Assembly: GCF_963921235.1 (NCBI RefSeq)
Contig: NC_086107.1
Location: 108,626,001 to 108,690,000, forward strand
Reading direction: 5' to 3'
Source of the DNA: Mobula hypostoma
Lineage: Eukaryota
DNA: 64,000 bases
Notes under the pieces: generated by a model
Seen by the model: only the letters and a program-made list of their open reading frames with translations
The model's database searches: none
Told to the model about the DNA's origin: nothing
Part shown: in pieces, positions 1 through 64,000 of the stretch
Layout of the letters: each line of letters starts with the position of its first letter
How positions within the stretch are numbered: the stretch's first letter is position 1
Program-made: the position numbers and the translations under genes

Positions 1-245
1 CGCAATACCTCTCCCATCCATGTACTTATCCAAACTTCTCTTAAATGTTAAAATCAGACTCTCATTCACCACTTCTGCTGACAGCTTGTTCCACACTCTC
101 ACCACCTTCCGAGTGAAGAAGATCCCCCTCATGTTCCCCTTAAACATTTCACCTTTCACCCTTAACCCTTGACCCCTTAGCTCTAGTCTTACCCAACCTC
201 AGTGGAACAAGCCTGCTTGCGTTTACCCGGTCTATTCCCCTCATG
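1..245 (-). mobile_element. CR1 LINE 3' fragment
   Basis: Reverse complement matches the CR1 ORF2 C-terminal region seen more completely at 51687-51998 (LFPLRLG..TRGH.LRVKG..F). Confidence 0.8.
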
Positions 246-814
246 TGGGGAATCCAATGGTGTACACTGAAGCACTTTTCATGGACAACCTCACCTAGGC
301 ACGATGTGGCTGAGTGACTCAACAGCCCTTAATCCAACGTTGTCCCATGTTGTCACCTCCTCCTTTCTGACGTAGACTTCCTTTGGGAATGGTTGACATT
401 GGATTGGGTTTGTGTTGGCAATAACTCCTGTCTGATTTGGCTCTGTTTGGGGAATTTCCCAGAGACGTGTCTCACTACAATTGGATCCAACTCAAAACTG
501 AATCAAGGCATAATTGCCATTTTGGCTTTCACCATTGCCAGTAGTGTTAGTCCATAAAGCCCTAAGACCACTCCCATCAAGGAAGAGGCAGGATCACCAG
601 ACTCAGAAACAATTACATCCCGTGTCATCAGGCTGATCAACACATCCACCCATTAACTCACCTCACCACACCTCCCACCGCCAATACTTCCTCATTTCCT
701 GTCAGAGTTATCTCCTGTACAGATATTCCCGATAAAGTGTCACTTTATGTACATACATCCAGTCTAAATACATAAGCATGTATCAGTTAAGTTAATCAGT
801 CTGAGTAACTTTGA

Positions 815-1670
815 GTCCCATTCCCATTCCAACACGTCGGTTCACGGTCTCCTCTTGTGCCAAGATGAAGCCACCCCCGGGTTGGAGGAGCAACACCTTA
901 TTATCCATCTGGGTAGCCTCCAACCCGATGCCATAAATATCGATTTCTCCTTTGAGTAAAAAGAATTCCCTCCCCCCTCCCCTCTTCTATTCCCCATTCT
1001 GAGAATCTTATCTCTTTTCACCTGCCTATCACCTTCCCCTGGATCCCCTCCTCATTCCCTTTCCCTTATGATCCACTGCCCCCCTCCTATCATATTCTTT
1101 CTTCTTTCCTACTCACCTGGCTTCACCCATCACCTGTCTTCCTTCTCCTGCGCGTCCCCCCCCCCCCGCCACACCTTTTTATTCTGGCCTTTCCTTTCCA
1201 GTCCTGAAAAAGTGTCTCAGGCTGAAATGTCAACTGTTTATTCATTTCCATAGATGCTGCCTGACCTGCTGAGCAATGTTCCCTCTGAGGTGTGCGTGTG
1301 CGCACCTTTTGCTACTAGCGCACAAAGGAACTTAAGCTCCGCACAAAAGGTTGTCAGCCTCTACCTCGTTGGCACGTTGAGTATACTTCACGATCGTACA
1401 CAATCACATTTCCTGTTCCAGTCTCTGATGCGGACGGTGTTGACAGCGTGGAGTTTGTGATGATTTGTCTGCAGATTTTTAGAACCGGCTTACTTATACT
1501 GCTTTTATAAGAAATGATTCAGAGCGCACATGTTGTTACTGGGCAAAAAAATTGCACAGCACAAGATTTTTGTGCACACTGGTCATTACAAATTAGAGGG
1601 AACATTGCTGCTGAGTTTTTCCAGCATTTTGTGGGTGTTGCTCTGGTTTTCCAGCATATGCAGAATTTCT
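815..1670 (+). mobile_element. Degenerate Penelope-like element 3' part (GIY-YIG end, pyrimidine-rich UTR, decayed hammerhead, tail), split by a hAT MITE
   Basis: ttggaggagcaacacctt..ctgggtagcctccaacc is homologous to 3603-3650; decayed ribozyme at 1199-1236; the tail resumes after 1607. Confidence 0.8.
1274..1607. mobile_element. hAT-type MITE
   Basis: Terminal inverted repeats caatgttccctct / agagggaacattg; perfect 8-bp TSD ctgctgag at 1266-1273 and 1608-1615. Confidence 0.9.
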
Positions 1671-1957
1671 TGAGTATATAAGTATATAAGCTAATCATAT
1701 GGATTTATATTTATAGTGTTTTCTTATTGTGCCTTTATGCCTATGGTTTTTTTTATGCTGGATAAGATCTGGAGTTACTACCATTTCAGTCTCCTTTACA
1801 CTTGTGTGCTGAAGAATCACAATAAATAATCTTGAATTGTCAATCTTGAATAAGACATAGGAGCAGAATTAGGCCATTCAGCCCTCTCAATCATGGGTAA
1901 TATACCATCCCTCTCAACGAATTCTCCTTCCTTCTCCCTGTAACCCTTGGTGTTCTT

Positions 1958-2475
1958 TGTTAGAGTAAGTTTTTTTGGGGTAGATGATTTGTTTACACTT
2001 AAATGACTTTGGCCACCAGACTTCTATTGTAACTGTTTGACAATGCGCTTCCTAAAAGGGTGTGAATACCAGCCGTAGTTTGACCTGATGCTGTAGTTTC
2101 GAAGACAGTATCGTCTATACATTATAAATATTAATTGTCTTCTACATTAGCACAGGAAATGCCAAATAAATGTATCGTAGACTTAACTTACATTCCTAAA
2201 GGCTGTGGATACCAACCCAGACATGTTGGCGTCGGATGGATGGTGTGATATTTTGTATGTAGCTTCAACAGGAAGCATTGTCTATAACTTTTTAAGTAGC
2301 GATTGCTTTTGTGTTTAGCATATAAATATCGAGTCCACATTGAGCTAGCAGACCTTTCTGCGGAAAGCGTCTCCGACCATATGATGCCTGCTGTACCTCA
2401 TGGTGTCGAATAAAGAAGCTGCTTTGTATCTATCAGTGACTCTGTCTCTCCAGTAATTTCATCCACGCCACAACA
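1958..2475 (+). mobile_element. Solo LTR inserted in a CR1 3' fragment
   Basis: Ends are tgtt...aaca; flanks ttctt/ctctt (5-bp TSD, 1 mismatch); AATAAA at 2409-2414; CR1 tail sequence continues on both sides. Confidence 0.75.
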
Positions 2476-2765
2476 CTCTTACTAATCAAAAACTCATCAA
2501 CCTCCGCTTTAAGTGTACCCAGTATCATTGTTCCCGATGACCAGTGCTCCTGGTGTTACCTCCAGCTGGAGTCATTGCCTGGAGAAATTGCAGAGAGTAG
2601 TGGACTCAGCCCAACATATCACAGGCACGTCCCTCCCCACAGTCCGCAGTATCACATCATGAAGATTGATGAAGAGTCTCAGCCAGAAACAACGGTTTAA
2701 GATGGCGCTGGTGAATCTCAGTGACTCCTGGCTAGTGGCCGGTGAAACAAGCAAAACAACTAAAT

Positions 2766-3410
2766 AACACACATCAAAGTTGCTGGTGAACGCAGCAGGT
2801 CAGGCAGCATCTCCAGGAAGAGGTACAGTCGATGTTTCAGGCGGAGACCCTTCGTCAGGACTAACTGAAGGAAGAGCTAGTAAGAGATTTAAAAGTGTGA
2901 GGGGGAGGGGGAGATGCAAAATGATAGGAGAAGACAGGAGGGGGAGGGATGGAGCCAAGAGCTGGACAGGTGATTGGCAAAAGGGATATGAGAGGATCAT
3001 GGGACAGGAGGCCCAGGGAGAAGGAAAAGGGGGAGGGTGGGAAAAACCCAGAGGATGGGCAAGGGGTATAGTCAGAGGAACAGAGGGAGAAAAAGGAGAG
3101 TGAGAGAAAGAATGTGTGTATATAAATAACGGATGGGGTACGAGAGGGAGGTGGGGCATTAGCGGAAGTTAGAGAAGTCAATGTTCATGCCATCAGGTTG
3201 GAGGCTACCCAGACGGAATATAAGGTGTTGTTCCTCCAACCTGAGTGTGACTTCATCTTTACAGTAGAGGAGGCCGTGGATAGACATGTCAGAATGGGAA
3301 TGGGATGTGGAATTAAAATGTGTGGCCACTGGGAGATCCTGCTTTCTCTGGCGGACAGAGCATAGGTGTTCAGCAAAACGATCTCCCAGTCTGTGTCGGG
3401 TCTCGCCAAT
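2766..3410 (-). mobile_element. Penelope-like element, inverted arm (GIY-YIG C-terminus + 3' UTR, no tail)
   Basis: Part of ORF 3159..3524(-): IGETRHRLGDRFAEH...RLEEQHLIFRLGSLQPDGMN; 645-bp inverted copy of 3434-4078. Confidence 0.92.
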
Positions 3411-4123
3411 GCTCCCGATGTGGCTTTCTATATATTGGCGAGACCTGACGCAGACTGGGAGATCGTTTTGCTGAACACCTATGCTCTGTCTGCCAGAAAA
3501 AGCAGGATCTCCCAGTGGCCACACACTTTAATTTCGCATCCCATTCCCATTCTGACATGTCTATCCACGGCCTCCTCTACTGTAAAGATGAAGCCACACT
3601 CAGGTTGGAGGAACAACACCTTATATTCCGTCTGGGTAGCCTCCAACCTGATGGCATGAACATTGACTTCTCTAACTTCCGCTAATGCCCCACCTCCCCC
3701 TCGTACCCCATCCGTTATTTATATACACACATTCTTTCTCTCACTCTCCTTTTTCTCCCTCTGTTCCTCTGACTATACCCCTTGCCCATCCTCTGGGTTT
3801 TTCCCACCCTCCCCCTTTTCCTTCTCCCTGGGCCTCCTGTCCCATGATCCTCTCGTATCCCTTTTGCCAATCACCTGTCCAGCTCTTGGCTCCATCCCTC
3901 CCCCTCCTGTCTTCTCCTATCATTTTGGATCTCCCCCTCCCCCTCACACTTTTAAATCTCTTACTAGCTCTTCTTTCAGTTAGTCCTGACGAAGGGTCTC
4001 GGCCTGAAACATCGACTGTATCTCTTCCTGGAGATGCTGCCTGGCCTGCTGCGTTCACCAGCACCTTTGATGTGTGTTGCTTGAACTTCCAGCATCTGCA
4101 GAATTCCTCGTGTTTGCGTTTTT
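3410..4123 (+). mobile_element. Penelope-like element 3' end (GIY-YIG remnant, UTR, hammerhead, tail)
   Basis: Translates CSRCGFLYIGET*RRLGDRFAEH...PDGMNIDFSNFR* (3410-3685), containing the YIG motif and one premature stop. Confidence 0.92.
3981..4018 (+). ncRNA. Minimal hammerhead ribozyme, stem III mutated (GAAACAUC)
   Basis: tagtc-CTGACGA-agggtctcggcct-GAAA-catc-gactg; the mirror copy at 2826-2863(-) carries the same G>A change. Confidence 0.7.
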
Positions 4124-5619
4124 AAACAACTAAGTACTTTGTTAATCACTCTTTTTCTGGTAAATGATAATCAGAAACAATAGACTGTAACTTCCCTTTG
4201 GACTTGGAGGCAATTTGACGTGGCAGAGCCGAGGTGAGGCTGAACTGGAAGGGTCGGGTAAAGGGTAAATTGAGGTATCGGGGTTCAGGCACCAGTGCGT
4301 TTCGAAGAGACTGAACCCAATGCTTAGACGGCAATTTAGGCACCGGGCAGATTGAAAAGGTCAGGGTGTCAGAGTCTGAGGCAAGGGACAGGCCTGTTCA
4401 GCTCAGCTGACTGCTCAGCTCTTGCGCTGAACCAAGGGTCTGTGGACGGACTCTCCGTTCAGAAAGGTATTTGCTTGTGGGTATTTTTTGCATGACTTGT
4501 TTCTCACCATCTGCACATTGGGTGCTTGACTGTCTTTTTTAAATGGGTTCTCTTGGGTTTCTCTGTTTTGTGGTTGCCTGTTAGGAGACAAATCTCAAGG
4601 TATACTTTGAACTTTGAACTTTCAACATTGACTGTTTATTCCCCTCCATCGACCTGCTGAGTATCTCCAGATTCTGTGTTGGATTTTTTTTTTGTTCTAA
4701 ATGTGTCCCTGTGGAATTTACCATATTTTTTATTTTTCTTGTGAATATTGGTTAACTGAGGCCAAGTACCTGCGATGCTGCTGCAAGGAAGGTTTTCACT
4801 ACACCTGTGCGTGCACGCACACTTCCTGTAGCAATAGATCAGCTCTGACTTTTGCTGGTGTTGCTACCTGCTGGACTTACCCCCGCTGGGGCTGCTCCTG
4901 CTCGCCTCCTGCTGTGGCTGAGCGTCCAGCTGGTCCACCAGATGCAAGAGAAAAAAAATCCCTTGACAGCCCGATCACCTCCCACGTTACCGTCACGGTC
5001 AACACCTTTGACAGCTGATTCTTTGTGTCAACAGTCTCCACCCTGTAGGTCAAATTGCAGATGTTCGTGAGCAAGTGGCTGGCAGCAGCTCTGTTATTTT
5101 ATAAATTACTCTCTTTTACAGTTTACCAAGGCAATCCATCAATTGTGTAGAGGATATTGTCAACTAAATTACACAGTACTGCCCATTCCACTTAAGTGAT
5201 TACCTGACAGTGTAAAATTCTTTTTGGTGGCGTGATACCTGAAATGCTTTTCAAATCAATGGCCTTTATGCAATATTTATTTAGACTGCTGAGTTCTATT
5301 GCTGAACGAGATAGTTATCGTCAACTGTCCAGAAGATTCGCATCCTTCAGGCCTTTGTTGCATTCAGGTAATGTCAGTAAACTTTACCAGTTTGAATCTT
5401 CAGTGGCCAAGGGATCAAATTGACAGCTGACTCACCGATGAAGAGCGATAATGAGTCTTTGAGGAGATGGTCCCCCTCAGTCTGCCTTTTCATTAACATG
5501 AATCAGGAAATATTCCCATTTCACACTCCTTCCCTAACTCCGAATACTCCAATAGTTAAAGAATAAATTTCCCATTATCTACAGATGCAACATGCATTAA
5601 AGCAGTCGTGAACATACAC

Positions 5620-6030
5620 AGAACATAGAACACAGCACAGTATAGGCCCTTCAGCCCACTGTTCTGTGCCAATCTAACCCTTCCCTCACAATTTCACAGT
5701 TTTTTTTCTCAATTATTATGTATTGCATTGTATTGCTGATGCACAGTCGACAATTTTGAATCTTAATCTACTCTAACATCAATCTAACCCTTCCCTCCTA
5801 CATAGCCCTCTATTTTTTTTAATCAACCATGTGCCCCCTAAATGCCCCCTAATGTTTTTGCCTCTACCACCACCCCTAGCAGGATGTCCTACCCACCACT
5901 CTCTGTGCACTGTAAATAACTTACCTCTGGCATTCCTCCCGTGCTCTCCTCTAATCACCTTAAAATGCCGCCTCCTCATGTTAGCCATTTTTGCCCTGGG
6001 ATAAAGTCTCTGGCTGTCCACTCAGTCTAT
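5620..6030 (-). mobile_element. CR1 LINE 3' fragment
   Basis: ORF 5779..6021(-) MDSQRLYPRAKMANMR; CR1-type 3' UTR with short tandem tail. Confidence 0.75.
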
Positions 6031-7004
6031 GCCAAAGGTTCCCTAGCTGGGGTTCACGGACCACTTGGTTAATGGTAAGCCTCCATGGCTTGGGAATCCT
6101 TGAGAGAGTTTCAATACTGTGTATCTGTTGTTCTTGAGCCTCGTCTATCATCGGCAGTTAAAATGACTCACGTTCCTGTAATATATTACCCATCCCTTCC
6201 AGAATGCCTGAAATGCTGCCCAGCCAATGAAGAAGTTTAAGAATGGTTATTGATGTGAATGGGAAATGCGGCACGCATCATGGGCAAGATTTATTAATGA
6301 TGTAATGACCCGATAACACATATTGGAAATTGGCTGAGAGTTGGCCCAGGAGGCTGGGATGAGCTCTTCTTTAAAATAGTGTCATAAGTTGTCTAATGAG
6401 TGAATGATGCCTTACTTTAGTGTCCTATCCAAAGGACAGCACGTCCTACAAGACAACACTCTCTCAGTACTGCACTGGAGGAACAGCGATGAGCAGGAAT
6501 TTCTTTAGCAAGAGGATGGAAATGATTACCACAGACGGCTGTGGGGACCTATTCAATGGGGACATTTAAAGTGGAGGTTAATAGGTTAGGGGAAGAAGGC
6601 AGGAGAATGGGGTTGAGAGGGTAATTAATCAGTCATGATCAAATGGTAAGCAGACTCAATGGGCTGAATGGCCTGATTCTGCTCCTGAGTCCTATGGTCT
6701 TATAGGGGTGCCAGGCTGGACTTGTGTGCTCAGGTCTCTGTAGTGGGACTCATGTTCAATTTAGAGACACAAGAGAGACAGCAAATGCTGGAACCTGGGG
6801 CAGAGAATAAACTGCTACAAGAACACAGAGTGTCAGGAAGCATCAGTGAGGGAGACGGAACTGGCAACATTTCAGCTCAAGACCCTTCATCAAGACTGAA
6901 ATATCATCAAGACTGTCCACTCCCTCCATAGATGCTATCTGGCCCACCGAGTTCTTGTTGTTTTTTCTCCCCCCCTATTTCAATTTAATAGTCAAGAGGA
7001 AATC

Positions 7005-7196
7005 AGCAGATCAGGCAGCATCTACAGAGAGGAATGCTTCAGCCCGAGATCCTTCATGAAGTCCTGATGAAGGGCCTCAGCCTGAAGAATTGACTGATTA
7101 TTTGACTCCGTAGATGCTGCCTGACCTGCTGAGTTCCTTCAGCACTCTGTGTATGTTCCTCAAGATTTCCAGCATCTGCAGAATCGCTTGTGTTTA
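7005..7196. mobile_element. Old PLE 3' module in hairpin arrangement
   Basis: An inverted partial arm is joined to gtcctgatgaagggcctcagcctgaag..gatgctgcctgacctgctgagttcc..ccagcatctgcag. Confidence 0.7.
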
Positions 7197-7199
7197 ATA

Positions 7200-7730
7200 G
7201 GCAAGGGTAGGTGAGGTGTCTATGGAGGGGTAGCGCCACTGGTGAAGTTGCTTATCGTGTCCATTCTAGGGCAGATCACTCACCTTTGGTCCTCTCCGGA
7301 TACTCAATTCTCATTTGTGGCTCCAAGTAATTATTCGCACGTGACAGCGGCCACACCGCAGTACACCACTTTGACAGGTGGGCTAAACCCAGGTGAGGGT
7401 CTCGTACTCCAGGGAGATAGATGCTTGTCCTCACATGTGAAGTCAGGTCCGGATGAGATCTACAGTGAGATCCAACAGGCAGGAAGGCAGTTCTGCAACG
7501 CTCTGTGGAGCGGGAACGGCGCGACGAGGAACAGAAGACGTCATGGTCATCTGCTGTAACCAAGGGAGACCACAGTTTGTGATGCTTGTTCCTCCCACTG
7601 GACCTGGAGCTCAGAGGATGAGAGAGTGGGAATGCACCAGTGGCTCTCCGCACAGTTTTCCTGTCATCGACGGATATGATGGACAACCACCCCAAAAGGC
7701 AAGAGAAACTTTAGCCCATAAGCCAAAGTA
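7200..7730 (+). mobile_element. Probable RTE-derived non-autonomous repeat
   Basis: GC-rich noncoding block with a gggctaaacc motif also seen near 55683; resemblance to RTE 5' UTRs is from memory only. Confidence 0.35.
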
Positions 7731-7960
7731 ACTTTGATTATGCCCAGAAGCGAGAGACTGTAGATGCTGGCAACCTAGAGCAACGCACAAAGGGGCTGGA
7801 GGAACTTAATGGGTCAGGAGTGCTGCTCTCCAGTGTTTGCTCAGCTGGATTGCATGCATACACTCGTCTGTGCATTGGTGAGAACTGCTGACAACACTCA
7901 TGCACCATCAATCCATCACTCTACAGGACATGATACAGAAGGACTTGGGCTATATATCTA

Positions 7961-8521
7961 CGAGGGGTGATTGAAAAGTTCATGGCCTAAGGTAGAAGGA
8001 GTCAATTTTAGAAAACCTAGCACACTTATTTTTCAACACAGTCCCCTCCTACATTTACACACATAGTCCAGCGGTCGTGGAGCATACGGATCTTGGATCT
8101 CCAGAAAGTGTCCACAGCAGGGGTGATTGATAAGTTTGTGGCCTAAGGTAGAAGGAGATGAGTTGTACAGCTCTCGTTACATGCACTTGCAGTTCAACTC
8201 TTTGAGTGATTATGCAGAAAGTTGGAAGTTAATAACTCATCCCCTTCTACCTTAGGCCACAAACTTATCAATCACCCCTCGTACGGCAAGTGCCCACCAA
8301 TGGCATGCCAATCCATTCTTGTGCCTAGAATGATTAGGTTAGAGCCACAGGACAATCACCCCTGCTGTGGACACTTTCTGGAGGTCCAAGATCCGTATGC
8401 TCCACGACCGCTGGACTAAGTGTGTAAATGTAGGAGGGGACTATGTTGAAAAGTAAATGTGCTAGGTTTTCTAAAATTGACTCCTTCTACCTTAGGCCAC
8501 AAACTTATCAATCACCTCTTG
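7961..8521. mobile_element. mariner-type MITE
   Basis: TA-cgaggggtgattga...tcaatcacctcttg-TA; TA TSD; long inverted arms and internal TIR copies. Confidence 0.9.
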
Positions 8522-8641
8522 TATATATTCGGTGTGTGACTGTATATTTACTGCTACCTTATATGTGCTTTATGTGCCTTGTGTAGATGGTTCTGTGCTT
8601 TGCATCTTGGCCACGGAGTAACACTGTTTCGTTTGGCTGTA

Positions 8642-8772
8642 ACACATATCAAAGTTGCTGGTGAACGCAGCAGGCCAGGCAGCATCTCCTGGAAGAGGTA
8701 CAGTCGACGTTTCGGGCTAAGACCCTTTACGTGTATTGCTTGAATTTCCAGCATCTACAGAATTCTTCGTGT
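8642..8772. mobile_element. Mini PLE hairpin insertion
   Basis: Inverted arm (to 8727) plus direct tail; TSD tttcgttYggctgta at 8627-8641 and 8773-8787. Confidence 0.8.
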
Positions 8773-9679
8773 TTTCGTTCGGCTGTATTCATGTATGGTT
8801 GAATGATAATTAAACTTGAACTTGAGTTTGAAAAGGACATTTCAGGTCGGGAGCCTGCACCAGGGCTCATCCTGACAAGAATCTTGATGGATCTCGACCT
8901 GTGCCCATTTCCTCCCCACAGATGCTGCATGGCCAGCTGAGTCTCTCCAGCCTCTTTTTGTGTCAGTTTGATCGCACAAAGTCTGGCATTGGCTATCATG
9001 CGATCACCCGACTCCACTGGACTCAGATCCACTACTGGTTGCCTCACATGTCTGTCCTCCCAGTTACTGCCCTATCCCAGCCAATCAGAGTGAACACAGA
9101 CCCCTCCATACCTCTACCTGGATGATTCTTAACTGTCAATCAAACACTCTCTATTCCTTATATTTAGGGTTTCAATTTTAAAAGAAAATTTTTTAAAAGC
9201 ATATAATTTTTACTCGCTCCTGTTTTCTGGCCAGTATCTCTCACAGCAGATTTTATAATTGTTTGAATTTTTAGTGCTGCCCTGGTGACAGATTCAGGGA
9301 GATCAGTGCTGCCGAGCTTCCCTTGAGACAGGCTTGAAGCTCGCAAATTTACATTCTGTATCTAAGAATGAGCCAACTAGAATTTCGATCAAAAGTTTTC
9401 TCGACTTCAGATTATCAAAAAGATTATTATGCTAAAAAGAATTCACCAGTGTCATGTCAGAATGCAGGATGAGTTGCCTGTCATTTTGTCTTCATTGACT
9501 GGTATAAAACAGAGAGAGGCTTTAATTCTCTGACCATTGTGCCACTCGCGTTTAGGGCAGGAAGGAATGTCCTCCATCTCTGGCAGTGTTCAGGGCTTCA
9601 TTCACTGTCTCAGTAGCTTCCAAGGAGACAATAATCCATCAGGTTTATTTTCAAGTTTGAGCTCAGAGGTGGAATGACC

Positions 9680-10240
9680 ATGAGGCATAGGAGCAGAATT
9701 AGGCCATTTGGTTCATTGAGTCTGCACCGCCATTTCATCATGGCCGGTCCATTTCCCTCTCAGCCCCAATCTCCTGCCTTCTCCCCGCATCCCTTCATGC
9801 CCTGACCAATCAAGAATCTTTCAACCTCTGCCTTAAATATACCCAATGACTTGGTCTCCACAGCCGCCTGTGGAAACAGATTCCACAGATTCATCACCCT
9901 GTGGCTCAAGAAATTCCTCCTCATCTCCTTTCTAAAAGGAAGCCCCTCTATTCTGAGGTGCCTCTCGTCCAAGACCCCACCACACCATAGAAAACATCCT
10001 CGCCACGTCCCGTCTATCGAGGCCTTTCAATATTCGAAATCCAGCGGGTAGAGCCCTGGAGCCATCAAAAGCTCCTCATATTACAAGCCTTTCAATCCCA
10101 GGCTCATTTTTGTGAACCTCCTCTGAACCCTCTCCAGCGTTTGCGCATCCTCTCGAAGACAAGGGCCCCAAACTGCTCACAATACCCCATGTGAGGCCTC
10201 ACCAGTGCTTCATAAAGCCTCGATATTACGCCCTTGCTTT
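9680..10240 (-). mobile_element. CR1 LINE 3' fragment
   Basis: ORFs 10104..10289 (LYEALVRPH..YC.QF) and 9760..9972 (EMRRNF..RV.NLWN..GIFKAEV). Confidence 0.88.
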
Positions 10241-10444
10241 CCAGCCTAATACTACACATCAGACAGTGATTTAAGTGTTGTGCACACAAGATTGTTGAAG
10301 CTTAACGGATGCAAAATCCAAAGGTTTTTTACTTTTGCAAGAATATGCATCTCTGGCTATGACCCCCGCAGATGCATCTCTACCTCACTCACAAGATATG
10401 GGCATTGTATGCAGAGCCAGCAATTATTACCATGGCTAACTGGC

Positions 10445-10829
10445 CCACGGAATGGGAAATCCTACAAAAGTTAATGGATCCATCCTGGTACATCATGGGT
10501 AAAACCCTCCCAACCACTGAGCACATCAACATGAAACGCTGTCATAGAAAAGTAGCATCCATCATCAAGGACCCCCACCACCCAGGTCAGGCTCTCTTCT
10601 CACTGCTGCCGTCAGATGGAACGTACAGGAGCCTTAGGATTCACACCACCAGGTTCAAGAACAGTTACTACCCCTCAACCATCAGGCCCTTGAACAAAAG
10701 GGGACAATTACACTCATTTGTCCCTTCCATTGAGATGTTCCCACAACCAATTATCTCTTTTTAAGGACTTTTTATCTTGTTATCTCATGTTCTCATTATT
10801 TATTGTTATTTCTTTACATTTGCATTTGC
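10445..10829 (+). mobile_element. Rex1/Babar-type LINE 3' fragment (UTR resumes at 13771-13863)
   Basis: KVASIIKDPHHPGQALFSLLPS..YRSLRIHTTRFKNSYYP is the C-terminal motif of this clade. Confidence 0.8.
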
Positions 10830-10830
10830 T

Positions 10831-13770
10831 TTTTAAATCTTTTTATTGAATAAGTATACAAAAAAGGTAAGCCATATAAACATTAATACAATGTTAAAGT
10901 ATAATAAAATTTCAAAAGGTATCAATACCAAAAAAAAATACTACAAACAATGTAATTTAAACATAAGAAACCAAGATAACATAATATTATACTAAATTTT
11001 ATATATATCAATGGAGAAAAAAGAAAAAAAAAACCCACCGTGCAACTAACTAAAAGCAAAACAAAGCAATGGGCTAACTTGAAACCAAACAGAGTTAAAC
11101 TTAAAATCACGTCCTCAATCCCGACTTCCATTAAAAACAGTAAAAAAAACAAGAAGGGTAAATATTACATTAAATGAAAATATCAAATAAAAGGTCCCCA
11201 AATCTGTTCAAATTTAAATGAAGAATCATAAAGGTTACTTCTAATTTTCTCCAAATTCAAACATAAAATCGTCTGAGAAAACCAAAAAAAGGTAGTTGGA
11301 GCATTAAGCTCTTTCCAATGTTGTAAAATACATCTTTTCGCCATCAAAGTAAGAAATGCAATCATTCTACGGGCTGAAAGGGAAAGATTACCAGAAATTT
11401 TAGGTAGTCCAAAGATAGCAGTAATAGGGTGAGGAGAGATATCTATATTTAATACCTTAGAAATAATATTAAAAATATCTCTCCAAAAAGTTTCCAAAGT
11501 AGGGCAAGACCAAAACATATGAGTTAAAGAGGCTATCTGCCCCGAACATCTATCACAAAAAGGATTAATATGCGAGTAAAAACGCGCTAACTTATCTTTG
11601 GACATATGTGCTCTATGAACCACTTTAAATTGAATTAGGGAATGTTTAGCACAAATAGAGGAAGTATTAACTAATTGTAAAATCTGCCCCCAATCATCCA
11701 CAGAAATGGTAAGCCCCAATTCCTGTTCCCAATCTACCCTAATCTTATCAAATGGAGCTTTCCTAAGTTTCATAATAATATTATAAATCATAGCCAATGC
11801 ACCTTTCTGACATGGATTGAGGTTAATTATCGAATCTAAAATATATGTAGGAGGAAGCATTGGAAAGGAAGAAAGTATAGTACTTAGGAAATTTCTAACT
11901 TGTAAATATCTAAAAAAATGTATTCTTGATAAGTTATATTTATTAGATAATTGTTCAAAAGACATAAGGGAACCATCTAAAAATAAATCCAAAAACCGTA
12001 AAATACCCTTAGTCTTCCAAGTTTGAAAAGCGCGATCCGTAAAAGAGGGAGGAAAAAATATGTTACCTAAAATAGGAATCGCTAACCCGAATTGATTAAG
12101 ATCAAAAAAATTTCTGAATTGAAACCAAATGCGCAAAGCATATTTAACTATCGGGTTAGAGACCTGCTTAAGGCGTTTCAAATCAAAAGGGAGAGAGGAG
12201 CCTAAAATAGAGCCAAGTGTATAACCCTGAACAGATTGTAGTTCCAATGCTACCCATTTAGGAATAGATAGTATGTCCTGATCAAGTAACCAAAATTTCA
12301 TATGTCGAATATTAATAGCTCAATAATAGAATGTAAAGTTAGGTAATGCTAAACCTCCATCTCTCTTAGCTTTCTGTAAATGTATTTTACCCAGTCTCGG
12401 ATTCTTATTCTGCCAAATAAATGAAGAAATTTTAGAGTCAACTTTATCAAAGAAAGATTTTGGAACAAAAATTGGTAATGCCTGAAACACATATAAAAAT
12501 TTTGGCAAAAAAAACATCTTAACTGCATTAATACGACCAATCAAAGTTAAATATAAGGGAAACCATTTAGATGAAAGTTGAGTAATATGGTCTATTAATG
12601 GTAAAAAGTTAGTCTTAAATAAATCTTTGTATTTACAAGTAATTTTAATCCCAAGATATGAGAAATAATTATTAATCAATTTAAATGGAAATTTATAATA
12701 TAAGGGAAAATGTTTATTAATCGGAAAAAGTTCACTCTTACTAAGATTTAATTTATAACCTGAAAAAAAAACAAATTGTGCTAATAACTCTAAAACAGCA
12801 GGAATAGATTTCTCAGGATTAGAAATATATAAAAGTAAATCATCAGCATAGAGTGATAATTTATGGGACTTTAATCCCCGAGTTATCCCAGTAATATTTG
12901 AAGATTCTCGAATGGCAATTGCAAGAGGTTCTAATGCAATATCAAATAATAGGGGACTAAGAGGACAGCCTTGTCGAGTACCTCGAAAGAGAGGAAAAAA
13001 AGGTGAGTTTAAAGAGTTAGTACGAACCGAGGCTACAGGGGAATGATATAACAGTTTAATCCAAGATATAAATTTCAAGCTAAAATTAAACATTTCAAGC
13101 ACCTTAAATAAATAAGGCCATTCTACTCTATCAAAAGCTTTCTCGGCATCTAAAGAAATAACACACTCAGGAACATTTTGTGAGGGAGTATAAACGATAT
13201 TTAACAATGTACGAATATTATAAAAAGAATAACGACCTTTAATAAAACCCGTTTGGTCTTCCGAAATAATAGAAGGAAGTACTTTTTCTAGTCTATTTGC
13301 TAATAACTTAGAAAAAACTTTAGAATCAACATTTAATAAAGATATTGGTCTATAAGATGCACATTGAGCAGGATCTTTATCCTTCTTTAGTATTAAAGAA
13401 ATTGATGCTCTATTAAAAGACTCAGGAAGTTTACCAAGTTTCAGAGAAGCCTCAAAAACCCTACAGAGCCAAGGGATCAATAAAGAGGCAAAACATTTAT
13501 AAAATTCAACGGTAAACCCATCCGGGCCAGGAGCTTTCCCCAGATTCATAGAAAAAATAGCATTCTTAATCTCATCCATTGTAATGGAAGTATCTAATAA
13601 AGAAGACATATCCTGTGAAATCTGAGGGAAGTCTAACTTATCTAAAAAATCATTCATATATTTAGAATCTCGAGAAGACTCTGATTGATATAAAGAAGAA
13701 TAAAAATCACAAAAGGTTTGATTAATCCCCACATGATCCAGTATCAATCGATCATTTTGATTATAAATAG
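10831..13770 (-). mobile_element. 5'-truncated L1-clade LINE
   Basis: RT and C-terminal ORFs, T-rich 3' UTR, AATAAA and a short A tail near 10831-10848; very AT-rich. Confidence 0.92.
11183..13747 (-). pseudogene. L1 ORF2 (reverse transcriptase + CCHC zinc knuckle) with an internal stop
   Basis: KAPGPDG, YRPISLLN, SLDAEKAFDRVEW, GTRQGCPLSP, LYADD, CDRC..HMFWSC; the two ORFs are in one frame (FYY*AINIRHMKF). Confidence 0.92.
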
Positions 13771-13919
13771 ATTTGCTGAGTATGCCCGCAGGAAAATGAA
13801 TCTCAGGGTTGTATGTGGAAACATATATGTAATCTGATAATAAAATTTACTTTGAACTTTGAAAACTAGAGTGGCAACAGTGACCTGCTTTCTTGAACCA
13901 ACCTGATCCATGTGAAGAT

Positions 13920-14765
13920 ATTGGAGAAGCTTCTCCGAGGATCATTACCTTGTTGAGCCAGAGACGCTTGTTAGTTCTTGAGATCCCAAGAGCAATGCCA
14001 TCTGGGACATGGTCACCCAGAGTGGTAAGGTCAAAAGGCAGGTTCCAGACAAAGAGCGGAACAACTAAGACCTCAGCAGTGGAGCTGGCAGATGATTACA
14101 CATGACGATGACTGTGAAGATGGAGGAAGGTTGCAGCAGTGAAGGATCCTCAGCAATATTCCCTTCCCTCAAATTTGTAATGAGCAGTGTGTATTAAAAT
14201 CTTGTGCTGTGCAATTTTTTTTGCCCAGTGACAACAATGTGTGTGCACTGAATCTATCATAGCTGCACGTTCCTGACCTCATGAGCTTTCAGTGTATCAG
14301 TTTCTATTGTTTCATCAAGCCATTCCGCCTTAAATGAACTAACAGTTCTTTTGCACTTTGCGCCCTTTGCCTCTTTGGAATTTGACATAGTGAATCAATA
14401 ATTTCTTCGATAAAAGTGCAAATAAGCCAGTTCTAAAATCTGCAGACAAATCATCGCAAACACCACATTGTCAGCACCATCTGCATCAGAAACCAGAAAG
14501 GGAAATGTGATTGTGTACAATCATGAAGTGTATTTAACATGCCAGTGAGGTAGAGGGTGACAGTTTAAATTCCTTTGTGTGCTAGTAGCAAAAGATGTGT
14601 GTGTGCGCACACGTGCACACCATAGCGGAAATATTGGTCCCCAGTCATCTTGCATGCCATGCAACTGAACATGACCCTGATCTGTCAAGGACCATGTGCT
14701 GGCTGCCCGTGCATCAGGTGTCTCATGTTAAACAAAGTCATGCATAAGCATTCCCCATTAAGGGA
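13920..14765 (+). mobile_element. RTE (Rex3/Expander-like) 5' UTR-derived repeat, split by a hAT MITE
   Basis: ggtcaccc..ggtcaaaagg..ccagacaaagagcgg resembles Rex3/Expander 5' UTRs (recalled, not searched). Confidence 0.4.
14154..14636. mobile_element. hAT-type MITE, longer reverse-oriented relative of 1274-1607
   Basis: Ends caatattccc / ggaaatattg; internal homology to 1274-1607; decayed 8-bp TSD atcctcag/gtccccag. Confidence 0.8.
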
Positions 14766-14983
14766 ATAACCCTTTGGGAGAACATTATATTCATCTCGAA
14801 TCGAGCACACTACTACTATCGCAGAGGGTATTGGTCTATGTTGGCACTGGAATGTGTGGTGACCCTTGCAGATGGCTCCCAGCATATCCTTGTGTTGGTT
14901 GTTAAAGCAAATGACACATTTTATTTACACACACCCATCTACACACACAGACAGTCCTCAACCCCAGGACATGCCTCTGAGCC

Positions 14984-15195
14984 CCCAGTCTCCAGTCTCT
15001 GGTCTCCGGTGTTTGGCCTCCAAGTCTTCTGTATCCTGTCTCTGGTCTCCAGTCTCCACTCTTCAGACTCCTGTCTCCAGTCTCTGGTCTCCACTCTTCA
15101 GTCTTTGATCCTCAGTATGCACTCTCCAGGCTTTGGCCATTGGACTTTGACTTCTGGATTTCCAATTGACTTTCAGTCTTTTAACTTCAGTTTTC
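14984..15195. repeat. Degenerate 7-bp tandem repeat (ctccagt)n
   Basis: Repeated ctccagt/ctctggt/cttcagt units. Confidence 0.7.
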
Positions 15196-15289
15196 ATATC
15201 TAGACTAGCCGATGATGGGACCCTGAACTCCCGGCTCATCTGCATGAGGTAGAAGACTGGGTGTTGACCTTAACGATGTGTATATGATC

Positions 15290-17400
15290 TGCTGAGGGAC
15301 AGATAAGTGGCATTCAGGTATGGCGATCAAATAAGATGCAGGTACGATATCCAGAGAACCGTCTCACGTGTAATGTGGCAATTCCAGACCAAAGTTGGCA
15401 GGGCTTGAATGCTATCACCTCTTACAAAGTGAAATCAACTGGTGACAACAAGACCTCACTCCCAGATGAGCCCAATGCCTTCTATGACACATTGACCATC
15501 AAAACACAGAGGAAGCTTCACAAACCCTCATAGCCCCCAAAGACCTTGTGATTTCAGATCAGAGCATCCTTCAGGAGGGTGAACCCACAGAAAGCATCCG
15601 GTCCAGATGGGGCGCCTGGCCGAGTACTAAAGAGCTGTGCTGACCAGTTGGCTGGACATTCATCATTATCTTTAACACTTGCTTTGGCAGTCTGTGATAC
15701 CCACCTGCTTCAAGCAGGCTTCAACTATACTGGTGCCTAAGAAGAACGTGGCAACCTGTCTCAATGACTATCATACATTCACACTTCTATCCACAGTGAT
15801 GAAATGCTTTGAGAGGTTGGTGATGAAACATATCAACTCCTGCCTGAGAAGTGACTTGGATCAGCTCCAATTTGTCTACCGTCACGACAGGTCCACAGCA
15901 GATGCCATTTCATTGACTCTTCACTCAACCCTAGAACATCTGGACAGCAAAGATACATACATCAGGATGCTCTTCATTGACTACAGCTTAGCATTCAATA
16001 CCATCATCCCCTCAAAACTAATCAATAAGCCACAAGACCTTGGCCTCAAAACTTCCTTGTGCAGTTGGAGCCTCAATTTCCTCACTTGCAGACGCTAGTC
16101 AGTTCTGAATGGCAAACACATCCACATGATCTCCATCGGTACAGGTGAACCACAAGGCTGTGTGCTTAGCCCCCTGCTCTACTCACTTTATACTTATGAC
16201 TGTGTGGCTAAGCACAGCTCCAATGCCATATTTAAAAGTTTGCTGGTGACACCACTGTTGTTGGCCAAATCAAAGGTGGTGATGAATAGGAAGGAGATTG
16301 AAAATCTGGCTGAATGGTGCCATAACAACATCCTCTCACTCAACTTCAGCAAGACCGAGGAACTGATTATTGACTTCAGGAGGAGGAAACCAGAGGTACG
16401 TGAAATTCCTCAGTGGAATTTCCAAGGATCTATCCTATATCCAGCACATAAGTGCCATTACTTTATACTTTATTGTCGCCAAACAACTGATACTAGAACG
16501 TACAATCATCATAGCGACATTTGATTCTGCGCTTCCCGCTCCCTGGATTACAAATCGATAGTAAATATTAAAAATTAAATTATAAATCATAAATAGAAAA
16601 TATAAAAATGGAAAGTAAGGTAGTGCAAAAAAACTGGGATGCAGGTCCGGATATTTGGAGGGTACGGCCCAGATCCGGGTCAGGATCCATTCAGCAGTCT
16701 TATCACAGTTGGAAAGAAGCTGTTCCCAAATCTGGCCGTACGAGTCTTCATTACACAGAAAGCACGGCAGTGCCTCTACTTCCTTAGAAGTTTCTTAAGA
16801 TTTGGCATGACATCTAAAACTTTGACAAACCTCCATAGCTGTGCAGTGAAGACAATATTGACTGGTTGCATCATGGCCTGGTATGGAAACACCAGGAAAA
16901 ATAGTGGATACAGCTCAGTCCATCACGGGTAAAGCCTCCCCACCACTGAGCACATCTATATGGAGCGTTGTCACAGGAAAGCAGCATCCATTACCAAGAG
17001 ATCCCCACCATTCAGGCCATGCTCCCTTTTCACTGCTGCCATCATGAAGAAGGAACAGGAACCTCAAGACCCATACCTCCACACTCAGGAATGGCTATTA
17101 CCCCTCAACCATCAGGCTCTTGAACCAGAGGGGATAATTTCACTCAACTTCACTCGCTCATCACTGAAATGATCCCACATCCTATGGTCTCACTTTCAAG
17201 GACTCTTCATCTCAAATTCTAGATATTTATTGCTTATTTATTATTATTATTATTTTGTATTTGCACAGTTGTTGTCTTTTGCACACCGTTTGTTTGTCCA
17301 TCCTGTTGCGTGCAGTTTTTCATTGATTCTATTGTATTTCTTGGATTTACTGTATATGCCCACAAGGAAATGAATCTCAGAGTTGTATACGGTGTATATC
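15290..17400 (+). pseudogene. Rex1/Babar-type LINE, decayed RT and 3' end
   Basis: PTCFKQ..ILVPKK..CLNDY, MKCFERLV, RMLFIDYSLAFNTIIP, PQGCVLSPLLYSLYT; several frameshifts; the 3' UTR follows. Confidence 0.9.
16462..16748 (-). mobile_element. LINE 3' end nested in the Rex1-type element
   Basis: ctttattgtc (AATAAA on the minus strand) at the left end; 6-bp TSD cattac at 16456-16461 and 16749-16754. Confidence 0.7.
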
Positions 17401-17429
17401 AGGCAGGTGAAATAATGATCTTATTGATT

Positions 17430-17700
17430 TATTTAGCAATACAGCAGGGAACAGACCCTACTGGCCACTGAGCTGCACTTCCTAGCAAACCGCCTGCTTA
17501 ACCCTGGCCTAATCACAGGACAATTTACAATAAATTGTCTTTGGACCATGGGAAGAAACTGGATCACCTGGGAGGAAACCCATGCCTTCAAGGAGAGAGT
17601 GTACACACTCTTTACACACAGTGCTAGAATTGAACTCTGAAGTTCAGACAGCACCAGCAGTAAGAGTGTCACGCTAACAGCTATATTAAAATGGCACCCT
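17430..17700 (-). mobile_element. V-SINE-like element (degenerate)
   Basis: Contains the shared core ttggaccatgggaagaaactggatcacctgggaggaaacccatg. Confidence 0.6.
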
Positions 17701-17807
17701 TTAAAAGACATTTGTGTAAGTACATAGATAGGAAAGGTTTAGCGGGATACATGGCAAATGCTGGCAAATGCGACAATCTTTGCCAGCATGGCCAAGATGG
17801 ACTAAAT

Positions 17808-19360
17808 CAGAATCAGATTCAGGTTTAATATCATCGGCCATGGTCGTGAAATTTGTTAACTTTGTGGCAGCAGTACAATGCAATACATGATAAATATAGA
17901 AAAAATACTCAATTCAGAAAGTATATTACAGTTTATATGTTAAGTAGCTAAATTAAAATAACCAGTGCAAAAACAGCAATTAAAAAAAGTAGTGAGGTAA
18001 TGTTCGTGGGTTCAATGTCCATTAAGAAATCGGATGGCAGAGGGAAAGAAGCTGTTCCTGAATCACTGAGTTTGTGCCTTCGAGTTCCTGTACCTCTGTT
18101 CTGATGGTAACAATGAGAAGATGGCATGTCCTGGGTGGTGAGCTTCTTTAATGATCAATGTCGCCTTTCCTCGAAGATGTCTTCGATACTACAGAGGCTA
18201 GTGCTGACTAATTTTACAATTTTCTGCAGGTTACTTCGATCCTGTGCAGAAATCCTCCTCCCCCATACCAGATGGTGATGCAGCCAGTTAGAATGCTCTC
18301 CATGGTACGTCTGTAGACATGGTTCATGTGTTTTAGGTGACGGATCAAATCTCCTCAAAGTCCTAATGAAATATAGCTGTTGTCTTGCCTTCTTTATAGC
18401 TGCATCAATATGTTGGGACCAGGTTAAGTCCTCAGAGGTATTGACCACCAGGAACTTGAAATTTATCACCAAAGGAGGGAGGAGAAGATGGCGGCGTGAC
18501 GCAGCGCGCACGGCCATTCCGAATGATATCGATTATATGTAACTAGGGGCCATACACAATCCGGATTTGATGGAGACAGCCATGAGAAGCGCAGAGGAAC
18601 ATCTGGAGAAACTTCTGAAATGCCCGCTTCGCTGCCGCTGCTACTGTGCGATCGAGAATCTCCGGAGACGAAGGCCCCAAATCCTCGGCTTTGCCTATTG
18701 CCTGTTGCCGGGGCCGGGGTCGGAAAACTCGGCAGAGATGGTACTCGGTGTCGGAGAGGTGGTCGGAGGCTCAGAGTTTTTCGGACAGACTCGGAGTCGG
18801 ACTGTGGTCGGATGCTTCCAGGATGCTGCACCGGCAAGTTGGCGGCGCTGGAGGTTTACCGTCTGCGTGAGATGATGGGACTTTTGAGAGACTTTGAGAC
18901 TATTACCGTGCCCATGGTCTGTTCTTATCAAATTACGGCATTGTTTTGCACTGTTGTAACTGTATGTTATAATTATGTGGTTTTTGTTAGTTTTTAAGTC
19001 AGTTTGTCATGTGTTTCTGTGATATCATTCTGGAAAAACATTGTATCATTTCTTAATGCATGCATTACTAAATGACAATAATCATAATCCTCATAATCAT
19101 AATCATAATCTCTCCACTTCTGATCCCTCTATGAGGATTGGTTTGTGTTCCTTCGTCTTACCCTTTCTGAAGTCCACAATCAGCTCTTTGGTCTTACTAT
19201 CACTGAGTGCAAGGTTGTTACTGCAACACCTCTCTACCAGCTTGTATAGCTGGCCCTCTTATCAGCATCTGAGATTCTTTCGACAATGGTTGTATCATCA
19301 GCAAATTTATAGCTGGCGTCTGAGATGTGCCTAGCCACACAGTCATGGGCGTACAGAGAG
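17808..19360 (-). mobile_element. Rex1/Babar-type LINE 3' half, split by the insertion at 18474-19110
   Basis: NFKFL...SEDLTWSQHIDAAIKKARQQLYF; (tctgat)n tail at about 17808-17822. Confidence 0.85.
18474..19110 (+). mobile_element. About 640-bp noncoding retroposon with AAGATGGCGGC head (copy 1)
   Basis: Homologous to 34735-35363, 43223-43904, 56985-57447 and 62555-63368; (ataatc)n tail. Confidence 0.85.
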
Positions 19361-20107
19361 TAAGCCTACTCAGCATGATCAAGACGGGCTGAAGGGCCTT
19401 TTTCTGCATTGCATAATTCTATGAAGCAACTTTTATTTTCTCCTTGTGACTGTAAACGTACAATTTTTCATCATAGCTGAGCTTTGTGCTTAGTGGAAAG
19501 ACTTTGGGGATTTGGGATACCGAATCCCAAACCTCCCATTGCAAGAGCTCAAAACATTTCACTTAAACAATTTCATCTATAAATTCATGCCTCCAACATC
19601 CATGAAGTAGCGGGGTCCATGAAAACCAAAGAGATGCATATCAGATATGAAACACTCTCTTTGCATCAAGCATGAAGTGCTTACGAGCTGCTGTTTATTT
19701 GGAGATTATACAAGAAGAAGAAAAAGATATACAGCTGCTTGGAGTTTCAACTGCAATTATTCCAAACAACTTTTGCCTTTGGCAATGCTTAAATCAAAAA
19801 GGACTTCTCCTGTGTGCTCTTTTAAGTGATGGGTTAATTTTCTTGAATTGTCTGCGTGGGCAGTCTGGTTGTGCATAGCTACTGACAGTTTCCTCAGAGG
19901 GACAAAGTATATTTCATCAGCACGGAGTCACACACAAACACACAGACATTCATATAGTGTCTTGCAAATGTTGACGATTACAGAATACCAAAGGGTTAAC
20001 AGGGACAGAGGAAAAGGAGCGATTCAAAAAGGGCAGCTGCCAGTCCACTCCCAGCATTAACACTCATGGGGTGCTGAATAATCAGCATGGTTCATCTGTA
20101 TAATATA

Positions 20108-20659
20108 CACTCAGTGACCACTTTATTAGGTACATCTGCTCGTTATTGCAAATATATAATCAACCAATTATGTGGCAGCAACTCAGTGCATCAAAACATG
20201 CAGACGTGGTCAAAAGGTTCAGTGGTTGTTCAGACCAAACATCAGAATAGGGGAAGAAATGTGATCTAAGTGATTTTGACTATAGGCTTATTGTTGGTGC
20301 CAGATGGGGTGGTTTGAGTATCTCAGAAACTGCTGATATCCAGGGGTTTTTACATACAACACCTACAGTTTACAGGGAATGGTGCAAAAAACAAAAAAAA
20401 ACGTCAGTGAGCAGCAGTTCTGTGGGCAAAAACAGCTTGCTAATGAGAGAAGTCAGAGGAGAATGGCCGGACTGGTTCAAGCTAACAGGAAGGTGAGAAT
20501 AACTCAAACAGCCACGCATCACAGTCGCTTGCAGAAGAGCATCTCTGAACGCACAACATGGCGAACTTTGAAGTGGATGGGCTACCGCAGCAGAAGACCA
20601 TGAACACACAATCAGCGGCCACTTTATTAGGTACAGGAGGTAACTAATGACATTGAGTG
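20108..20659 (+). mobile_element. Non-autonomous Tc1-like element
   Basis: TA-cactcagtgaccactttattaggtac TIR; transposase HTH remnant (SISETAD); ends gagtg-TA. Confidence 0.85.
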
Positions 20660-23384
20660 TATAGTTTACATTTCTGTTTGCTTTGATTAAAAAAATAAGA
20701 TAATATACAAAAAAGTCAGAATTAGAATGTCCAACACACACAAAATGCTGGAGAAACTCAGCAGGTCAGGTAGCATGCACGAAGGGGAATAAACAGTCAA
20801 TCTTTCAGGTTGAGACACTTCATCTGAAGTGGAATGAGAAGATTTTTTATTATCAATGACAAGTTGCCAAGGTCTGGAACGAGCTGCCTGAAATGGTTGT
20901 TGGAGCAGATTTATTAGCTGGGGGTGGGTAAGGGTTATTCAGGGAGGGAGAGTTACTGGGCTGTGGGCAAGAAGGTAAGGATTGGTATGCTGTTGTCAAA
21001 CAGAAGGAATGATAGATTCACAAACTCTGGTAATATTGTGCTCTGGCTTCCTCACACATCCAAATGACACAAGGTTGGGGAGCTTAACTGGCCACTGTAA
21101 ATCGCTCCTTGTTTGTGGGTGAATGGAGGAATGTGGGAGTGGGGAGATAAGGGGAATTGGATCAGTGTAAGTGGGTGAGCACTTGGTGGACCAAAGGCTT
21201 TGATCCATGCTCAGTCACTCAATGGCCTCAAGACGATTGAGGAACTTGCACCCCATTGTCCTGCACCGATATTCATCCCTTTACCAACCAAGCATAGGGT
21301 TTTTAGTCATCACTGATGTTTGTGGGATCTTGCTGTGCACGCGATGGCCGCTGGCGTTCCTGCCACATTGACCAGGCTCCAAGACATGCTCTATTGGTAG
21401 AGAAACTCTCTTGGATGACCTGAGCTTGCATTAGGTTCTACAGAATGCAGCTCTGCCTTTCTTCGGGAGGTGTGGGGGGTGGGGTGGTGGAGTCCAGGTC
21501 CGTGATTTCACTTCCAGTGACGGATGGGCTCGGACTTGGTTTAGCTACGGGGGAAGAGGTATCAAGCACGGTCTGGCATCCACCGGCATAATGCGGAGAT
21601 GAACTGCACTTACAGGAAGGGGAGGCAAGTAGGGTAAAGGCAGAGAGACAGAGAGAGCAGAGAATGTGTTAAGACTTTAAGGAGGTTGGTGAACTGAAGT
21701 TATTCATGTGTTCTTGAAGAAGACCCAAAAATGGCTTCATAAGTGGGACAACAAACACAAGAAAATCAGGCAGGAGGCCATTCGGCCCCTCAAACCTGCC
21801 CTGTCATTCAATGCCGATCTACCCCAGGCCTCAGCTTTACCCCTGTTGGGTTCAGTCCTGGTCAGTTATAAAAGCAGGGATCAGTATTCCGGTTCGGGTC
21901 AGATTAGAGTGGTCTGCCTCTCTGTATAGTAAATATTTCTACCATTTATTGGGACCTATCAGCGACATGGTAATAGAAACTATATGGGGAACCTACAGAG
22001 AGCAGGTGTGCGACCACGGCGGCCAGGGATTCTGATCGTGTTGGGAATCAAAAATATTCCACGACTACCAGTTTGAGTTGGGTTGGATTTTAATTTCTAA
22101 GACCTTTGCATCACACTGCCTCACTGACTAGTGCATGATACTCTATGCAGAAAAGATATATTGTGTTTTTAGGTGACCTGTGGTCTGAAATCTAAATTAT
22201 GGGTAATTAAGAAACAGAGATCTGGGATGACAGGACGGAAGATGTTGGCAGGTGGCTAGTGAGTAAAATTTGTGCCTCATAAACAATCAGCACAGTTGTT
22301 AATCTACTGGAATGAAAGCTGTTAAGGACATCTTCAAGAACTCATGTCTCAAAAGGTGACATCCATCATTAACATCTGGAACATGTTCTCTTTGGGTTAC
22401 CACCATCAGGGACGAGGTACAGTGACAGAAGACTCATACTCAAGGTTTTAGGAACATGTTCTCCTCCACCATCAGATTTATGAATGGTCCATGAACCTAT
22501 GAACACTATCTTATTATTTGCTTTTTGCATTATTATTTTTGTAACATATTGTAAAGTCAGTGATTCAGTAGTTCTATTTAATGTCACAGAATGTATACAG
22601 TATACAACCTGAAATTCTTACTCTTCACAGACATTCACGAAACATAGAGAAAAGAACCCAAAGAATGAATGACAGAAAAATATTAGAACCCCAAAAGCAC
22701 CCTCCCTCCCCTCCCGCACACAAGCAGCAGCAAAGCATCAACACCCACTTCCTCTCCCCCCCAAATGTTCCAGCAGAAAGCATCAACCCCCCCCCCACCA
22801 CCATTTAAACAACAGCAAGCCCCAGAGACCATGATCTATAGACCATCAGAAACTCTGCTGTCCATCCTAACACCTTGACATCTCAACCGGCTCTCTCTCT
22901 CTTTCGCTAACGAAGGGGAGAAAAATATCGCTCCTGCCACAGTGGGGGGGGGGGGGCAACTGTTCACTGTTTGTTTCGGTGTTACAGTCTGTAGTCGCTT
23001 ATTTCAAGTTCCCCCAACTCGAGAATCAGCAAACTCTCTCCCACCATAGAAAGAGGGAGAGAGAGTGATTGCTCAAGTGCAGAGGCCTCCAGCATCCTCG
23101 AATGCTCTCTCGATGTTCCAATCTCTCACGATGCTTCAGTCAGTGACACCAACAAGGAATCGCGTCGTCTGCAGGGCCACACAAGGCCGCACGCCATAGG
23201 CGCACGACTTTGGGCCTATTTATGTCCTGCACTGTACTACCGCTACAAAGCTACATATTTCACAAATATGTCAGTGGTAATAAACCTGAACCTAATTCTG
23301 AACCGGAATTACGGCTAAAATAAGTTCATACCCTACCAGGACAAATGGGAAATTAAATTCAACTACAATTACAAAGTAATTTTC

Positions 23385-24365
23385 TTCTCCTCACCTGGCT
23401 ATCAACTCCCCCGGTGTTCTCCTCCTTCCCTTTCGCCCATGGTTGACTCTTCTCCTGTCAGATTCCTTCATCTTCAGCCCTTTACCTTTTCCACCAATCA
23501 CCTCTCAGCTATCTTGTGCGATTATGATGGGGACAGACCAGCTCTGCGGCCTGAAGTTAATACATGACACAGCACTGGACTGAACTGAGCTAAACTGAAT
23601 ACTTTCATTGACCGCGTGGGTTGGAGTTGTATATTCTGAGTTTTTCGCTAATTTTCTTTTCGCTATTTGCACGATTTGTTTTTTTTTGCCCCATTGGGGG
23701 TTCAATGTTTTTCTTTGAATGGGTTCCATGGTTCTGGCCCAAAATGTCAACTGTACTTTTTTCAATAGAAGCTGCCTGGCCTGCTGAGTTCCTCCAGCAT
23801 TTTGTGTGTGTTGCTCGGATTTCTAACGTCTGCAGATTTTCTCTTGTTTGTGATTGGACACTCTGAAGTCTCTTCCAGGGATGCCTACCCTGAAGAAGTT
23901 TAAATCTTCCCTTTGGAAGGGTCTCAGCCCGAAACGTTAACTGTACTCTTTTCCATAGATGCTGCCTGGCCTGCTGAGTTCCTCCAGCAGTTTGTGTGAC
24001 TTGCTTGGGTTCCATGGTTTTCGTTTTTTTTGGGGCTGTCTGTGAGAAGACGAATCTCAGGGTTGTATACTGCATACAGACTTGAGAATAAACGTATTTT
24101 GAATCTTCGAATCTTTGAAGCTTCATACTTCATACCCTCCCACACTCACCTGGTTTCACCTATCACCTTCCAGTTTGTTCTCCTTCCCCTCCCCCCAGCT
24201 TCTTATTCTGACTTCTTCCCCCTTCCTCTCTGTCCTGATGAAGGGTCTTAGCCTGAAGTGTCAACTGTTTATGCTTTTCCATAGATGCCGTCTGGCCTGC
24301 TGCGTTCCTCCAGCATTTTGCAAGTGCTACTCTGGATTTTCAGCATCTGCAGAATCCCTTGTGCT
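23385..24365 (+). mobile_element. Nested cluster: old PLE 3' part > LINE-derived repeat (about 23516-24120) > tandem PLE mini-insert (23734-24005)
   Basis: The PLE UTR is interrupted and resumes near 24120; the inner insert has a 14-bp TSD tgggttccatggtt at 23720-23733 and 24006-24019. Confidence 0.75.
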
Positions 24366-24889
24366 TAGACAAGTTTACTTTTTAATTCTAAGGAAAAGTT
24401 AATGTGAAATGTGTGTGCCAGATTCACATAACATCCAGCCCATTTCACAATGTGCTTTAGGGTAAGAAATCACCCATGTATGGCCCTGATATGACGTCAA
24501 ACCTACTGACGTGTTCGATTCTTCAGTAGTGGGAAAAGTACAGTATGTACTCATTAGATCAGACAGTATCTTCAGGGAGAGAAAGAGACCTGAAACAATA
24601 ACTGTGCCTCTCTCTCCATCAGTGCTCTCTCCATAAATATTGGATGCCCTCAGCATTGACGAACAGAGAAATACAGTTAATGTTTTGGCTCTCCTTCTCT
24701 CTCCTCAGATGCTGCCTGACCTGCTGAGTATTGGTGGAATTTTCCATTTTAGTTCGATTGTAATTTTTACAGTTTTCCTTTACACTTCTCTCTGTATCTG
24801 TTTCAGCTCAGGAGAGTTGTGACTGGTAAATAAATATTAACATCTGCAATACCTGAACGAATAAGTAGATTTATGTTTTTATACACGGG

Positions 24890-25118
24890 GATACAGCACA
24901 GTAACAGGCGCTTCTAGCCCAACAAGCCTGCACCAGCCAACTACGCCCACTGTGGCCAATTAACCTACTAACCCATATGTCCTTGGAATGTGGGAGGAAC
25001 CAGAGCACGTAGAGGAAACACATGTAGTCACAGGGAGAAGGTATAAACTCTTTACAGGCAGTGGTGGGAATCGAACCGCTTCACAAGCGCTGTAAGGTGT
25101 TAGGCTACCATTTTGCCC
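24890..25118 (-). mobile_element. V-SINE
   Basis: V-domain core ttggaatgtgggaggaaccagagcac..gaggaaac; B-box-like ggttcgattccc on the minus strand. Confidence 0.7.
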
Positions 25119-25189
25119 AATGCAGAATTTTTCTCTGAGAAGAAATGTCTAATCAAACCCCAACCTGCTGTGACAGCAAGAACTTAATG

Positions 25190-25430
25190 TATGGATGGTA
25201 TACAAGACTACGAAGGGCATCGATAGAGTAAACGGCCAGAATCTGTATCACATAGTCTGGGGAGCCTAGCATAGGTTAAAAGTGAAAGGGAGGATATTTA
25301 AAGGAGTTCTGAGTGGCAAATCTTTCACACGAAGAGCTGTTTGCCAGATGAGGTAGGAACAGAAACAACTGAGGCGTCTAGATAGGTCCTTGAATGGGCA
25401 GAGCTTAGAGGGATATGGAATTAATTCAGA
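25190..25430 (+). mobile_element. Degenerate CR1 3' fragment leading into the satellite
   Basis: gtatacaagactacgaagggcatcgatagagt..ctagatagg..agagggatatgg. Confidence 0.7.
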
Positions 25431-28421
25431 CACAGAGGCATATGGAATTATTCAGACACAGAGGGATATGGAATGAATTCAGACACAGAGGCATATGGAA
25501 TTATTCAGACACAGAGGGATATGGAATTAATTCAGGCAGAGGGATATGGAATTAATTCAGGCAGAGAGGGATATGGAATTATTCAGACAGAGAGGGATAT
25601 GGAATTAATTCAGACAGAGAGGGATATGGAATTATTCAGACAGAGAGGGATATGGAATTAATTCAGGCAGAGGGATATGGAATTAATTCAGACAGAGGGA
25701 TATGGAATTAATTCAGGCAGAGGGATATGGAATTAATTCAGACAGAGAGGGATATGGAATTAATTCAGACACAGAGGGATATGGAATTAATTCAGACACA
25801 GAGGGATATGGAATTAATTCAGACACAGAGGGATATGGAATGAATTCAGACACAGAGGCATATGGAATTATTCAGACACAGAGGGATATGGAATTAATTC
25901 AGACACAGAGGGATATGGAATTAATTCAGACAGAGAGGGATATGGAATGAATTCAGACACAGAGGCATATGGAATTATTCAGACACAGAGGGATATGGAA
26001 TTATTCAGACACAGAGGCATATGGAATTATTCAGACACAGAGGGATATGGAATTAATTCAGACACAGAGGGATATGGAATTAATTCAGACACAGAGGGAT
26101 ATGGAATTAATTCAGGCAGAGGGATATGGAATTATTCAGACAGAGAGGGATATGGAATGAATTCAGACACAGAGGCATATGGAATTATTCAGACACAGAG
26201 GGATATGGAATTAATTCAGACACAGAGGGATATGGAATTAATTCAGACACAGAGGGATATGGAATTAATTCAGACACAGAGGGATATGGAATTAATTCAG
26301 ACAGAGAGGGATATGGAATTAATTCAGACACAGAGGGATATGGAATGAATTCAGACAGAGAGGGATATGGAATTAATTCAGGCAGAGGGATATGGAATTA
26401 TTCAGACAGAGAGGGATATGGAATGAATTCAGACACAGAGGCATATGGAATTATTCAGACACAGAGGGATATGGAATTAATTCAGACACAGAGGGATATG
26501 GAATTAATTCAGGCAGAGGGATATGGAATTATTCAGACACAGAGGGATATGGAATTAATTCAGACACAGAGGCATATGGAATTAATTCAGACAGAGAGGG
26601 ATATGGAATTATTCAGACACAGAGGCATATGGAATTATTCAGACACAGAGGGATATGGAATTAATTCAGACAGAGAGGGATATGGAATTAATTCAGACAG
26701 AGAGGGATATGGAATTAATTCAGACACAGAGGGATATGGAATTAATTCAGACACAGAGGGATATGGAATTAATTCAGACAGAGAGGGATATGGAATTAAT
26801 TCAGGCAGAGGGATATGGAATTAATTCAGACAGAGAGGGATATGGAATTAATTCAGACAGAGGGATATGGAATTAATTCAGACACAGAGGGATATGGAAT
26901 TAATTCAGACACAGAGGGATATGGAATGAATTCAGACACAGAGGCATATGGAATTATTCAGACACAGAGGGATATGGAATTAATTCAGACACAGAGGGAT
27001 ATGGAATTAATTCAGACAGAGAGGGATATGGAATGAATTCAGACACAGAGGCATATGGAATTATTCAGACACAGAGGGATATGGAATTATTCAGACACAG
27101 AGGCATATGGAATTATTCAGACACAGAGGGATATGGAATTAATTCAGACACAGAGGGATATGGAATTAATTCAGACACAGAGGGATATGGAATTAATTCA
27201 GGCAGAGGGATATGGAATTATTCAGACAGAGAGGGATATGGAATGAATTCAGACACAGAGGCATATGGAATTATTCAGACACAGAGGGATATGGAATTAA
27301 TTCAGACACAGAGGGATATGGAATTAATTCAGACACAGAGGGATATGGAATTAATTCAGACACAGAGGGATATGGAATTAATTCAGACAGAGAGGGATAT
27401 GGAATTAATTCAGACACAGAGGGATATGGAATGAATTCAGACAGAGAGGGATATGGAATTAATTCAGGCAGAGGAATATGGAATTATTCAGACAGAGAGG
27501 GATATGGAATGAATTCAGACACAGAGGCATATGGAATTATTCAGACACAGAGGGATATGGAATTAATTCAGACACAGAGGGATATGGAATTAATTCAGGC
27601 AGAGGGATATGGAATTATTCAGACACAGAGGGATATGGAATTAATTCAGACACAGAGGCATATGGAATTAATTCAGACAGAGAGGGATATGGAATTATTC
27701 AGACACAGAGGCATATGGAATTATTCAGACACAGAGGGATATGGAATTAATTCAGACAGAGAGGGATATGGAATTAATTCAGACAGAGAGGGATATGGAA
27801 TTAATTCAGACACAGAGGGATATGGAATTAATTCAGACACAGAGGGATATGGAATTAATTCAGACAGAGAGGGATATGGAATTAATTCAGGCAGAGGGAT
27901 ATGGAATTAATTCAGACAGAGAGGGATATGGAATTAATTCAGACAGAGGGATATGGAATTATTCAGACAGAGATGGATATGGAATGAATTCAGACACAGA
28001 GGCATATGGAATTATTCAGACACAGAGGGATATGGAATTAATTCAGACAGAGAGGGATATGGAATTAATTCAGACACAGAGGGATATGGAATTAATTCAG
28101 ACACAGAGGGATATGGAATTAATTCAGACAGAGAGGGATATGGAATTAATTCAGACACAGAGGGATATGGAATTAATTCAGACAGAGAGGGATATGGAAT
28201 TAATTCAGACACAGAGGGATATGGAATTAATTCAGACACAGAGGGATATGGAATTAATTCAGACACAGAGGGATATGGAATTAATTCAGACACAGAGGGA
28301 TATGGAATTAATTCAGGCAGAGGGATATGGAATTAATTCAGACAGAGAGGGATATGGAATTAATTCAGACAGAGGGATATGGAATTAATTCAGACACGGA
28401 TACGGAATTAGTTCAGACACA
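25407..28421. repeat. 27-bp satellite (gagggatatggaattaattcagacaca)n with shorter variants and a 1086-bp higher-order duplication
   Basis: Roughly 110 tandem units; identical ORF translations recur at an offset of 1086 (25947/27033, 26126/27212). Confidence 0.97.
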
Positions 28422-28849
28422 TTGCTCAATTCATTAATGGACCATATTTGGAAAATTTGACAACATTAAATTGAAATTGATTGATCTTCGGAACGGCAGA
28501 AGTGATGAGCAGGATCTTTTCAACAACTGATCCTGCTCAGACCCTTGAGATTGTGTGTTGCTTCAGAGACCCAATTGTTCTGTGGCAGTGACTCACCTCC
28601 TCACATCCCTAAGCCTTTTCACCAGACCTCAGTCAGCAGTGTGATTGGATACTCCCCACTGCTTGGATGAGCGAAGCTTAAATAACGCAGGACAAGTTCA
28701 ATTTCTTCCAGGACAAAGTGGCCTTCTTGAGTGGTTCAATCACGAGGAAGTCACGCCAGCAGCTATACTTCATTAGGTATTTGAGGAGATTTGGTAGGAG
28801 ACTGGCTGTAGTATGGAGGCTCCAGTGCACTGGATCAAAACAGGTCATT

Positions 28850-29603
28850 CAAGCAGTAGGTCAGATTTACCATTGGAAGGTCTTCAAACATTATATCATA
28901 TTAAAAGTTGTTCACTTCTTATGGGTCACTACACATAGAGGTGTTGAGGGAAATGAACGGGCTGATCAGTTAGCTAAAAAAGCGGTTAAAAGTTCAACTG
29001 TGGATATAGTTCAACTTAGCAAATCAGAAGTTAAGGAGTTCTTAGGGTTAAAAATTGGGCGGGGTATCACAAGACTTGTGGGATAATGGACAAAAGGAGA
29101 GATACCTTTACAGTATACATAAAATTGTTGAGTTTGTGGGAGACGAGAGTGAAACAATAGAGGAAGGAATTATATTGACTCGACTTAGCATTGGGCATAT
29201 CTTGTTGAATTATTCATTATACCTTGTTGGAAAACATCACTCGGGGTTGTGTAGGTTTTGTCATCATTATAAAACAGTTGAACATATTCTATTACAGTGT
29301 GAAGCATATGAGGTTGAAAGAAATCAAATGCAGGCTTCACTACAATCCCTGGGGGTTGATAGTTTTCATTTGAAAACTTTATTAAGTTATGGAAGTGACT
29401 TTAATTTAATTCTCAGTGATTGTCTTTCATTATTTACAATCTATGGGGCTTTTTTGGGGTAATTTACCTTTCATTTTATAGAGAACTGTTGGGATTTTAT
29501 TTCCCAGTTCTCCACACCACACTCCAGTCCAGTTGGTGGCAGTAATGCGCCTTCAAGTAGGACTGCCAACCACCATTAAAAGTCAGAAAAAGAAGAAGAA
29601 AGA
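28850..29603 (+). pseudogene. Nimb/I-group LINE 3' end: RNase H C-terminus + CCHC finger + 3' UTR
   Basis: HFLWVTTHRGVEGNERADQLAK, LTRLSIGH, CRFC..TVEHILLQC; 3' stem ggtggcagt/actgccaacc and (gaa)n tail; nested in a Rex1-type fragment (about 28730-29935). Confidence 0.82.
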
Positions 29604-29939
29604 GATTTCAGTCAGTCGGCTCCAACATGGACACAACCCTCCCAACCATCAAGGACGTCTTCAAGAGTTGGTGCCTCAGGAAGGCAGTATCTATCATTTA
29701 GGATACTCACCATCCGGGACACGTCTGTTCTCATTATTACCATCTGGGAAGCGTTACAGGAGCCTAAAGACACACACTCAATGTTTAATGAATAGCTTCT
29801 GCTCCACTGCCATCAGATTTCTGAACAGTCTATGAACACTACCTCGTTATGCTTATTTGCAATTATATTTTAATTGTAACTTAATAGTATTTTTATATCT
29901 TACATTGCACTGTCACCACAAAACAACAATCTCATGACA

Positions 29940-30662
29940 TACAACTCAGTTCCACCTGATTAGATACAGGAGTGTACAGAGATTGATAGGCTCTTGGTTG
30001 AACATGGCATCAAATGTTTCGGGGAAAGGCTGGGAACTGGGGTCGAGGAGGAGAAAAAAAAGGATCAGCCATGATTGAATGGCGGAGCAGACATGATGGG
30101 CCAGATGGCCTAATTCTGCTCCTATGTCTTATGGTCTTATGGTCTAATAAAGTGGCCACAGGGGTGGAACACAGTGCAGTCTTCTGCTGCTGTAGCCCAT
30201 CCACTTTAAGGTTCGATGTGTTGTGCATTCTGACACATTCTTCTGCACACCACTGCCGTAACGTGTGGTTATTTGAGTTACTGTCACCTTCCTGTCAATG
30301 TGAACCAGTCTGGCCATTTTCCTCTGAACCCTCTCATTAACAAGGTGTTTTCACCCACAGAACTGCTGCTCATTGGACCATTCTCTGTAAACTCTAGAGA
30401 CTGTTGTGCGTGAAAATCCCAGGAGGTCAGCAGCTTCCGAGATCCTCAAACCACCCCATCTGGCACCAACAATCATTCCACAGTCAAAGTCACTTAGATC
30501 ACATTTCTTCCCCATTCTGGTGTCTGGGCTGAGCAGCAACTGAACCTCTTGACCATGTCCACATATTTTTATGCATCGAGTTACAGCCATGGGATTGGCT
30601 GATTAGATATTTGCATTAACAAGCAAGTGTACAGGTGTACCTAATAAAGTGGCCACTGAGTA
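29940..30662 (-). mobile_element. Non-autonomous Tc1-like element containing a CR1 3' tail (about 29978-30143)
   Basis: DLSDFDCGMIVGARWGGLRISEAADLLGFSRTTVSRVYREW; TIR gtacctaataaagtggccactgag. Confidence 0.85.
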
Positions 30663-30927
30663 TTGGTCAGTGTTAATAAACCTGTATCTAATCCTGGTAC
30701 CCATTCAACCACTAAAATTGTCTATTTCCTCCACCTTCTGCAGTGGCTGAAGTGTTCACTGACTACAAAATGCACTGAAGTTCCACTCCTATGCCTCTCA
30801 GACAGCACCTTCCAATCCCATACGACAATAAAAACTCTGCTTAGCAGATCAAGCAGCATCTGTGGTGGTGGTGGATCATTGACGCTTTGAGTTGCAACCC
30901 TGCATCAGTTCCTGATGCTGCTCGACC

Positions 30928-31512
30928 CTTTATGAAGCACTGGTGAGGCCTCACTTGGAGTAATGTGAGCAGTTTTGGTCCCCTTATCTAAGAAAGGATG
31001 TGCTGACTTTGGAGAGGGTTCAAAGGAAGTTCACGAAAGTGATTCCAGGATTGAAAGGCTTGCCATTTGAAGAGTGTTTAATGGCTCTAGGCCTCTAGAA
31101 TTCAGAAGAATGAGGGTTGACCTCATTAAAAGCTAGCGAATGTTGAAAGGCCTCGATAGAGTGGATGCGGAGAGGATGCTTCCAATGGTGGGGTGGGGTG
31201 GGGTCTAGGATGAGAGGCACAGCCTCAGAATAGAGGGATGTCCTTTTAGAATGGAGATGAGGAGGAATTTCTTCAGCCAGAGAGTGGTGAATCTGTGGAA
31301 TTTGTTGGCACAGGCTGCTATGAAGGCAAAGTCCTTGGGTATATTTAAGGCAGAGGTCGATAGCTTCTTGATAAGTCAGGGCATGAAGGGATACGGGGAG
31401 AAGGGAGGAGATTGGAGCTGAGAAGGAAAATGTGTCAGCCATAATGAAATGGCGGGGCAGACTTGATGGGCCAAATGGCCTAATTGTGCTCCTATATCAT
31501 ATGGTCTTATGG
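30928..31512 (+). mobile_element. CR1 LINE 3' fragment
   Basis: ctttatgaagcactggtgaggcctcacttggag...; ends tcatatggtcttatgg. Confidence 0.88.
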
Positions 31513-31794
31513 ACCCGCCGTGATCCTTCAGCAGATTGCTTATTGCTCCCGGTTCCAGTATCTGCAGTCTCAAACTCATAACTTCTAACACCAAAAAATA
31601 AGAAGGGCAACAGGCACATGGAAACACCACCAGTTCAAGCAATCACCCTAACCTGGAAATATATTGCAATTCTGGTCTAAATCCTGGACCTCCCTAAAAG
31701 CACCGGGGCAGTACAATCAGAAGGACTGGTGCTGTTTAAGGGGACGGTCTACCACCACAACCTCAAGAGCAATTAGGAACAGACAATTAGGAGA

Positions 31795-32310
31795 AAGCAG
31801 GGTAGTGTAGCAGTTAGTGTAATGCTATAGCAGCGCCAGCGAGCAGGGTTCGATTCCCGCTGCTGTAAGTAATCATCCCCGTGACTGTGTGGGCTTCCGA
31901 CAGGTATTCCTGTTTGTACCCCGGTCACTTCAACGCTCAATGTATTGTGCATTCAGAGGCGATCTTCTGCACACCGCTGTTGTAACGTGTGGTTTGTTGC
32001 CTTCCTGTCAGCTTGAACCAGTCTGGCCATTCTCCTCATTAACAGGGTGTTTTCACCCTCAGAACAGCCACTCACTGGATTTTTTGTTTTTTGCACCACT
32101 CTCTAGAGACTTGTGTTTGAAAACACGAGGAGAGCAGCAGTTTCTGAGATACTTAAACCACCCTGTCTGGCACCAAAAAATCATTCCACGGCCAAAGTCA
32201 CTTAGATCACATTTGCAAGACATATGGACTAGTAGGTTAGTGGTCACACGGGTGTAATTGGGAGGCACAGGCTCACAGGTCCGCCGTGCCTGCGACTGAG
32301 CAGTATCTCG
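31795..32310 (+). mobile_element. V-SINE interrupted by a Tc1-like fragment (about 31920-32213, minus strand)
   Basis: B box ggttcgattccc near 31847; DLSDFGRGMI remnant on the minus strand. Confidence 0.65.
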
Positions 32311-34359
32311 CAATAATAAAGAGGAAATATTATTTAATACCGGCCTTGCTGGCAATGCCCACCCACAGCCCCGAGTTGAAGAAGCAGGTGAAATTCATCT
32401 CCTGACAAAGAATTCGAAAGATTGCTGCCAAATTCCAGATAGGTGGGTTAGCAAGTTGTGAGAAGCACACGGAGTACCTGCAAAGGAACATAAATAGATT
32501 GTGTCACTGTGGCAGCAATCCCAGTATTTTCTGTTTCAATTCAGATTTCTACCAAATGCAGTTTTTGATTGCTTTTCAAGTTCTGATAATATTTTTGGGA
32601 TGAATAGGTTGTCTTATGTTCAATGCTTGAGGAAGGTTGGACCTGTACACTGCAGAATTTAGAAGAACAAGGGACCGTGGGTTGGAACATAAGACACTGG
32701 GAATACCCACAGGAAAATTAACTTCAGAGCATTATATGGTGATATATAAGTACCTTGATCATAAATTGACAAGATGAATGATCAAAGGGTATTTCATCCT
32801 GGAAGCATCTGGAAGTAGGAAGGATAGATTCTGAACAAGGGACTGCCCACTTGAAGTGGAAATGAGGAAGAGTTTCTTCTCTCAAACTATTGTAAAATGA
32901 AGGTGGTCCAGAGGAAGTTCAGAAGAATGATCCCAGAAATGAAAGGGTTCAGGTTAACCCACACCACCAGGTTCAGGAAGAGTTATTGGCCTGAAAGCAT
33001 CAGGCTCCTGAACCAGCGTGGATAACTTCACTGAACACTGAGTCGATTCCACAACCGACGGACTCACTTTCAAGGAATTTACAGCTCATGTTCTACAGCA
33101 AGTTCATAGATTTACTTTTTTTTGTTTGTAGAGTTTGTCTCCGCTCTCCGCTGCAGTGAGGCTGAGATAGTGGGCCTGCTCCCGCTGCTCCAGGTCCTGT
33201 GCCCATGGAGCCTCTCTCATTCTGAATGCAGTCTGCTTGCTTTCATTGTTTGCACGACGTGCGTGTTTTTGTTTCTCTCTCTGCGCATTGGGTGCTTGTT
33301 GACCACTTTTAAATGGGTTCTTCCGGGTTTCTTGTTTTGCACGGAGATACATCTCAAGGTTGTATAATTTATACATACCTTGATAACAAATATACTTTGA
33401 ACCTTGAGCTTTGTCTTTCGCACATTGGTTGATGGTCTTTATTTGTGCGCAGTTTTTCATCAATTCTGTTGTATTTCTTTGTTCAACTGTGAATACCTAC
33501 AAGAAAATGAATCTCAGGGTAGTATATGGTGACATATACATATGTACCTTGATAGTAAATTTACTTTGAACTTTGAACTAAGGACATTCTGAAACCCAAT
33601 GGTTGGGATCATTTAATCAAGAGCTCAGGAAGAAATATCAGTGCAGCGGCAGAGGCCAAATTTTTGAGCAAGTTTGGTGCTAGGAAAGGGGTCTGGAATA
33701 TACAGCTTGATGACAGATATTCATTACTGACACCATTTAACACACCATCTGGATTAGACAAGTTCCAACATGTAACCCTTTGGCCTTAGAGTCAGCTGGG
33801 ATAGGTTTCAGCAGAGAATACAGGGGAGCAGAAGGCACAACAGATCGCATTCAGTGGCTGTCGGAGCCCAGGACTTCGAACTCCAGAAGGCAATATGACC
33901 AGGTTCAAGCTAAACATTGACAGATACATCATAAATCAGAACAAATGCCATTTCTTCACCGTGGTAGACAGACCAGAAGGAATTAATTCAACCCCAGAAA
34001 ATGTCACAGCTAATACTGAGAAGTACCAAAGAGCAGAAAAGATTATTAGGGTTAGTCCAAGACATGAATTCTTTCATCCCACACGTTTTATAACATACAG
34101 TCAATCCAAGAGAACTAATGAGAGAAAATGTCAACTAGCAGTGGAAATAATCCCGTGTAACGTACTCAACGAATGCCAGCTGTATGCATTACAAATGCAG
34201 AAACTAGGTGCAGGAGTAGGCTCGGCTATTCCGTAAGTCATTGCCTCTCCGAACCCCACAAATGAAATTTGCCCCCCCAAAAAAAAAGAAATTTGCAAAC
34301 TGAAGCCTCGAGCGTGGGGGGATTACAGTATTTATTTGAACCACCCCCGCACTAATGTG

Positions 34360-35505
34360 TGCGTTAAATCTTTTATCTATCACTGTTATCTGAGGTTCCT
34401 CAGGTCTACTGTGTCCACATGGCCCAGATAGGCCAAAGGACCTGTTTTCATGAATGGAAGAGGGGGTAACCTGATTGCAGCCTCAGTGTGGTTTAAAACC
34501 TCAATCTGTCATTGTTACCTAAGGTTCTCTGGGTCTATTGTGAGTCTACATGTCCTAGATGGGCCAAAGGGCCAGTTTCCATGCTACATGAACGAGTGAA
34601 GAGGTAACCTGATTGCAGCCTAAGTGTAGATTAAAACCTCCATCCATCATTGATATCCAAGGTTCTTTGACGCTACTGTGAGTCCACGGCCTAGATGGGC
34701 CAAAGGGTCTGTTTCTATGATATATCACTGGGAAAGGATGGCGGGAGGAGAGAAAGCAGCACGCCATGCGTGCGCAGCCCTCCGGTGAAAAATGATATCG
34801 TATCCGTTAAATAGGGGCCGTGGACAATTCTGATTTGATGGAGACGGACGTGAAAGCACAGAGGAACATCTGGAAAAAATTTCTGAAACGCTCGTTCGCT
34901 GCTGTCATTACTGTGTGGTCGGGAATCTTTCAGAGGGAAGGCCTCAAAATCCCCGGCTTTGCCTGCCGTTGGCGACCAAGATGGAGGTCGAATTGCTCGG
35001 ATAGAGATGGCGCTCGGTACTCAGTGGTGGAGAGTTGATCAGAGCTCGAAGTTTTCGGATGACTTAGAGTTGGACCGTGGTCAGGTATGGCAGGGAGAGT
35101 TTTTCTTCCTTCTCCCGTCTGCGTGAGATGTGGGACATTTGAGAGACTTTGAACTTTTACTGTCCTCATGGACTTCTTCATCAAGTTATGGTATTGTTGC
35201 ACTGTTGTAACTATATGTTATAATTATGTGGTTTTGTTAGTTTTTTTCAGTCTTGGTCTGCCCTGTGTTTTGTGACACCAGGGGAAATATTGTATCATTT
35301 CTTAATGCATGCATTACTAAATGGCAATAAAAGAGGACTGCGTGTCCTCATAATCTAATCTAACCCCATTGTGGATTCAACCCTCAATCCATTACTGTCA
35401 TTTGAGGTTCTTTGGGTCTACTATGAGTTACCATGGCCTAGATGGTCTGAAAGGCCTGGCTCCATGGTCTACGAGTAGGAAGGAAGGTAACCTGATCACA
35501 TCCTC
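34360..35505. repeat. Tandem repeat of about 130-140 bp (4 units), split by retroposon copy 2
   Basis: Recurrent aggttc..gtctactgtg..agatgggccaaagg..ggtaacctgatt; ttaaaacc at 34493 and 34631. Confidence 0.8.
34735..35363 (+). mobile_element. Noncoding retroposon copy 2
   Basis: Homologous to 18474-19110; ends aataaaa-gaggac-tgcgt-gtcctc-ataatctaatctaa. Confidence 0.85.
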
Positions 35506-35729
35506 TTGTAGGGAAAGGTTCTATCACTTATTTTCCAAAGTCTTCACAGGGTATGGGTGAAAGGTAAAATGTTTAAGAGGAACATGAGGAGGAACTTCCT
35601 CACTCTGAGGCTGGTGTGAGGTTGGAATGAGCAAAATTTGAGAAGAAATGAGAGAAATTTGGATAGGTCCATGGATGGGAGGCTATGGTCCAGGTGTGGG
35701 TTGATGGGACTAGGCAGATTAATAGTTGA

Positions 35730-36022
35730 TTAAAGTCTGTCACGAGCCTTGTGGCCCATCAGGCCGGTGCTTATGCCGGTTTCCGTGGCGTGACGTGACT
35801 GAGAGTATGAGACTCCCCCACCCCTCACCCGGATAGGACACTAGTCTGGCGTGAGGTTAACCCCCAGCAGTTTTTGCCGGTACCCATTCTCAGCTGGGTG
35901 GACTGGAGCATTGTGTGGTTAAGTGCCTTGCTCAAGGACACAAACGTTGCCCCAGCCGAGGCTTGAACCCACGACCTTCAGATCGCTAGTCCAACGCCCT
36001 AACCACTTGGCCACGCGCCACA
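35730..36022 (-). mobile_element. Young tRNA-derived SINE (Meta-type central domain)
   Basis: Minus strand: A box tggccaagtgg, B box ggttcaagcc, then gtgtccttgagcaaggcacttaacc..ccagtccacccagctg..aatgggtacc; perfect 15-bp TSD cagattaatagttga at 35715-35729 and 36023-36037. Confidence 0.9.
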
Positions 36023-36309
36023 CAGATTAATAGTTGAGCAGGGCTTATATTGACAGAAGGGCCTATTTCTCTGCTGTAGTGCTCGATGTTCTCTGATACG
36101 GAACCACCCTGTGCTAGCGGACTAACCCTACTTACCTATTACTTCAGAGGGTAGTTATGAGTGAACCACACTGCTGGAGGCCTGATGTTACTTATGGGCC
36201 CAGACCAAGTGAGAATGGCAGACTTTCTGCCCTGACAAGACAAAGTAGTCTTCTCTCAATGTTGTGGTTTCAAGGTCACCAACAGTGATTAGTTCAAATT
36301 CCAAGTATA

Positions 36310-36867
36310 CACTCAGCCACTTTATTAGGTACACTTGTATACCTGCTCATTAACGCAAACATCTAATCAGCCAATCATGTGGCAGCAACTCAATGCATAA
36401 AAATATGCAGACATGGTCAAGAGGTTCAGTTGTTGATCAGACCAAACATCAGAACGGGGATGAAATGTGGATCTAAGTGACTGTGACTGTGGAATGATTG
36501 TTGGTGCCAGACAGGGTGGTTTGAGTATCTCAGACACTGCTGATCTCCTGGGATTTTCATGCACAACAGTCTCCAAAATTTACAGAGAATGGTACAATAA
36601 ACAAAAACATCTGGTGAGCGGCAGTTCTGTGAGCAAAAACACCTTGTTAATGAGAGAGGTCAGAGGAGAACAGACTGGTTCAAGCTGACAGGAGGCGACC
36701 ATAACTCAAATAACCACACGTTACAACGGTGGGGTGCAGAAGAGCATCTCTGAATGCCCAGTACATCGAACATTAAAGTGGATTGGCAAAAGCAGCAGCA
36801 GACCGTGAACATACAGAAATACACTCCGTGGCCACCTCCCGGGACCTAATAAAGTGGCCACTTAGTG
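36310..36867 (+). mobile_element. Non-autonomous Tc1-like element
   Basis: TA-flanked TIRs; ORF 36467..36688 DLSDCDCGMIVGARQGGLSISDTADLLGFS. Confidence 0.88.
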
Positions 36868-37373
36868 TATAAAATTTAATTTGCCAATTCAGACATCCAA
36901 TTATTAATGGTCTCTCTCGTTCCTACACTGCAAATAAATCACCAGGCTACCATACCTTACAGTAAAGTGCTGCTTCCTGATTTTCCTCCTAAATCTAACT
37001 TAACTATTGTCCCTCCCCCCCCTCCACTCCGTGTTCTGGACTCCCCTGTCATGTTCCCTGCATGCGCACCCCATTTTTTTTAAATGTCTGCATCACCAGA
37101 GCAGATCATCACTCAATCTTCCATACTAAATCCAAGCTGAGACTGCGATTTTTACTGCTGTCTTTATACGAGGGGTGATCGATAAGTTTGTGGCTTAAGG
37201 TAGAAGGAGTCAATTTTAGAAAACCTAGCACATTTATTTTTCAACGTGGTCCCTTCCTACATTTACACACTTAGTCCAGCGGTCATGGAGCATACGGATC
37301 CCTTCTTTGTAGAAGTGGTCCACAGCAGGGGTGATTGATAAGTGTGTGGCCTAAGGTAGAAGGAGATGAGTTA

Positions 37374-37829
37374 ACAAACAACAGGAATTCTGCAGATGCT
37401 GGAAATTCAAGCAACACACATCAAAGTTGTTGGTGAACGCAGCAGGCCAGGCAGCATCTCTAGGAAGAGGTACAGTCGACGTTTCAGGCCGAGACCCTTC
37501 ATCAGGACTAACTGAAGGAAGAGTTAGTAAGAGATTTGAAAGTGGGAGGGGGAGGGGGAGATCCAAAATGATAGGAGAAGACGGTGGGGGGGGGGGGATG
37601 GAGCCAAGAGCTGGACAGGTGATTGGCAAAAGGGATATGAGAGGATCATGGGACAGGAGGCCCAGGGAGAAGGAAAAGGGGGAGGGGGGAACCCAGAGGA
37701 TGGGCAAGGGGTATAGTGAGAGGGACAGCGGGAGAAAAAGGAGAGTGAGAGAAAGAATGTGTGTATAAAAATAAATAACGGATGGGGTACGAGGTGGAGG
37801 TGGGGCATTAGCGGAAGTTAGAGAAAGTT
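37374..37829 (-). mobile_element. 5'-truncated Penelope-like insertion
   Basis: Close match to 3667-4115; perfect 13-bp TSD aggagatgagtta at 37361-37373 and 37830-37842. Confidence 0.92.
37473..37510 (-). ncRNA. Minimal type I hammerhead ribozyme (intact core)
   Basis: Minus strand UAGUC-CUGAUGA-AGGGUCUCGGCCU-GAAA-CGUC-GACUG: both core boxes, stem I, palindromic ACGU stem III, GUC site. Confidence 0.82.
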
Positions 37830-38887
37830 AGGAGATGAGTTATACAGCTCTTGTTACATGCACGTGCAGTTCAACTCTTTGGGTGAAAATGCAGTAGGTT
37901 TGAAGTTAATAAGTCATCTCCTTCTACTGTGGGCCACGAACTTATCAATCACCCCTGCTGTGGACCGCTTCTGGAGGTCCAAGACACCAACTTCTACAAA
38001 GAAGGGATCTGTTTGTTCCATGACCGCTGGACTAAGTGTGTAAATGTAGGAAAAATAAATGTGCTAGGTTTTCTAAAATTGACTGCTTCTACCTTAGGCC
38101 GCGAACTTATCAATCACCTACGTATGCAGCTCAGATCTTCCTTCTCCAGGCAAGTAAGTGTAGAGGTAATTCGGAAGGCTACTCTGCACGATGTATGGGG
38201 ACTGATGAATAACCTTAGCTGCTCGAAAGTGGAACACACGCAGGATTACTAAAGGGCATTTATAAATGCCTGTATAGTTTCACATTTAACTTTGAGGATT
38301 TGTGCTTCTTCAGGTGAACTGGGTTCTATAATCACAGGAAGATGAACAATGCTCTTGAAAAGAAGAAAGGTTCTGGGAACGCTGATTGACGCAAGAATTG
38401 TTTTGTTGAGGGAACAGAAAGTGGGCTGGTGAAAGTGAAGATTTCAAGATTGTGCAGGGAATCGGCAAACAGACATTCTAGGGGATGCTCACGGAAGGGA
38501 ATGGTTTCAATGCAGGGCCAGGCAGACGAGATGTCGACTTTTTTTCTTTATTCCGAATGTAACATCTACCAACGACAAAATGTCCCCGAGGCACCTTCCA
38601 GGAACTCTAAGCGAACAAGAGGAGAGGCCAAGTCACACGAGAAGATGGCGGGGACAACTGGCCCGAGGCCCGGACAGAAGGAAGACAAGAAGAAGCATCC
38701 GGAAGAAAGTGGAGAGGTTTGTGGGGGAGAAATGCCAGAGTTCACGGTCTGGACAGCTGAGACAGAGAGACCAGAATGACCAGAGCATAGAGTCCTCAAA
38801 GGGTGATGGGGCTGGAGTAGAATGTGGGATGAACTGGAGCAACGAGACCAAGGAGGAGTTTGCATCATTTAATATCACCACTGGAAT

Positions 38888-41800
38888 AGACCATAAGACC
38901 ATAAGACAAAGGAGCAGAAGTAGGCCATTCGGCCCATCGAGTCTGCTCCGCCATTTTATCATGAGCTGATCCATTTTATCCTATTTAGTCCCACTGCCCC
39001 GTCTTCTCACCATAACCTTTAATGCCCTGGCTACTCAGATACTTATCAATCTCTGCCTTAAAGACACCCAATGACTTGGCCTCCACTGCTGCCCGTGGCA
39101 ACAAATTCCATAGATTCACCACCCTCTGACTGAAAAAATTTTTTCGCATTTCTGTTCTGAATGGGCGTCCTTCAATCCTGAAGTCATGCCCTCTCGTACT
39201 AGACTCCCCCATCATGGGAAACAACTTTGCCACATCCACTCTGTACATGCCTTTTAACATTCAAAATGTTTCTATGAGGTCTCCCCTCATTCTTCTAAAC
39301 TCCAAGGAATACAGTCCAAGAGCGGACAAACGTTCCTCATATGTTAACCCTCTCATTCCCGGAATCATTCTAGTGAATCTTCTCTGTACCCTCTCCAACG
39401 TCAGCACATCCTTTCTTAAATAAGGAGACCAAAACTGCCCACAGTACTCCAAGTGAGGTCTCACCAGCGCCTTATAGAGCCTCAACATCACATCCCTGCT
39501 CCTATACTCTATTCCTCTAGAAATGAATGCCAACATTGCATTCGCCTTCTTCACTACCGACTCAACCTGGAGGTTAACTTTAAGGGAATCCTGTACGAGG
39601 ACTCCCAAGTCCCGTTGCATCTCAGAACTTTGAATTCTTTCCCCATTTAAATAATAGTCTGCCCGTTTATTTTTTCTGCCAAAGTGCATAACCATACACT
39701 TTCCAACATTGTACTTCATTTGCCACTTCTCTGCCCATTCTTCCAATCTATCCAAGTCTCTCTGCAGACTCTCCGTTTCCTCAGCACTACCGGCCCCGCC
39801 ACTTACCTTCGTATCATCAGCAAACTTAGTCACAAAGCCCTCTATTCCATAATCCAAATCGTTGATGTACAATGTAAAAAGAAGCGGCCCCAACACTGAT
39901 CCCTGTGGAACACCACTGGTAACTGGCAGCCAACCAGAATAGGATCCCTTTATTCCCACTCTCTGTTTCCTGCCAATCAGCCAACACTCTATCCACACAT
40001 GTAACTTTCCTGTAATTCCACGGGCTCTTACCTTGTTTAGCAGCCTCATGTGTGGCACCTTGTCAAAGGCCTTCTGAAAATCCAAATATACAACATCCAG
40101 TGCATCTTCCTTGTCTAGCCTACTGGTAATTTCCTCAAAAAATTGTAATAGGTTTGTCAGGCAGGATTTTCCTTTAAGGAATCCATGCTGAGTTCTGCCT
40201 ATCTTGTCATCTGCCTCCAGGTACTTCATCCTTGACAATCGACCCCAACATCTTCCCAACCACCGATGTCAAGCTAACAGGTCTATAATTTCCTTTTTGC
40301 TTCCTTGCCCCCTTCTTAAATAGCGGAGTGACATTTGCAATCTTCCAGTCCTCCGGAACCATGCCAGAATCTATCGACTTTTGAAAGATCATTGCTAATG
40401 CCTCCGCAATCTCCACAGCTACTTCCTTCAGAACATGAGGGTGCATTCCATCTGGTCCAGGAGATTTATCGACCTTTAGCCTATTCAGCTTCCTGAGTAC
40501 TTTTTCTGTCGTAATTGTGACTGCGCACACTTCTCTTCCCTGCCACCCTTGAGTGTCCGGTATCCTGATGTCTTCCTCAGTGAAGACTGATGCAAAATAC
40601 TTGTTCAGTTCCTCTGCCATCTCCTCATCTCCCATTACAATTTCTCCAGTATCATTTTCTATCGGTCCTATATCTACTCTCACCTGTCTTTTACTCTTTA
40701 TATACTTGAAAAAGCTTTTAGTATCCTCTTCGATATTATTTGCTAGTTTCCTTTCATAGTTAATCTTTTCTCTCTTAATGACCTTCTTGGTTTCCTTTTG
40801 TAAGGTTTTAAAGACTTCCCAATCCTCTGTCTTCCCACTAATTTTTGCTTCCTTGTATGCCCTCTCCTTAGCTTTAACTTTGGCTTTGACTTCTCTTGTC
40901 AACCACGGTTGCATCCTTTTTCCACTCGAAAATTTCTTCTTTTTTGGAATATACCTGTCTTGCACATTCCTCATTTCTCGCATAAACTCCAGCCACTGCT
41001 GCTCTGCCGTCTTTCCCGCCAGTGTCTCTTTCCAGTCAACTTTGGCCAGTTCCTCTCTCATGCCACTGTAGTTTCCTTTACTCCACTGAAACACCGACAC
41101 ATCAGATTTCGGCTTCTCTTTTTCTAATTTCACAGTGAACTCAATCATGTTATAATCACTGCCTCCTAAGGGTTCCTTCACCTCAATCTCTCCAATCACC
41201 TCCGGTTCATTACACAATACCCAATCCAGTACAGCCGATCCCCTAGTGGGCTCAACAACAAGCCGTTCTAAAAAGCCATCTCGCAGACATTCTACAAATT
41301 CTCTCTCTTGAGATCCAGTGCCAACCTGATTTTTCCAATCTACTCGCATGTTAAAATCCCCCACAATTATCATAACACTGCCCTTTTGACAAGCCTTTTC
41401 TATTTCCAGTTGTAATTTGTAGTCCACATCCCTGCAGCTGTTTGGAGGCCTATAAATAACTGCCATCAGGGTCCTTTTACCCCTGTTATTCCTTAGCTCA
41501 TCCCATAAAGATTCTGCACCTTCTGATCCTATATCACCTCTTTCTAATGATTTAATATCATTTCTTACCAATAAAGCCACGTCTCCCCCTCTGCCTACCT
41601 TCCTATCGTTCCGATACACCGTGTATCCTTGGACGTTCAGCTCCCAGAGACATGCATCCTTTAACCAGGTCTCAGTGATAGCCACAAGATCATACCTGCC
41701 AATCTGTAGCTGTACAACAAGATCATCCACCTTATTTCTCATGCTGCGTGCATTTAAGTACAACACCTTAAGACCAGTATGATACTTTTTGCTTCGATTT

Positions 41801-41940
41801 CACTGCAACTTTATTGCACTGCAACTCATCCCAATGGCTACACATTTGCCCCATCACCTGCCTGTCTTTCCTGACATCTTTACTGCTCACCATCTTAGAT
41901 TTATTTCTGTTTTCCCCTTCCTCCGCTCTATCATTCCGGG
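38888..41940 (-). mobile_element. CR1 LINE with near-complete ORF2
   Basis: Short tandem tail (gtcttatg on the minus strand) at 38888-38907; EN and RT ORFs; truncated near 41940. Confidence 0.95.
38985..41766 (-). pseudogene. CR1 ORF2 (APE endonuclease + reverse transcriptase), 1 frameshift and 1 stop
   Basis: YLNARS, ITETW, YRPP, GDFN, KSPGPDG, YRPVSLTS, YLDFQKAFDKVPH, GVPQGSVLGP, KFADD; frameshift near 40225 and stop at 39261-39263. Confidence 0.95.
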
Positions 41941-41944
41941 AGGT

Positions 41945-42292
41945 GACGTACTGGACTGGAGTTCAATTGCATTCTTTCAGTCTTATGTTTTTATACTCTG
42001 TGTTTTCGCCTGTTCTTTCTTGTTGCAATTTGCATGATTTGTTTGTTTCTTTGTGCATGAGGGGGTTGATGTTCTTCTTGTTGTATGCACAATTTATTTT
42101 TGCACACGAGAGTTTGATGCTCTTGTTGCCATTTGAGCAATTTGTTTCTTTTGCGCATGGGCGTTCGACATTTCTCTTTGAACGTTCTCCACGGTTTTCT
42201 GTGTTTCATGGCTCTCTGGAGAAGAGAAATCTCAGAGTTGTATACTGCATACATGCTTTGATAATAAATGTGCCTTTGAACCTTGAACCTTG
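41945..42292 (+). mobile_element. LINE-type 3' UTR fragment with (tgaacct)n tail
   Basis: aatctcagagttgtatactgcatac..aataaa..tttgaaccttgaaccttga; relatives near 4440, 24050 and 33350. Confidence 0.6.
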
Positions 42293-42732
42293 ACTGGTTG
42301 AGCAGGGAATATAAATGAATTGGAGAGTGAGAGTGAAAGAGAGAGAAAGTGAGAAAGAGAGGGAGAGAAAGAGAGAGAAATTAGTTTCACTTATTGCGTG
42401 GATATTGAAACATGAGGTGAAATGCTTCACATGCGACGGCGATGTGCTGAGGACAGGCCACAAGCATTGCCATGCTTATGATGCAAACATAGCGTACCCA
42501 CGACTTACTAACCCAACTTGTATGCTTTTGGAATGTGGGAAGAAACCAGAAGACCTGGGGGAAACCCAAATGGTCATGGGTGGAACGTACAATCTCCTTA
42601 CCGACAGTGGTGGGAATTGAACCCCAATCTTACAACTGGCATGCTGTAAAACATTACTCTACCGTACGGGCCAGAACCTAAAACCCGAAAGGATAGGTGT
42701 CCGAGTTGGAAAGGAGCAGATGGAAGACGTCA

Positions 42733-42938
42733 ACACAAAATAATCTGCAGATGCTGGGGTCAAAGCAACACTCACAACATGCTGGAGGAACTCAGCAGGT
42801 CGGGCAGCATCCGTGGAAAAGATCGGTCGACGTTTCGGGCCAGAACCCTTCATCAGGACCCGGTTCCGGCCCGAAACGTCGACCGATCTTTTCCACGGAT
42901 GCTGCCCGACCTGCTGAGTTCCTCCAGCGTGTTGTGAG
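42733..42938. mobile_element. 206-bp PLE hairpin insertion
   Basis: 38-nt tail plus 77-bp arms (42771-42847 / 42862-42938); perfect 15-bp TSD agatggaagacgtca at 42718-42732 and 42939-42953. Confidence 0.92.
42825..42860 (-). ncRNA. Minimal type I hammerhead ribozyme (intact core, variant stem I)
   Basis: Minus strand GGUC-CUGAUGA-A-GGGU-UCUG-GCCC-GAAA-CGUC-GACC. Confidence 0.82.
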
Positions 42939-43019
42939 AGATGGAAGACGTCACACTGGGTTTTTCAAATGAAAGGAAGTGGGAGGATTAGAGGTTCTGT
43001 AGCGGTGATTCACCTTCCT

Positions 43020-44015
43020 GGAGGTTAACGTAATGCTACTACGGCATCAGCGACCCAGGTTCAATTCCCGCCACTCTCTGTAAGGAGATTGTGCTTACTC
43101 CCCATGTTCGTGGGTGTTTCATCTGGGTGCTCTGGTTTTCTCCCGCATCCCAAACATGTACGGGTTAGGGTGAGTGACTGGTGGGTATACTATGCTAGCA
43201 ATGGAAGTGTGGCAACACTTATTTAGATTAGATTATGAGGACACTCAATTCTCGTTTATTATCATTTAGAAATGCATGCATTAAAAAGTGACACAATGTT
43301 CCTCCAGAAAGATATCACAAGAAAAAAAAAGGACAAACCAAGACTAAAACTGACAAAACCACATAATTATAACATATAGTTACAACAGTGCAAAGCAATA
43401 CCGTAATTTGATAAAGAGCAGACCATGGGCATAGTTAAAAAAAAGTCTCAAAGTCCTGATAGCCTCATCATCTCACGCAGACGGTAGAAGGGAGAAACTC
43501 TCCCTGCCATGAACCTCCAAGCGCAGCAAACTTGCCGATGCAGCACCATTGGAAGCACCCGACCGCAGCGGACTCTGAGTCCGTCCGAAAACTTCGAGCC
43601 TCCGACCAGCCCCTCCGACACAGCCTCTCCGAGCACCATCCTCTGCCGAGCGCTTCGACCCCACCCCGGCCGCCGAGCAACAAGCAAAGCCGAGGACTCG
43701 GGGCCTTCCCCTCCGGAGATTCTGGATCACACAGTAGCAGCAGCAGCGAAGCAGGCATTTCAGAAGTTTCACCAGATGTTCCTCCGTGCTCTCATGTCCG
43801 TCTCCATCAAATCAGGATTGTGCACGGCACCTTACTTGACAAATAACAGACGTCACCACCAGAGTGGCCGCTGCGATCTACGTCGCGCCGCCATCTTCTC
43901 CTCCCGCTATGGGCTGCCCTTAGCACATCCTCAGATTGTGTTAATCGTCGGCACAAGCAACACATTTCACTGTATGTTTTGATGTACAGGTGTGACAATT
44001 AAAGCAAATCTCTCA
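43020..44015 (+). mobile_element. V-SINE hosting retroposon copy 3
   Basis: B box ggttcaattccc, V core, tail resumes after 43905. Confidence 0.65.
43223..43904 (-). mobile_element. Noncoding retroposon copy 3
   Basis: gccgccatctt at 43887-43897; (ttaga)n tail at 43223. Confidence 0.85.
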
Positions 44016-44342
44016 TCTGTAACGAGGAAGGATTGAGAAGACTGAGCCTATACTCTCCGTGGGTGAGAAAATTGAGAGTTGATCCCATTGAGACACACAA
44101 GATTCTGCAAGGGCTTCGCAGGGTCAATGTTGAGAGGATGTTTACTCCTGAAGGGAATCATGAGAGAATGGGACTAGATTCAAGGATAAGTGGTTGGTCA
44201 CTTTAAGTACCTGCTTCAACATTTAATTGGACAGCCAGATGACCTTTAACCTCAATGTGGATAGGAAAGGTTAAGAGGGATAACAGCTGAAGGTGGGTAA
44301 AAGAGGCTAGCTTAAGTGGATATGAAGGGCCTGTTTCCAAAT

Positions 44343-44920
44343 GACCATAAGAATTAGGGCATTCGGTCCGTCAAATCTGCTATAGCATTCCATCATGGCT
44401 GATTTATTTTCCCTCACAACCCGCTTCTCCTATCTTCTCCCTGTAACCTTTCACACTCTTACTAATCAAGAACTTATCAACTTCCACTTCAAATATACTC
44501 AGTGACCTGACCTCCACAGCCATCTGTGGCAATGACTTCCACAGATTCGCCACTCTCTGGCTAAAGAAATTGCTGCTCATCTCTGTACTGAAGGGACATC
44601 CTCTTATTCTGAGGCTGTGCCCTCTGGACCTGAACTTTCCCACTATCGGTAGCATCCACTCCACATCCACGCTCTCTAGGTCTTTCAATATTCAGTAGGT
44701 TTCAGTGAGATTCCGACCCCCCTGGTTTTTCTAAACTCCAGTGAGCATGGGCCCAGAGTCATCGAACATGTTAACCCTTTCATTCCTGGGATCATTGTCG
44801 TAAACCTTCTCTGGATCCTTTCCAATGCCAGCACATCCATTCTTAGATATGGGGCTCAAAACAGCTCACAATACTCCAAATGTGGTCTGACCAATGTCTT
44901 ATGAAGCCTCAGCATTACCT
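44343..44920 (-). mobile_element. CR1 LINE 3' fragment
   Basis: ORF 44404..44688 SRGHSLRIRG..FFSQRVANLW. Confidence 0.88.
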
Positions 44921-45164
44921 ACTTCTATGCAGTGAGAGACTATAACTCTCTCACTTTCCTGTATTAATCCCGTTTCCCTGATTCCCTTAGCAATAAGGAA
45001 TCTATCAGTATATGAACTATCTTCTGTGCAAAACCTGAACACACTCAGTTAATGATTTCTGCAGCCCTCTTGGGAAGATGTATTCAAAGATTCCCCATTC
45101 TGTGGCTTCTCATAACAGTCTTGAATTGCAGACCCCTTCTTTAAACTTATTAAGTTTAATTCCA

Positions 45165-45745
45165 TGTTATTTCCACTACATGATGGTCCATGACCTCCTC
45201 TATTGCCATGAAGAGGCCACTCTCGGGTGAGAGGAGCTTCACCTCATATTCCGTCTGAGTAGTCTCCGACCTGATGACGTGAGCATCGCTTTCTCTAACT
45301 TCTGGTAATTCCTCTCCGCTCCCTCTGTTTTTTCATTCCCCATTCTGGTTCTCCTCTTACTTATTCTCTTCTCCTCACTTGTCTATCACTTTTCTCTGAT
45401 GCCCCCCCTTCCTTCCCTTTCTCCCAAGGTCCACTGTCCTCTCCTATCAGATTCCTTTTTCTTCAGTCTTTACCCTTTTCCACCTAACACCTCCCAGCTT
45501 CTCACTTCATCTCCCCTCCCTCACCCATCTACCTTCCCCCCACCTGGTCTCTCATCCATCACCTGCTAGTTTGTACTCCTCCTCCATCCCACACAGCACC
45601 CCCCCCCATCTTCTTATTCTGGCTTCTTCCCCACTTCCTTTCCAGTCCTGATGACGAGTCTCAGCCAGAAACGTCAGCTCTTCATTCCTTTCCAGAGATG
45701 CTGCCTGACCTGCTGAGTTCCTCCGGCATTTTGTGTGTGTTGCTG
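45165..45745 (+). mobile_element. Degenerate PLE 3' part
   Basis: GIY-YIG end, pyrimidine-rich UTR, decayed hammerhead at about 45643-45680. Confidence 0.8.
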
Positions 45746-45926
45746 TTATTTTACAACTGTGTCCCCTGATTCAGGCACCTCAGCCAGAGGCAGTATCAAC
45801 TCCACTTCACTCTATTAGATTATCTCTAGATTCCAACAGGATAATATCTCATTCTTCTAGGCTCAGGAGAATACTGCCCCGGCTTAATCTTTTCTCTCAG
45901 GGCAAACACGCCACTTGACGATATTT

Positions 45927-46070
45927 AAAATGCAAACAACAGGGTTTCTGCAGATGCTGGAAATTCAAGCAACACACATCACGAAGGGTCTCGGCCTGAA
46001 ACGTCGACCGTACCTCTTCCTAGAGATGCTGCCTGGCCTGCTGTGTTCAACAGCAACTCTGATGTGTGTT
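45927..46070. mobile_element. Mini PLE hairpin insertion
   Basis: Tail on the minus strand, then an inverted arm ending gatgtgtgtt; TSD acttgacRatattt at 45913-45926 and 46071-46084. Confidence 0.85.
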
Positions 46071-47289
46071 ACTTGACAATATTTTCTTCCTTCGGTAGTT
46101 TGCATCTGTATAAAACAGAGTGATGGATATGAGAACCAGGTACAAGTCCATGGGATTTACGCTAAAATTAGAAATTAATCGTCAGCATTTAAAGAACTTC
46201 AAGGCTGACTTTGCAGTCTTTGGATCTTAAGGCTGAGACAAGAGTGAGACTAGAGCTCCCAAAGCTGGTCTTAATGATGCTCTTTGGTCAGATCCACTGA
46301 TTGACAACACAGAGAACTGCATTGGTGAGGATCCCACCCACCACAGTTATTCTCTCTTCTCCCCTTTCCCATGGGGCAGAACACACAACAGCCTGGAAGT
46401 TTGTACCACCAGGCTCAAGGACAACTTCTGCCCTGCTGTAATAAGACTATTAAATGGTTCCAGAGTTCGATAGGGATGGACTCTTGACCTCACGATCTAT
46501 CTCGTTGTGATCTTCATTCTCTATCTGCTCTGAACTTCCTCTGTAGCTGTTACACCTTATTGTGCACTGTCATTGTGTTACCTTGTTCTACCTCAATTCA
46601 CTGTGTAATGAGTTTCTGTCTCGCTGTGATCTTGAACTACGTTGTTTATCTGCTGCGCACTCACTCTGTAGAATGTATAGTTTATTCTGCGTTGTTTTTG
46701 TTTTACCTTGTTCTACCTCAGCGCACTGTGTAATGATCTGATCTGTGTGAACAGTATGCAAGACAAGCCTTTCACTGTGTCTCTGCACATGTGACAATAA
46801 GAAGCCAACACCAACACTGCCTCGATTTACTGCTTCTTATTCCACAAAACAATAGAATTTAAATCACGAAATAATCATCACTTCACACACAGTCTGGAAT
46901 TTGCTGACCTGTTTCAGCAGATGCCAGATGGTCTTCTAAGGAGCTCCTAGTGAGCTGTCAACTTAATCCAGTCCATGATTTTCTTTCTCTGTCACTACGT
47001 TGAAATCAGCACTCATTACACCTGCATCCCAGGTATTTGAAACTGTGGAATTCACCCTTTCCCTACTGCCACCTACGGCACTAGCTAGTCTGAACATCTT
47101 GGTTCTTCAGGAAGATTCAATGGTACCAACTCAACAGCAAACCCCACCCCACCCCCCAAATCCTCCCCTCCGCACAAGCCCCCGGCACCCTCTCGACTTC
47201 CCGTGCTCACTAACCAATGATGCTGGATTGTGGCCAGACGATCGGAAAATTGTGCCTCATCGTCTTCAAGTTCCTCCAAAGTCTCACCC

Positions 47290-48105
47290 GTTCAAGGGTC
47301 TCAACCCATAACATTGACCGTCCATTTCCTTCCATGGATACACACACACAAGATGATGGGAGGCATCGATCGTGTGGATGGTCAGAGGCTTTTTCCCAGG
47401 GCTGGAATGGCTAGCACGAGAGGGCACAGTTTTAAGCTGCTTGGAAGTAGGTACAGAGGAGATGTCAGGGGTACGTTTTTTATGCCGCGAGTGGTGAGTG
47501 CGTGGAATGGGCTGCCAACGATGGCAGTGGAGGCGAATACGATAGGGTCTTTTAAGAAATTCCTGGACAGGTACATGGAGCTCAGAAAAGTAGAGGGCTA
47601 TGGGTAAGCCTAGATAATTTCTAAGGTAAGGACATGTTCGGCACAGCTTTGTGGGCCGAAGGGCCTGTATTGTGTTGAAGGTTTTCTATGTTTCTAAAAT
47701 GCTGGAGGAACTCGGCAGGTCAGGCTGTATCTATGGCAATGAATGAACAATCGATGATATAGGCAGAACTCCTTCTTCAGGATTGGAAACGAAGGGGAAA
47801 GACAACAGAATAATAAAGTGGGGGGAGGAGTGGAAGGAGGATAGATAGGTTGTAGGTGAAGCCAGGTGGGTGGGAAAGGTAAAGAGCTGGAGAGAAGGGA
47901 ATCTGATAGGAGAGGAGAGGGGACCACAGGAGAAAGGGAAGGAGGAGTGGACCCAGGGGGAAAGTGGTAGGCAGGTGAGAAGAGGTAAGGAGCCAGAGTG
48001 GGAAATAGAAGAGGGCAGGGGGAGGGAAACTTTATTTCACCAGAAAGAGAAGTTTATACTCATGCCGTCAGGCTGGAGGTTACCCAGATGGAGATGAAGG
48101 AACTG
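47290..48105 (-). mobile_element. PLE 3' part with a young CR1 3' end (about 47351-47695, plus strand) inserted in its tail
   Basis: acacacacaa|CR1|aaaatgctggagg; CR1 peptide GGIDRVDGQRLFPR..TRGHSFK..VEGYG. Confidence 0.8.
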
Positions 48106-48799
48106 AGTAAAGGCATTTTTTTTTACAGGAGGTAGGGTATATTCAAGCATCCTTCCACGGATGCTGCCTGGCCCACTGAGTTCCTCGAACACTCCATGTG
48201 TTGCTGCAGACCCCCGCATCAGGATCACTTGTGTCTCTTCTCTGTTCCCTCAATCACTGTAACTAATCCCTCTCTTAGATTTCGTCATTCCACCTTTGAC
48301 TGCCATGCCTTGGGCCATTGTGCCTCTAATCTCTGGTTCCTTCCCTGAGTATCTGCCCTTTTGATAACTGATCACATCCCCATGTGACTTTTAAAATAAA
48401 ACCATGAGACTTAGGAACAGAATTAGGCCATTTGGCCCATCAAATCTGCTCTGCCATTCAATCATGGTACTGGATACAAAGGGACATTTAAGAGACTCTT
48501 AGACAGGTTCGGGGATGTACGATGTGTCTACATGGAGGACTATGGACTGTGCAGGAGGGAAGGATTAGGTTGATCATGGAGTAGGTTTTTACAACATTGT
48601 GGGCAGAAGGGCCTGTTCTGTGCCATATTGCTCCATGTTCTACATATCGATACCAAATGGAAAGAAAATGTTACACTTGCATAGTGCCTGTCACAACCTC
48701 AGTCTGTCACAAAGTGCTTCACAGCCAATGGAATGAATGCCGTTGATTCACAGTGGAAAGGCAGCAGCCATCTTTGCATGGCAAGATTCTATAAACCAG

Positions 48800-49057
48800 T
48801 AAACAGAACAGATTCTGCAGATGCTGGAAATCTTTAGCAGCACACACACACACACAAAATGCTGGAGGAACTTAGCATGTCAGGCAGCGTCTATGGAAAT
48901 GAGTACAGTCGACCTTTTAGGCCAAGACCCTTCATCAGGACTGGAGGGAAAAAGGTGAGGAGTCAGGGTAAGGAGGTGGGGGGGGGGGGGGAACGTCAAC
49001 TCTTTATTCCCCTCCACAGATGCTCCAGACTTGCTGAGCATTTTATGTGTGTTGCTC
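48800..49057. mobile_element. Old PLE hairpin insertion
   Basis: Minus-strand tail and decayed hammerhead (about 48906-48943), followed by an inverted arm. Confidence 0.75.
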
Positions 49058-49242
49058 GACAGCAAAATGGAGTTTTCTAATGGCGGATAAGGTGTATATC
49101 ATGTGTCAATTCAACAGCTGGGGAGAAATCCTCAGCTCCTCATTTGACATGGTCCTCCTTTAGGGGCTGGCAGAGCCTTAGCTTACCACCTGAATGCCTG
49201 CAAAAAATTAATCTTAAGATAGTACATAATGGTATAGAAATA

Positions 49243-49778
49243 CACTCAGTGGCCAGTTTATTAGGTACCTCCTTTATCGAATAAAGCAGTCACTGATTGT
49301 ACGTTTGTCGACCATCCACTTTAAGGTTCAACCTGTTGTGCATCCAGAGATACTATTCTGCATATCACTACCTGAGCACATGGTTATTTCAATTACTGTC
49401 GCCTTCCTGTCAGCTTGAACCGGTCTGGCCATTCTCCTCTGATCTATCTCATTGACAAAGCATTTTCACCCACAGAACTGCCACTCACTGGGTTTTTTTT
49501 TTTTGTTTCTCGCACCATTCTCTGTGAACTCTAAGACTGTTGTGCGTGAAAATCCCAGGAAATCAGTAGCTTCTGGGATACTCAAACCACCCTGTCTGGC
49601 ACCGGCAATCATTCCACGGTCAAAATCACTTAGATCACATTCCGTCCACATTCTGATGCTTGGTCTGTCCACGTCTGCATGCTTTTATGCATTGAGTTGC
49701 TGCCACATGATTGGTTGATTAGATATTTGTATTAATGGGCAGAAGTACAAGTGTACCTAATAAAGTGGCCACTAAGCG
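49243..49778 (-). mobile_element. Non-autonomous Tc1-like element
   Basis: TA-flanked TIRs; DLSDFDRGMIAGARQGGLSI remnant. Confidence 0.88.
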
Positions 49779-50089
49779 TATTCTGATAATAAATCTTCTC
49801 TGAACTTTAGAACCTTATTCAGAAGGCAGAGTTTGAGTGTACAAACCTCCTGATAATGGCATTTCCTTAGATCTTTGCTTCCTAACCCCTGAAATATGAC
49901 ATGAGCATTTTGATGGTGTTTAATGGTATGTATGACATTTTCCTATCAAACAGCTGAATCAATATTTCCTGTAAGCCATTACAACTTCAAATGCAACACA
50001 ATTTAATGACACCTGCTGTGAATAGGAACTCAAGGATTAAATGTAAAAAGCCTTTTAGGTTTATATATATGTTTAAACACATATTTTTT

Positions 50090-50356
50090 ATTTATTTGAG
50101 ATACATTGTGGAATAGGCCCTTCCGCCCTTCGAGCCACACCACCCAGCAATGCCCCGATTTAATCCAAGCTTAATCATAGGATAACTTACAATGACCAAT
50201 TAACCTACCAACCGGTATGTCTTTGGACTGTGGGAGGAAACCAGAGCACCCAGAGGAAATCCACACGGTCATGGGAAAAATGTACAAACTACTTACCGGT
50301 AGAGGTGGGTATTAAACCCGAACACCTGTACTAACTGCTACTCTACTGCGCCACCC
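50090..50356 (-). mobile_element. V-SINE-like element
   Basis: gtctttggactgtgggaggaaaccagagcacc core; (ttta)n tail. Confidence 0.7.
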
Positions 50357-50430
50357 TTTCTCCAATATTCTTTCTCCAGTGAATGAATAGAGGGCAAAGT
50401 GTCATTGACACTTCCCTGTGACCAATCTAG

Positions 50431-50960
50431 CAAGAAAAAAATCTGCTGGTGCTGGAAATCCAAACAACAAACACGAAATGCTGGAGGAACTCAGCAGGCC
50501 AGGCAGCATCTATGGAAACAGTCGACGTTTCGGGCCGAGACCCTTCATCTCATTCCACACTCTCATGACCCTCTGAATGAAGAAGTTTTCTCTCATGTTC
50601 CCTTTAAACTTTTCACCTTTCACCCTTAATCCATGATTTCTAGTTTTAGTCTCACCCAACCTCAGTGGAAAAAGTCTGTTTGTATTTAGTCTTTCTATAC
50701 CCCTCATAATTTTGTATATCTCTGTGAAATCTCCCCTCAATCTTCAACATTCCGAGGAATAAAGTCCTATTCAATCTTCCCTTATAACTCAGCTCTTCCA
50801 ATCCTGGCAGCATCCTTGTAATTTTTCTCTATACTCTTTCAATCTTATTTACGTCTTTCCTTCGTAAAGTGGAAGTGTTGTAGCCTGAAACGTCAGCTGT
50901 TTACTCTTTTCCATGGATGCTGTCTGGCCTGCTGAGTTCCTCCAGCGTTTTGCCTGTGTT
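50431..50960. mobile_element. PLE tail / internal CR1 fragment / inverted PLE arm composite
   Basis: PLE(-) 50431-50548, CR1(-) about 50549-50848, PLE(+) about 50881-50960. Confidence 0.7.
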
Positions 50961-51144
50961 CCCTGTAACCGATGTCCAGTTCCAGCCTTGGGAAAAGGGG
51001 TGACTCCCAGCTCCAGAATATAGTCTGGATGAGTTTCGACCTGTACATTTCTGCATAGATAATGCCACTCTAACAGGACCAAGGACATGGAAGATCTCAC
51101 CCGAGTCCAGAAGGGGTTTTTCTACTGATTTTGGCACAGCTTAG

Positions 51145-51378
51145 TAATGCACCCTTGTGGTCCAACAAGCCTATGTCGCCCTCTTACACCCATGTGACCT
51201 TTTAACCTACTGAACTGTATGTCTTTGGACTGTGGGAGGAAACCAGAGCACCCGGAGGAAACCCATGTAGTCACGGGGAGAACGTACAAACTCCTTACTG
51301 ACAGTAGTGGGTGGAATTGAACCTGGGTTACTGGTGCTGTAATTGAGTCTGTGGAAGGCCATGTTACCATGCCGCCCC
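51145..51378 (-). mobile_element. V-SINE
   Basis: B box ggttcaattcc; gtttgtacgttctccccgtgac..gggtttcctccgggtgctc core. Confidence 0.8.
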
Positions 51379-51454
51379 AAAGTTTTGTTACTACCTGCCC
51401 AACACATACTGACCACCCTGTCTCTGCCCTGGAGTGTTGGCTCTGACAGAGTAG

Positions 51455-51612
51455 AAGGAGCTTTATTCCGTATTTAAAAGCATTACTAGGGACTGCGAGT
51501 TCAATGAGAAGGTGAAAAGGGCTTCCCTCTGTATATAACCCATCCTGTGAACAGGGAGTGTGTAATAAGACAGTGTAGGGGGGCTTCACTCTGTATATAA
51601 CCCAGTCTGTGT
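51455..51612. repeat. Left part of a minisatellite with units of about 60 bp
   Basis: Same unit as 54520-54897 (taataagacagtgta..gggctt..ctctgtat.taaccca). Confidence 0.7.
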
Positions 51613-54487
51613 AGAGTTGTAGCAAAGTACAGCACAGAAACAGGCCCATCTAGTCCATACCGAACCATTTAAACTGCCAACTCCCATCAACCTGCACTGG
51701 GACCATCGCTCTCCATATCCCTACTATCCATGTACCTATCCAAACTTCTCTTAAAAACTGAAATCAAGCTTGCATGCACCACTTGTGCTGGCAGCTCGTT
51801 CCACACTCTCATGAGCCTCTGAGTGAGGTTTCCCCTCATTTTCCTCTTAAACTTTTTACCTTTCACCCTCAACCCATGACCTCTAGTTGTAGTGCCACCC
51901 AACCTCAGTGGAAAAAGCCTGCTTGCATTTACCCTATCTATACCCCTTATAATTTTGTATATCACTATCAAATCTTCCCTTAACCTTCTATATTCCAAGG
52001 ATTAAAGTCCTAACTTATTCAATCTTTCCTTATAACCCAGGTCCTCCAGTTCCAGCAATGTCCTTGTATATTTTCTCTGTACTCTTTCAACCTTTCCTGT
52101 AGGCAGGTGACCAAACCTGCACACAGTATTCCAAACTAGGCCTCACCGATATCTCATACAACATAACATCCCATCTCCTGTACGCAGTACTATGATTTAT
52201 GAAGGCCAAAGTGCCAAAAGCTTTCCTCACACTCTTATCAATTTCTGCCACCACTTTCAATGAATTAGGGACCTGTATTCCCCGATCCCTTTGTTCTACC
52301 ACACTCCTCAGTGCCTGCCGTTCACTGTGTAAGACCTACCCTGTTTGGTCATACCAAAATGCAACAGCTCACACTTGCCTGCATTAAGTTCCATCTGCCA
52401 TTTTCCATCCCATTTCTCCAGCTAATCCAGACCCAGCTGCAAGCTCTGATAGTCTTTCTCACTGTCCACTACACCCCTAATCTTGGTTCCATCCGAAAAT
52501 TTGATGATCCAATCAACCACATTATCATCCAGATTGCTGATATAAATGACAAACAACGGACCCAGCACTGATCCCAGCGGCACACCACCAGTCCCGGGCC
52601 TCCAGTCAGAGAGGCAACCATTTACTACCACTCTCTGGTTTCTCCCTTTAAAGTCATTGTCTACCTTAGCTTGAATGTCAGACAACAGAACCTTCATGAC
52701 CAATATCCCATATGGAGCCTTGTCAAATGCCCTGCTAACGTCCATGTAGACAACGTCCACTTTCTCAAAAAATCTCTATAATATTGGCTTGACATGGCCT
52801 ACCACACACAAAGCCAAGCTGACTATCCTAATAAGTCCATGCCTATCCAAATACTCATATATCTGATCCCTTAGAATACCTTCCAATAACTTTCCTACTA
52901 CTGATGTCAGGCTCACCGGCCTATAATTTCCTAGTTTACTTTTTAGAGCCTTTCCTAAACAGTGGAACAACATTAGTTATCCTCTAATCCTTTGGTACCT
53001 TTCCTGTTGCTAAGGATGATTTAAATATCTCTGCTAGGGCCCCAGCAAATTCTGCACTTGCCTCCCACAGGGATCATGGGAACTCCTTGCCAGGCCCTGG
53101 GGATTTGTCCACTCTAATTTGCCTCAAGACAGCAAACACATCCTCCTCTGTAATCTCTATAGGGTCTATGAAGTCGATGCTGCTTTGCCTTACGTCTATA
53201 GACTCTGTGTCGTCTCCTGAGTAAATACAGATGCAAAATTCCATTTAAGATCTCTCCCATCTCTTTTAGCTCCACAGGTAGATTACCATTTTGATCTTCC
53301 AGGGGACCAATTTTGTCCCTTGCAATCCTTTTGCTCCTAACATATCTGTAGAATCCCTTAGGATTCTTCTTTACTTTGTCTGCTAGGGCAACTTCATGCC
53401 TTCTTTTACTTCTCCTGATTTCTTTCTCTTGCATTTATCATGCTTCTTAAGCATCTCATTTCTTCCTACCAGCCTATACCTTCAATGTACCTCCCTTTTT
53501 TTCTTAACTAGGGCCTCAATATCTCTTGAAAACCAAGGATCCATAAACCTGTTATCTTTATTTTTTTATTCTGATGGGCTCATACAAGCTTTGTACTCTC
53601 AGATACTTCACTTTTGAAGGCCTCCCACTTACCAAGTACACCTTTGCCAGAAACCAGCCTGTCCCAATCCACACTTGCCAGATCATTTCTGATACCATAA
53701 AAATTGGCTTTTCTGCAATTTAGGATCTCAACCAGGCCTACCTTTTTCCATATTTACCTTGAAACTAATGGCATTATGATCACTAGATGCAAGGTGTTCC
53801 CCTACACAAACTTATGTCACCTGCCCTGTCTCATTCCCTAATAGGAGATCAATTTTTGCACAGTCTCTTGTTGGGACCTCTATGTACTGATTAAGGAAAC
53901 TTTCCTGAGCAAATTTGACAAACTCTATCCCATCTAGTCTTTTTACAGAATGGGATTCCCGGTTAATATGTGGAAAGTTAAAATCACCTACTATTACAAT
54001 CTTACGTTTCCTGCAACAGTCTGCAATCTCTCCAAATTTGATCCTCTGTTAGATGGTCTATAATATAGCCCCATTAATGTGATCTGACCTTGATTATTCC
54101 TCAGTTCCAGCCATAAAGCCACATTAGACGAGTTCACCAGTCTATCCTGACTGAGCACGGTGGTAACATTTCCTTGACTAGTAACCCTTTAATCTCTCCC
54201 ACACTGTCGTGTCTAAAGCAACAGAACCCTGGAAGGCCTAGCTGTCAGTCTTACCCCTCCTGTAACCAAGTCTCACTATTGGCTGCAAAATCATAATTCC
54301 ATGCCCTGAGTTCACTTACCTTTCCCACAACACTCTTTGTATTGAAATATACACGGCTCAGGACATTAGTCGCACTGTACTCAATCTTTTGATTCCTGAC
54401 TTTGTCCAAGGTCTTAACAACATCTGTCTCCACAACCTAGCTGTTCTAGCACTCTGGCTCCCACTGCCCTGCAACTCTAGTTCAACA
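51612..54487 (-). pseudogene. Old CR1 LINE ORF2 with many frameshifts
   Basis: Fragments VYFNTKS..SETW, GNYRPVSLTSVVGK, VVYMD..AFDK, G.P.GSVLGP, TRGHGLRVKG. Confidence 0.9.
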
Positions 54488-54519
54488 GGGAACTCTAGTT
54501 TAATAACTCTGTAAACAGG

Positions 54520-54897
54520 GAACTTTTAATGGGATAATGTAGAGAGGCTTCATGCTGTACTTCACTCATCCTCTGTAGAGAGAGCATTTAATGGGACAGT
54601 GTAAAGGGGCTTTTCTCTGTATTTAACCCCTCCTGTGCACAGTGTTTAATGGGACAGGGTAAAGGGGTTTCACTCTGTATTTAACCCAACCTGTGCACAG
54701 AGAGTGTTTAATAAGACAGTGTAAAGAGGCTTTTCTCTGTATTTAACCCATCCTGTGCACAGTGTGTGTTTAATGGGAAAGTGTGAAGGGGCTTTTCTCT
54801 GTATTAAACCCACCCTGTGTACAGAGAATGTTTAATAAGACAGTGTAAAGGGGCTTTTGTCTGTATTTAACCCATCCTGTGCACAGACAGTGTTTAG
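54520..54897. repeat. 58-62-bp minisatellite (about 6 units)
   Basis: tttaat(gg/aa)gacagtgtaaag.ggctttt.tctgtatttaacccatcctgtgcacag recurs at 54587, 54645, 54707, 54769 and 54831. Confidence 0.9.
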
Positions 54898-56984
54898 TGG
54901 GCTCCGAGACAACTTCTCTGTACCATCCTGGATGCTCCTTCTTCAATTTGAATCAGAATCAAAATCAGAACCAGTTTAAAATCACTGAAATATCTCATGA
55001 AATTTGTTGTTTTATTTATAACACAATATTTGTTTTTATATATTTAGTGCAAAAAGAGAGCAATGGTCAGGGATTTACCAGACTCAGTGAGAATGTTCCT
55101 TTTCATTAAGAAGGCTTGAAGCAGATCCTTGAACCTCTTCCTCTGCTCATTGGTAATCACTGAAAGTCTCCAAACTGAAAAGTTGACTTCCCCTCTCCAC
55201 AGATACCGCCCGATTTGCTGGGTGCTTCCAGCAATCACCTTTTGCTTTGCACATTCCAGTTCCTACAGTTTTGGTTTTTTTCGTATTTCTGTTCACCGAT
55301 AACCTCCTCCCTTGACAGAGCTCAGAAAAGAGTGGCGGCTTTGTGCATCGGCACTGGACATTGGAAAACTGGGTCCTTCCTAACAGAGTCATGAAAGTGT
55401 TGCCATGGCAACCATGCTGGAGATGCGGGCCTGGATAAGGGCGGTCAACATTTTGGGCCAAGACTCTTGTTGACTGTTTATTTCTCTCCATAGATGCTGC
55501 ACGAGTTGCTGAATTCCTCCACTTTGTATCTGTTGCTCAAGAATTCCATCATCTGCAGAATCTCCTATGTCCCTCATTCAATATATCACTGCTCCCACAT
55601 CTTCATGAGGTCGAAATCCGCAGAATCTCTTGTGTCTACTAGTCACCGTCTTGCAGCTGTATTCACACATGGGGAAGGCTTCGGGCTAAACCCTGAAGAA
55701 AAATCGAGAACTGGAGTCCTTCAGGCAGTCCTACGTTGAGTTCAACGCTGACCGGCAATTCCTGCAATGACACTGGTGCCGAACTGTATCAGTCTCTGCC
55801 GATCCTTTGGACTCATCAGCTGCGTGGAGAGGGGGGTCTCTGCTGAAAGGGCAGCAGCTTGAGCTGGCTTGTGTATCAACTTGCGTATCGACAATGGAGA
55901 CAACTAGAAGCAACGTCTATGATCAGCCCTGACCAACGGAGGGCACCTCCCGATCACTCACTCCACCAGCCCACTAACCTACCCACCTGCATGTCTTTGG
56001 GTTGTGGGTGGAAATGGACGCACTCAGGGGAGCCCGTGCTGTCACAGGGAGAATGTGGAAACTCCATGCTAGTGACTCAGGACAGAGGCTGAGGCTGTGA
56101 GGCTGCGATGCTACCAGCTGCACCACACAGCTATTTTGACGAACTGAATGAATGGAAAAAAAAAATAAAATTGCATCTCCTGTTTGTGCTGCCATTCGAG
56201 GGGAGGGAAGGTGCCAACTGCTCCCCTCCCTCCGCCCCATGGCACAATTTGAACACAACACAAGACATTGGCATCAGGAAGTGTCTGCAAATTTATGCAA
56301 AACCAATCATTATACCGTGAAGCACACAAGACGCTCTAAGTCAGCTGAAGAAATCTCAACAGGCACAAAGAAATCTTGCAAAGAGGCAGATTATTGCCTG
56401 GAGTAAGGACCCGCTTAAGCAAGACAAATATTTATGTCATTGGGATTCTGTTTGCTTTGCGTGTGCATGGGTTACCTTTGCTCCTCTTTGACTGTGAATT
56501 TGAGCAGGCAGCCAAGGAGCTGTACGCTCAAGATTCTCTCATTCACTGGGTCCCTCCCCCATGCACCCCGACCGATGCGCGGTGTTGGCAGAGTCCTCAT
56601 AACAGATGCCGACACAGATCCTGCAAATATTGTTCCACATAACAGGAACTGGTGTTGGATGGCTTTGAATTCCCTTTGCAGAATTTGTTTACGGAATAAA
56701 CTAAGATTTCCCCTGCATGGGGGGGGGGGGAGATGTGGGGGGTGCTACCTGGAAAAGACAAGTGTCCATTAATGTGGACCCCACCACCCAGGACATGCCC
56801 TCTTCGGGTACAGGTGCATTGCTGCCCAGCAACCCCAATTTAACCCTAGCCTAATCACGGGACAACATACAATGACCAATTAACCCATTTACTAATGCAT
56901 CTTTGGACTATGGGAGGAAATCAGATCCCTGAGAAGAACCCACGCATTCCACAGGGAGGACGTGCAAACTCGTTGCAAATGACA

Positions 56985-57447
56985 TTAGATTATTAGATTA
57001 TGAGGACCTGCAGTCCTCTTTTATTGTCATTTATAATGCCTGCATTAAGAAATGATACAATATTCCTCCGGTGTGATATCACAGAAACACAGGACAGACC
57101 AAGACTGAAAAACTGACAAAAACCACATAATTATAACATATAGTTACAACAGTGCAAGCAATACCGTAACTTGATGAAGAACAGGCCGTGAGCACGGTAA
57201 AAAAAATTTAAAGTGTCTCGAAAGTCCCACATCTCACGCAGACGGGAGAAGGAAGAAAACTCTCCCTGCCATGCCCGACCACAGTCCGACTCTGAGTCGT
57301 CCGAAAACTTCGAGCCTCTGACCAGCCCCCCGACACCAAGCACCGAGGACCATCTCTGCCGAACGCTTCGACCCCAGCCTTGGTTGCCAGCAGCAGGCAA
57401 AGCCGGGGATTTTGAGGCCTTCCATCCGGAGACTCTCGATCGCACAT
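56985..57447 (-). mobile_element. Noncoding retroposon copy 4 (5'-truncated), inside a V-SINE-like element
   Basis: Tail ttagattattagatta and hairpin gaggac/gtcctc; homologous to copy 2. Confidence 0.82.
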
Positions 57448-57540
57448 CTGAACTCTGAACTACGACACCCTGAGCTGTTATAGCATCACGCTAAACGCTA
57501 CACTTCTGTGACACCCAAATTAACATACATTTCTGACTAC

Positions 57541-58205
57541 AAACACGAGGAAGTCTGCAGATGCTGGAAATCCAAAACAAACACACAAAAGGAACTCAAA
57601 AGGTCAGGCAGCACTTGTGGAAAAGAATAAACAGCTGACGTCTTGGGACAAGACCCTTCAGCAGGATTGAAGAGGAAAGATGCTGGAATAAAAAGGTGGG
57701 GGGGATGGGGAAAGAGGATTAGCTAGAAGGCGATAGGTAGATAAAATTAGGTTGGAAAGGTCAAGGGCTAGAGAAGAAGGAATCTGATTGGGGAGGAGAG
57801 TGGACTATAGGAGAAAGAGGAGGAGGAGAGGACCCAGGGAGAAGTGATAGGCAGGTGAGAAGAGGTGAGAGGCCAAAGTGGGGAACAGAAGAAGAGGGGG
57901 AGGAAAAGATTGTTTTACCGGAAGGAAAAATCAATATTCATATGGGAGATAGGAAGAAGGACTAGTTAGAAGGTGTCTTTTTTTATATATAGGTGATCAG
58001 TGAAAAGCCAGGCCCTTTACCTTTCCCACCCACCTAGCTTCACCTATCAACTTCTAGCCATCCTCCTTCCCCTCCCATGACCCCCCACCTTTCTATTCTG
58101 GCACCTGCCCGCTTCCTTCCCAGCCCTGATGAAGTGTCTCGGCCCAGAACGTCGACTGTTTATTCCTCTCCATAGATGCTGCCTGACCTGCTGAGTTCCT
58201 CCGGC

Positions 58206-58255
<50 letters not shown>

Positions 58256-58280
58256 AGTGTGAGTGTGAGTGTGTGTTGCT
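57541..58280. mobile_element. Inverted pair of PLE 3' parts
   Basis: Minus copy about 57541-57940 and plus copy about 58010-58280, with a decayed hammerhead at 58121-58158. Confidence 0.75.
58209..58276. repeat. (TG)n microsatellite expanded from the PLE tgtgtgtg motif
   Basis: Direct reading; lies between ccggcatt and ttgct of the PLE tail. Confidence 0.95.
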
Positions 58281-58824
58281 CTGCCCTCACATTCTACCCC
58301 GTTATGATTATTTTGGCTGCACTGTACTTTTTCCACTTTATTCTGCATGGTTACCGCTTCAGCTCAATGCACTGTGCAATAATTTTGATCTGTACGAACA
58401 GTATGCAAGACAGGTTGTTCACTGTATCTTGTTACATGTGACAATGATAAACTATAGCAATACATCTGGGCCGTAAGTGTGTCAAAGTGACTCGATTTTT
58501 CCCAGGCAGAGAGAGCAGTAGACTTGACCGCAGCAATAAAGAGTCGATCTGTTTCACTGAACAGAGCCTAGCCTGCCATTGTGGCATCCTTAACTTGATT
58601 GTCTTCACTGCAAAGCAATCTTTGGTAATTCAGTTAAATCAAACAAAATAACTTCCAGAGAGACAGATTGACCTAATTCGGAGACTAGATGGGAGCTGAC
58701 AGTTTGAAATCCATGTCTGAACAAAAACCCACATACCATGTCACAAGGATATGTTCCCTGACTGCCGCCATCATTTGAAAGGACAGGCACAGGCAGGGGA
58801 AGGGGGGAGGTGCAAACGCTAACA

Positions 58825-59905
58825 TGATACCAGAAACCCTGTAACACTGGACACCCCCTTGGGAAACCCTGTAACGTAATATACACTTGGGACCCTGTTA
58901 AATATTGACACACCTGGAGCCCCTTGTAACACTGATAAACTCCCTGCAGTGGCTGGAATACTGGTACACTACTGAGACCCTCTGTAATACCAACACACTC
59001 AGTAACCCTGACAGCCTGGAACCCTCTGTAACGTGGATACAGTTCTGGGACCCACTGTCACACTGATATACTTCTGGGACCCTCTGCATCATCGACACTC
59101 CCGGAACCCTCTGTAACACTGATACAATCCTGGGACCGTCTGTAACATGGATATAATTAGATTAGATTCAACTTTATTGTCATTGTGCTGAGTACAGATA
59201 CAAAGCCAATGAAATGCAGTTAGCATCTGACCAAAAATGCAAACAATAATTCCGGTTCACTCTGGAACAGTGGTACAATTCTGAGACCTTCTGTAACACG
59301 GATACAATTCTGGATCCCTCTGTAACACTGATATAATTCTGGGTCCTCTGTAACATAGATACAATTCTGGGGCTGTCTGAAACTCTAATACAATTCTGAG
59401 TCCCTCTGTAACACTGATACAGTTCTGACACCCTGTAACTCTGAAACAATTCTGGGACTCTCTGTAACAGTGATACAGTAGTGGGAGCCTCTGTAACAGT
59501 GATACAATTCTGGGTCCCCCTGTAACATGGATACAGTTCTGGTACCCTTTGTAGCTCTGAAACAATTCTGGGACTCTCTGTAACTCTGATTCAATTCTGG
59601 AACCTTCTGTAACACATACAATTCTGGGACTCTCTGAAACACTGGTACAATTCTGGGACCCCCGTGACTCTGAAACAATTCTGAGACACAGCATCTGCAA
59701 CCCTGACACACTCCTGGGACCCTCTGTTACACTGGCACACTTGTGGGACCCACAGTACACGAACACACTCACAAACCCTCTGTATCACTAATACACTTCT
59801 GAGATCCCATGTAACACTGATACACACCTGGGACCCTCTGTAGCGCCGAGACATTCCTGGGACCCTCTGTAACACTGTCAGGCTCCTGGGTCCCTCTGTA
59901 AACAC
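58825..59905. repeat. 29-bp minisatellite (ctgggaccctctgtaacactgatacaatt)n, interrupted at about 59157-59248 by a retroposon 3' end
   Basis: Unit starts at 59281, 59310 and 59339; the insert begins ttagattagattcaactttattgtc. Confidence 0.9.
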
Positions 59906-60219
59906 ACTTTGTTTTCCTAGGAAGCTGAGGGGGACCTGACAGATGTGTACTATATAACAAGAGGCAGAGATGGATTCGACAGGAGGAAACATTCCTCCAC
60001 GGTGATGTCTCTAAGACCAGTGGGCACTGGTTCAGGGAGAGGCGTAGGAGACTTAGAAGGGATAGAAGGAAGAATTTTTGTTTTTAACCCAGAGGCTGAT
60101 TGCTGTCTGGAACTTACTGCATGAGGAGGAGGTAAAAGCATAGACTCTCACAGCATTTAAAAAGTATCTGGATGAGCATCTGAATCACCAAGTTATCGAA
60201 GGGTAGGAACCATGTTCAG

Positions 60220-60745
60220 GTACATGGGTCTGGTCCATGGTCTCCTCTACTGCCACGACAAGGTCAAATTCAGGATGGACAAGCAACACCTTGTACTCCA
60301 TCTGGGTAGCCTCCAAACTGATAGCATGAACATCGATTTATCGCACTCCGGTAATTTCTCCTTCCTTCCCCTTCTCCCTTTTACCATCCCCTCTCACCCC
60401 TTCTATTCTCCTCATTTGCCCATCACCTCCTTCTGGTGCCACTGCTCTTGCCCTTTCTCCCATCGCCCATACTCATATCCCGTCAGATTCCTTCTTCTTC
60501 AGTCCCTTACTTCTTCCACCTGTCATCTCCCAGTTTCTTACTTCAACCCCTCCCTCCACCCACCCAATTTCCCCGTCACTTGATCCCCCTATCACCTGCC
60601 AGCTTATACTCCTTCCACTCTCCCTCCCCCTACCACCTCCAACTTTTTTATTCTGGCTTCTTCCCTTTTATTTGTCCTGATGAAAGGTCTTGGCCCAGAA
60701 CTTCTCTTCATTCCCCTCCATAGATCCTGCCTGACCTGTAGCTTT
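60220..60745 (+). mobile_element. Degenerate PLE 3' part
   Basis: VHGLLYCHD..QHLVLHLGSLQTDSMNID; decayed hammerhead near 60675. Confidence 0.82.
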
Positions 60746-61539
60746 TACATGTGTTTCTGGGGATCAGTGCAGATGGGTTTGGGATAGATATGGTCTGTTT
60801 CTGTGTTCTGTGAGTCTATAATGCTTTTTTACCATTCCTCCCTCCTCTGTTTAGACCATGGTTGAAGAATATTAAGTTTAATTTTGTCACCACAGGGTCA
60901 CTCATGTGAGACCCCTTTATTTAGAGCGCCCAACAGTTCTAAACTGGGATTTATTCAACAGTGAAGCATCAGAGCAAAACACAAACACATTGCAGACAAA
61001 ACAATGATGGGCCAAAGGGCCTGTTTCTGTGCTGTCTGACGCTATGACTCAAAGTTCAAAATAAATTTACTATCAGAGTGCATACGCGTCACCACATACA
61101 ACCATGAGATTATTTTTCCTGCGGGCATACTTAGAAAATCTATAGAACAGTAACTGTAAACAGGATCAATGAAGAACACACTGTGCAAATGCAAATATAA
61201 ATAAATCACAATAAATAACAAGCATGAAGTAACAAGATAAAGAGCCCTTAAAGTGAGACCATTGGTTGAGGGAACACCAGAAATAGAATGAGTGTTGTTA
61301 TCCCCTTTTGTTCAAGAGCCTGATGATTGAGGAGTAGTGACTGTTCTTGAACCTGGTGGTGTGAGTCCTGAGGCTCCTGTACCTTCTACTTGATGTCTTC
61401 GGTGAGAAAAGAGCGTGGCCTGGATTTTTGACGATGGATGCTGCTATTCTATAGTAACATTTCATGTACTGTAGATGCCCTCGATAACAGATTACCCGCT
61501 GGTTGAGGGTACTTCATTGTTGATATTTTTCTGTATACA

Positions 61540-62365
61540 ACTATTGTTGGCAGATAGTGACAGGAGGGCGTAGGACGTACAGGAGAGAGATATATCAGCT
61601 AGCTGAATGGTGTTATAGCAACAATCTTGCACTCAGTGTCAGTAAGGCCAAAGAACTGATTGTGGACTTCAGAAAAGGTAAGACGAGGGAACACACACCA
61701 GTCCTAACAGAGGGATCAGAAGTGGAAAGAGTGAGCAATTTCAAGTTCCTGGGTATCAACATCTCTGAGGATCTAAAGTGGACCCAGCATATCGATGCAG
61801 ATACAAAGACCGCACGACAGCGACTACTATTTCATCAGGAGTTTGAGGAGATTTGGTATGTCACCAAACAACACTTGCAAGTTTCTACAGACGTACGTCG
61901 GAGGGCATTCCAACTGGCTGCATCACCATCTGGTATTGGGGGAGGTTGGCTACTGCACAGGATCAAAATAAGCTGCAGAGATCGGTAAACCTAGCTCCAT
62001 CATGGACACTAGCCTCCACAGCATCCATGATACCTTCAAGGTGCCATCATTAAGGACCCCCATCACCCAGCTCATGCCCTGTTCTCATTGCTACCATTAG
62101 GAAGGAGGCACAGAAGCCTGAAGGCACACACTCAGTGATTCAGGAACAGCTTCATCCGATTTTTGAATGGACATTGAACCCACGAACACTACTTCACTAC
62201 TTTTTTAATTTCTATCATTGCACTACTTAGTTAATTTTATATAAATATATACTTACAGTAATTCACAGTTTTTTCCTGTTATTACGTATTGCATTGTACT
62301 GCTATCGCAAAGACAACAAATTTCACGACTTATAACTATGTGACAATAAACCTGTTTCTGGTTTT
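61540..62365 (+). mobile_element. Rex1/Babar-type LINE 3' fragment
   Basis: LAEWC..NNLALSVSKAKELIVDFRK..VERVSNFKFLGINISEDLKW. Confidence 0.88.
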
Positions 62366-62554
62366 GAGACTTCAGCCATTGGGGTATCTTTCCTTTGATG
62401 TCTACTGACTCTCGTTTTCCAGGATCCTTGACATCAACTCAGTCAAATGCCACCTTGATATCAAGTGTAGTCACTCTCACCTCACTCCTGAATTCAGCTC
62501 TGCTGTCGGTGCTCAGATCAAGGCTGTGGTAGTAACATAGGGGACCATATGTAA

Positions 62555-63368
62555 GGAGGGAGCAGAAGATGGCGGCGCGACGCAGCGCGTGCGGCCGTTC
62601 CGAATGAATATCGATATGTGCAACTAGGGGTGCCGTGAACAATCCGGATTTGATGGGGACAGGCGTGAGAAAGCGCAGAGGAACATCTGGATTAACTTCT
62701 GAAATGCCCGCTTCGCTGCCGCTGCTACTGTGCGATCGAGAATCTCCGGAGACGAAGGCCCCAAATCCTCAGCTTTGCCTATTGCCTGTTGCCGGGGCCG
62801 GGGTCAAAACGCTCGGCAGAGATAGTGCTCAGTGCTCGGCGTTGAATAGGTGGTCGGAGGCTTGGAGTTTTTCGGACGGACTCGGAGTCGGACTGTGGTC
62901 GGATGCGTCCGGGATGCCAACGATAAACCTTGGCGGCGCTGGAGGTTTACCATCTGCATGAGATGATGGGACTTTCGAGAGACTCTGAGACTTTTACTAT
63001 GCCATGAACAACAGGAATTCTGCAGATGCTGGAAATTCAAGCAACACACATCAAAGTTGCTGGTGAACGCAGCAGGCCAGGCAGCATCTATAGGAAGAGG
63101 CGCAGTCGACGTTTCAGGCCGAGACCCTTCGTGAGGACTAACTGAAGGAAGAGTGAGTAAGGGATGCCATGGTCTATTCTTATCAAATTACGGTATTGTT
63201 TTGCACTGTTGTAACTATATGTTATAATTATGTGGTTTTTGTTAGTTTTTAAGTTGGTTTGTCATATGTTTTTGTGATAATCATTCTGGAAAAACATTTT
63301 TATCATTTCTTATTGCATGCATTACTAAATGACAATAAAAGGGGACTGTGTGTCCTCATAATCATAAT
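62555..63368 (+). mobile_element. Noncoding retroposon copy 5, with a PLE insertion at 63007-63163 (minus strand)
   Basis: aagatggcggc at 62566-62576; the PLE is flanked by an 8-bp TSD atgccatg at 62999-63006 and 63164-63171. Confidence 0.87.
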
Positions 63369-64000
63369 ATATTGTCCCATCAAGCCAACGTTATCTCACA
63401 GAGCAATCCCATCAATCCCAAGCCCCCATCAGGATTTCCTGCAACCTATTCTGACTCTGATTCTTTCAACCGTGGCTATCGACAACAAGATAGCTGTCAG
63501 TGTCTTCCCACACAAGGCCTTGGTCAACACAGGAGGGAGTGTAAACCAGCTCCCTTGCCAAGAAATGTGTCAAATGATGCTAGGGCAACAGACATAATCA
63601 GATCACCGCCTCTTTTTGCGTGGAGCAGGTTATTGTATCAGGACCATTGAAATTTACAAAGAGAAAAAAAGAAATGTTATCAGCATGGTAGGTATTCCCA
63701 TCAGACCTCTGCATACTTGAAAGAACTGCACAATCACTTTCCTCTTGCCTAGGTTTCCTGTCAGATTTTTCTTTGCCACTGAGTTAGTGCCAGTGCCTTA
63801 GGGAAGGTGCGAGAAAGCACTAAACAATCGTAGCTTCTGGTGTTCCTGGTGAATTAAGTTCGGATTAGTTTGGTGTTACTTTATGAGGCTTTCAGTATGT
63901 AACATTGGAGCTGTAGGCACCCTGTACATTGCCGGAGTCACAGCATCTAATTGATTTTGATTTGAAAAGACATGGAATCCTTTATTAGTTCTGATTATAA

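What the first reader, a model, noticed from the sequence alone, without database searches (positions are those of the whole stretch)
2754..46084. Recurrent TSD-flanked asymmetric hairpin insertions with a fixed inverted-arm endpoint
Seen: four independent inserts (about 2764-4123, 8642-8772, 42733-42938, 45927-46070) share one plan. One end is the full PLE terminus; the other is an inverted copy that stops 35-45 nt short of that terminus; all have 10-15-bp TSDs. In the three copies of the same subfamily the inverted arm ends at the same site (aacacacatc/gatgtgtgtt; aacacatatc at 8641). Established: Penelope elements with inverted pseudo-LTRs show a short unpaired 3' tail. Inference: the fixed endpoint marks a defined second priming, nicking or template-switch site. 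Such mini-hairpins could also be an independently mobilised, retrozyme-like unit.
Basis: partly seen in the sequence, partly recalled or inferred. Interest (0 to 1): 0.72.

Follow-up and report, generated by a model that had tools for sequence, protein, structure and literature searches.

The report
Two-armed Penelope retrotransposon insertions
These small hairpin-like inserts are short, head-to-head insertions of a very abundant Penelope-type jumping gene in a ray-like fish, and the shared arm end is best read as the already described second start point of the element's copying enzyme, so the finding is real but mostly known.

Summary
The four inserts are real. Each has a 13-15-bp target duplication, one arm with the 3' tail and one inverted arm without it. 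The three same-subfamily short arms end at one base (+/-1). They are 5'-truncated inverted insertions of a Neptune-like Penelope element (GIY-YIG end, minimal hammerhead motif). This architecture is in print (PMC3846280, PMC8557442). The fixed end matches the second of two reverse-transcription start sites that bound the 30-40-nt tail (PMC11167929).

Two corrections. Inserts 2 and 4 are barely hairpins: their arms share only 11-13 nt, so simple fold-back cannot make them. The end is preferred rather than fixed: an older copy stops 20 nt earlier.

A self-amplifying retrozyme-like unit is not supported. All six central junctions differ, two of three minis lack a hammerhead core, and none is a tandem monomer.

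Modest new point: all six duplication-flanked inverted inserts carry one tail end and one short end (P about 0.014). This suggests both target ends are primed at different sites, perhaps on one RNA. The genome-wide endpoint test was inconclusive. Earlier notes of this scan reached the same general reading on other DNA, including another piece of this genome.

The parts
2754..2766 (+). Insert 1, left target-site duplication (13 bp, 1 mismatch to right copy; 10 exact)
2767..3410 (-). Insert 1, inverted short arm (644 nt, no tail; 3' end maps to 4077/4078)
3411..4123 (+). Insert 1, tail-bearing arm; 3411-3433 is the unpaired centre, 4078-4123 the unpaired 46-nt tail
3411..3685 (+). C-terminal half of a GIY-YIG endonuclease of a Penelope-like element (CxxC before YIG; one in-frame stop)
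3982..4017 (+). Minimal type-I hammerhead motif (stem I 3982-3985 with 4014-4017, core, stem II, predicted cut after 4013); matched by eye to the published description, not found by Rfam
4124..4136 (+). Insert 1, right target-site duplication
8627..8641 (+). Insert 2, left TSD (15 bp, 1 mismatch; its first 7 bases also resemble the element's tail)
8642..8727 (-). Insert 2, short arm (maps to 3992-4077)
8722..8772 (+). Insert 2, tail arm (maps to about 4065-4113); only about 13 nt shared with the short arm
8773..8787 (+). Insert 2, right TSD
42718..42732 (+). Insert 3, left TSD (15 bp, exact)
42733..42861 (-). Insert 3, tail arm (older subfamily; 38-nt unpaired tail 42733-42770; complete hammerhead core)
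42862..42938 (+). Insert 3, short arm (77 nt paired; 3' end maps to about 4074)
42939..42953 (+). Insert 3, right TSD
45913..45926 (+). Insert 4, left TSD (14 bp, 1 mismatch)
45927..45981 (-). Insert 4, tail arm (maps to 4068-4122); 11 nt shared with the short arm
45981..46070 (+). Insert 4, short arm (maps to 3989-4078); 1-nt overlap at the junction
46071..46084 (+). Insert 4, right TSD
6997..7192 (.).
6764..6978 (.).
37374..37829 (-). Single-armed, tail-ended copy of the young subfamily with a 13-bp TSD; a paralogous empty site at 8033-8279 holds the target once
63007..63163 (-). Single-armed, tail-ended copy with an 8-bp TSD; four paralogous uninterrupted sites in the window
23734..24005 (+). 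Direct partial tandem that ends near the short site (about 4082) next to an exact 14-bp TSD, without any inversion

Best explanation
The inserts are ordinary short products of a Neptune-like Penelope retrotransposon. (1) The GIY-YIG nuclease cuts both target strands 8-15 nt apart; this gives the TSD (TSDs shown here; two-strand cutting shown in vitro for the anole element). (2) Each freed 3' end primes reverse transcription on the element RNA, one at the outer start (tail end, about 4113-4123) and one at the inner start (about 4078); the tail is the stretch between the two starts (two starts shown in vitro for the anole element; assignment here inferred). (3) Both cDNAs stop early, often in the hammerhead region 3982-3997, and their ends are joined head to head over 0-4 nt of shared sequence (junctions shown, joining route inferred). 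So the 'fixed end' is a start site of cDNA synthesis, and each mirror arm is built at insertion. Whether one RNA or two serve as template is open; I favour one (about 50 in 100).
For: Element identity: the arm translates to a GIY-YIG C-terminus, 94% identical to a ray protein with RT-thumb, linker and nuclease. Architecture in print: inverted 5'-truncated copy, tail on one side, 8-10-bp TSD (PMC3846280; PMC8557442). Two RT starts bounding the tail, both strands cut and extended, predicted dimer (PMC11167929). Here 3' ends are bimodal: of 34 selected profile hits (of 42), 17 end at the tail, 13 in the short zone, 3 between, 1 before. The short site is also used without inversion (23734-24005, exact 14-bp TSD). 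In inserts 2 and 4 each arm holds sequence the other lacks, so both were copied from the RNA. The one opposite-strand joint among 15 shown of 523 in public contigs (3983/4071, runs X1 and X5) is of the same type. 6 of 6 TSD-flanked inverted inserts have one tail and one short end (P about 0.014). Three family inserts have paralogous empty sites with the target once.
Against: The short site is not among the 24 loose-end rows shown of 3630, where the tail end (4126) is; the genome-wide fixed end is therefore not shown. Insert 5 ends 20 nt early. In the three clean long-overlap inserts (1, 3, 5) the tail arm runs 23, 14 and 9 nt further 5', as fold-back would predict. The in vitro data are for a Poseidon element, this one is Neptune-like, and that study saw no strand difference in start-site use. 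The stem-loop predicted at the short site shows no covariation above shuffles (136 to 294 of 500 shuffles reach the observed values). No empty site was found for the four inserts given.
Confidence: 0.78

Rival explanations
1. Fold-back: one tail-primed cDNA primes on itself at its 3' end and is copied back, stopping about 40 nt short of the tail where protein stays bound. The fixed end is then a stop site. Inserts 2 and 4 would be fold-backs that later lost most of the tail arm by a central deletion.
For: In inserts 1, 3 and 5 the arms end within 9-23 nt of each other and the tail arm is the longer. The arms of insert 1 share 14 variants against the 37374 copy and differ at 8 sites in that interval. 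Self-priming was proposed for Penelope palindromes (PMC3846280).
Against: In inserts 2 and 4 the short arm holds 73-79 nt absent from the tail arm. Later deletions would have to end at 4065 and 4068 (P about 0.02 if uniform), and a public joint ends at 4071. The short site also ends a non-inverted copy next to its TSD. Shared variants fit any model with one source gene.
Confidence: 0.13
2. The mini-hairpins are a non-autonomous, retrozyme-like unit that is copied as a whole.
For: The 3983/4071 joint has summed depth 101 (2 contigs) in X1 and 148 (2 contigs) in X5, against 17 and 38 for single flank contigs, so it may stand in a few copies in two species. Many 5' ends cluster in the hammerhead region. 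Animal retrozymes are reported to derive from Penelope end repeats (bioRxiv 10.64898/2026.07.22.740005).
Against: All six central junctions differ, also between inserts 2 and 4 of one subfamily, and their tail ends differ. Inserts 2 and 4 begin inside or after the hammerhead core. None is a head-to-tail tandem. In the anole element the RNA needs sequence 3' of the start sites, which insertions do not keep. The highest joint depth shown is 698, against summed depths of millions on the arm; this test is weak for junctions that break into short contigs.
Confidence: 0.04
3. The pairs are two independent insertions, or later rearrangements, that happen to lie head to head in a genome crowded with this element.
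For: 42 profile hits in 64 kb; 215,740 contigs laid in run X1. Seven of 13 head-to-head neighbours have no TSD that I found.
Against: One TSD encloses both arms in six cases; the arms of insert 1 are 97.5% identical and share derived variants.
Confidence: 0.05

Closest known systems
Endonuclease-bearing Penelope-like elements with inverted pseudo-LTR and optional tail (Pen2a_Av, PMC3846280; general scheme PMC8557442; D. virilis Penelope 34-bp repeat, PMC2377424)
   Same: Inverted 5'-truncated copy head to head with the main copy, a 30-40-nt tail on one side only, TSD of variable length, C-terminal GIY-YIG, hammerhead motif in the end repeat.
   Different: Here the inserts are stumps of 131-215 nt or 1.36 kb; tails are 33-54 nt and TSDs 8-15 bp; two inserts have almost non-overlapping arms.
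Poseidon element of the green anole, PAc (PMC11167929)
   Same: Two internal start sites bound the tail; both target strands are cut and extended; start sites lie downstream of a hammerhead whose cleavage is not needed.
   Different: This family has the Neptune-type linker; the start region is GU-rich, not AC-rich; the passages I read do not treat inverted insertions and report no strand bias, whereas here each inverted insert pairs one tail start with one short start.
L1 twin priming and dual priming (described in PMC2837659)
   Same: Second target nick primes a second cDNA; two inverted pieces inside one TSD; junction with little or no shared sequence. Inserts 2 and 4 work like this.
   Different: L1 picks the internal site by chance pairing and starts on poly(A); here the second start is a defined site and the arms often overlap extensively.
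Non-LTR retrozymes (bioRxiv 10.64898/2026.07.22.740005)
   Same: Short, non-coding, derived from Penelope end repeats, type-I hammerhead motif.
   Different: Retrozymes are head-to-tail tandems with a complete hammerhead in each unit; these are head-to-head, single, and two of three minis lack the core.

Membership tests
Endonuclease-bearing Penelope-like elements | C-terminal GIY-YIG nuclease with two cysteines between GIY and YIG (CCHH motif) | tested here: met
   Insert 1 reads CSRCGFLYIGET...EH...H...EEQHLIFRLGSLQPDGMN; full homologues match Pfam GIY-YIG at E 0.0005-0.008, below the curated cut-off; the 78-aa fragment alone hit nothing.
Endonuclease-bearing Penelope-like elements | Telomerase-like RT upstream of the nuclease | tested here: inconclusive
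   No RT stretch in the window. The 94%-identical homologue P0001 has a YIDD motif upstream of the nuclease; no tree was built.
Endonuclease-bearing Penelope-like elements | Hammerhead motif in the end repeat | tested here: met
   Core, stem II (95% of cells paired) and stem I (83%) present across copies, matching the minimal type of PMC4209133. Rfam did not report it; covariation is not above shuffles; cleavage untested.
Endonuclease-bearing Penelope-like elements | Inverted 5'-truncated copy, one-sided 30-40-nt tail, variable TSD | tested here: met
   Six inserts, tails 33-54 nt, TSDs 9-15 bp.
Neptune clade | CX2-5CxxC linker between RT and nuclease | tested here: met
   CX4CxxC in P0001, P0002, P0004, P0008 and CX3CxxC in P0003; definition from PMC8557442. 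Seen in homologues, not in the window. Nematis shares the motif, so the label is 'Neptune-like'.
Neptune clade | RT phylogeny | not tested
Non-LTR retrozymes | At least two consecutive tandem units, each with a complete type-I hammerhead | tested here: not met
   All are head-to-head single inserts; inserts 2 and 4 start at 3992 and 3989, inside or after the core; definition.
Non-LTR retrozymes | Circular or self-cleaved monomer RNA | not testable with these tools
   Only assembled contigs were offered; they cannot show RNA ends.
Self-amplifying mini element | Same central junction at different loci | tested here: not met
   6 of 6 junctions in the window differ. Genome-wide only a low-depth recurrent joint was seen, in a cut table.

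The most novel reading that the evidence does not exclude
Penelope-like elements make their inverted insertions by programmed twin priming: a protein dimer holds one RNA, and the two target ends are placed on the outer and the inner start site, one each. The tail-primed enzyme either stalls 7-13 nt after meeting the second cDNA (inserts 2 and 4, public joint 3983/4071) or displaces it and runs to the same 5' stop (inserts 1, 3, 5). This one rule would explain the one-sided tail, the matched arm lengths and the shared variants. I did not find it stated for these elements in five searches.
Probability: 0.4. Interest if true: 0.55.

Novelty: new member of a known kind. Interest (0 to 1): 0.3.

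Why it matters
How Penelope-like elements form their inverted, one-tailed insertions is still called undefined in the literature I read (PMC8557442; PMC11167929 leaves the later steps open). A genome with this many short copies is a ready data set: the one-tail-one-short rule and the nearly non-overlapping arms separate two-primer models from fold-back and can be counted directly. The fixed end itself adds only a Neptune-like example to a result already shown for Poseidon.

Tried and rejected
No whole genome is held for this window, so the genome-wide count could not be made on an assembly. Rfam found no hammerhead; its 6 matches at E up to 1 are microRNA families far below threshold. DNA pattern scans: 0 hits in metagenomes for a 30-nt motif; 8 hits for a shorter motif, all only short weak matches to the profile (8.7-20.7 bits); 0 in viral contigs. 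No RNA holder was listed; run X15 is RNA only by guess and is not used as evidence of expression. Laying contigs gave no place where many molecules begin or end and no empty site that could be verified; one contig of organism C starts at 4124, the first base of the right TSD, but that flank is itself a repeat and its other letters were not shown. Paralogous empty sites: none for inserts 1-6. Stem-loop at the short site: recurs in 3 of 3 young copies but z is +0.17, +0.21 and -1.02, the consensus fold keeps 4 pairs, and covariation does not exceed shuffles; not claimed. Hammerhead cleavage as the source of the 5' ends: rejected for inserts 2-5, whose arms begin 16-31 nt upstream of the predicted cut or (tail arms of 2 and 4) about 50 nt downstream; only the short arm of insert 6 begins there. 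Supplements 1 and 2 of PMC11167929 gave labels only; Fig. S2 and the sequence file could not be seen and may bear on how sharp the two start sites are.
Full report
OBSERVATION. All element positions below are given on one reference, the right arm of insert 1 (window 3411-4123, + strand). A mismatch-tolerant search found target-site duplications (TSDs) of 13 bp (1 mismatch), 15 bp (1 mismatch), 15 bp (exact) and 14 bp (1 mismatch) exactly at the ends. 31 of 600 random position pairs scored as high; 29 of those scored far higher and probably fall in the window's tandem arrays, which I did not check one by one. The short arms of inserts 1, 2 and 4 end at 4077, 4077 and 4078, and all three fit 4078 because the next base is shared with the TSD. 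Insert 3 belongs to an older subfamily and ends at about 4074. Unpaired tails are 46, 36-43, 38 and 44 nt.

CORRECTIONS. Inserts 2 and 4 are not real hairpins. In insert 2 the short arm covers 3992-4077 and the tail arm about 4065-4113; in insert 4 they cover 3989-4078 and 4068-4122. The arms share 13 and 11 nt. Inserts 1 and 3 pair over 644 and 77 nt with centres of 23 and 14 nt. Two more inverted inserts were missed: 6997-7192 (13-bp TSD), whose short arm stops at about 4058, and the older 6764-6978 (9-bp repeat, found only with the wider setting, for which no null was run).

WHAT THE ELEMENT IS. The arm of insert 1 translates to the C-terminal half of a GIY-YIG nuclease. It is 94% identical to a protein annotated in a devil ray, with 10 further hits among 55 candidates, mostly from rays and skates. 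Those homologues carry an RT motif, a CX4CxxC linker and the nuclease; the linker marks Neptune and Nematis as against Penelope/Poseidon (PMC8557442, passages). A minimal hammerhead motif lies at 3982-4017 (by eye against PMC4209133, passages; pairing counted; not reported by Rfam). The family is very abundant: 42 profile hits in 64 kb and 215,740 contigs laid in one run.

TWO KINDS OF 3' END. Of 42 hits I kept 34 (at least 20 bits, starting at or before profile position 105). 17 end at the tail, 13 in the short zone (positions 103-123), 3 between and 1 before; 13 of 17 non-tail ends in a 21-position zone gives P = 1e-4, with the zone chosen after looking. Alignment drop-off in the GT-rich stretch may add to this for old copies, but not for those that abut a TSD. 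The short site is used without inversion too: 23734-24005 is a direct partial tandem that ends at about 4082 beside an exact 14-bp TSD. For this insert and two single-armed copies (37374-37829, 63007-63163) the window holds paralogous uninterrupted sites with the target once, so this family does make such TSDs. No such site was found for inserts 1-6.

WHAT IS IN PRINT. The inverted 5'-truncated copy, the tail on one side and the TSD are described for rotifer elements (PMC3846280, passages), as a general scheme (PMC8557442, passages) and, as inverted repeats and a 34-bp repeat, for D. virilis (PMC2377424, passages). PMC11167929 (parts 1 and 2 of 4, holding the main text; passages; supplementary figures not visible) shows that an anole Poseidon protein cuts and extends both target strands and starts reverse transcription at two internal sites. 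The tail is the sequence between them, genomic copies end on both, and hammerhead cleavage is not needed.

MECHANISM. Shown here: one TSD encloses two outward-pointing arms; in inserts 2 and 4 each arm holds sequence the other lacks; junction overlaps are a few bases at most. A fold-back of the tail cDNA cannot supply 3989-4064, and a fold-back of the short cDNA cannot supply the tail, so both arms were copied from the RNA unless a later deletion removed most of the tail arm. Two such deletions ending at 4065 or later have P about 0.02 if uniform. The only opposite-strand joint among the 15 shown of 523 in public contigs, 3983/4071 in organisms A and B, is of the same type; both of its ends are also places where the older subfamily stops matching the reference, so it counts for less. 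All 6 TSD-flanked inverted inserts have one tail and one short end (P about 0.014 under free choice). Of 13 head-to-head neighbours listed by hand, 11 have exactly one tail, none has two, and 2 weak pairs have none (P about 0.01); 7 of the 13 have no TSD and may not be single events. Inferred: a staggered double cut, one primer on each start site, early stops, end joining. This works like L1 twin priming (PMC2837659, passages) but with a defined second site. One RNA per event would explain the one-tail rule, the matched arm lengths and the 14 variants shared by the arms of insert 1 against the 37374 copy. Two RNAs from one source gene in an asymmetric dimer would fit as well.

AGAINST THIS READING. 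The tail arm is longer at its 5' end in inserts 1, 3 and 5, as fold-back predicts, and self-priming has been proposed before. In one search the tail end (4126) is a top loose end in three of four runs, but the short site is not among the 24 rows shown of 3630, so the genome-wide fixed end was not demonstrated. Insert 5 ends 20 nt early. The predicted stem-loop at the short site has no covariation support. The in vitro work is on another clade and saw no strand bias.

MINI-UNIT IDEA. All six central junctions differ. Inserts 2 and 4 begin inside or after the hammerhead core, and nothing is arranged as tandem monomers, which the retrozyme definition requires (bioRxiv 10.64898/2026.07.22.740005, parts 1 and 2 of 5). 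In the anole element the template needs sequence 3' of the start sites, which insertions lose; carrying this over to Neptune is inference. The 3983/4071 joint has about 4-6 times the depth of a flank contig, which is small against summed depths of millions, but contig graphs detect high-copy junctions poorly and the table was cut. I give the idea 4 in 100.

EARLIER NOTES. Two unchecked notes of this scan reach the same general reading, one on another piece of this genome and one in a shark. I had given my reading before seeing them, and they are not independent support.

VERDICT. Real, and a new member of a known kind. The fixed end is best explained by a published mechanism. What remains of interest is the one-tail-one-short rule and the nearly non-overlapping class, which I did not find stated for Penelope-like elements in five searches of the held library (most subscription papers are not covered). 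They rest on six inserts. Interest 0.3.

Noticed in passing
window 3' junctions of inserts 1, 2, 4 and copies 37374-37829, 63007-63163: The first six target bases after an arm match the element's own continuation at 17 of 36 positions (random 9.1; P 0.003). Two junctions drive this and the TSD definition biases it upward, but it hints that target-RNA pairing tunes the start by a few bases.
   Followed up: partly
window 3982-3997 (reference arm): Six of eight arm 5' ends in inserts 2-5 fall in the 5' half of the hammerhead, and several public joints end at 3982-3983. The short inverted repeats of its stems may serve as joining points, or the RNA may begin or stall the enzyme there.
   Followed up: partly
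window 3955-3983 and 37507-37540 (-): A pyrimidine tract followed by AG, with a branch-point-like word in the 37374 copy, lies directly before the hammerhead core. In D. virilis Penelope an intron ends at helix I. The AG is also part of stem I, so this may be coincidence.
   Followed up: no
window 4094-4103 (reference arm): An 8-bp palindrome inside the tail is among the best conserved parts across subfamilies; a candidate binding or pairing site.
   Followed up: no
window 23734-24005: The partial tandem keeps about 60 nt beyond the tail before the second copy begins; this may be the element's own continuation 3' of the outer start.
   Followed up: no
table 5c: Joints from 4018, 4055 and 4092 to 3982, in two runs, are 37 nt apart from each other; strand not given, possibly chance.
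   Followed up: no
window 6755-7205: Two inverted inserts lie side by side; the left TSD of insert 5 overlaps the right TSD of insert 6.
   Followed up: partly
window 7954-8528, 37157-37372 and 37843-38118: Another repeat family with 176-nt inverted arms (94%), possibly a DNA transposon; one copy is the target of the 37374 insertion.
   Followed up: no
window 25350-28270 and 58990-59890: Minisatellite arrays of 26-27-bp and 29-bp units; the first includes an exact 300-nt repeat 1086 nt apart.
   Followed up: no
proteins P0003, P0006, P0010: Ray gene models named as a kinase-domain protein, ATP synthase subunit C3 and VKORC1L1 isoforms contain this element's nuclease end: exonised insertions or annotation artefacts.
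   Followed up: no

Follow-up and report, generated by a model that had tools for sequence, protein, structure and literature searches.

The minus strand of a 64,000-nucleotide stretch of the Mobula hypostoma genome (hereafter the window) holds two short motifs that read as hammerhead ribozymes, which raises the question of what kind of element brought them there and whether they have any activity of their own. We put at roughly three in four the probability that the motif is a minimal type-I hammerhead carried in the pseudo-LTR (pLTR) of canonical Penelope-like retrotransposons (PLEs), that two such motifs may dimerise and cleave in the RNA of a source copy, and that the scattered genomic copies are relics without a role of their own. 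An earlier note on this DNA had already assigned the motif to the minimal type I hammerheads of a PLE 3' module, and it does lie in the 3'/pLTR module next to an ORF for RT and GIY-YIG. The element is of a known kind and is notable only for the scale of its expansion, the copy number being unusually large.

The motif and its copies in the window

Both intact sites read as first described, including the different stem II loops (CUCG and UCUG). The site at 37473-37510(-) is AGUC-CUGAUGA-A-GGGU(CUCG)GCCU-GAA-ACGU-C-GACU, and the site at 42825-42860(-) is GGUC-CUGAUGA-A-GGGU(UCUG)GCCC-GAA-ACGU-C-GACC. The pattern CTGANGA-N(6-30)-GAAACGTC has three exact matches in the window (37478-37505 -, 42829-42856 - and 45648-45675 +) against a shuffle expectation of 0.01, and none of 100 shuffles reached three. 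Half-motifs are also found in excess (12 against 2.2 expected for one half, 11 against 0.26 for the other).

A covariance-model search of the kind that the earlier note had proposed for the whole genome was run on the window with a model (R1) of 44 positions and 9 pairs, for which 27 copies, including 13 window copies, served as seed. Run without filters, R1 gave 27 matches at E<=1, and the 19 at E<=1.7e-5 correspond to 19 of the 20 sites listed before, six of them outside the seed (50516, 7056, 45970, 23903, 20791 and 8698). The twentieth site, at 23736, is a partial copy detected by BLAST only. Both core and stems are kept in only two of the 19 copies. The plus-strand copy at 45648, described before as decayed, retains exact core boxes while its stems I and II are broken. 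The features of the window are collected in Table 1.

Table 1. Hammerhead-bearing PLE fragments and related features in the window
Feature	Position	Strand	Details
Intact hammerhead (minimal type) of family A, the main PLE family	37473..37510	-	Stem I AGUC/GACU(+U.G), CUGAUGA, unpaired A, stem II GGGU-CUCG-GCCU, GAA, ACGU, C17; best R1 match, 69.1 bits
5'-truncated family-A PLE insertion	37380..37825	-	Final ORF codons, ~290 nt 3'UTR, hammerhead, ~100-nt tail; 447-nt BLAST match, 91.7% identity to full-length L021
Intact motif, second PLE family (UUC-type stem II loop)	42825..42860	-	Stem I G at 2.4 derives from inversion junction
Head-to-head inverted pair of hammerhead/tail fragments	42766..42943	.	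82-nt arms, 95% complementary, 14-nt spacer; one arm ends within stem II
Exact core boxes, stems I and II degraded	45640..45683	+	GIY-YIG C-terminus remnant at 45180-45302
Family-A fragment: GIY-YIG C-terminus, 3'UTR, hammerhead 2823-2866, tail	2766..3410	-	Left half of head-to-head pair; ACGU decayed to ACAU
Family-A fragment, right half of head-to-head pair with 2766..3410	3410..4108	+	Hammerhead 3978-4021; ACGU decayed to ACAU
Short young family-A fragment, 96.8% identical	63010..63165	-	Hammerhead 63100-63143; G5 to C
Decayed copy, older PLE family	1196..1239	+	EN C-terminus remnant 807-950
Decayed copy	60669..60712	+	EN C-terminus remnant 60233-60346
Two decayed copies head to head, opposite strands	6858..7099	.	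6858-6901(-) and 7056-7099(+)
Copy with 5' part (stem I and CUGA box) swapped for inverted tail fragment	8698..8738	-	BLAST, R1
Copy with 5' part swapped for inverted tail fragment (45925-45981 -)	45970..46013	+	BLAST, R1
Decayed copy	20791..20834	-	R1, E 9e-7
Three hammerhead/tail modules, direct orientation	23736..24372	+	Partial 23736-23906; hammerheads 23903-23946 and 24227-24270; no regular tandem array
Decayed copy, 2 core changes	48903..48946	-	R1
Copy truncated within CUGA box	50516..50554	-	R1
Decayed copy	57629..57672	-	R1
Decayed copy, 2 core changes	58118..58161	+	R1

The hammerhead families of Rfam (Hammerhead_1, Hammerhead_3, HH9, HH10 and Hammerhead_II) have the same catalytic core as the window motif, but their models give no match, either at the gathering score across the whole window or at E<=10 in 37300-46100. 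This is probably due to the shrinking of helix III to a 4-nt palindrome. Annotators should therefore be cautious, since Rfam leaves these motifs unflagged. The sole Rfam matches, from the 37300-46100 search at E<=10, are of miRNA models to the hairpin at 42791-42918, and both are sub-threshold (mir-1791, 43.4 bits against a gathering score of 75; mir-2007, 30.8 against 100). Head-to-head PLE hairpins of this sort could be mistaken for small-RNA precursors, or could become such precursors.

The carrier element

Full copies elsewhere in the genome have a hammerhead on both sides of one RT and GIY-YIG ORF, at a spacing of 3,514 nt. The unit of the main family (A) consists of the hammerhead, a tail of ~105 nt, a leader of ~640 nt, a single ORF of ~2.7 kb (RT followed by a C-terminal GIY-YIG), a 3'UTR of ~300 nt, and again hammerhead and tail. 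The 3' hammerhead of full copies lies ~300 nt past the stop and ~135 nt ahead of the 3' end of the element, and the conserved tail of ~100 nt after the motif is common to all copies. Locus L021 has this layout in full: a hammerhead at 2250, an open frame at 3022-5859 and a hammerhead at 5764 share one orientation. Its direct repeat (139 nt, 96% identity, 3,514 nt spacing) begins 4 nt ahead of the CUGA box, and its 5' unit, with the hammerhead, borders directly on an inverted tail arm. This layout corresponds to the pLTR-ORF-pLTR structure of canonical PLEs.

The coding capacity was examined in two further loci. In L004 an ORF with a weak GIY-YIG match ends ~290 nt upstream of the hammerhead, and L022 has a similar ORF end (~290-300 nt). 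Queried with the GIY-YIG fragment of L004, the genome (3.48 Gb) gave 178,885 first-look candidates; 150 of these were scored, and their identity to the fragment at the protein level is 87-100%, mostly 95-98%. The 903-aa open frame of L022 matches RVT_1 at residues 442-556 (E 1.4e-4) and GIY-YIG at 806-880 (E 9.8e-4), both under the Pfam curated cut-offs. Among 8,000 candidates scored with this ORF, 942 are homologues at E<=1e-3; precomputed Pfam annotation of the best 120 of these 942 lists PF26215 and PF28514 in nearly all, PF00078 (RVT_1) in most and PF01541 (GIY-YIG) in some. The closest named relative among those scored is an uncharacterised bamboo-shark protein (72% identity).

Partial tandems (pseudo-LTRs), frequent 5' truncation and, at the 5' end, an inverted copy that is itself 5'-truncated are given as typical PLE traits by Craig et al. 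2021 (PMC8557442), and PMC4209133 also describes inverted partners and partial tandems. They are seen here in the direct repeat and inverted arm of L021 and in the fragments and head-to-head pairs of the window. Four family-A 3' fragments were identified in the window by BLAST against L021 and by tblastn with the ORF, and five hammerhead copies sit 250-400 nt downstream of remnants of a GIY-YIG C-terminus. The older families in the window have only the ~135-nt hammerhead-plus-tail module in common. Insertions are usually 5'-truncated, so nearly every fragment retains hammerhead and tail, and this explains the dispersal of the motif. We also considered whether the two intact window copies are the two pLTRs of one PLE; this was rejected, because the ORF between them (39261-41799 -) is that of an unrelated LINE with APE endonuclease and RT.

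Conservation of the hammerhead fold

The core (C3 U4 G5 A6 N7 G8 A9...G12 A13 A14...A15.1/U16.1, H17) is exact in three window copies and in 56,691 genome copies, and its columns are invariant across 16 sequences of distant families. For the latter comparison, 80 metagenome loci encoding relatives at 35-62% amino acid identity were fetched. A generic descriptor detected 18 motifs on the ORF strand of these loci and four on the opposite strand, the latter looking like inverted copies, and none in 20 shuffles. The resulting alignment (A5) shows 96% pairing, which is partly circular, as the descriptor demanded 3 bp per stem; it was set aside and the search was therefore repeated with the core boxes and position alone. 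In this form, 15 of 34 distant loci possess the motif 95-151 nt past the ORF end (controls: 0/34 on the antisense strand and 0/34 inside the ORF). In these 15 loci, picked regardless of stems, 49 of 60 cells are paired in stem I (partner shuffles: mean 27.7, maximum 42) and 58 of 60 in stem II (mean 49.8, maximum 56). Judged by these comparisons, the predicted hammerhead fold is real across distant PLE families, and both stems covary strongly. Within this genome, the stem I covariation claimed earlier does not hold: among 27 copies 84.0% of the cells are paired against 84.2% after shuffling, and the two double-changed pairs observed were reached by 182 of 500 shuffles.

Several details of the motif agree with the minimal hammerheads of PLEs, which have G at 10.1, one unpaired base following A9, a palindrome at 15.2-16.2 and a helix I of 4-5 bp (PMC4209133). 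The core, together with the unpaired A, G10.1 and the palindromic ACGU, is common to the window motif and the distant families. Helix I is open and of 4-5 bp (AGUC/GACU plus U.G in family A). The 4-bp helix II is kept, but its 10.1-11.1 pair is mostly G.U in the main family instead of the usual G-C: position 11.1 is U in 80 of the first 100 family-A copies listed and in 12 of 13 EN-selected copies (both hand counts). The UUC-loop family has C at 11.1, as do 15 of the 16 sequences in the distant-family alignment. The unpaired base A9/10.1 is A in 25 of 27 aligned copies (C in w45640p, G in L016_3088) and in all 16 distant-family sequences. The ACGU palindrome at 15.2-16.2 replaces helix III; 15 of the 16 distant rows have C-G, and one row has the swap to G-C. 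In four metagenome contigs with distant PLE relatives (L039, L048, L071 and L075), the hammerhead on the ORF strand has another close to it on the other strand, an inverted arrangement as in this genome.

Copy number and the stem I variant

The very high genomic copy number foreseen from the window was borne out. The genome has 56,691 exact copies of a 36-nt pattern in which only the 2.4/1.4 pair of stem I may vary; searches with the reversed pattern as control all gave 0. The pair is A-U in 53,365 of them, G.U in 1,730, A.C in 1,499 and G-C in 97. Scaled to the genome, the 19 recognisable window copies would correspond to about one million, an extrapolation from a single window.

The two intact copies differ at this pair, and the readings AGUC/GACU and GGUC/GACC given for them are correct; the compensatory A-U to G-C change seen in this difference did not stand, as the within-genome pair test does not differ from shuffles and the G has another origin. 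The four counts give an odds ratio of ~2. Approximately 73 of the 97 G-C copies are of the UUC-loop type (hand count), the family that includes the 42825 copy and has 1,357 A-U, 997 A.C and 43 G.U exact copies. Ten G-C loci were examined. An inverted arm is present in five of them, and in the other five unrelated sequence extends up to the G, so that in every case the G belongs to an inversion junction or to the flank; none has the 3'UTR of the A.C loci. The G is thus a junction or flank base, as in the 42825 copy, and not an inherited compensatory change. The variant was consequently rejected as a sign of selection in this genome.

The UUC-loop loci of the A.C type belong to a second PLE family, which spread with a mismatch at 2.4/1.4. 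Six such loci were fetched (L113-L118); they have one common 3'UTR, and all six match the PLE ORF at 74-84% amino acid identity to family A. The ORF ends ~270 nt upstream of the hammerhead in five of them, while L113 has an opposite-strand RT segment only. With ~1,000 exact A.C copies in this family, the mismatch in helix I did not block proliferation.

Decay of the copies and their boundaries

Young family-A copies have CUGACGA (N7 = C), and the CUGAUGA of the window is the minority state, judged by the listed copies and by the contig letters at position 37501; the change from C to U at N7 of the window copy is plausibly a CpG transition. In the 19 window copies, the CpG positions differ from the reference state at rates of 31-47%, and 59 of the 68 differences there are transitions. 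At non-CpG positions 6.9% differ in the core and 14.5% in the stems, where the low core value is biased because the copies were found through the core. The CpG-driven pattern at the five CpGs of the motif is ordinary post-insertion decay.

The 5' ends of many copies and the inversion junctions cluster at the CUGANGA box or a few bases from it, between a point 4 nt ahead of the box and stem II, and are neither random nor located at the cleavage site. Such boundaries were observed in the window at 8698, 23903, 42821, 45970 and 50516, and in L003, L005, L021:2246 (oriented) and L023-L032. Among the BLAST pieces, a small sample, no copy starts exactly at the cleavage site. Thousands of contigs assembled from four runs show no joint at that site, which weighs neither for nor against cleavage because contigs do not preserve RNA ends. 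The clustering suggests an RNA 5' end, or a point of RT stopping or switching, at the 5' edge of the motif. Moreover, hammerhead and tail are conserved together between families with 3'UTRs that do not align.

Mechanism and alternative explanations

In the window, the copies are fragments, either inverted or truncated on the 5' side, in which the 3'-terminal hammerhead and tail are retained. By analogy with the lizard PLE studied by Frangieh et al. 2024 (PMC11167929), RT would start internally at the tail end on a longer-than-unit RNA and run back through the hammerhead, so that any insertion, however short, would carry hammerhead and tail. Priming on both target strands, which are both cut and extended in that work, could generate the head-to-head pairs and hairpins. 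Two motifs in the RNA of a source copy may join by their ACGU palindromes into a helix III and cut after GUC. Cleavage by the dimer would probably be weak, and the element's own protein may assist. The scattered genomic copies would then be relics with no role of their own.

It is also conceivable, though in our view unlikely, that the motif is of hammerhead descent and is now non-catalytic, acting as a protein-binding RNA site, a mark for RT initiation or a place of RT stalling or switching, or hitch-hiking with the element, with self-cleavage playing no part. Most main-family copies combine G.U at 10.1-11.1 with C at N7, and GACG can pair with CGUC in an inactive rod; this pairing is, however, lost where N7 is A or U. 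In the minimum-energy fold of the monomer G5-G8 are paired with C15.2-C17, and the fold is no stabler than shuffles (z = -0.16 to +0.42). The position of copy 5' ends and inversion junctions at the 5' half of the motif rather than at the cleavage site, and the joint conservation of hammerhead and tail between families, would fit a signal of this type, but RNAalifold predicts no consensus structure in the tail (16 tails, 0 pairs). The invariant core letters of the distant families, together with helices I and II that vary and remain paired, are the signature of a catalytic fold and argue against the loss of catalysis. We nevertheless keep a small weight on the non-catalytic reading because hammerhead mutants of the lizard PLE are reported to remain capable of insertion in vitro, with no reads ending at the site of cleavage (PMC11167929), and because PMC8557442 notes that PLE clades lacking the hammerhead proliferate well and calls its function in PLEs unclear.

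A more specific version seems doubtful. Here hammerhead and tail, i.e. the 139-nt terminal direct repeat, would act not as a ribozyme but as an R-like terminal redundancy and an RT stop or switch signal, with the RNA of the element starting at the motif's 5' edge. The G.U at 10.1-11.1 and the C at N7 would lock the inactive rod, and this non-cleaving state would have permitted the expansion, one of the largest of a hammerhead-bearing PLE seen in a vertebrate.

The earlier suggestion that some copies may cleave host transcripts is very improbable, whether intact copies would cut pre-mRNAs or lncRNAs that hold two of them close together or would work in trans. Although 56,691 exact copies are available and direct pairs 275-500 nt apart exist (23903/24227 and 45640/45970 in the window), a monomer cannot form helix III, only two of the 19 window copies keep both core and stems, and the decay pattern is neutral. 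Inverted pairs also outnumber direct ones (at least 8 against 2 among the first 100 listed copies, hand count). A SINE, or the 3' end of an APE-type LINE, can practically be dismissed as the source of the motif: many copies are indeed short and SINE-like and an APE and RT ORF does lie between the two intact copies, but these two belong to different families with different flanks, every longer copy examined runs upstream into a GIY-YIG/RT ORF, and the LINE ORF ends ~1.75 kb from the nearer motif.

Comparison with known hammerhead elements

That PLEs carry hammerheads, and that these abound in the genomes of fish, amphibians and reptiles, has been published since 2014 (Cervera & de la Pena 2014, PMC4209133). 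The motifs described there share with ours the CUGANGA...GAA core, the unpaired A9/10.1 base, G10.1, the palindromic 15.2-16.2 positions in place of a real helix III and a helix I of 4-5 bp. Their elements likewise have hammerheads in both repeats flanking an RT and GIY-YIG unit, most motifs are single ones left by truncated elements, dual motifs lie on opposite strands 100-700 bp apart, and vertebrate genomes hold thousands of copies. The present family differs in its helix II (4 bp with two wobbles, against 7-8 bp in Schistosoma) and in having U at 11.1 in most main-family copies. Its 56,691 exact copies far exceed the ~4,000 of coelacanth and ~9,000 of Xenopus, although the search methods differ.

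Poseidon PAc of Anolis carolinensis (Frangieh et al. 2024, PMC11167929) has the same pLTR-ORF-pLTR order, a hammerhead in the pLTR, a 3' tail past the hammerhead where copies end, and use of both target strands. Its hammerhead overlaps the ORF start, whereas here the motif follows the previous stop by ~300 nt and precedes the open frame by ~770 nt.

Retrozyme repeats measure 170-400 nt and each contains a hammerhead. Tandem Repeats Finder detected no tandem array over any motif of the window, and the identity of the copies as non-LTR retrozymes was rejected on this basis. The animal non-LTR retrozymes do carry type-I hammerheads related to those of PLE pLTRs (Cervera & de la Pena 2020, PMC7229834), and a recent preprint records them in the one chondrichthyan genome sampled (Li et al. 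2026, 10.64898/2026.07.22.740005). However, retrozymes are head-to-tail tandem arrays, while the copies here are the 3' ends of truncated autonomous elements.

With tens of thousands of exact copies in a young family (the 150 scored EN matches are mostly ~97% identical to the query protein), this genome offers a natural data set for the role of the ribozyme in PLE spread, the starts of PLE transcripts and the origin of head-to-head insertions.

Neighbouring sequence

Inverted repeats of ~200 nt (37174-37378 and 37910-38118, 89-95% complementary) flank the PLE fragment at 37380-37825, and similar sequence recurs at 8087-8115(+) and 8367-8395(-). The fragment seems to lie inside another palindromic repeat, possibly a DNA-transposon-like one. 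Two LINE-type ORF remnants, at 39261-41799(-) with APE endonuclease and RT and at 11183-13846(-) with RT and zf-RVT, are both unrelated to the hammerhead family. A 3-kb satellite at 25407-28421 is composed of 114 copies of a 27-nt unit with a higher-order period of 131 nt (91-92% matches), and the ORFs across it match no Pfam family. Further tandem repeats are found at 54525-54901 (six copies of 62 nt) and at 59260-59877 (29/114 nt, 21 copies).
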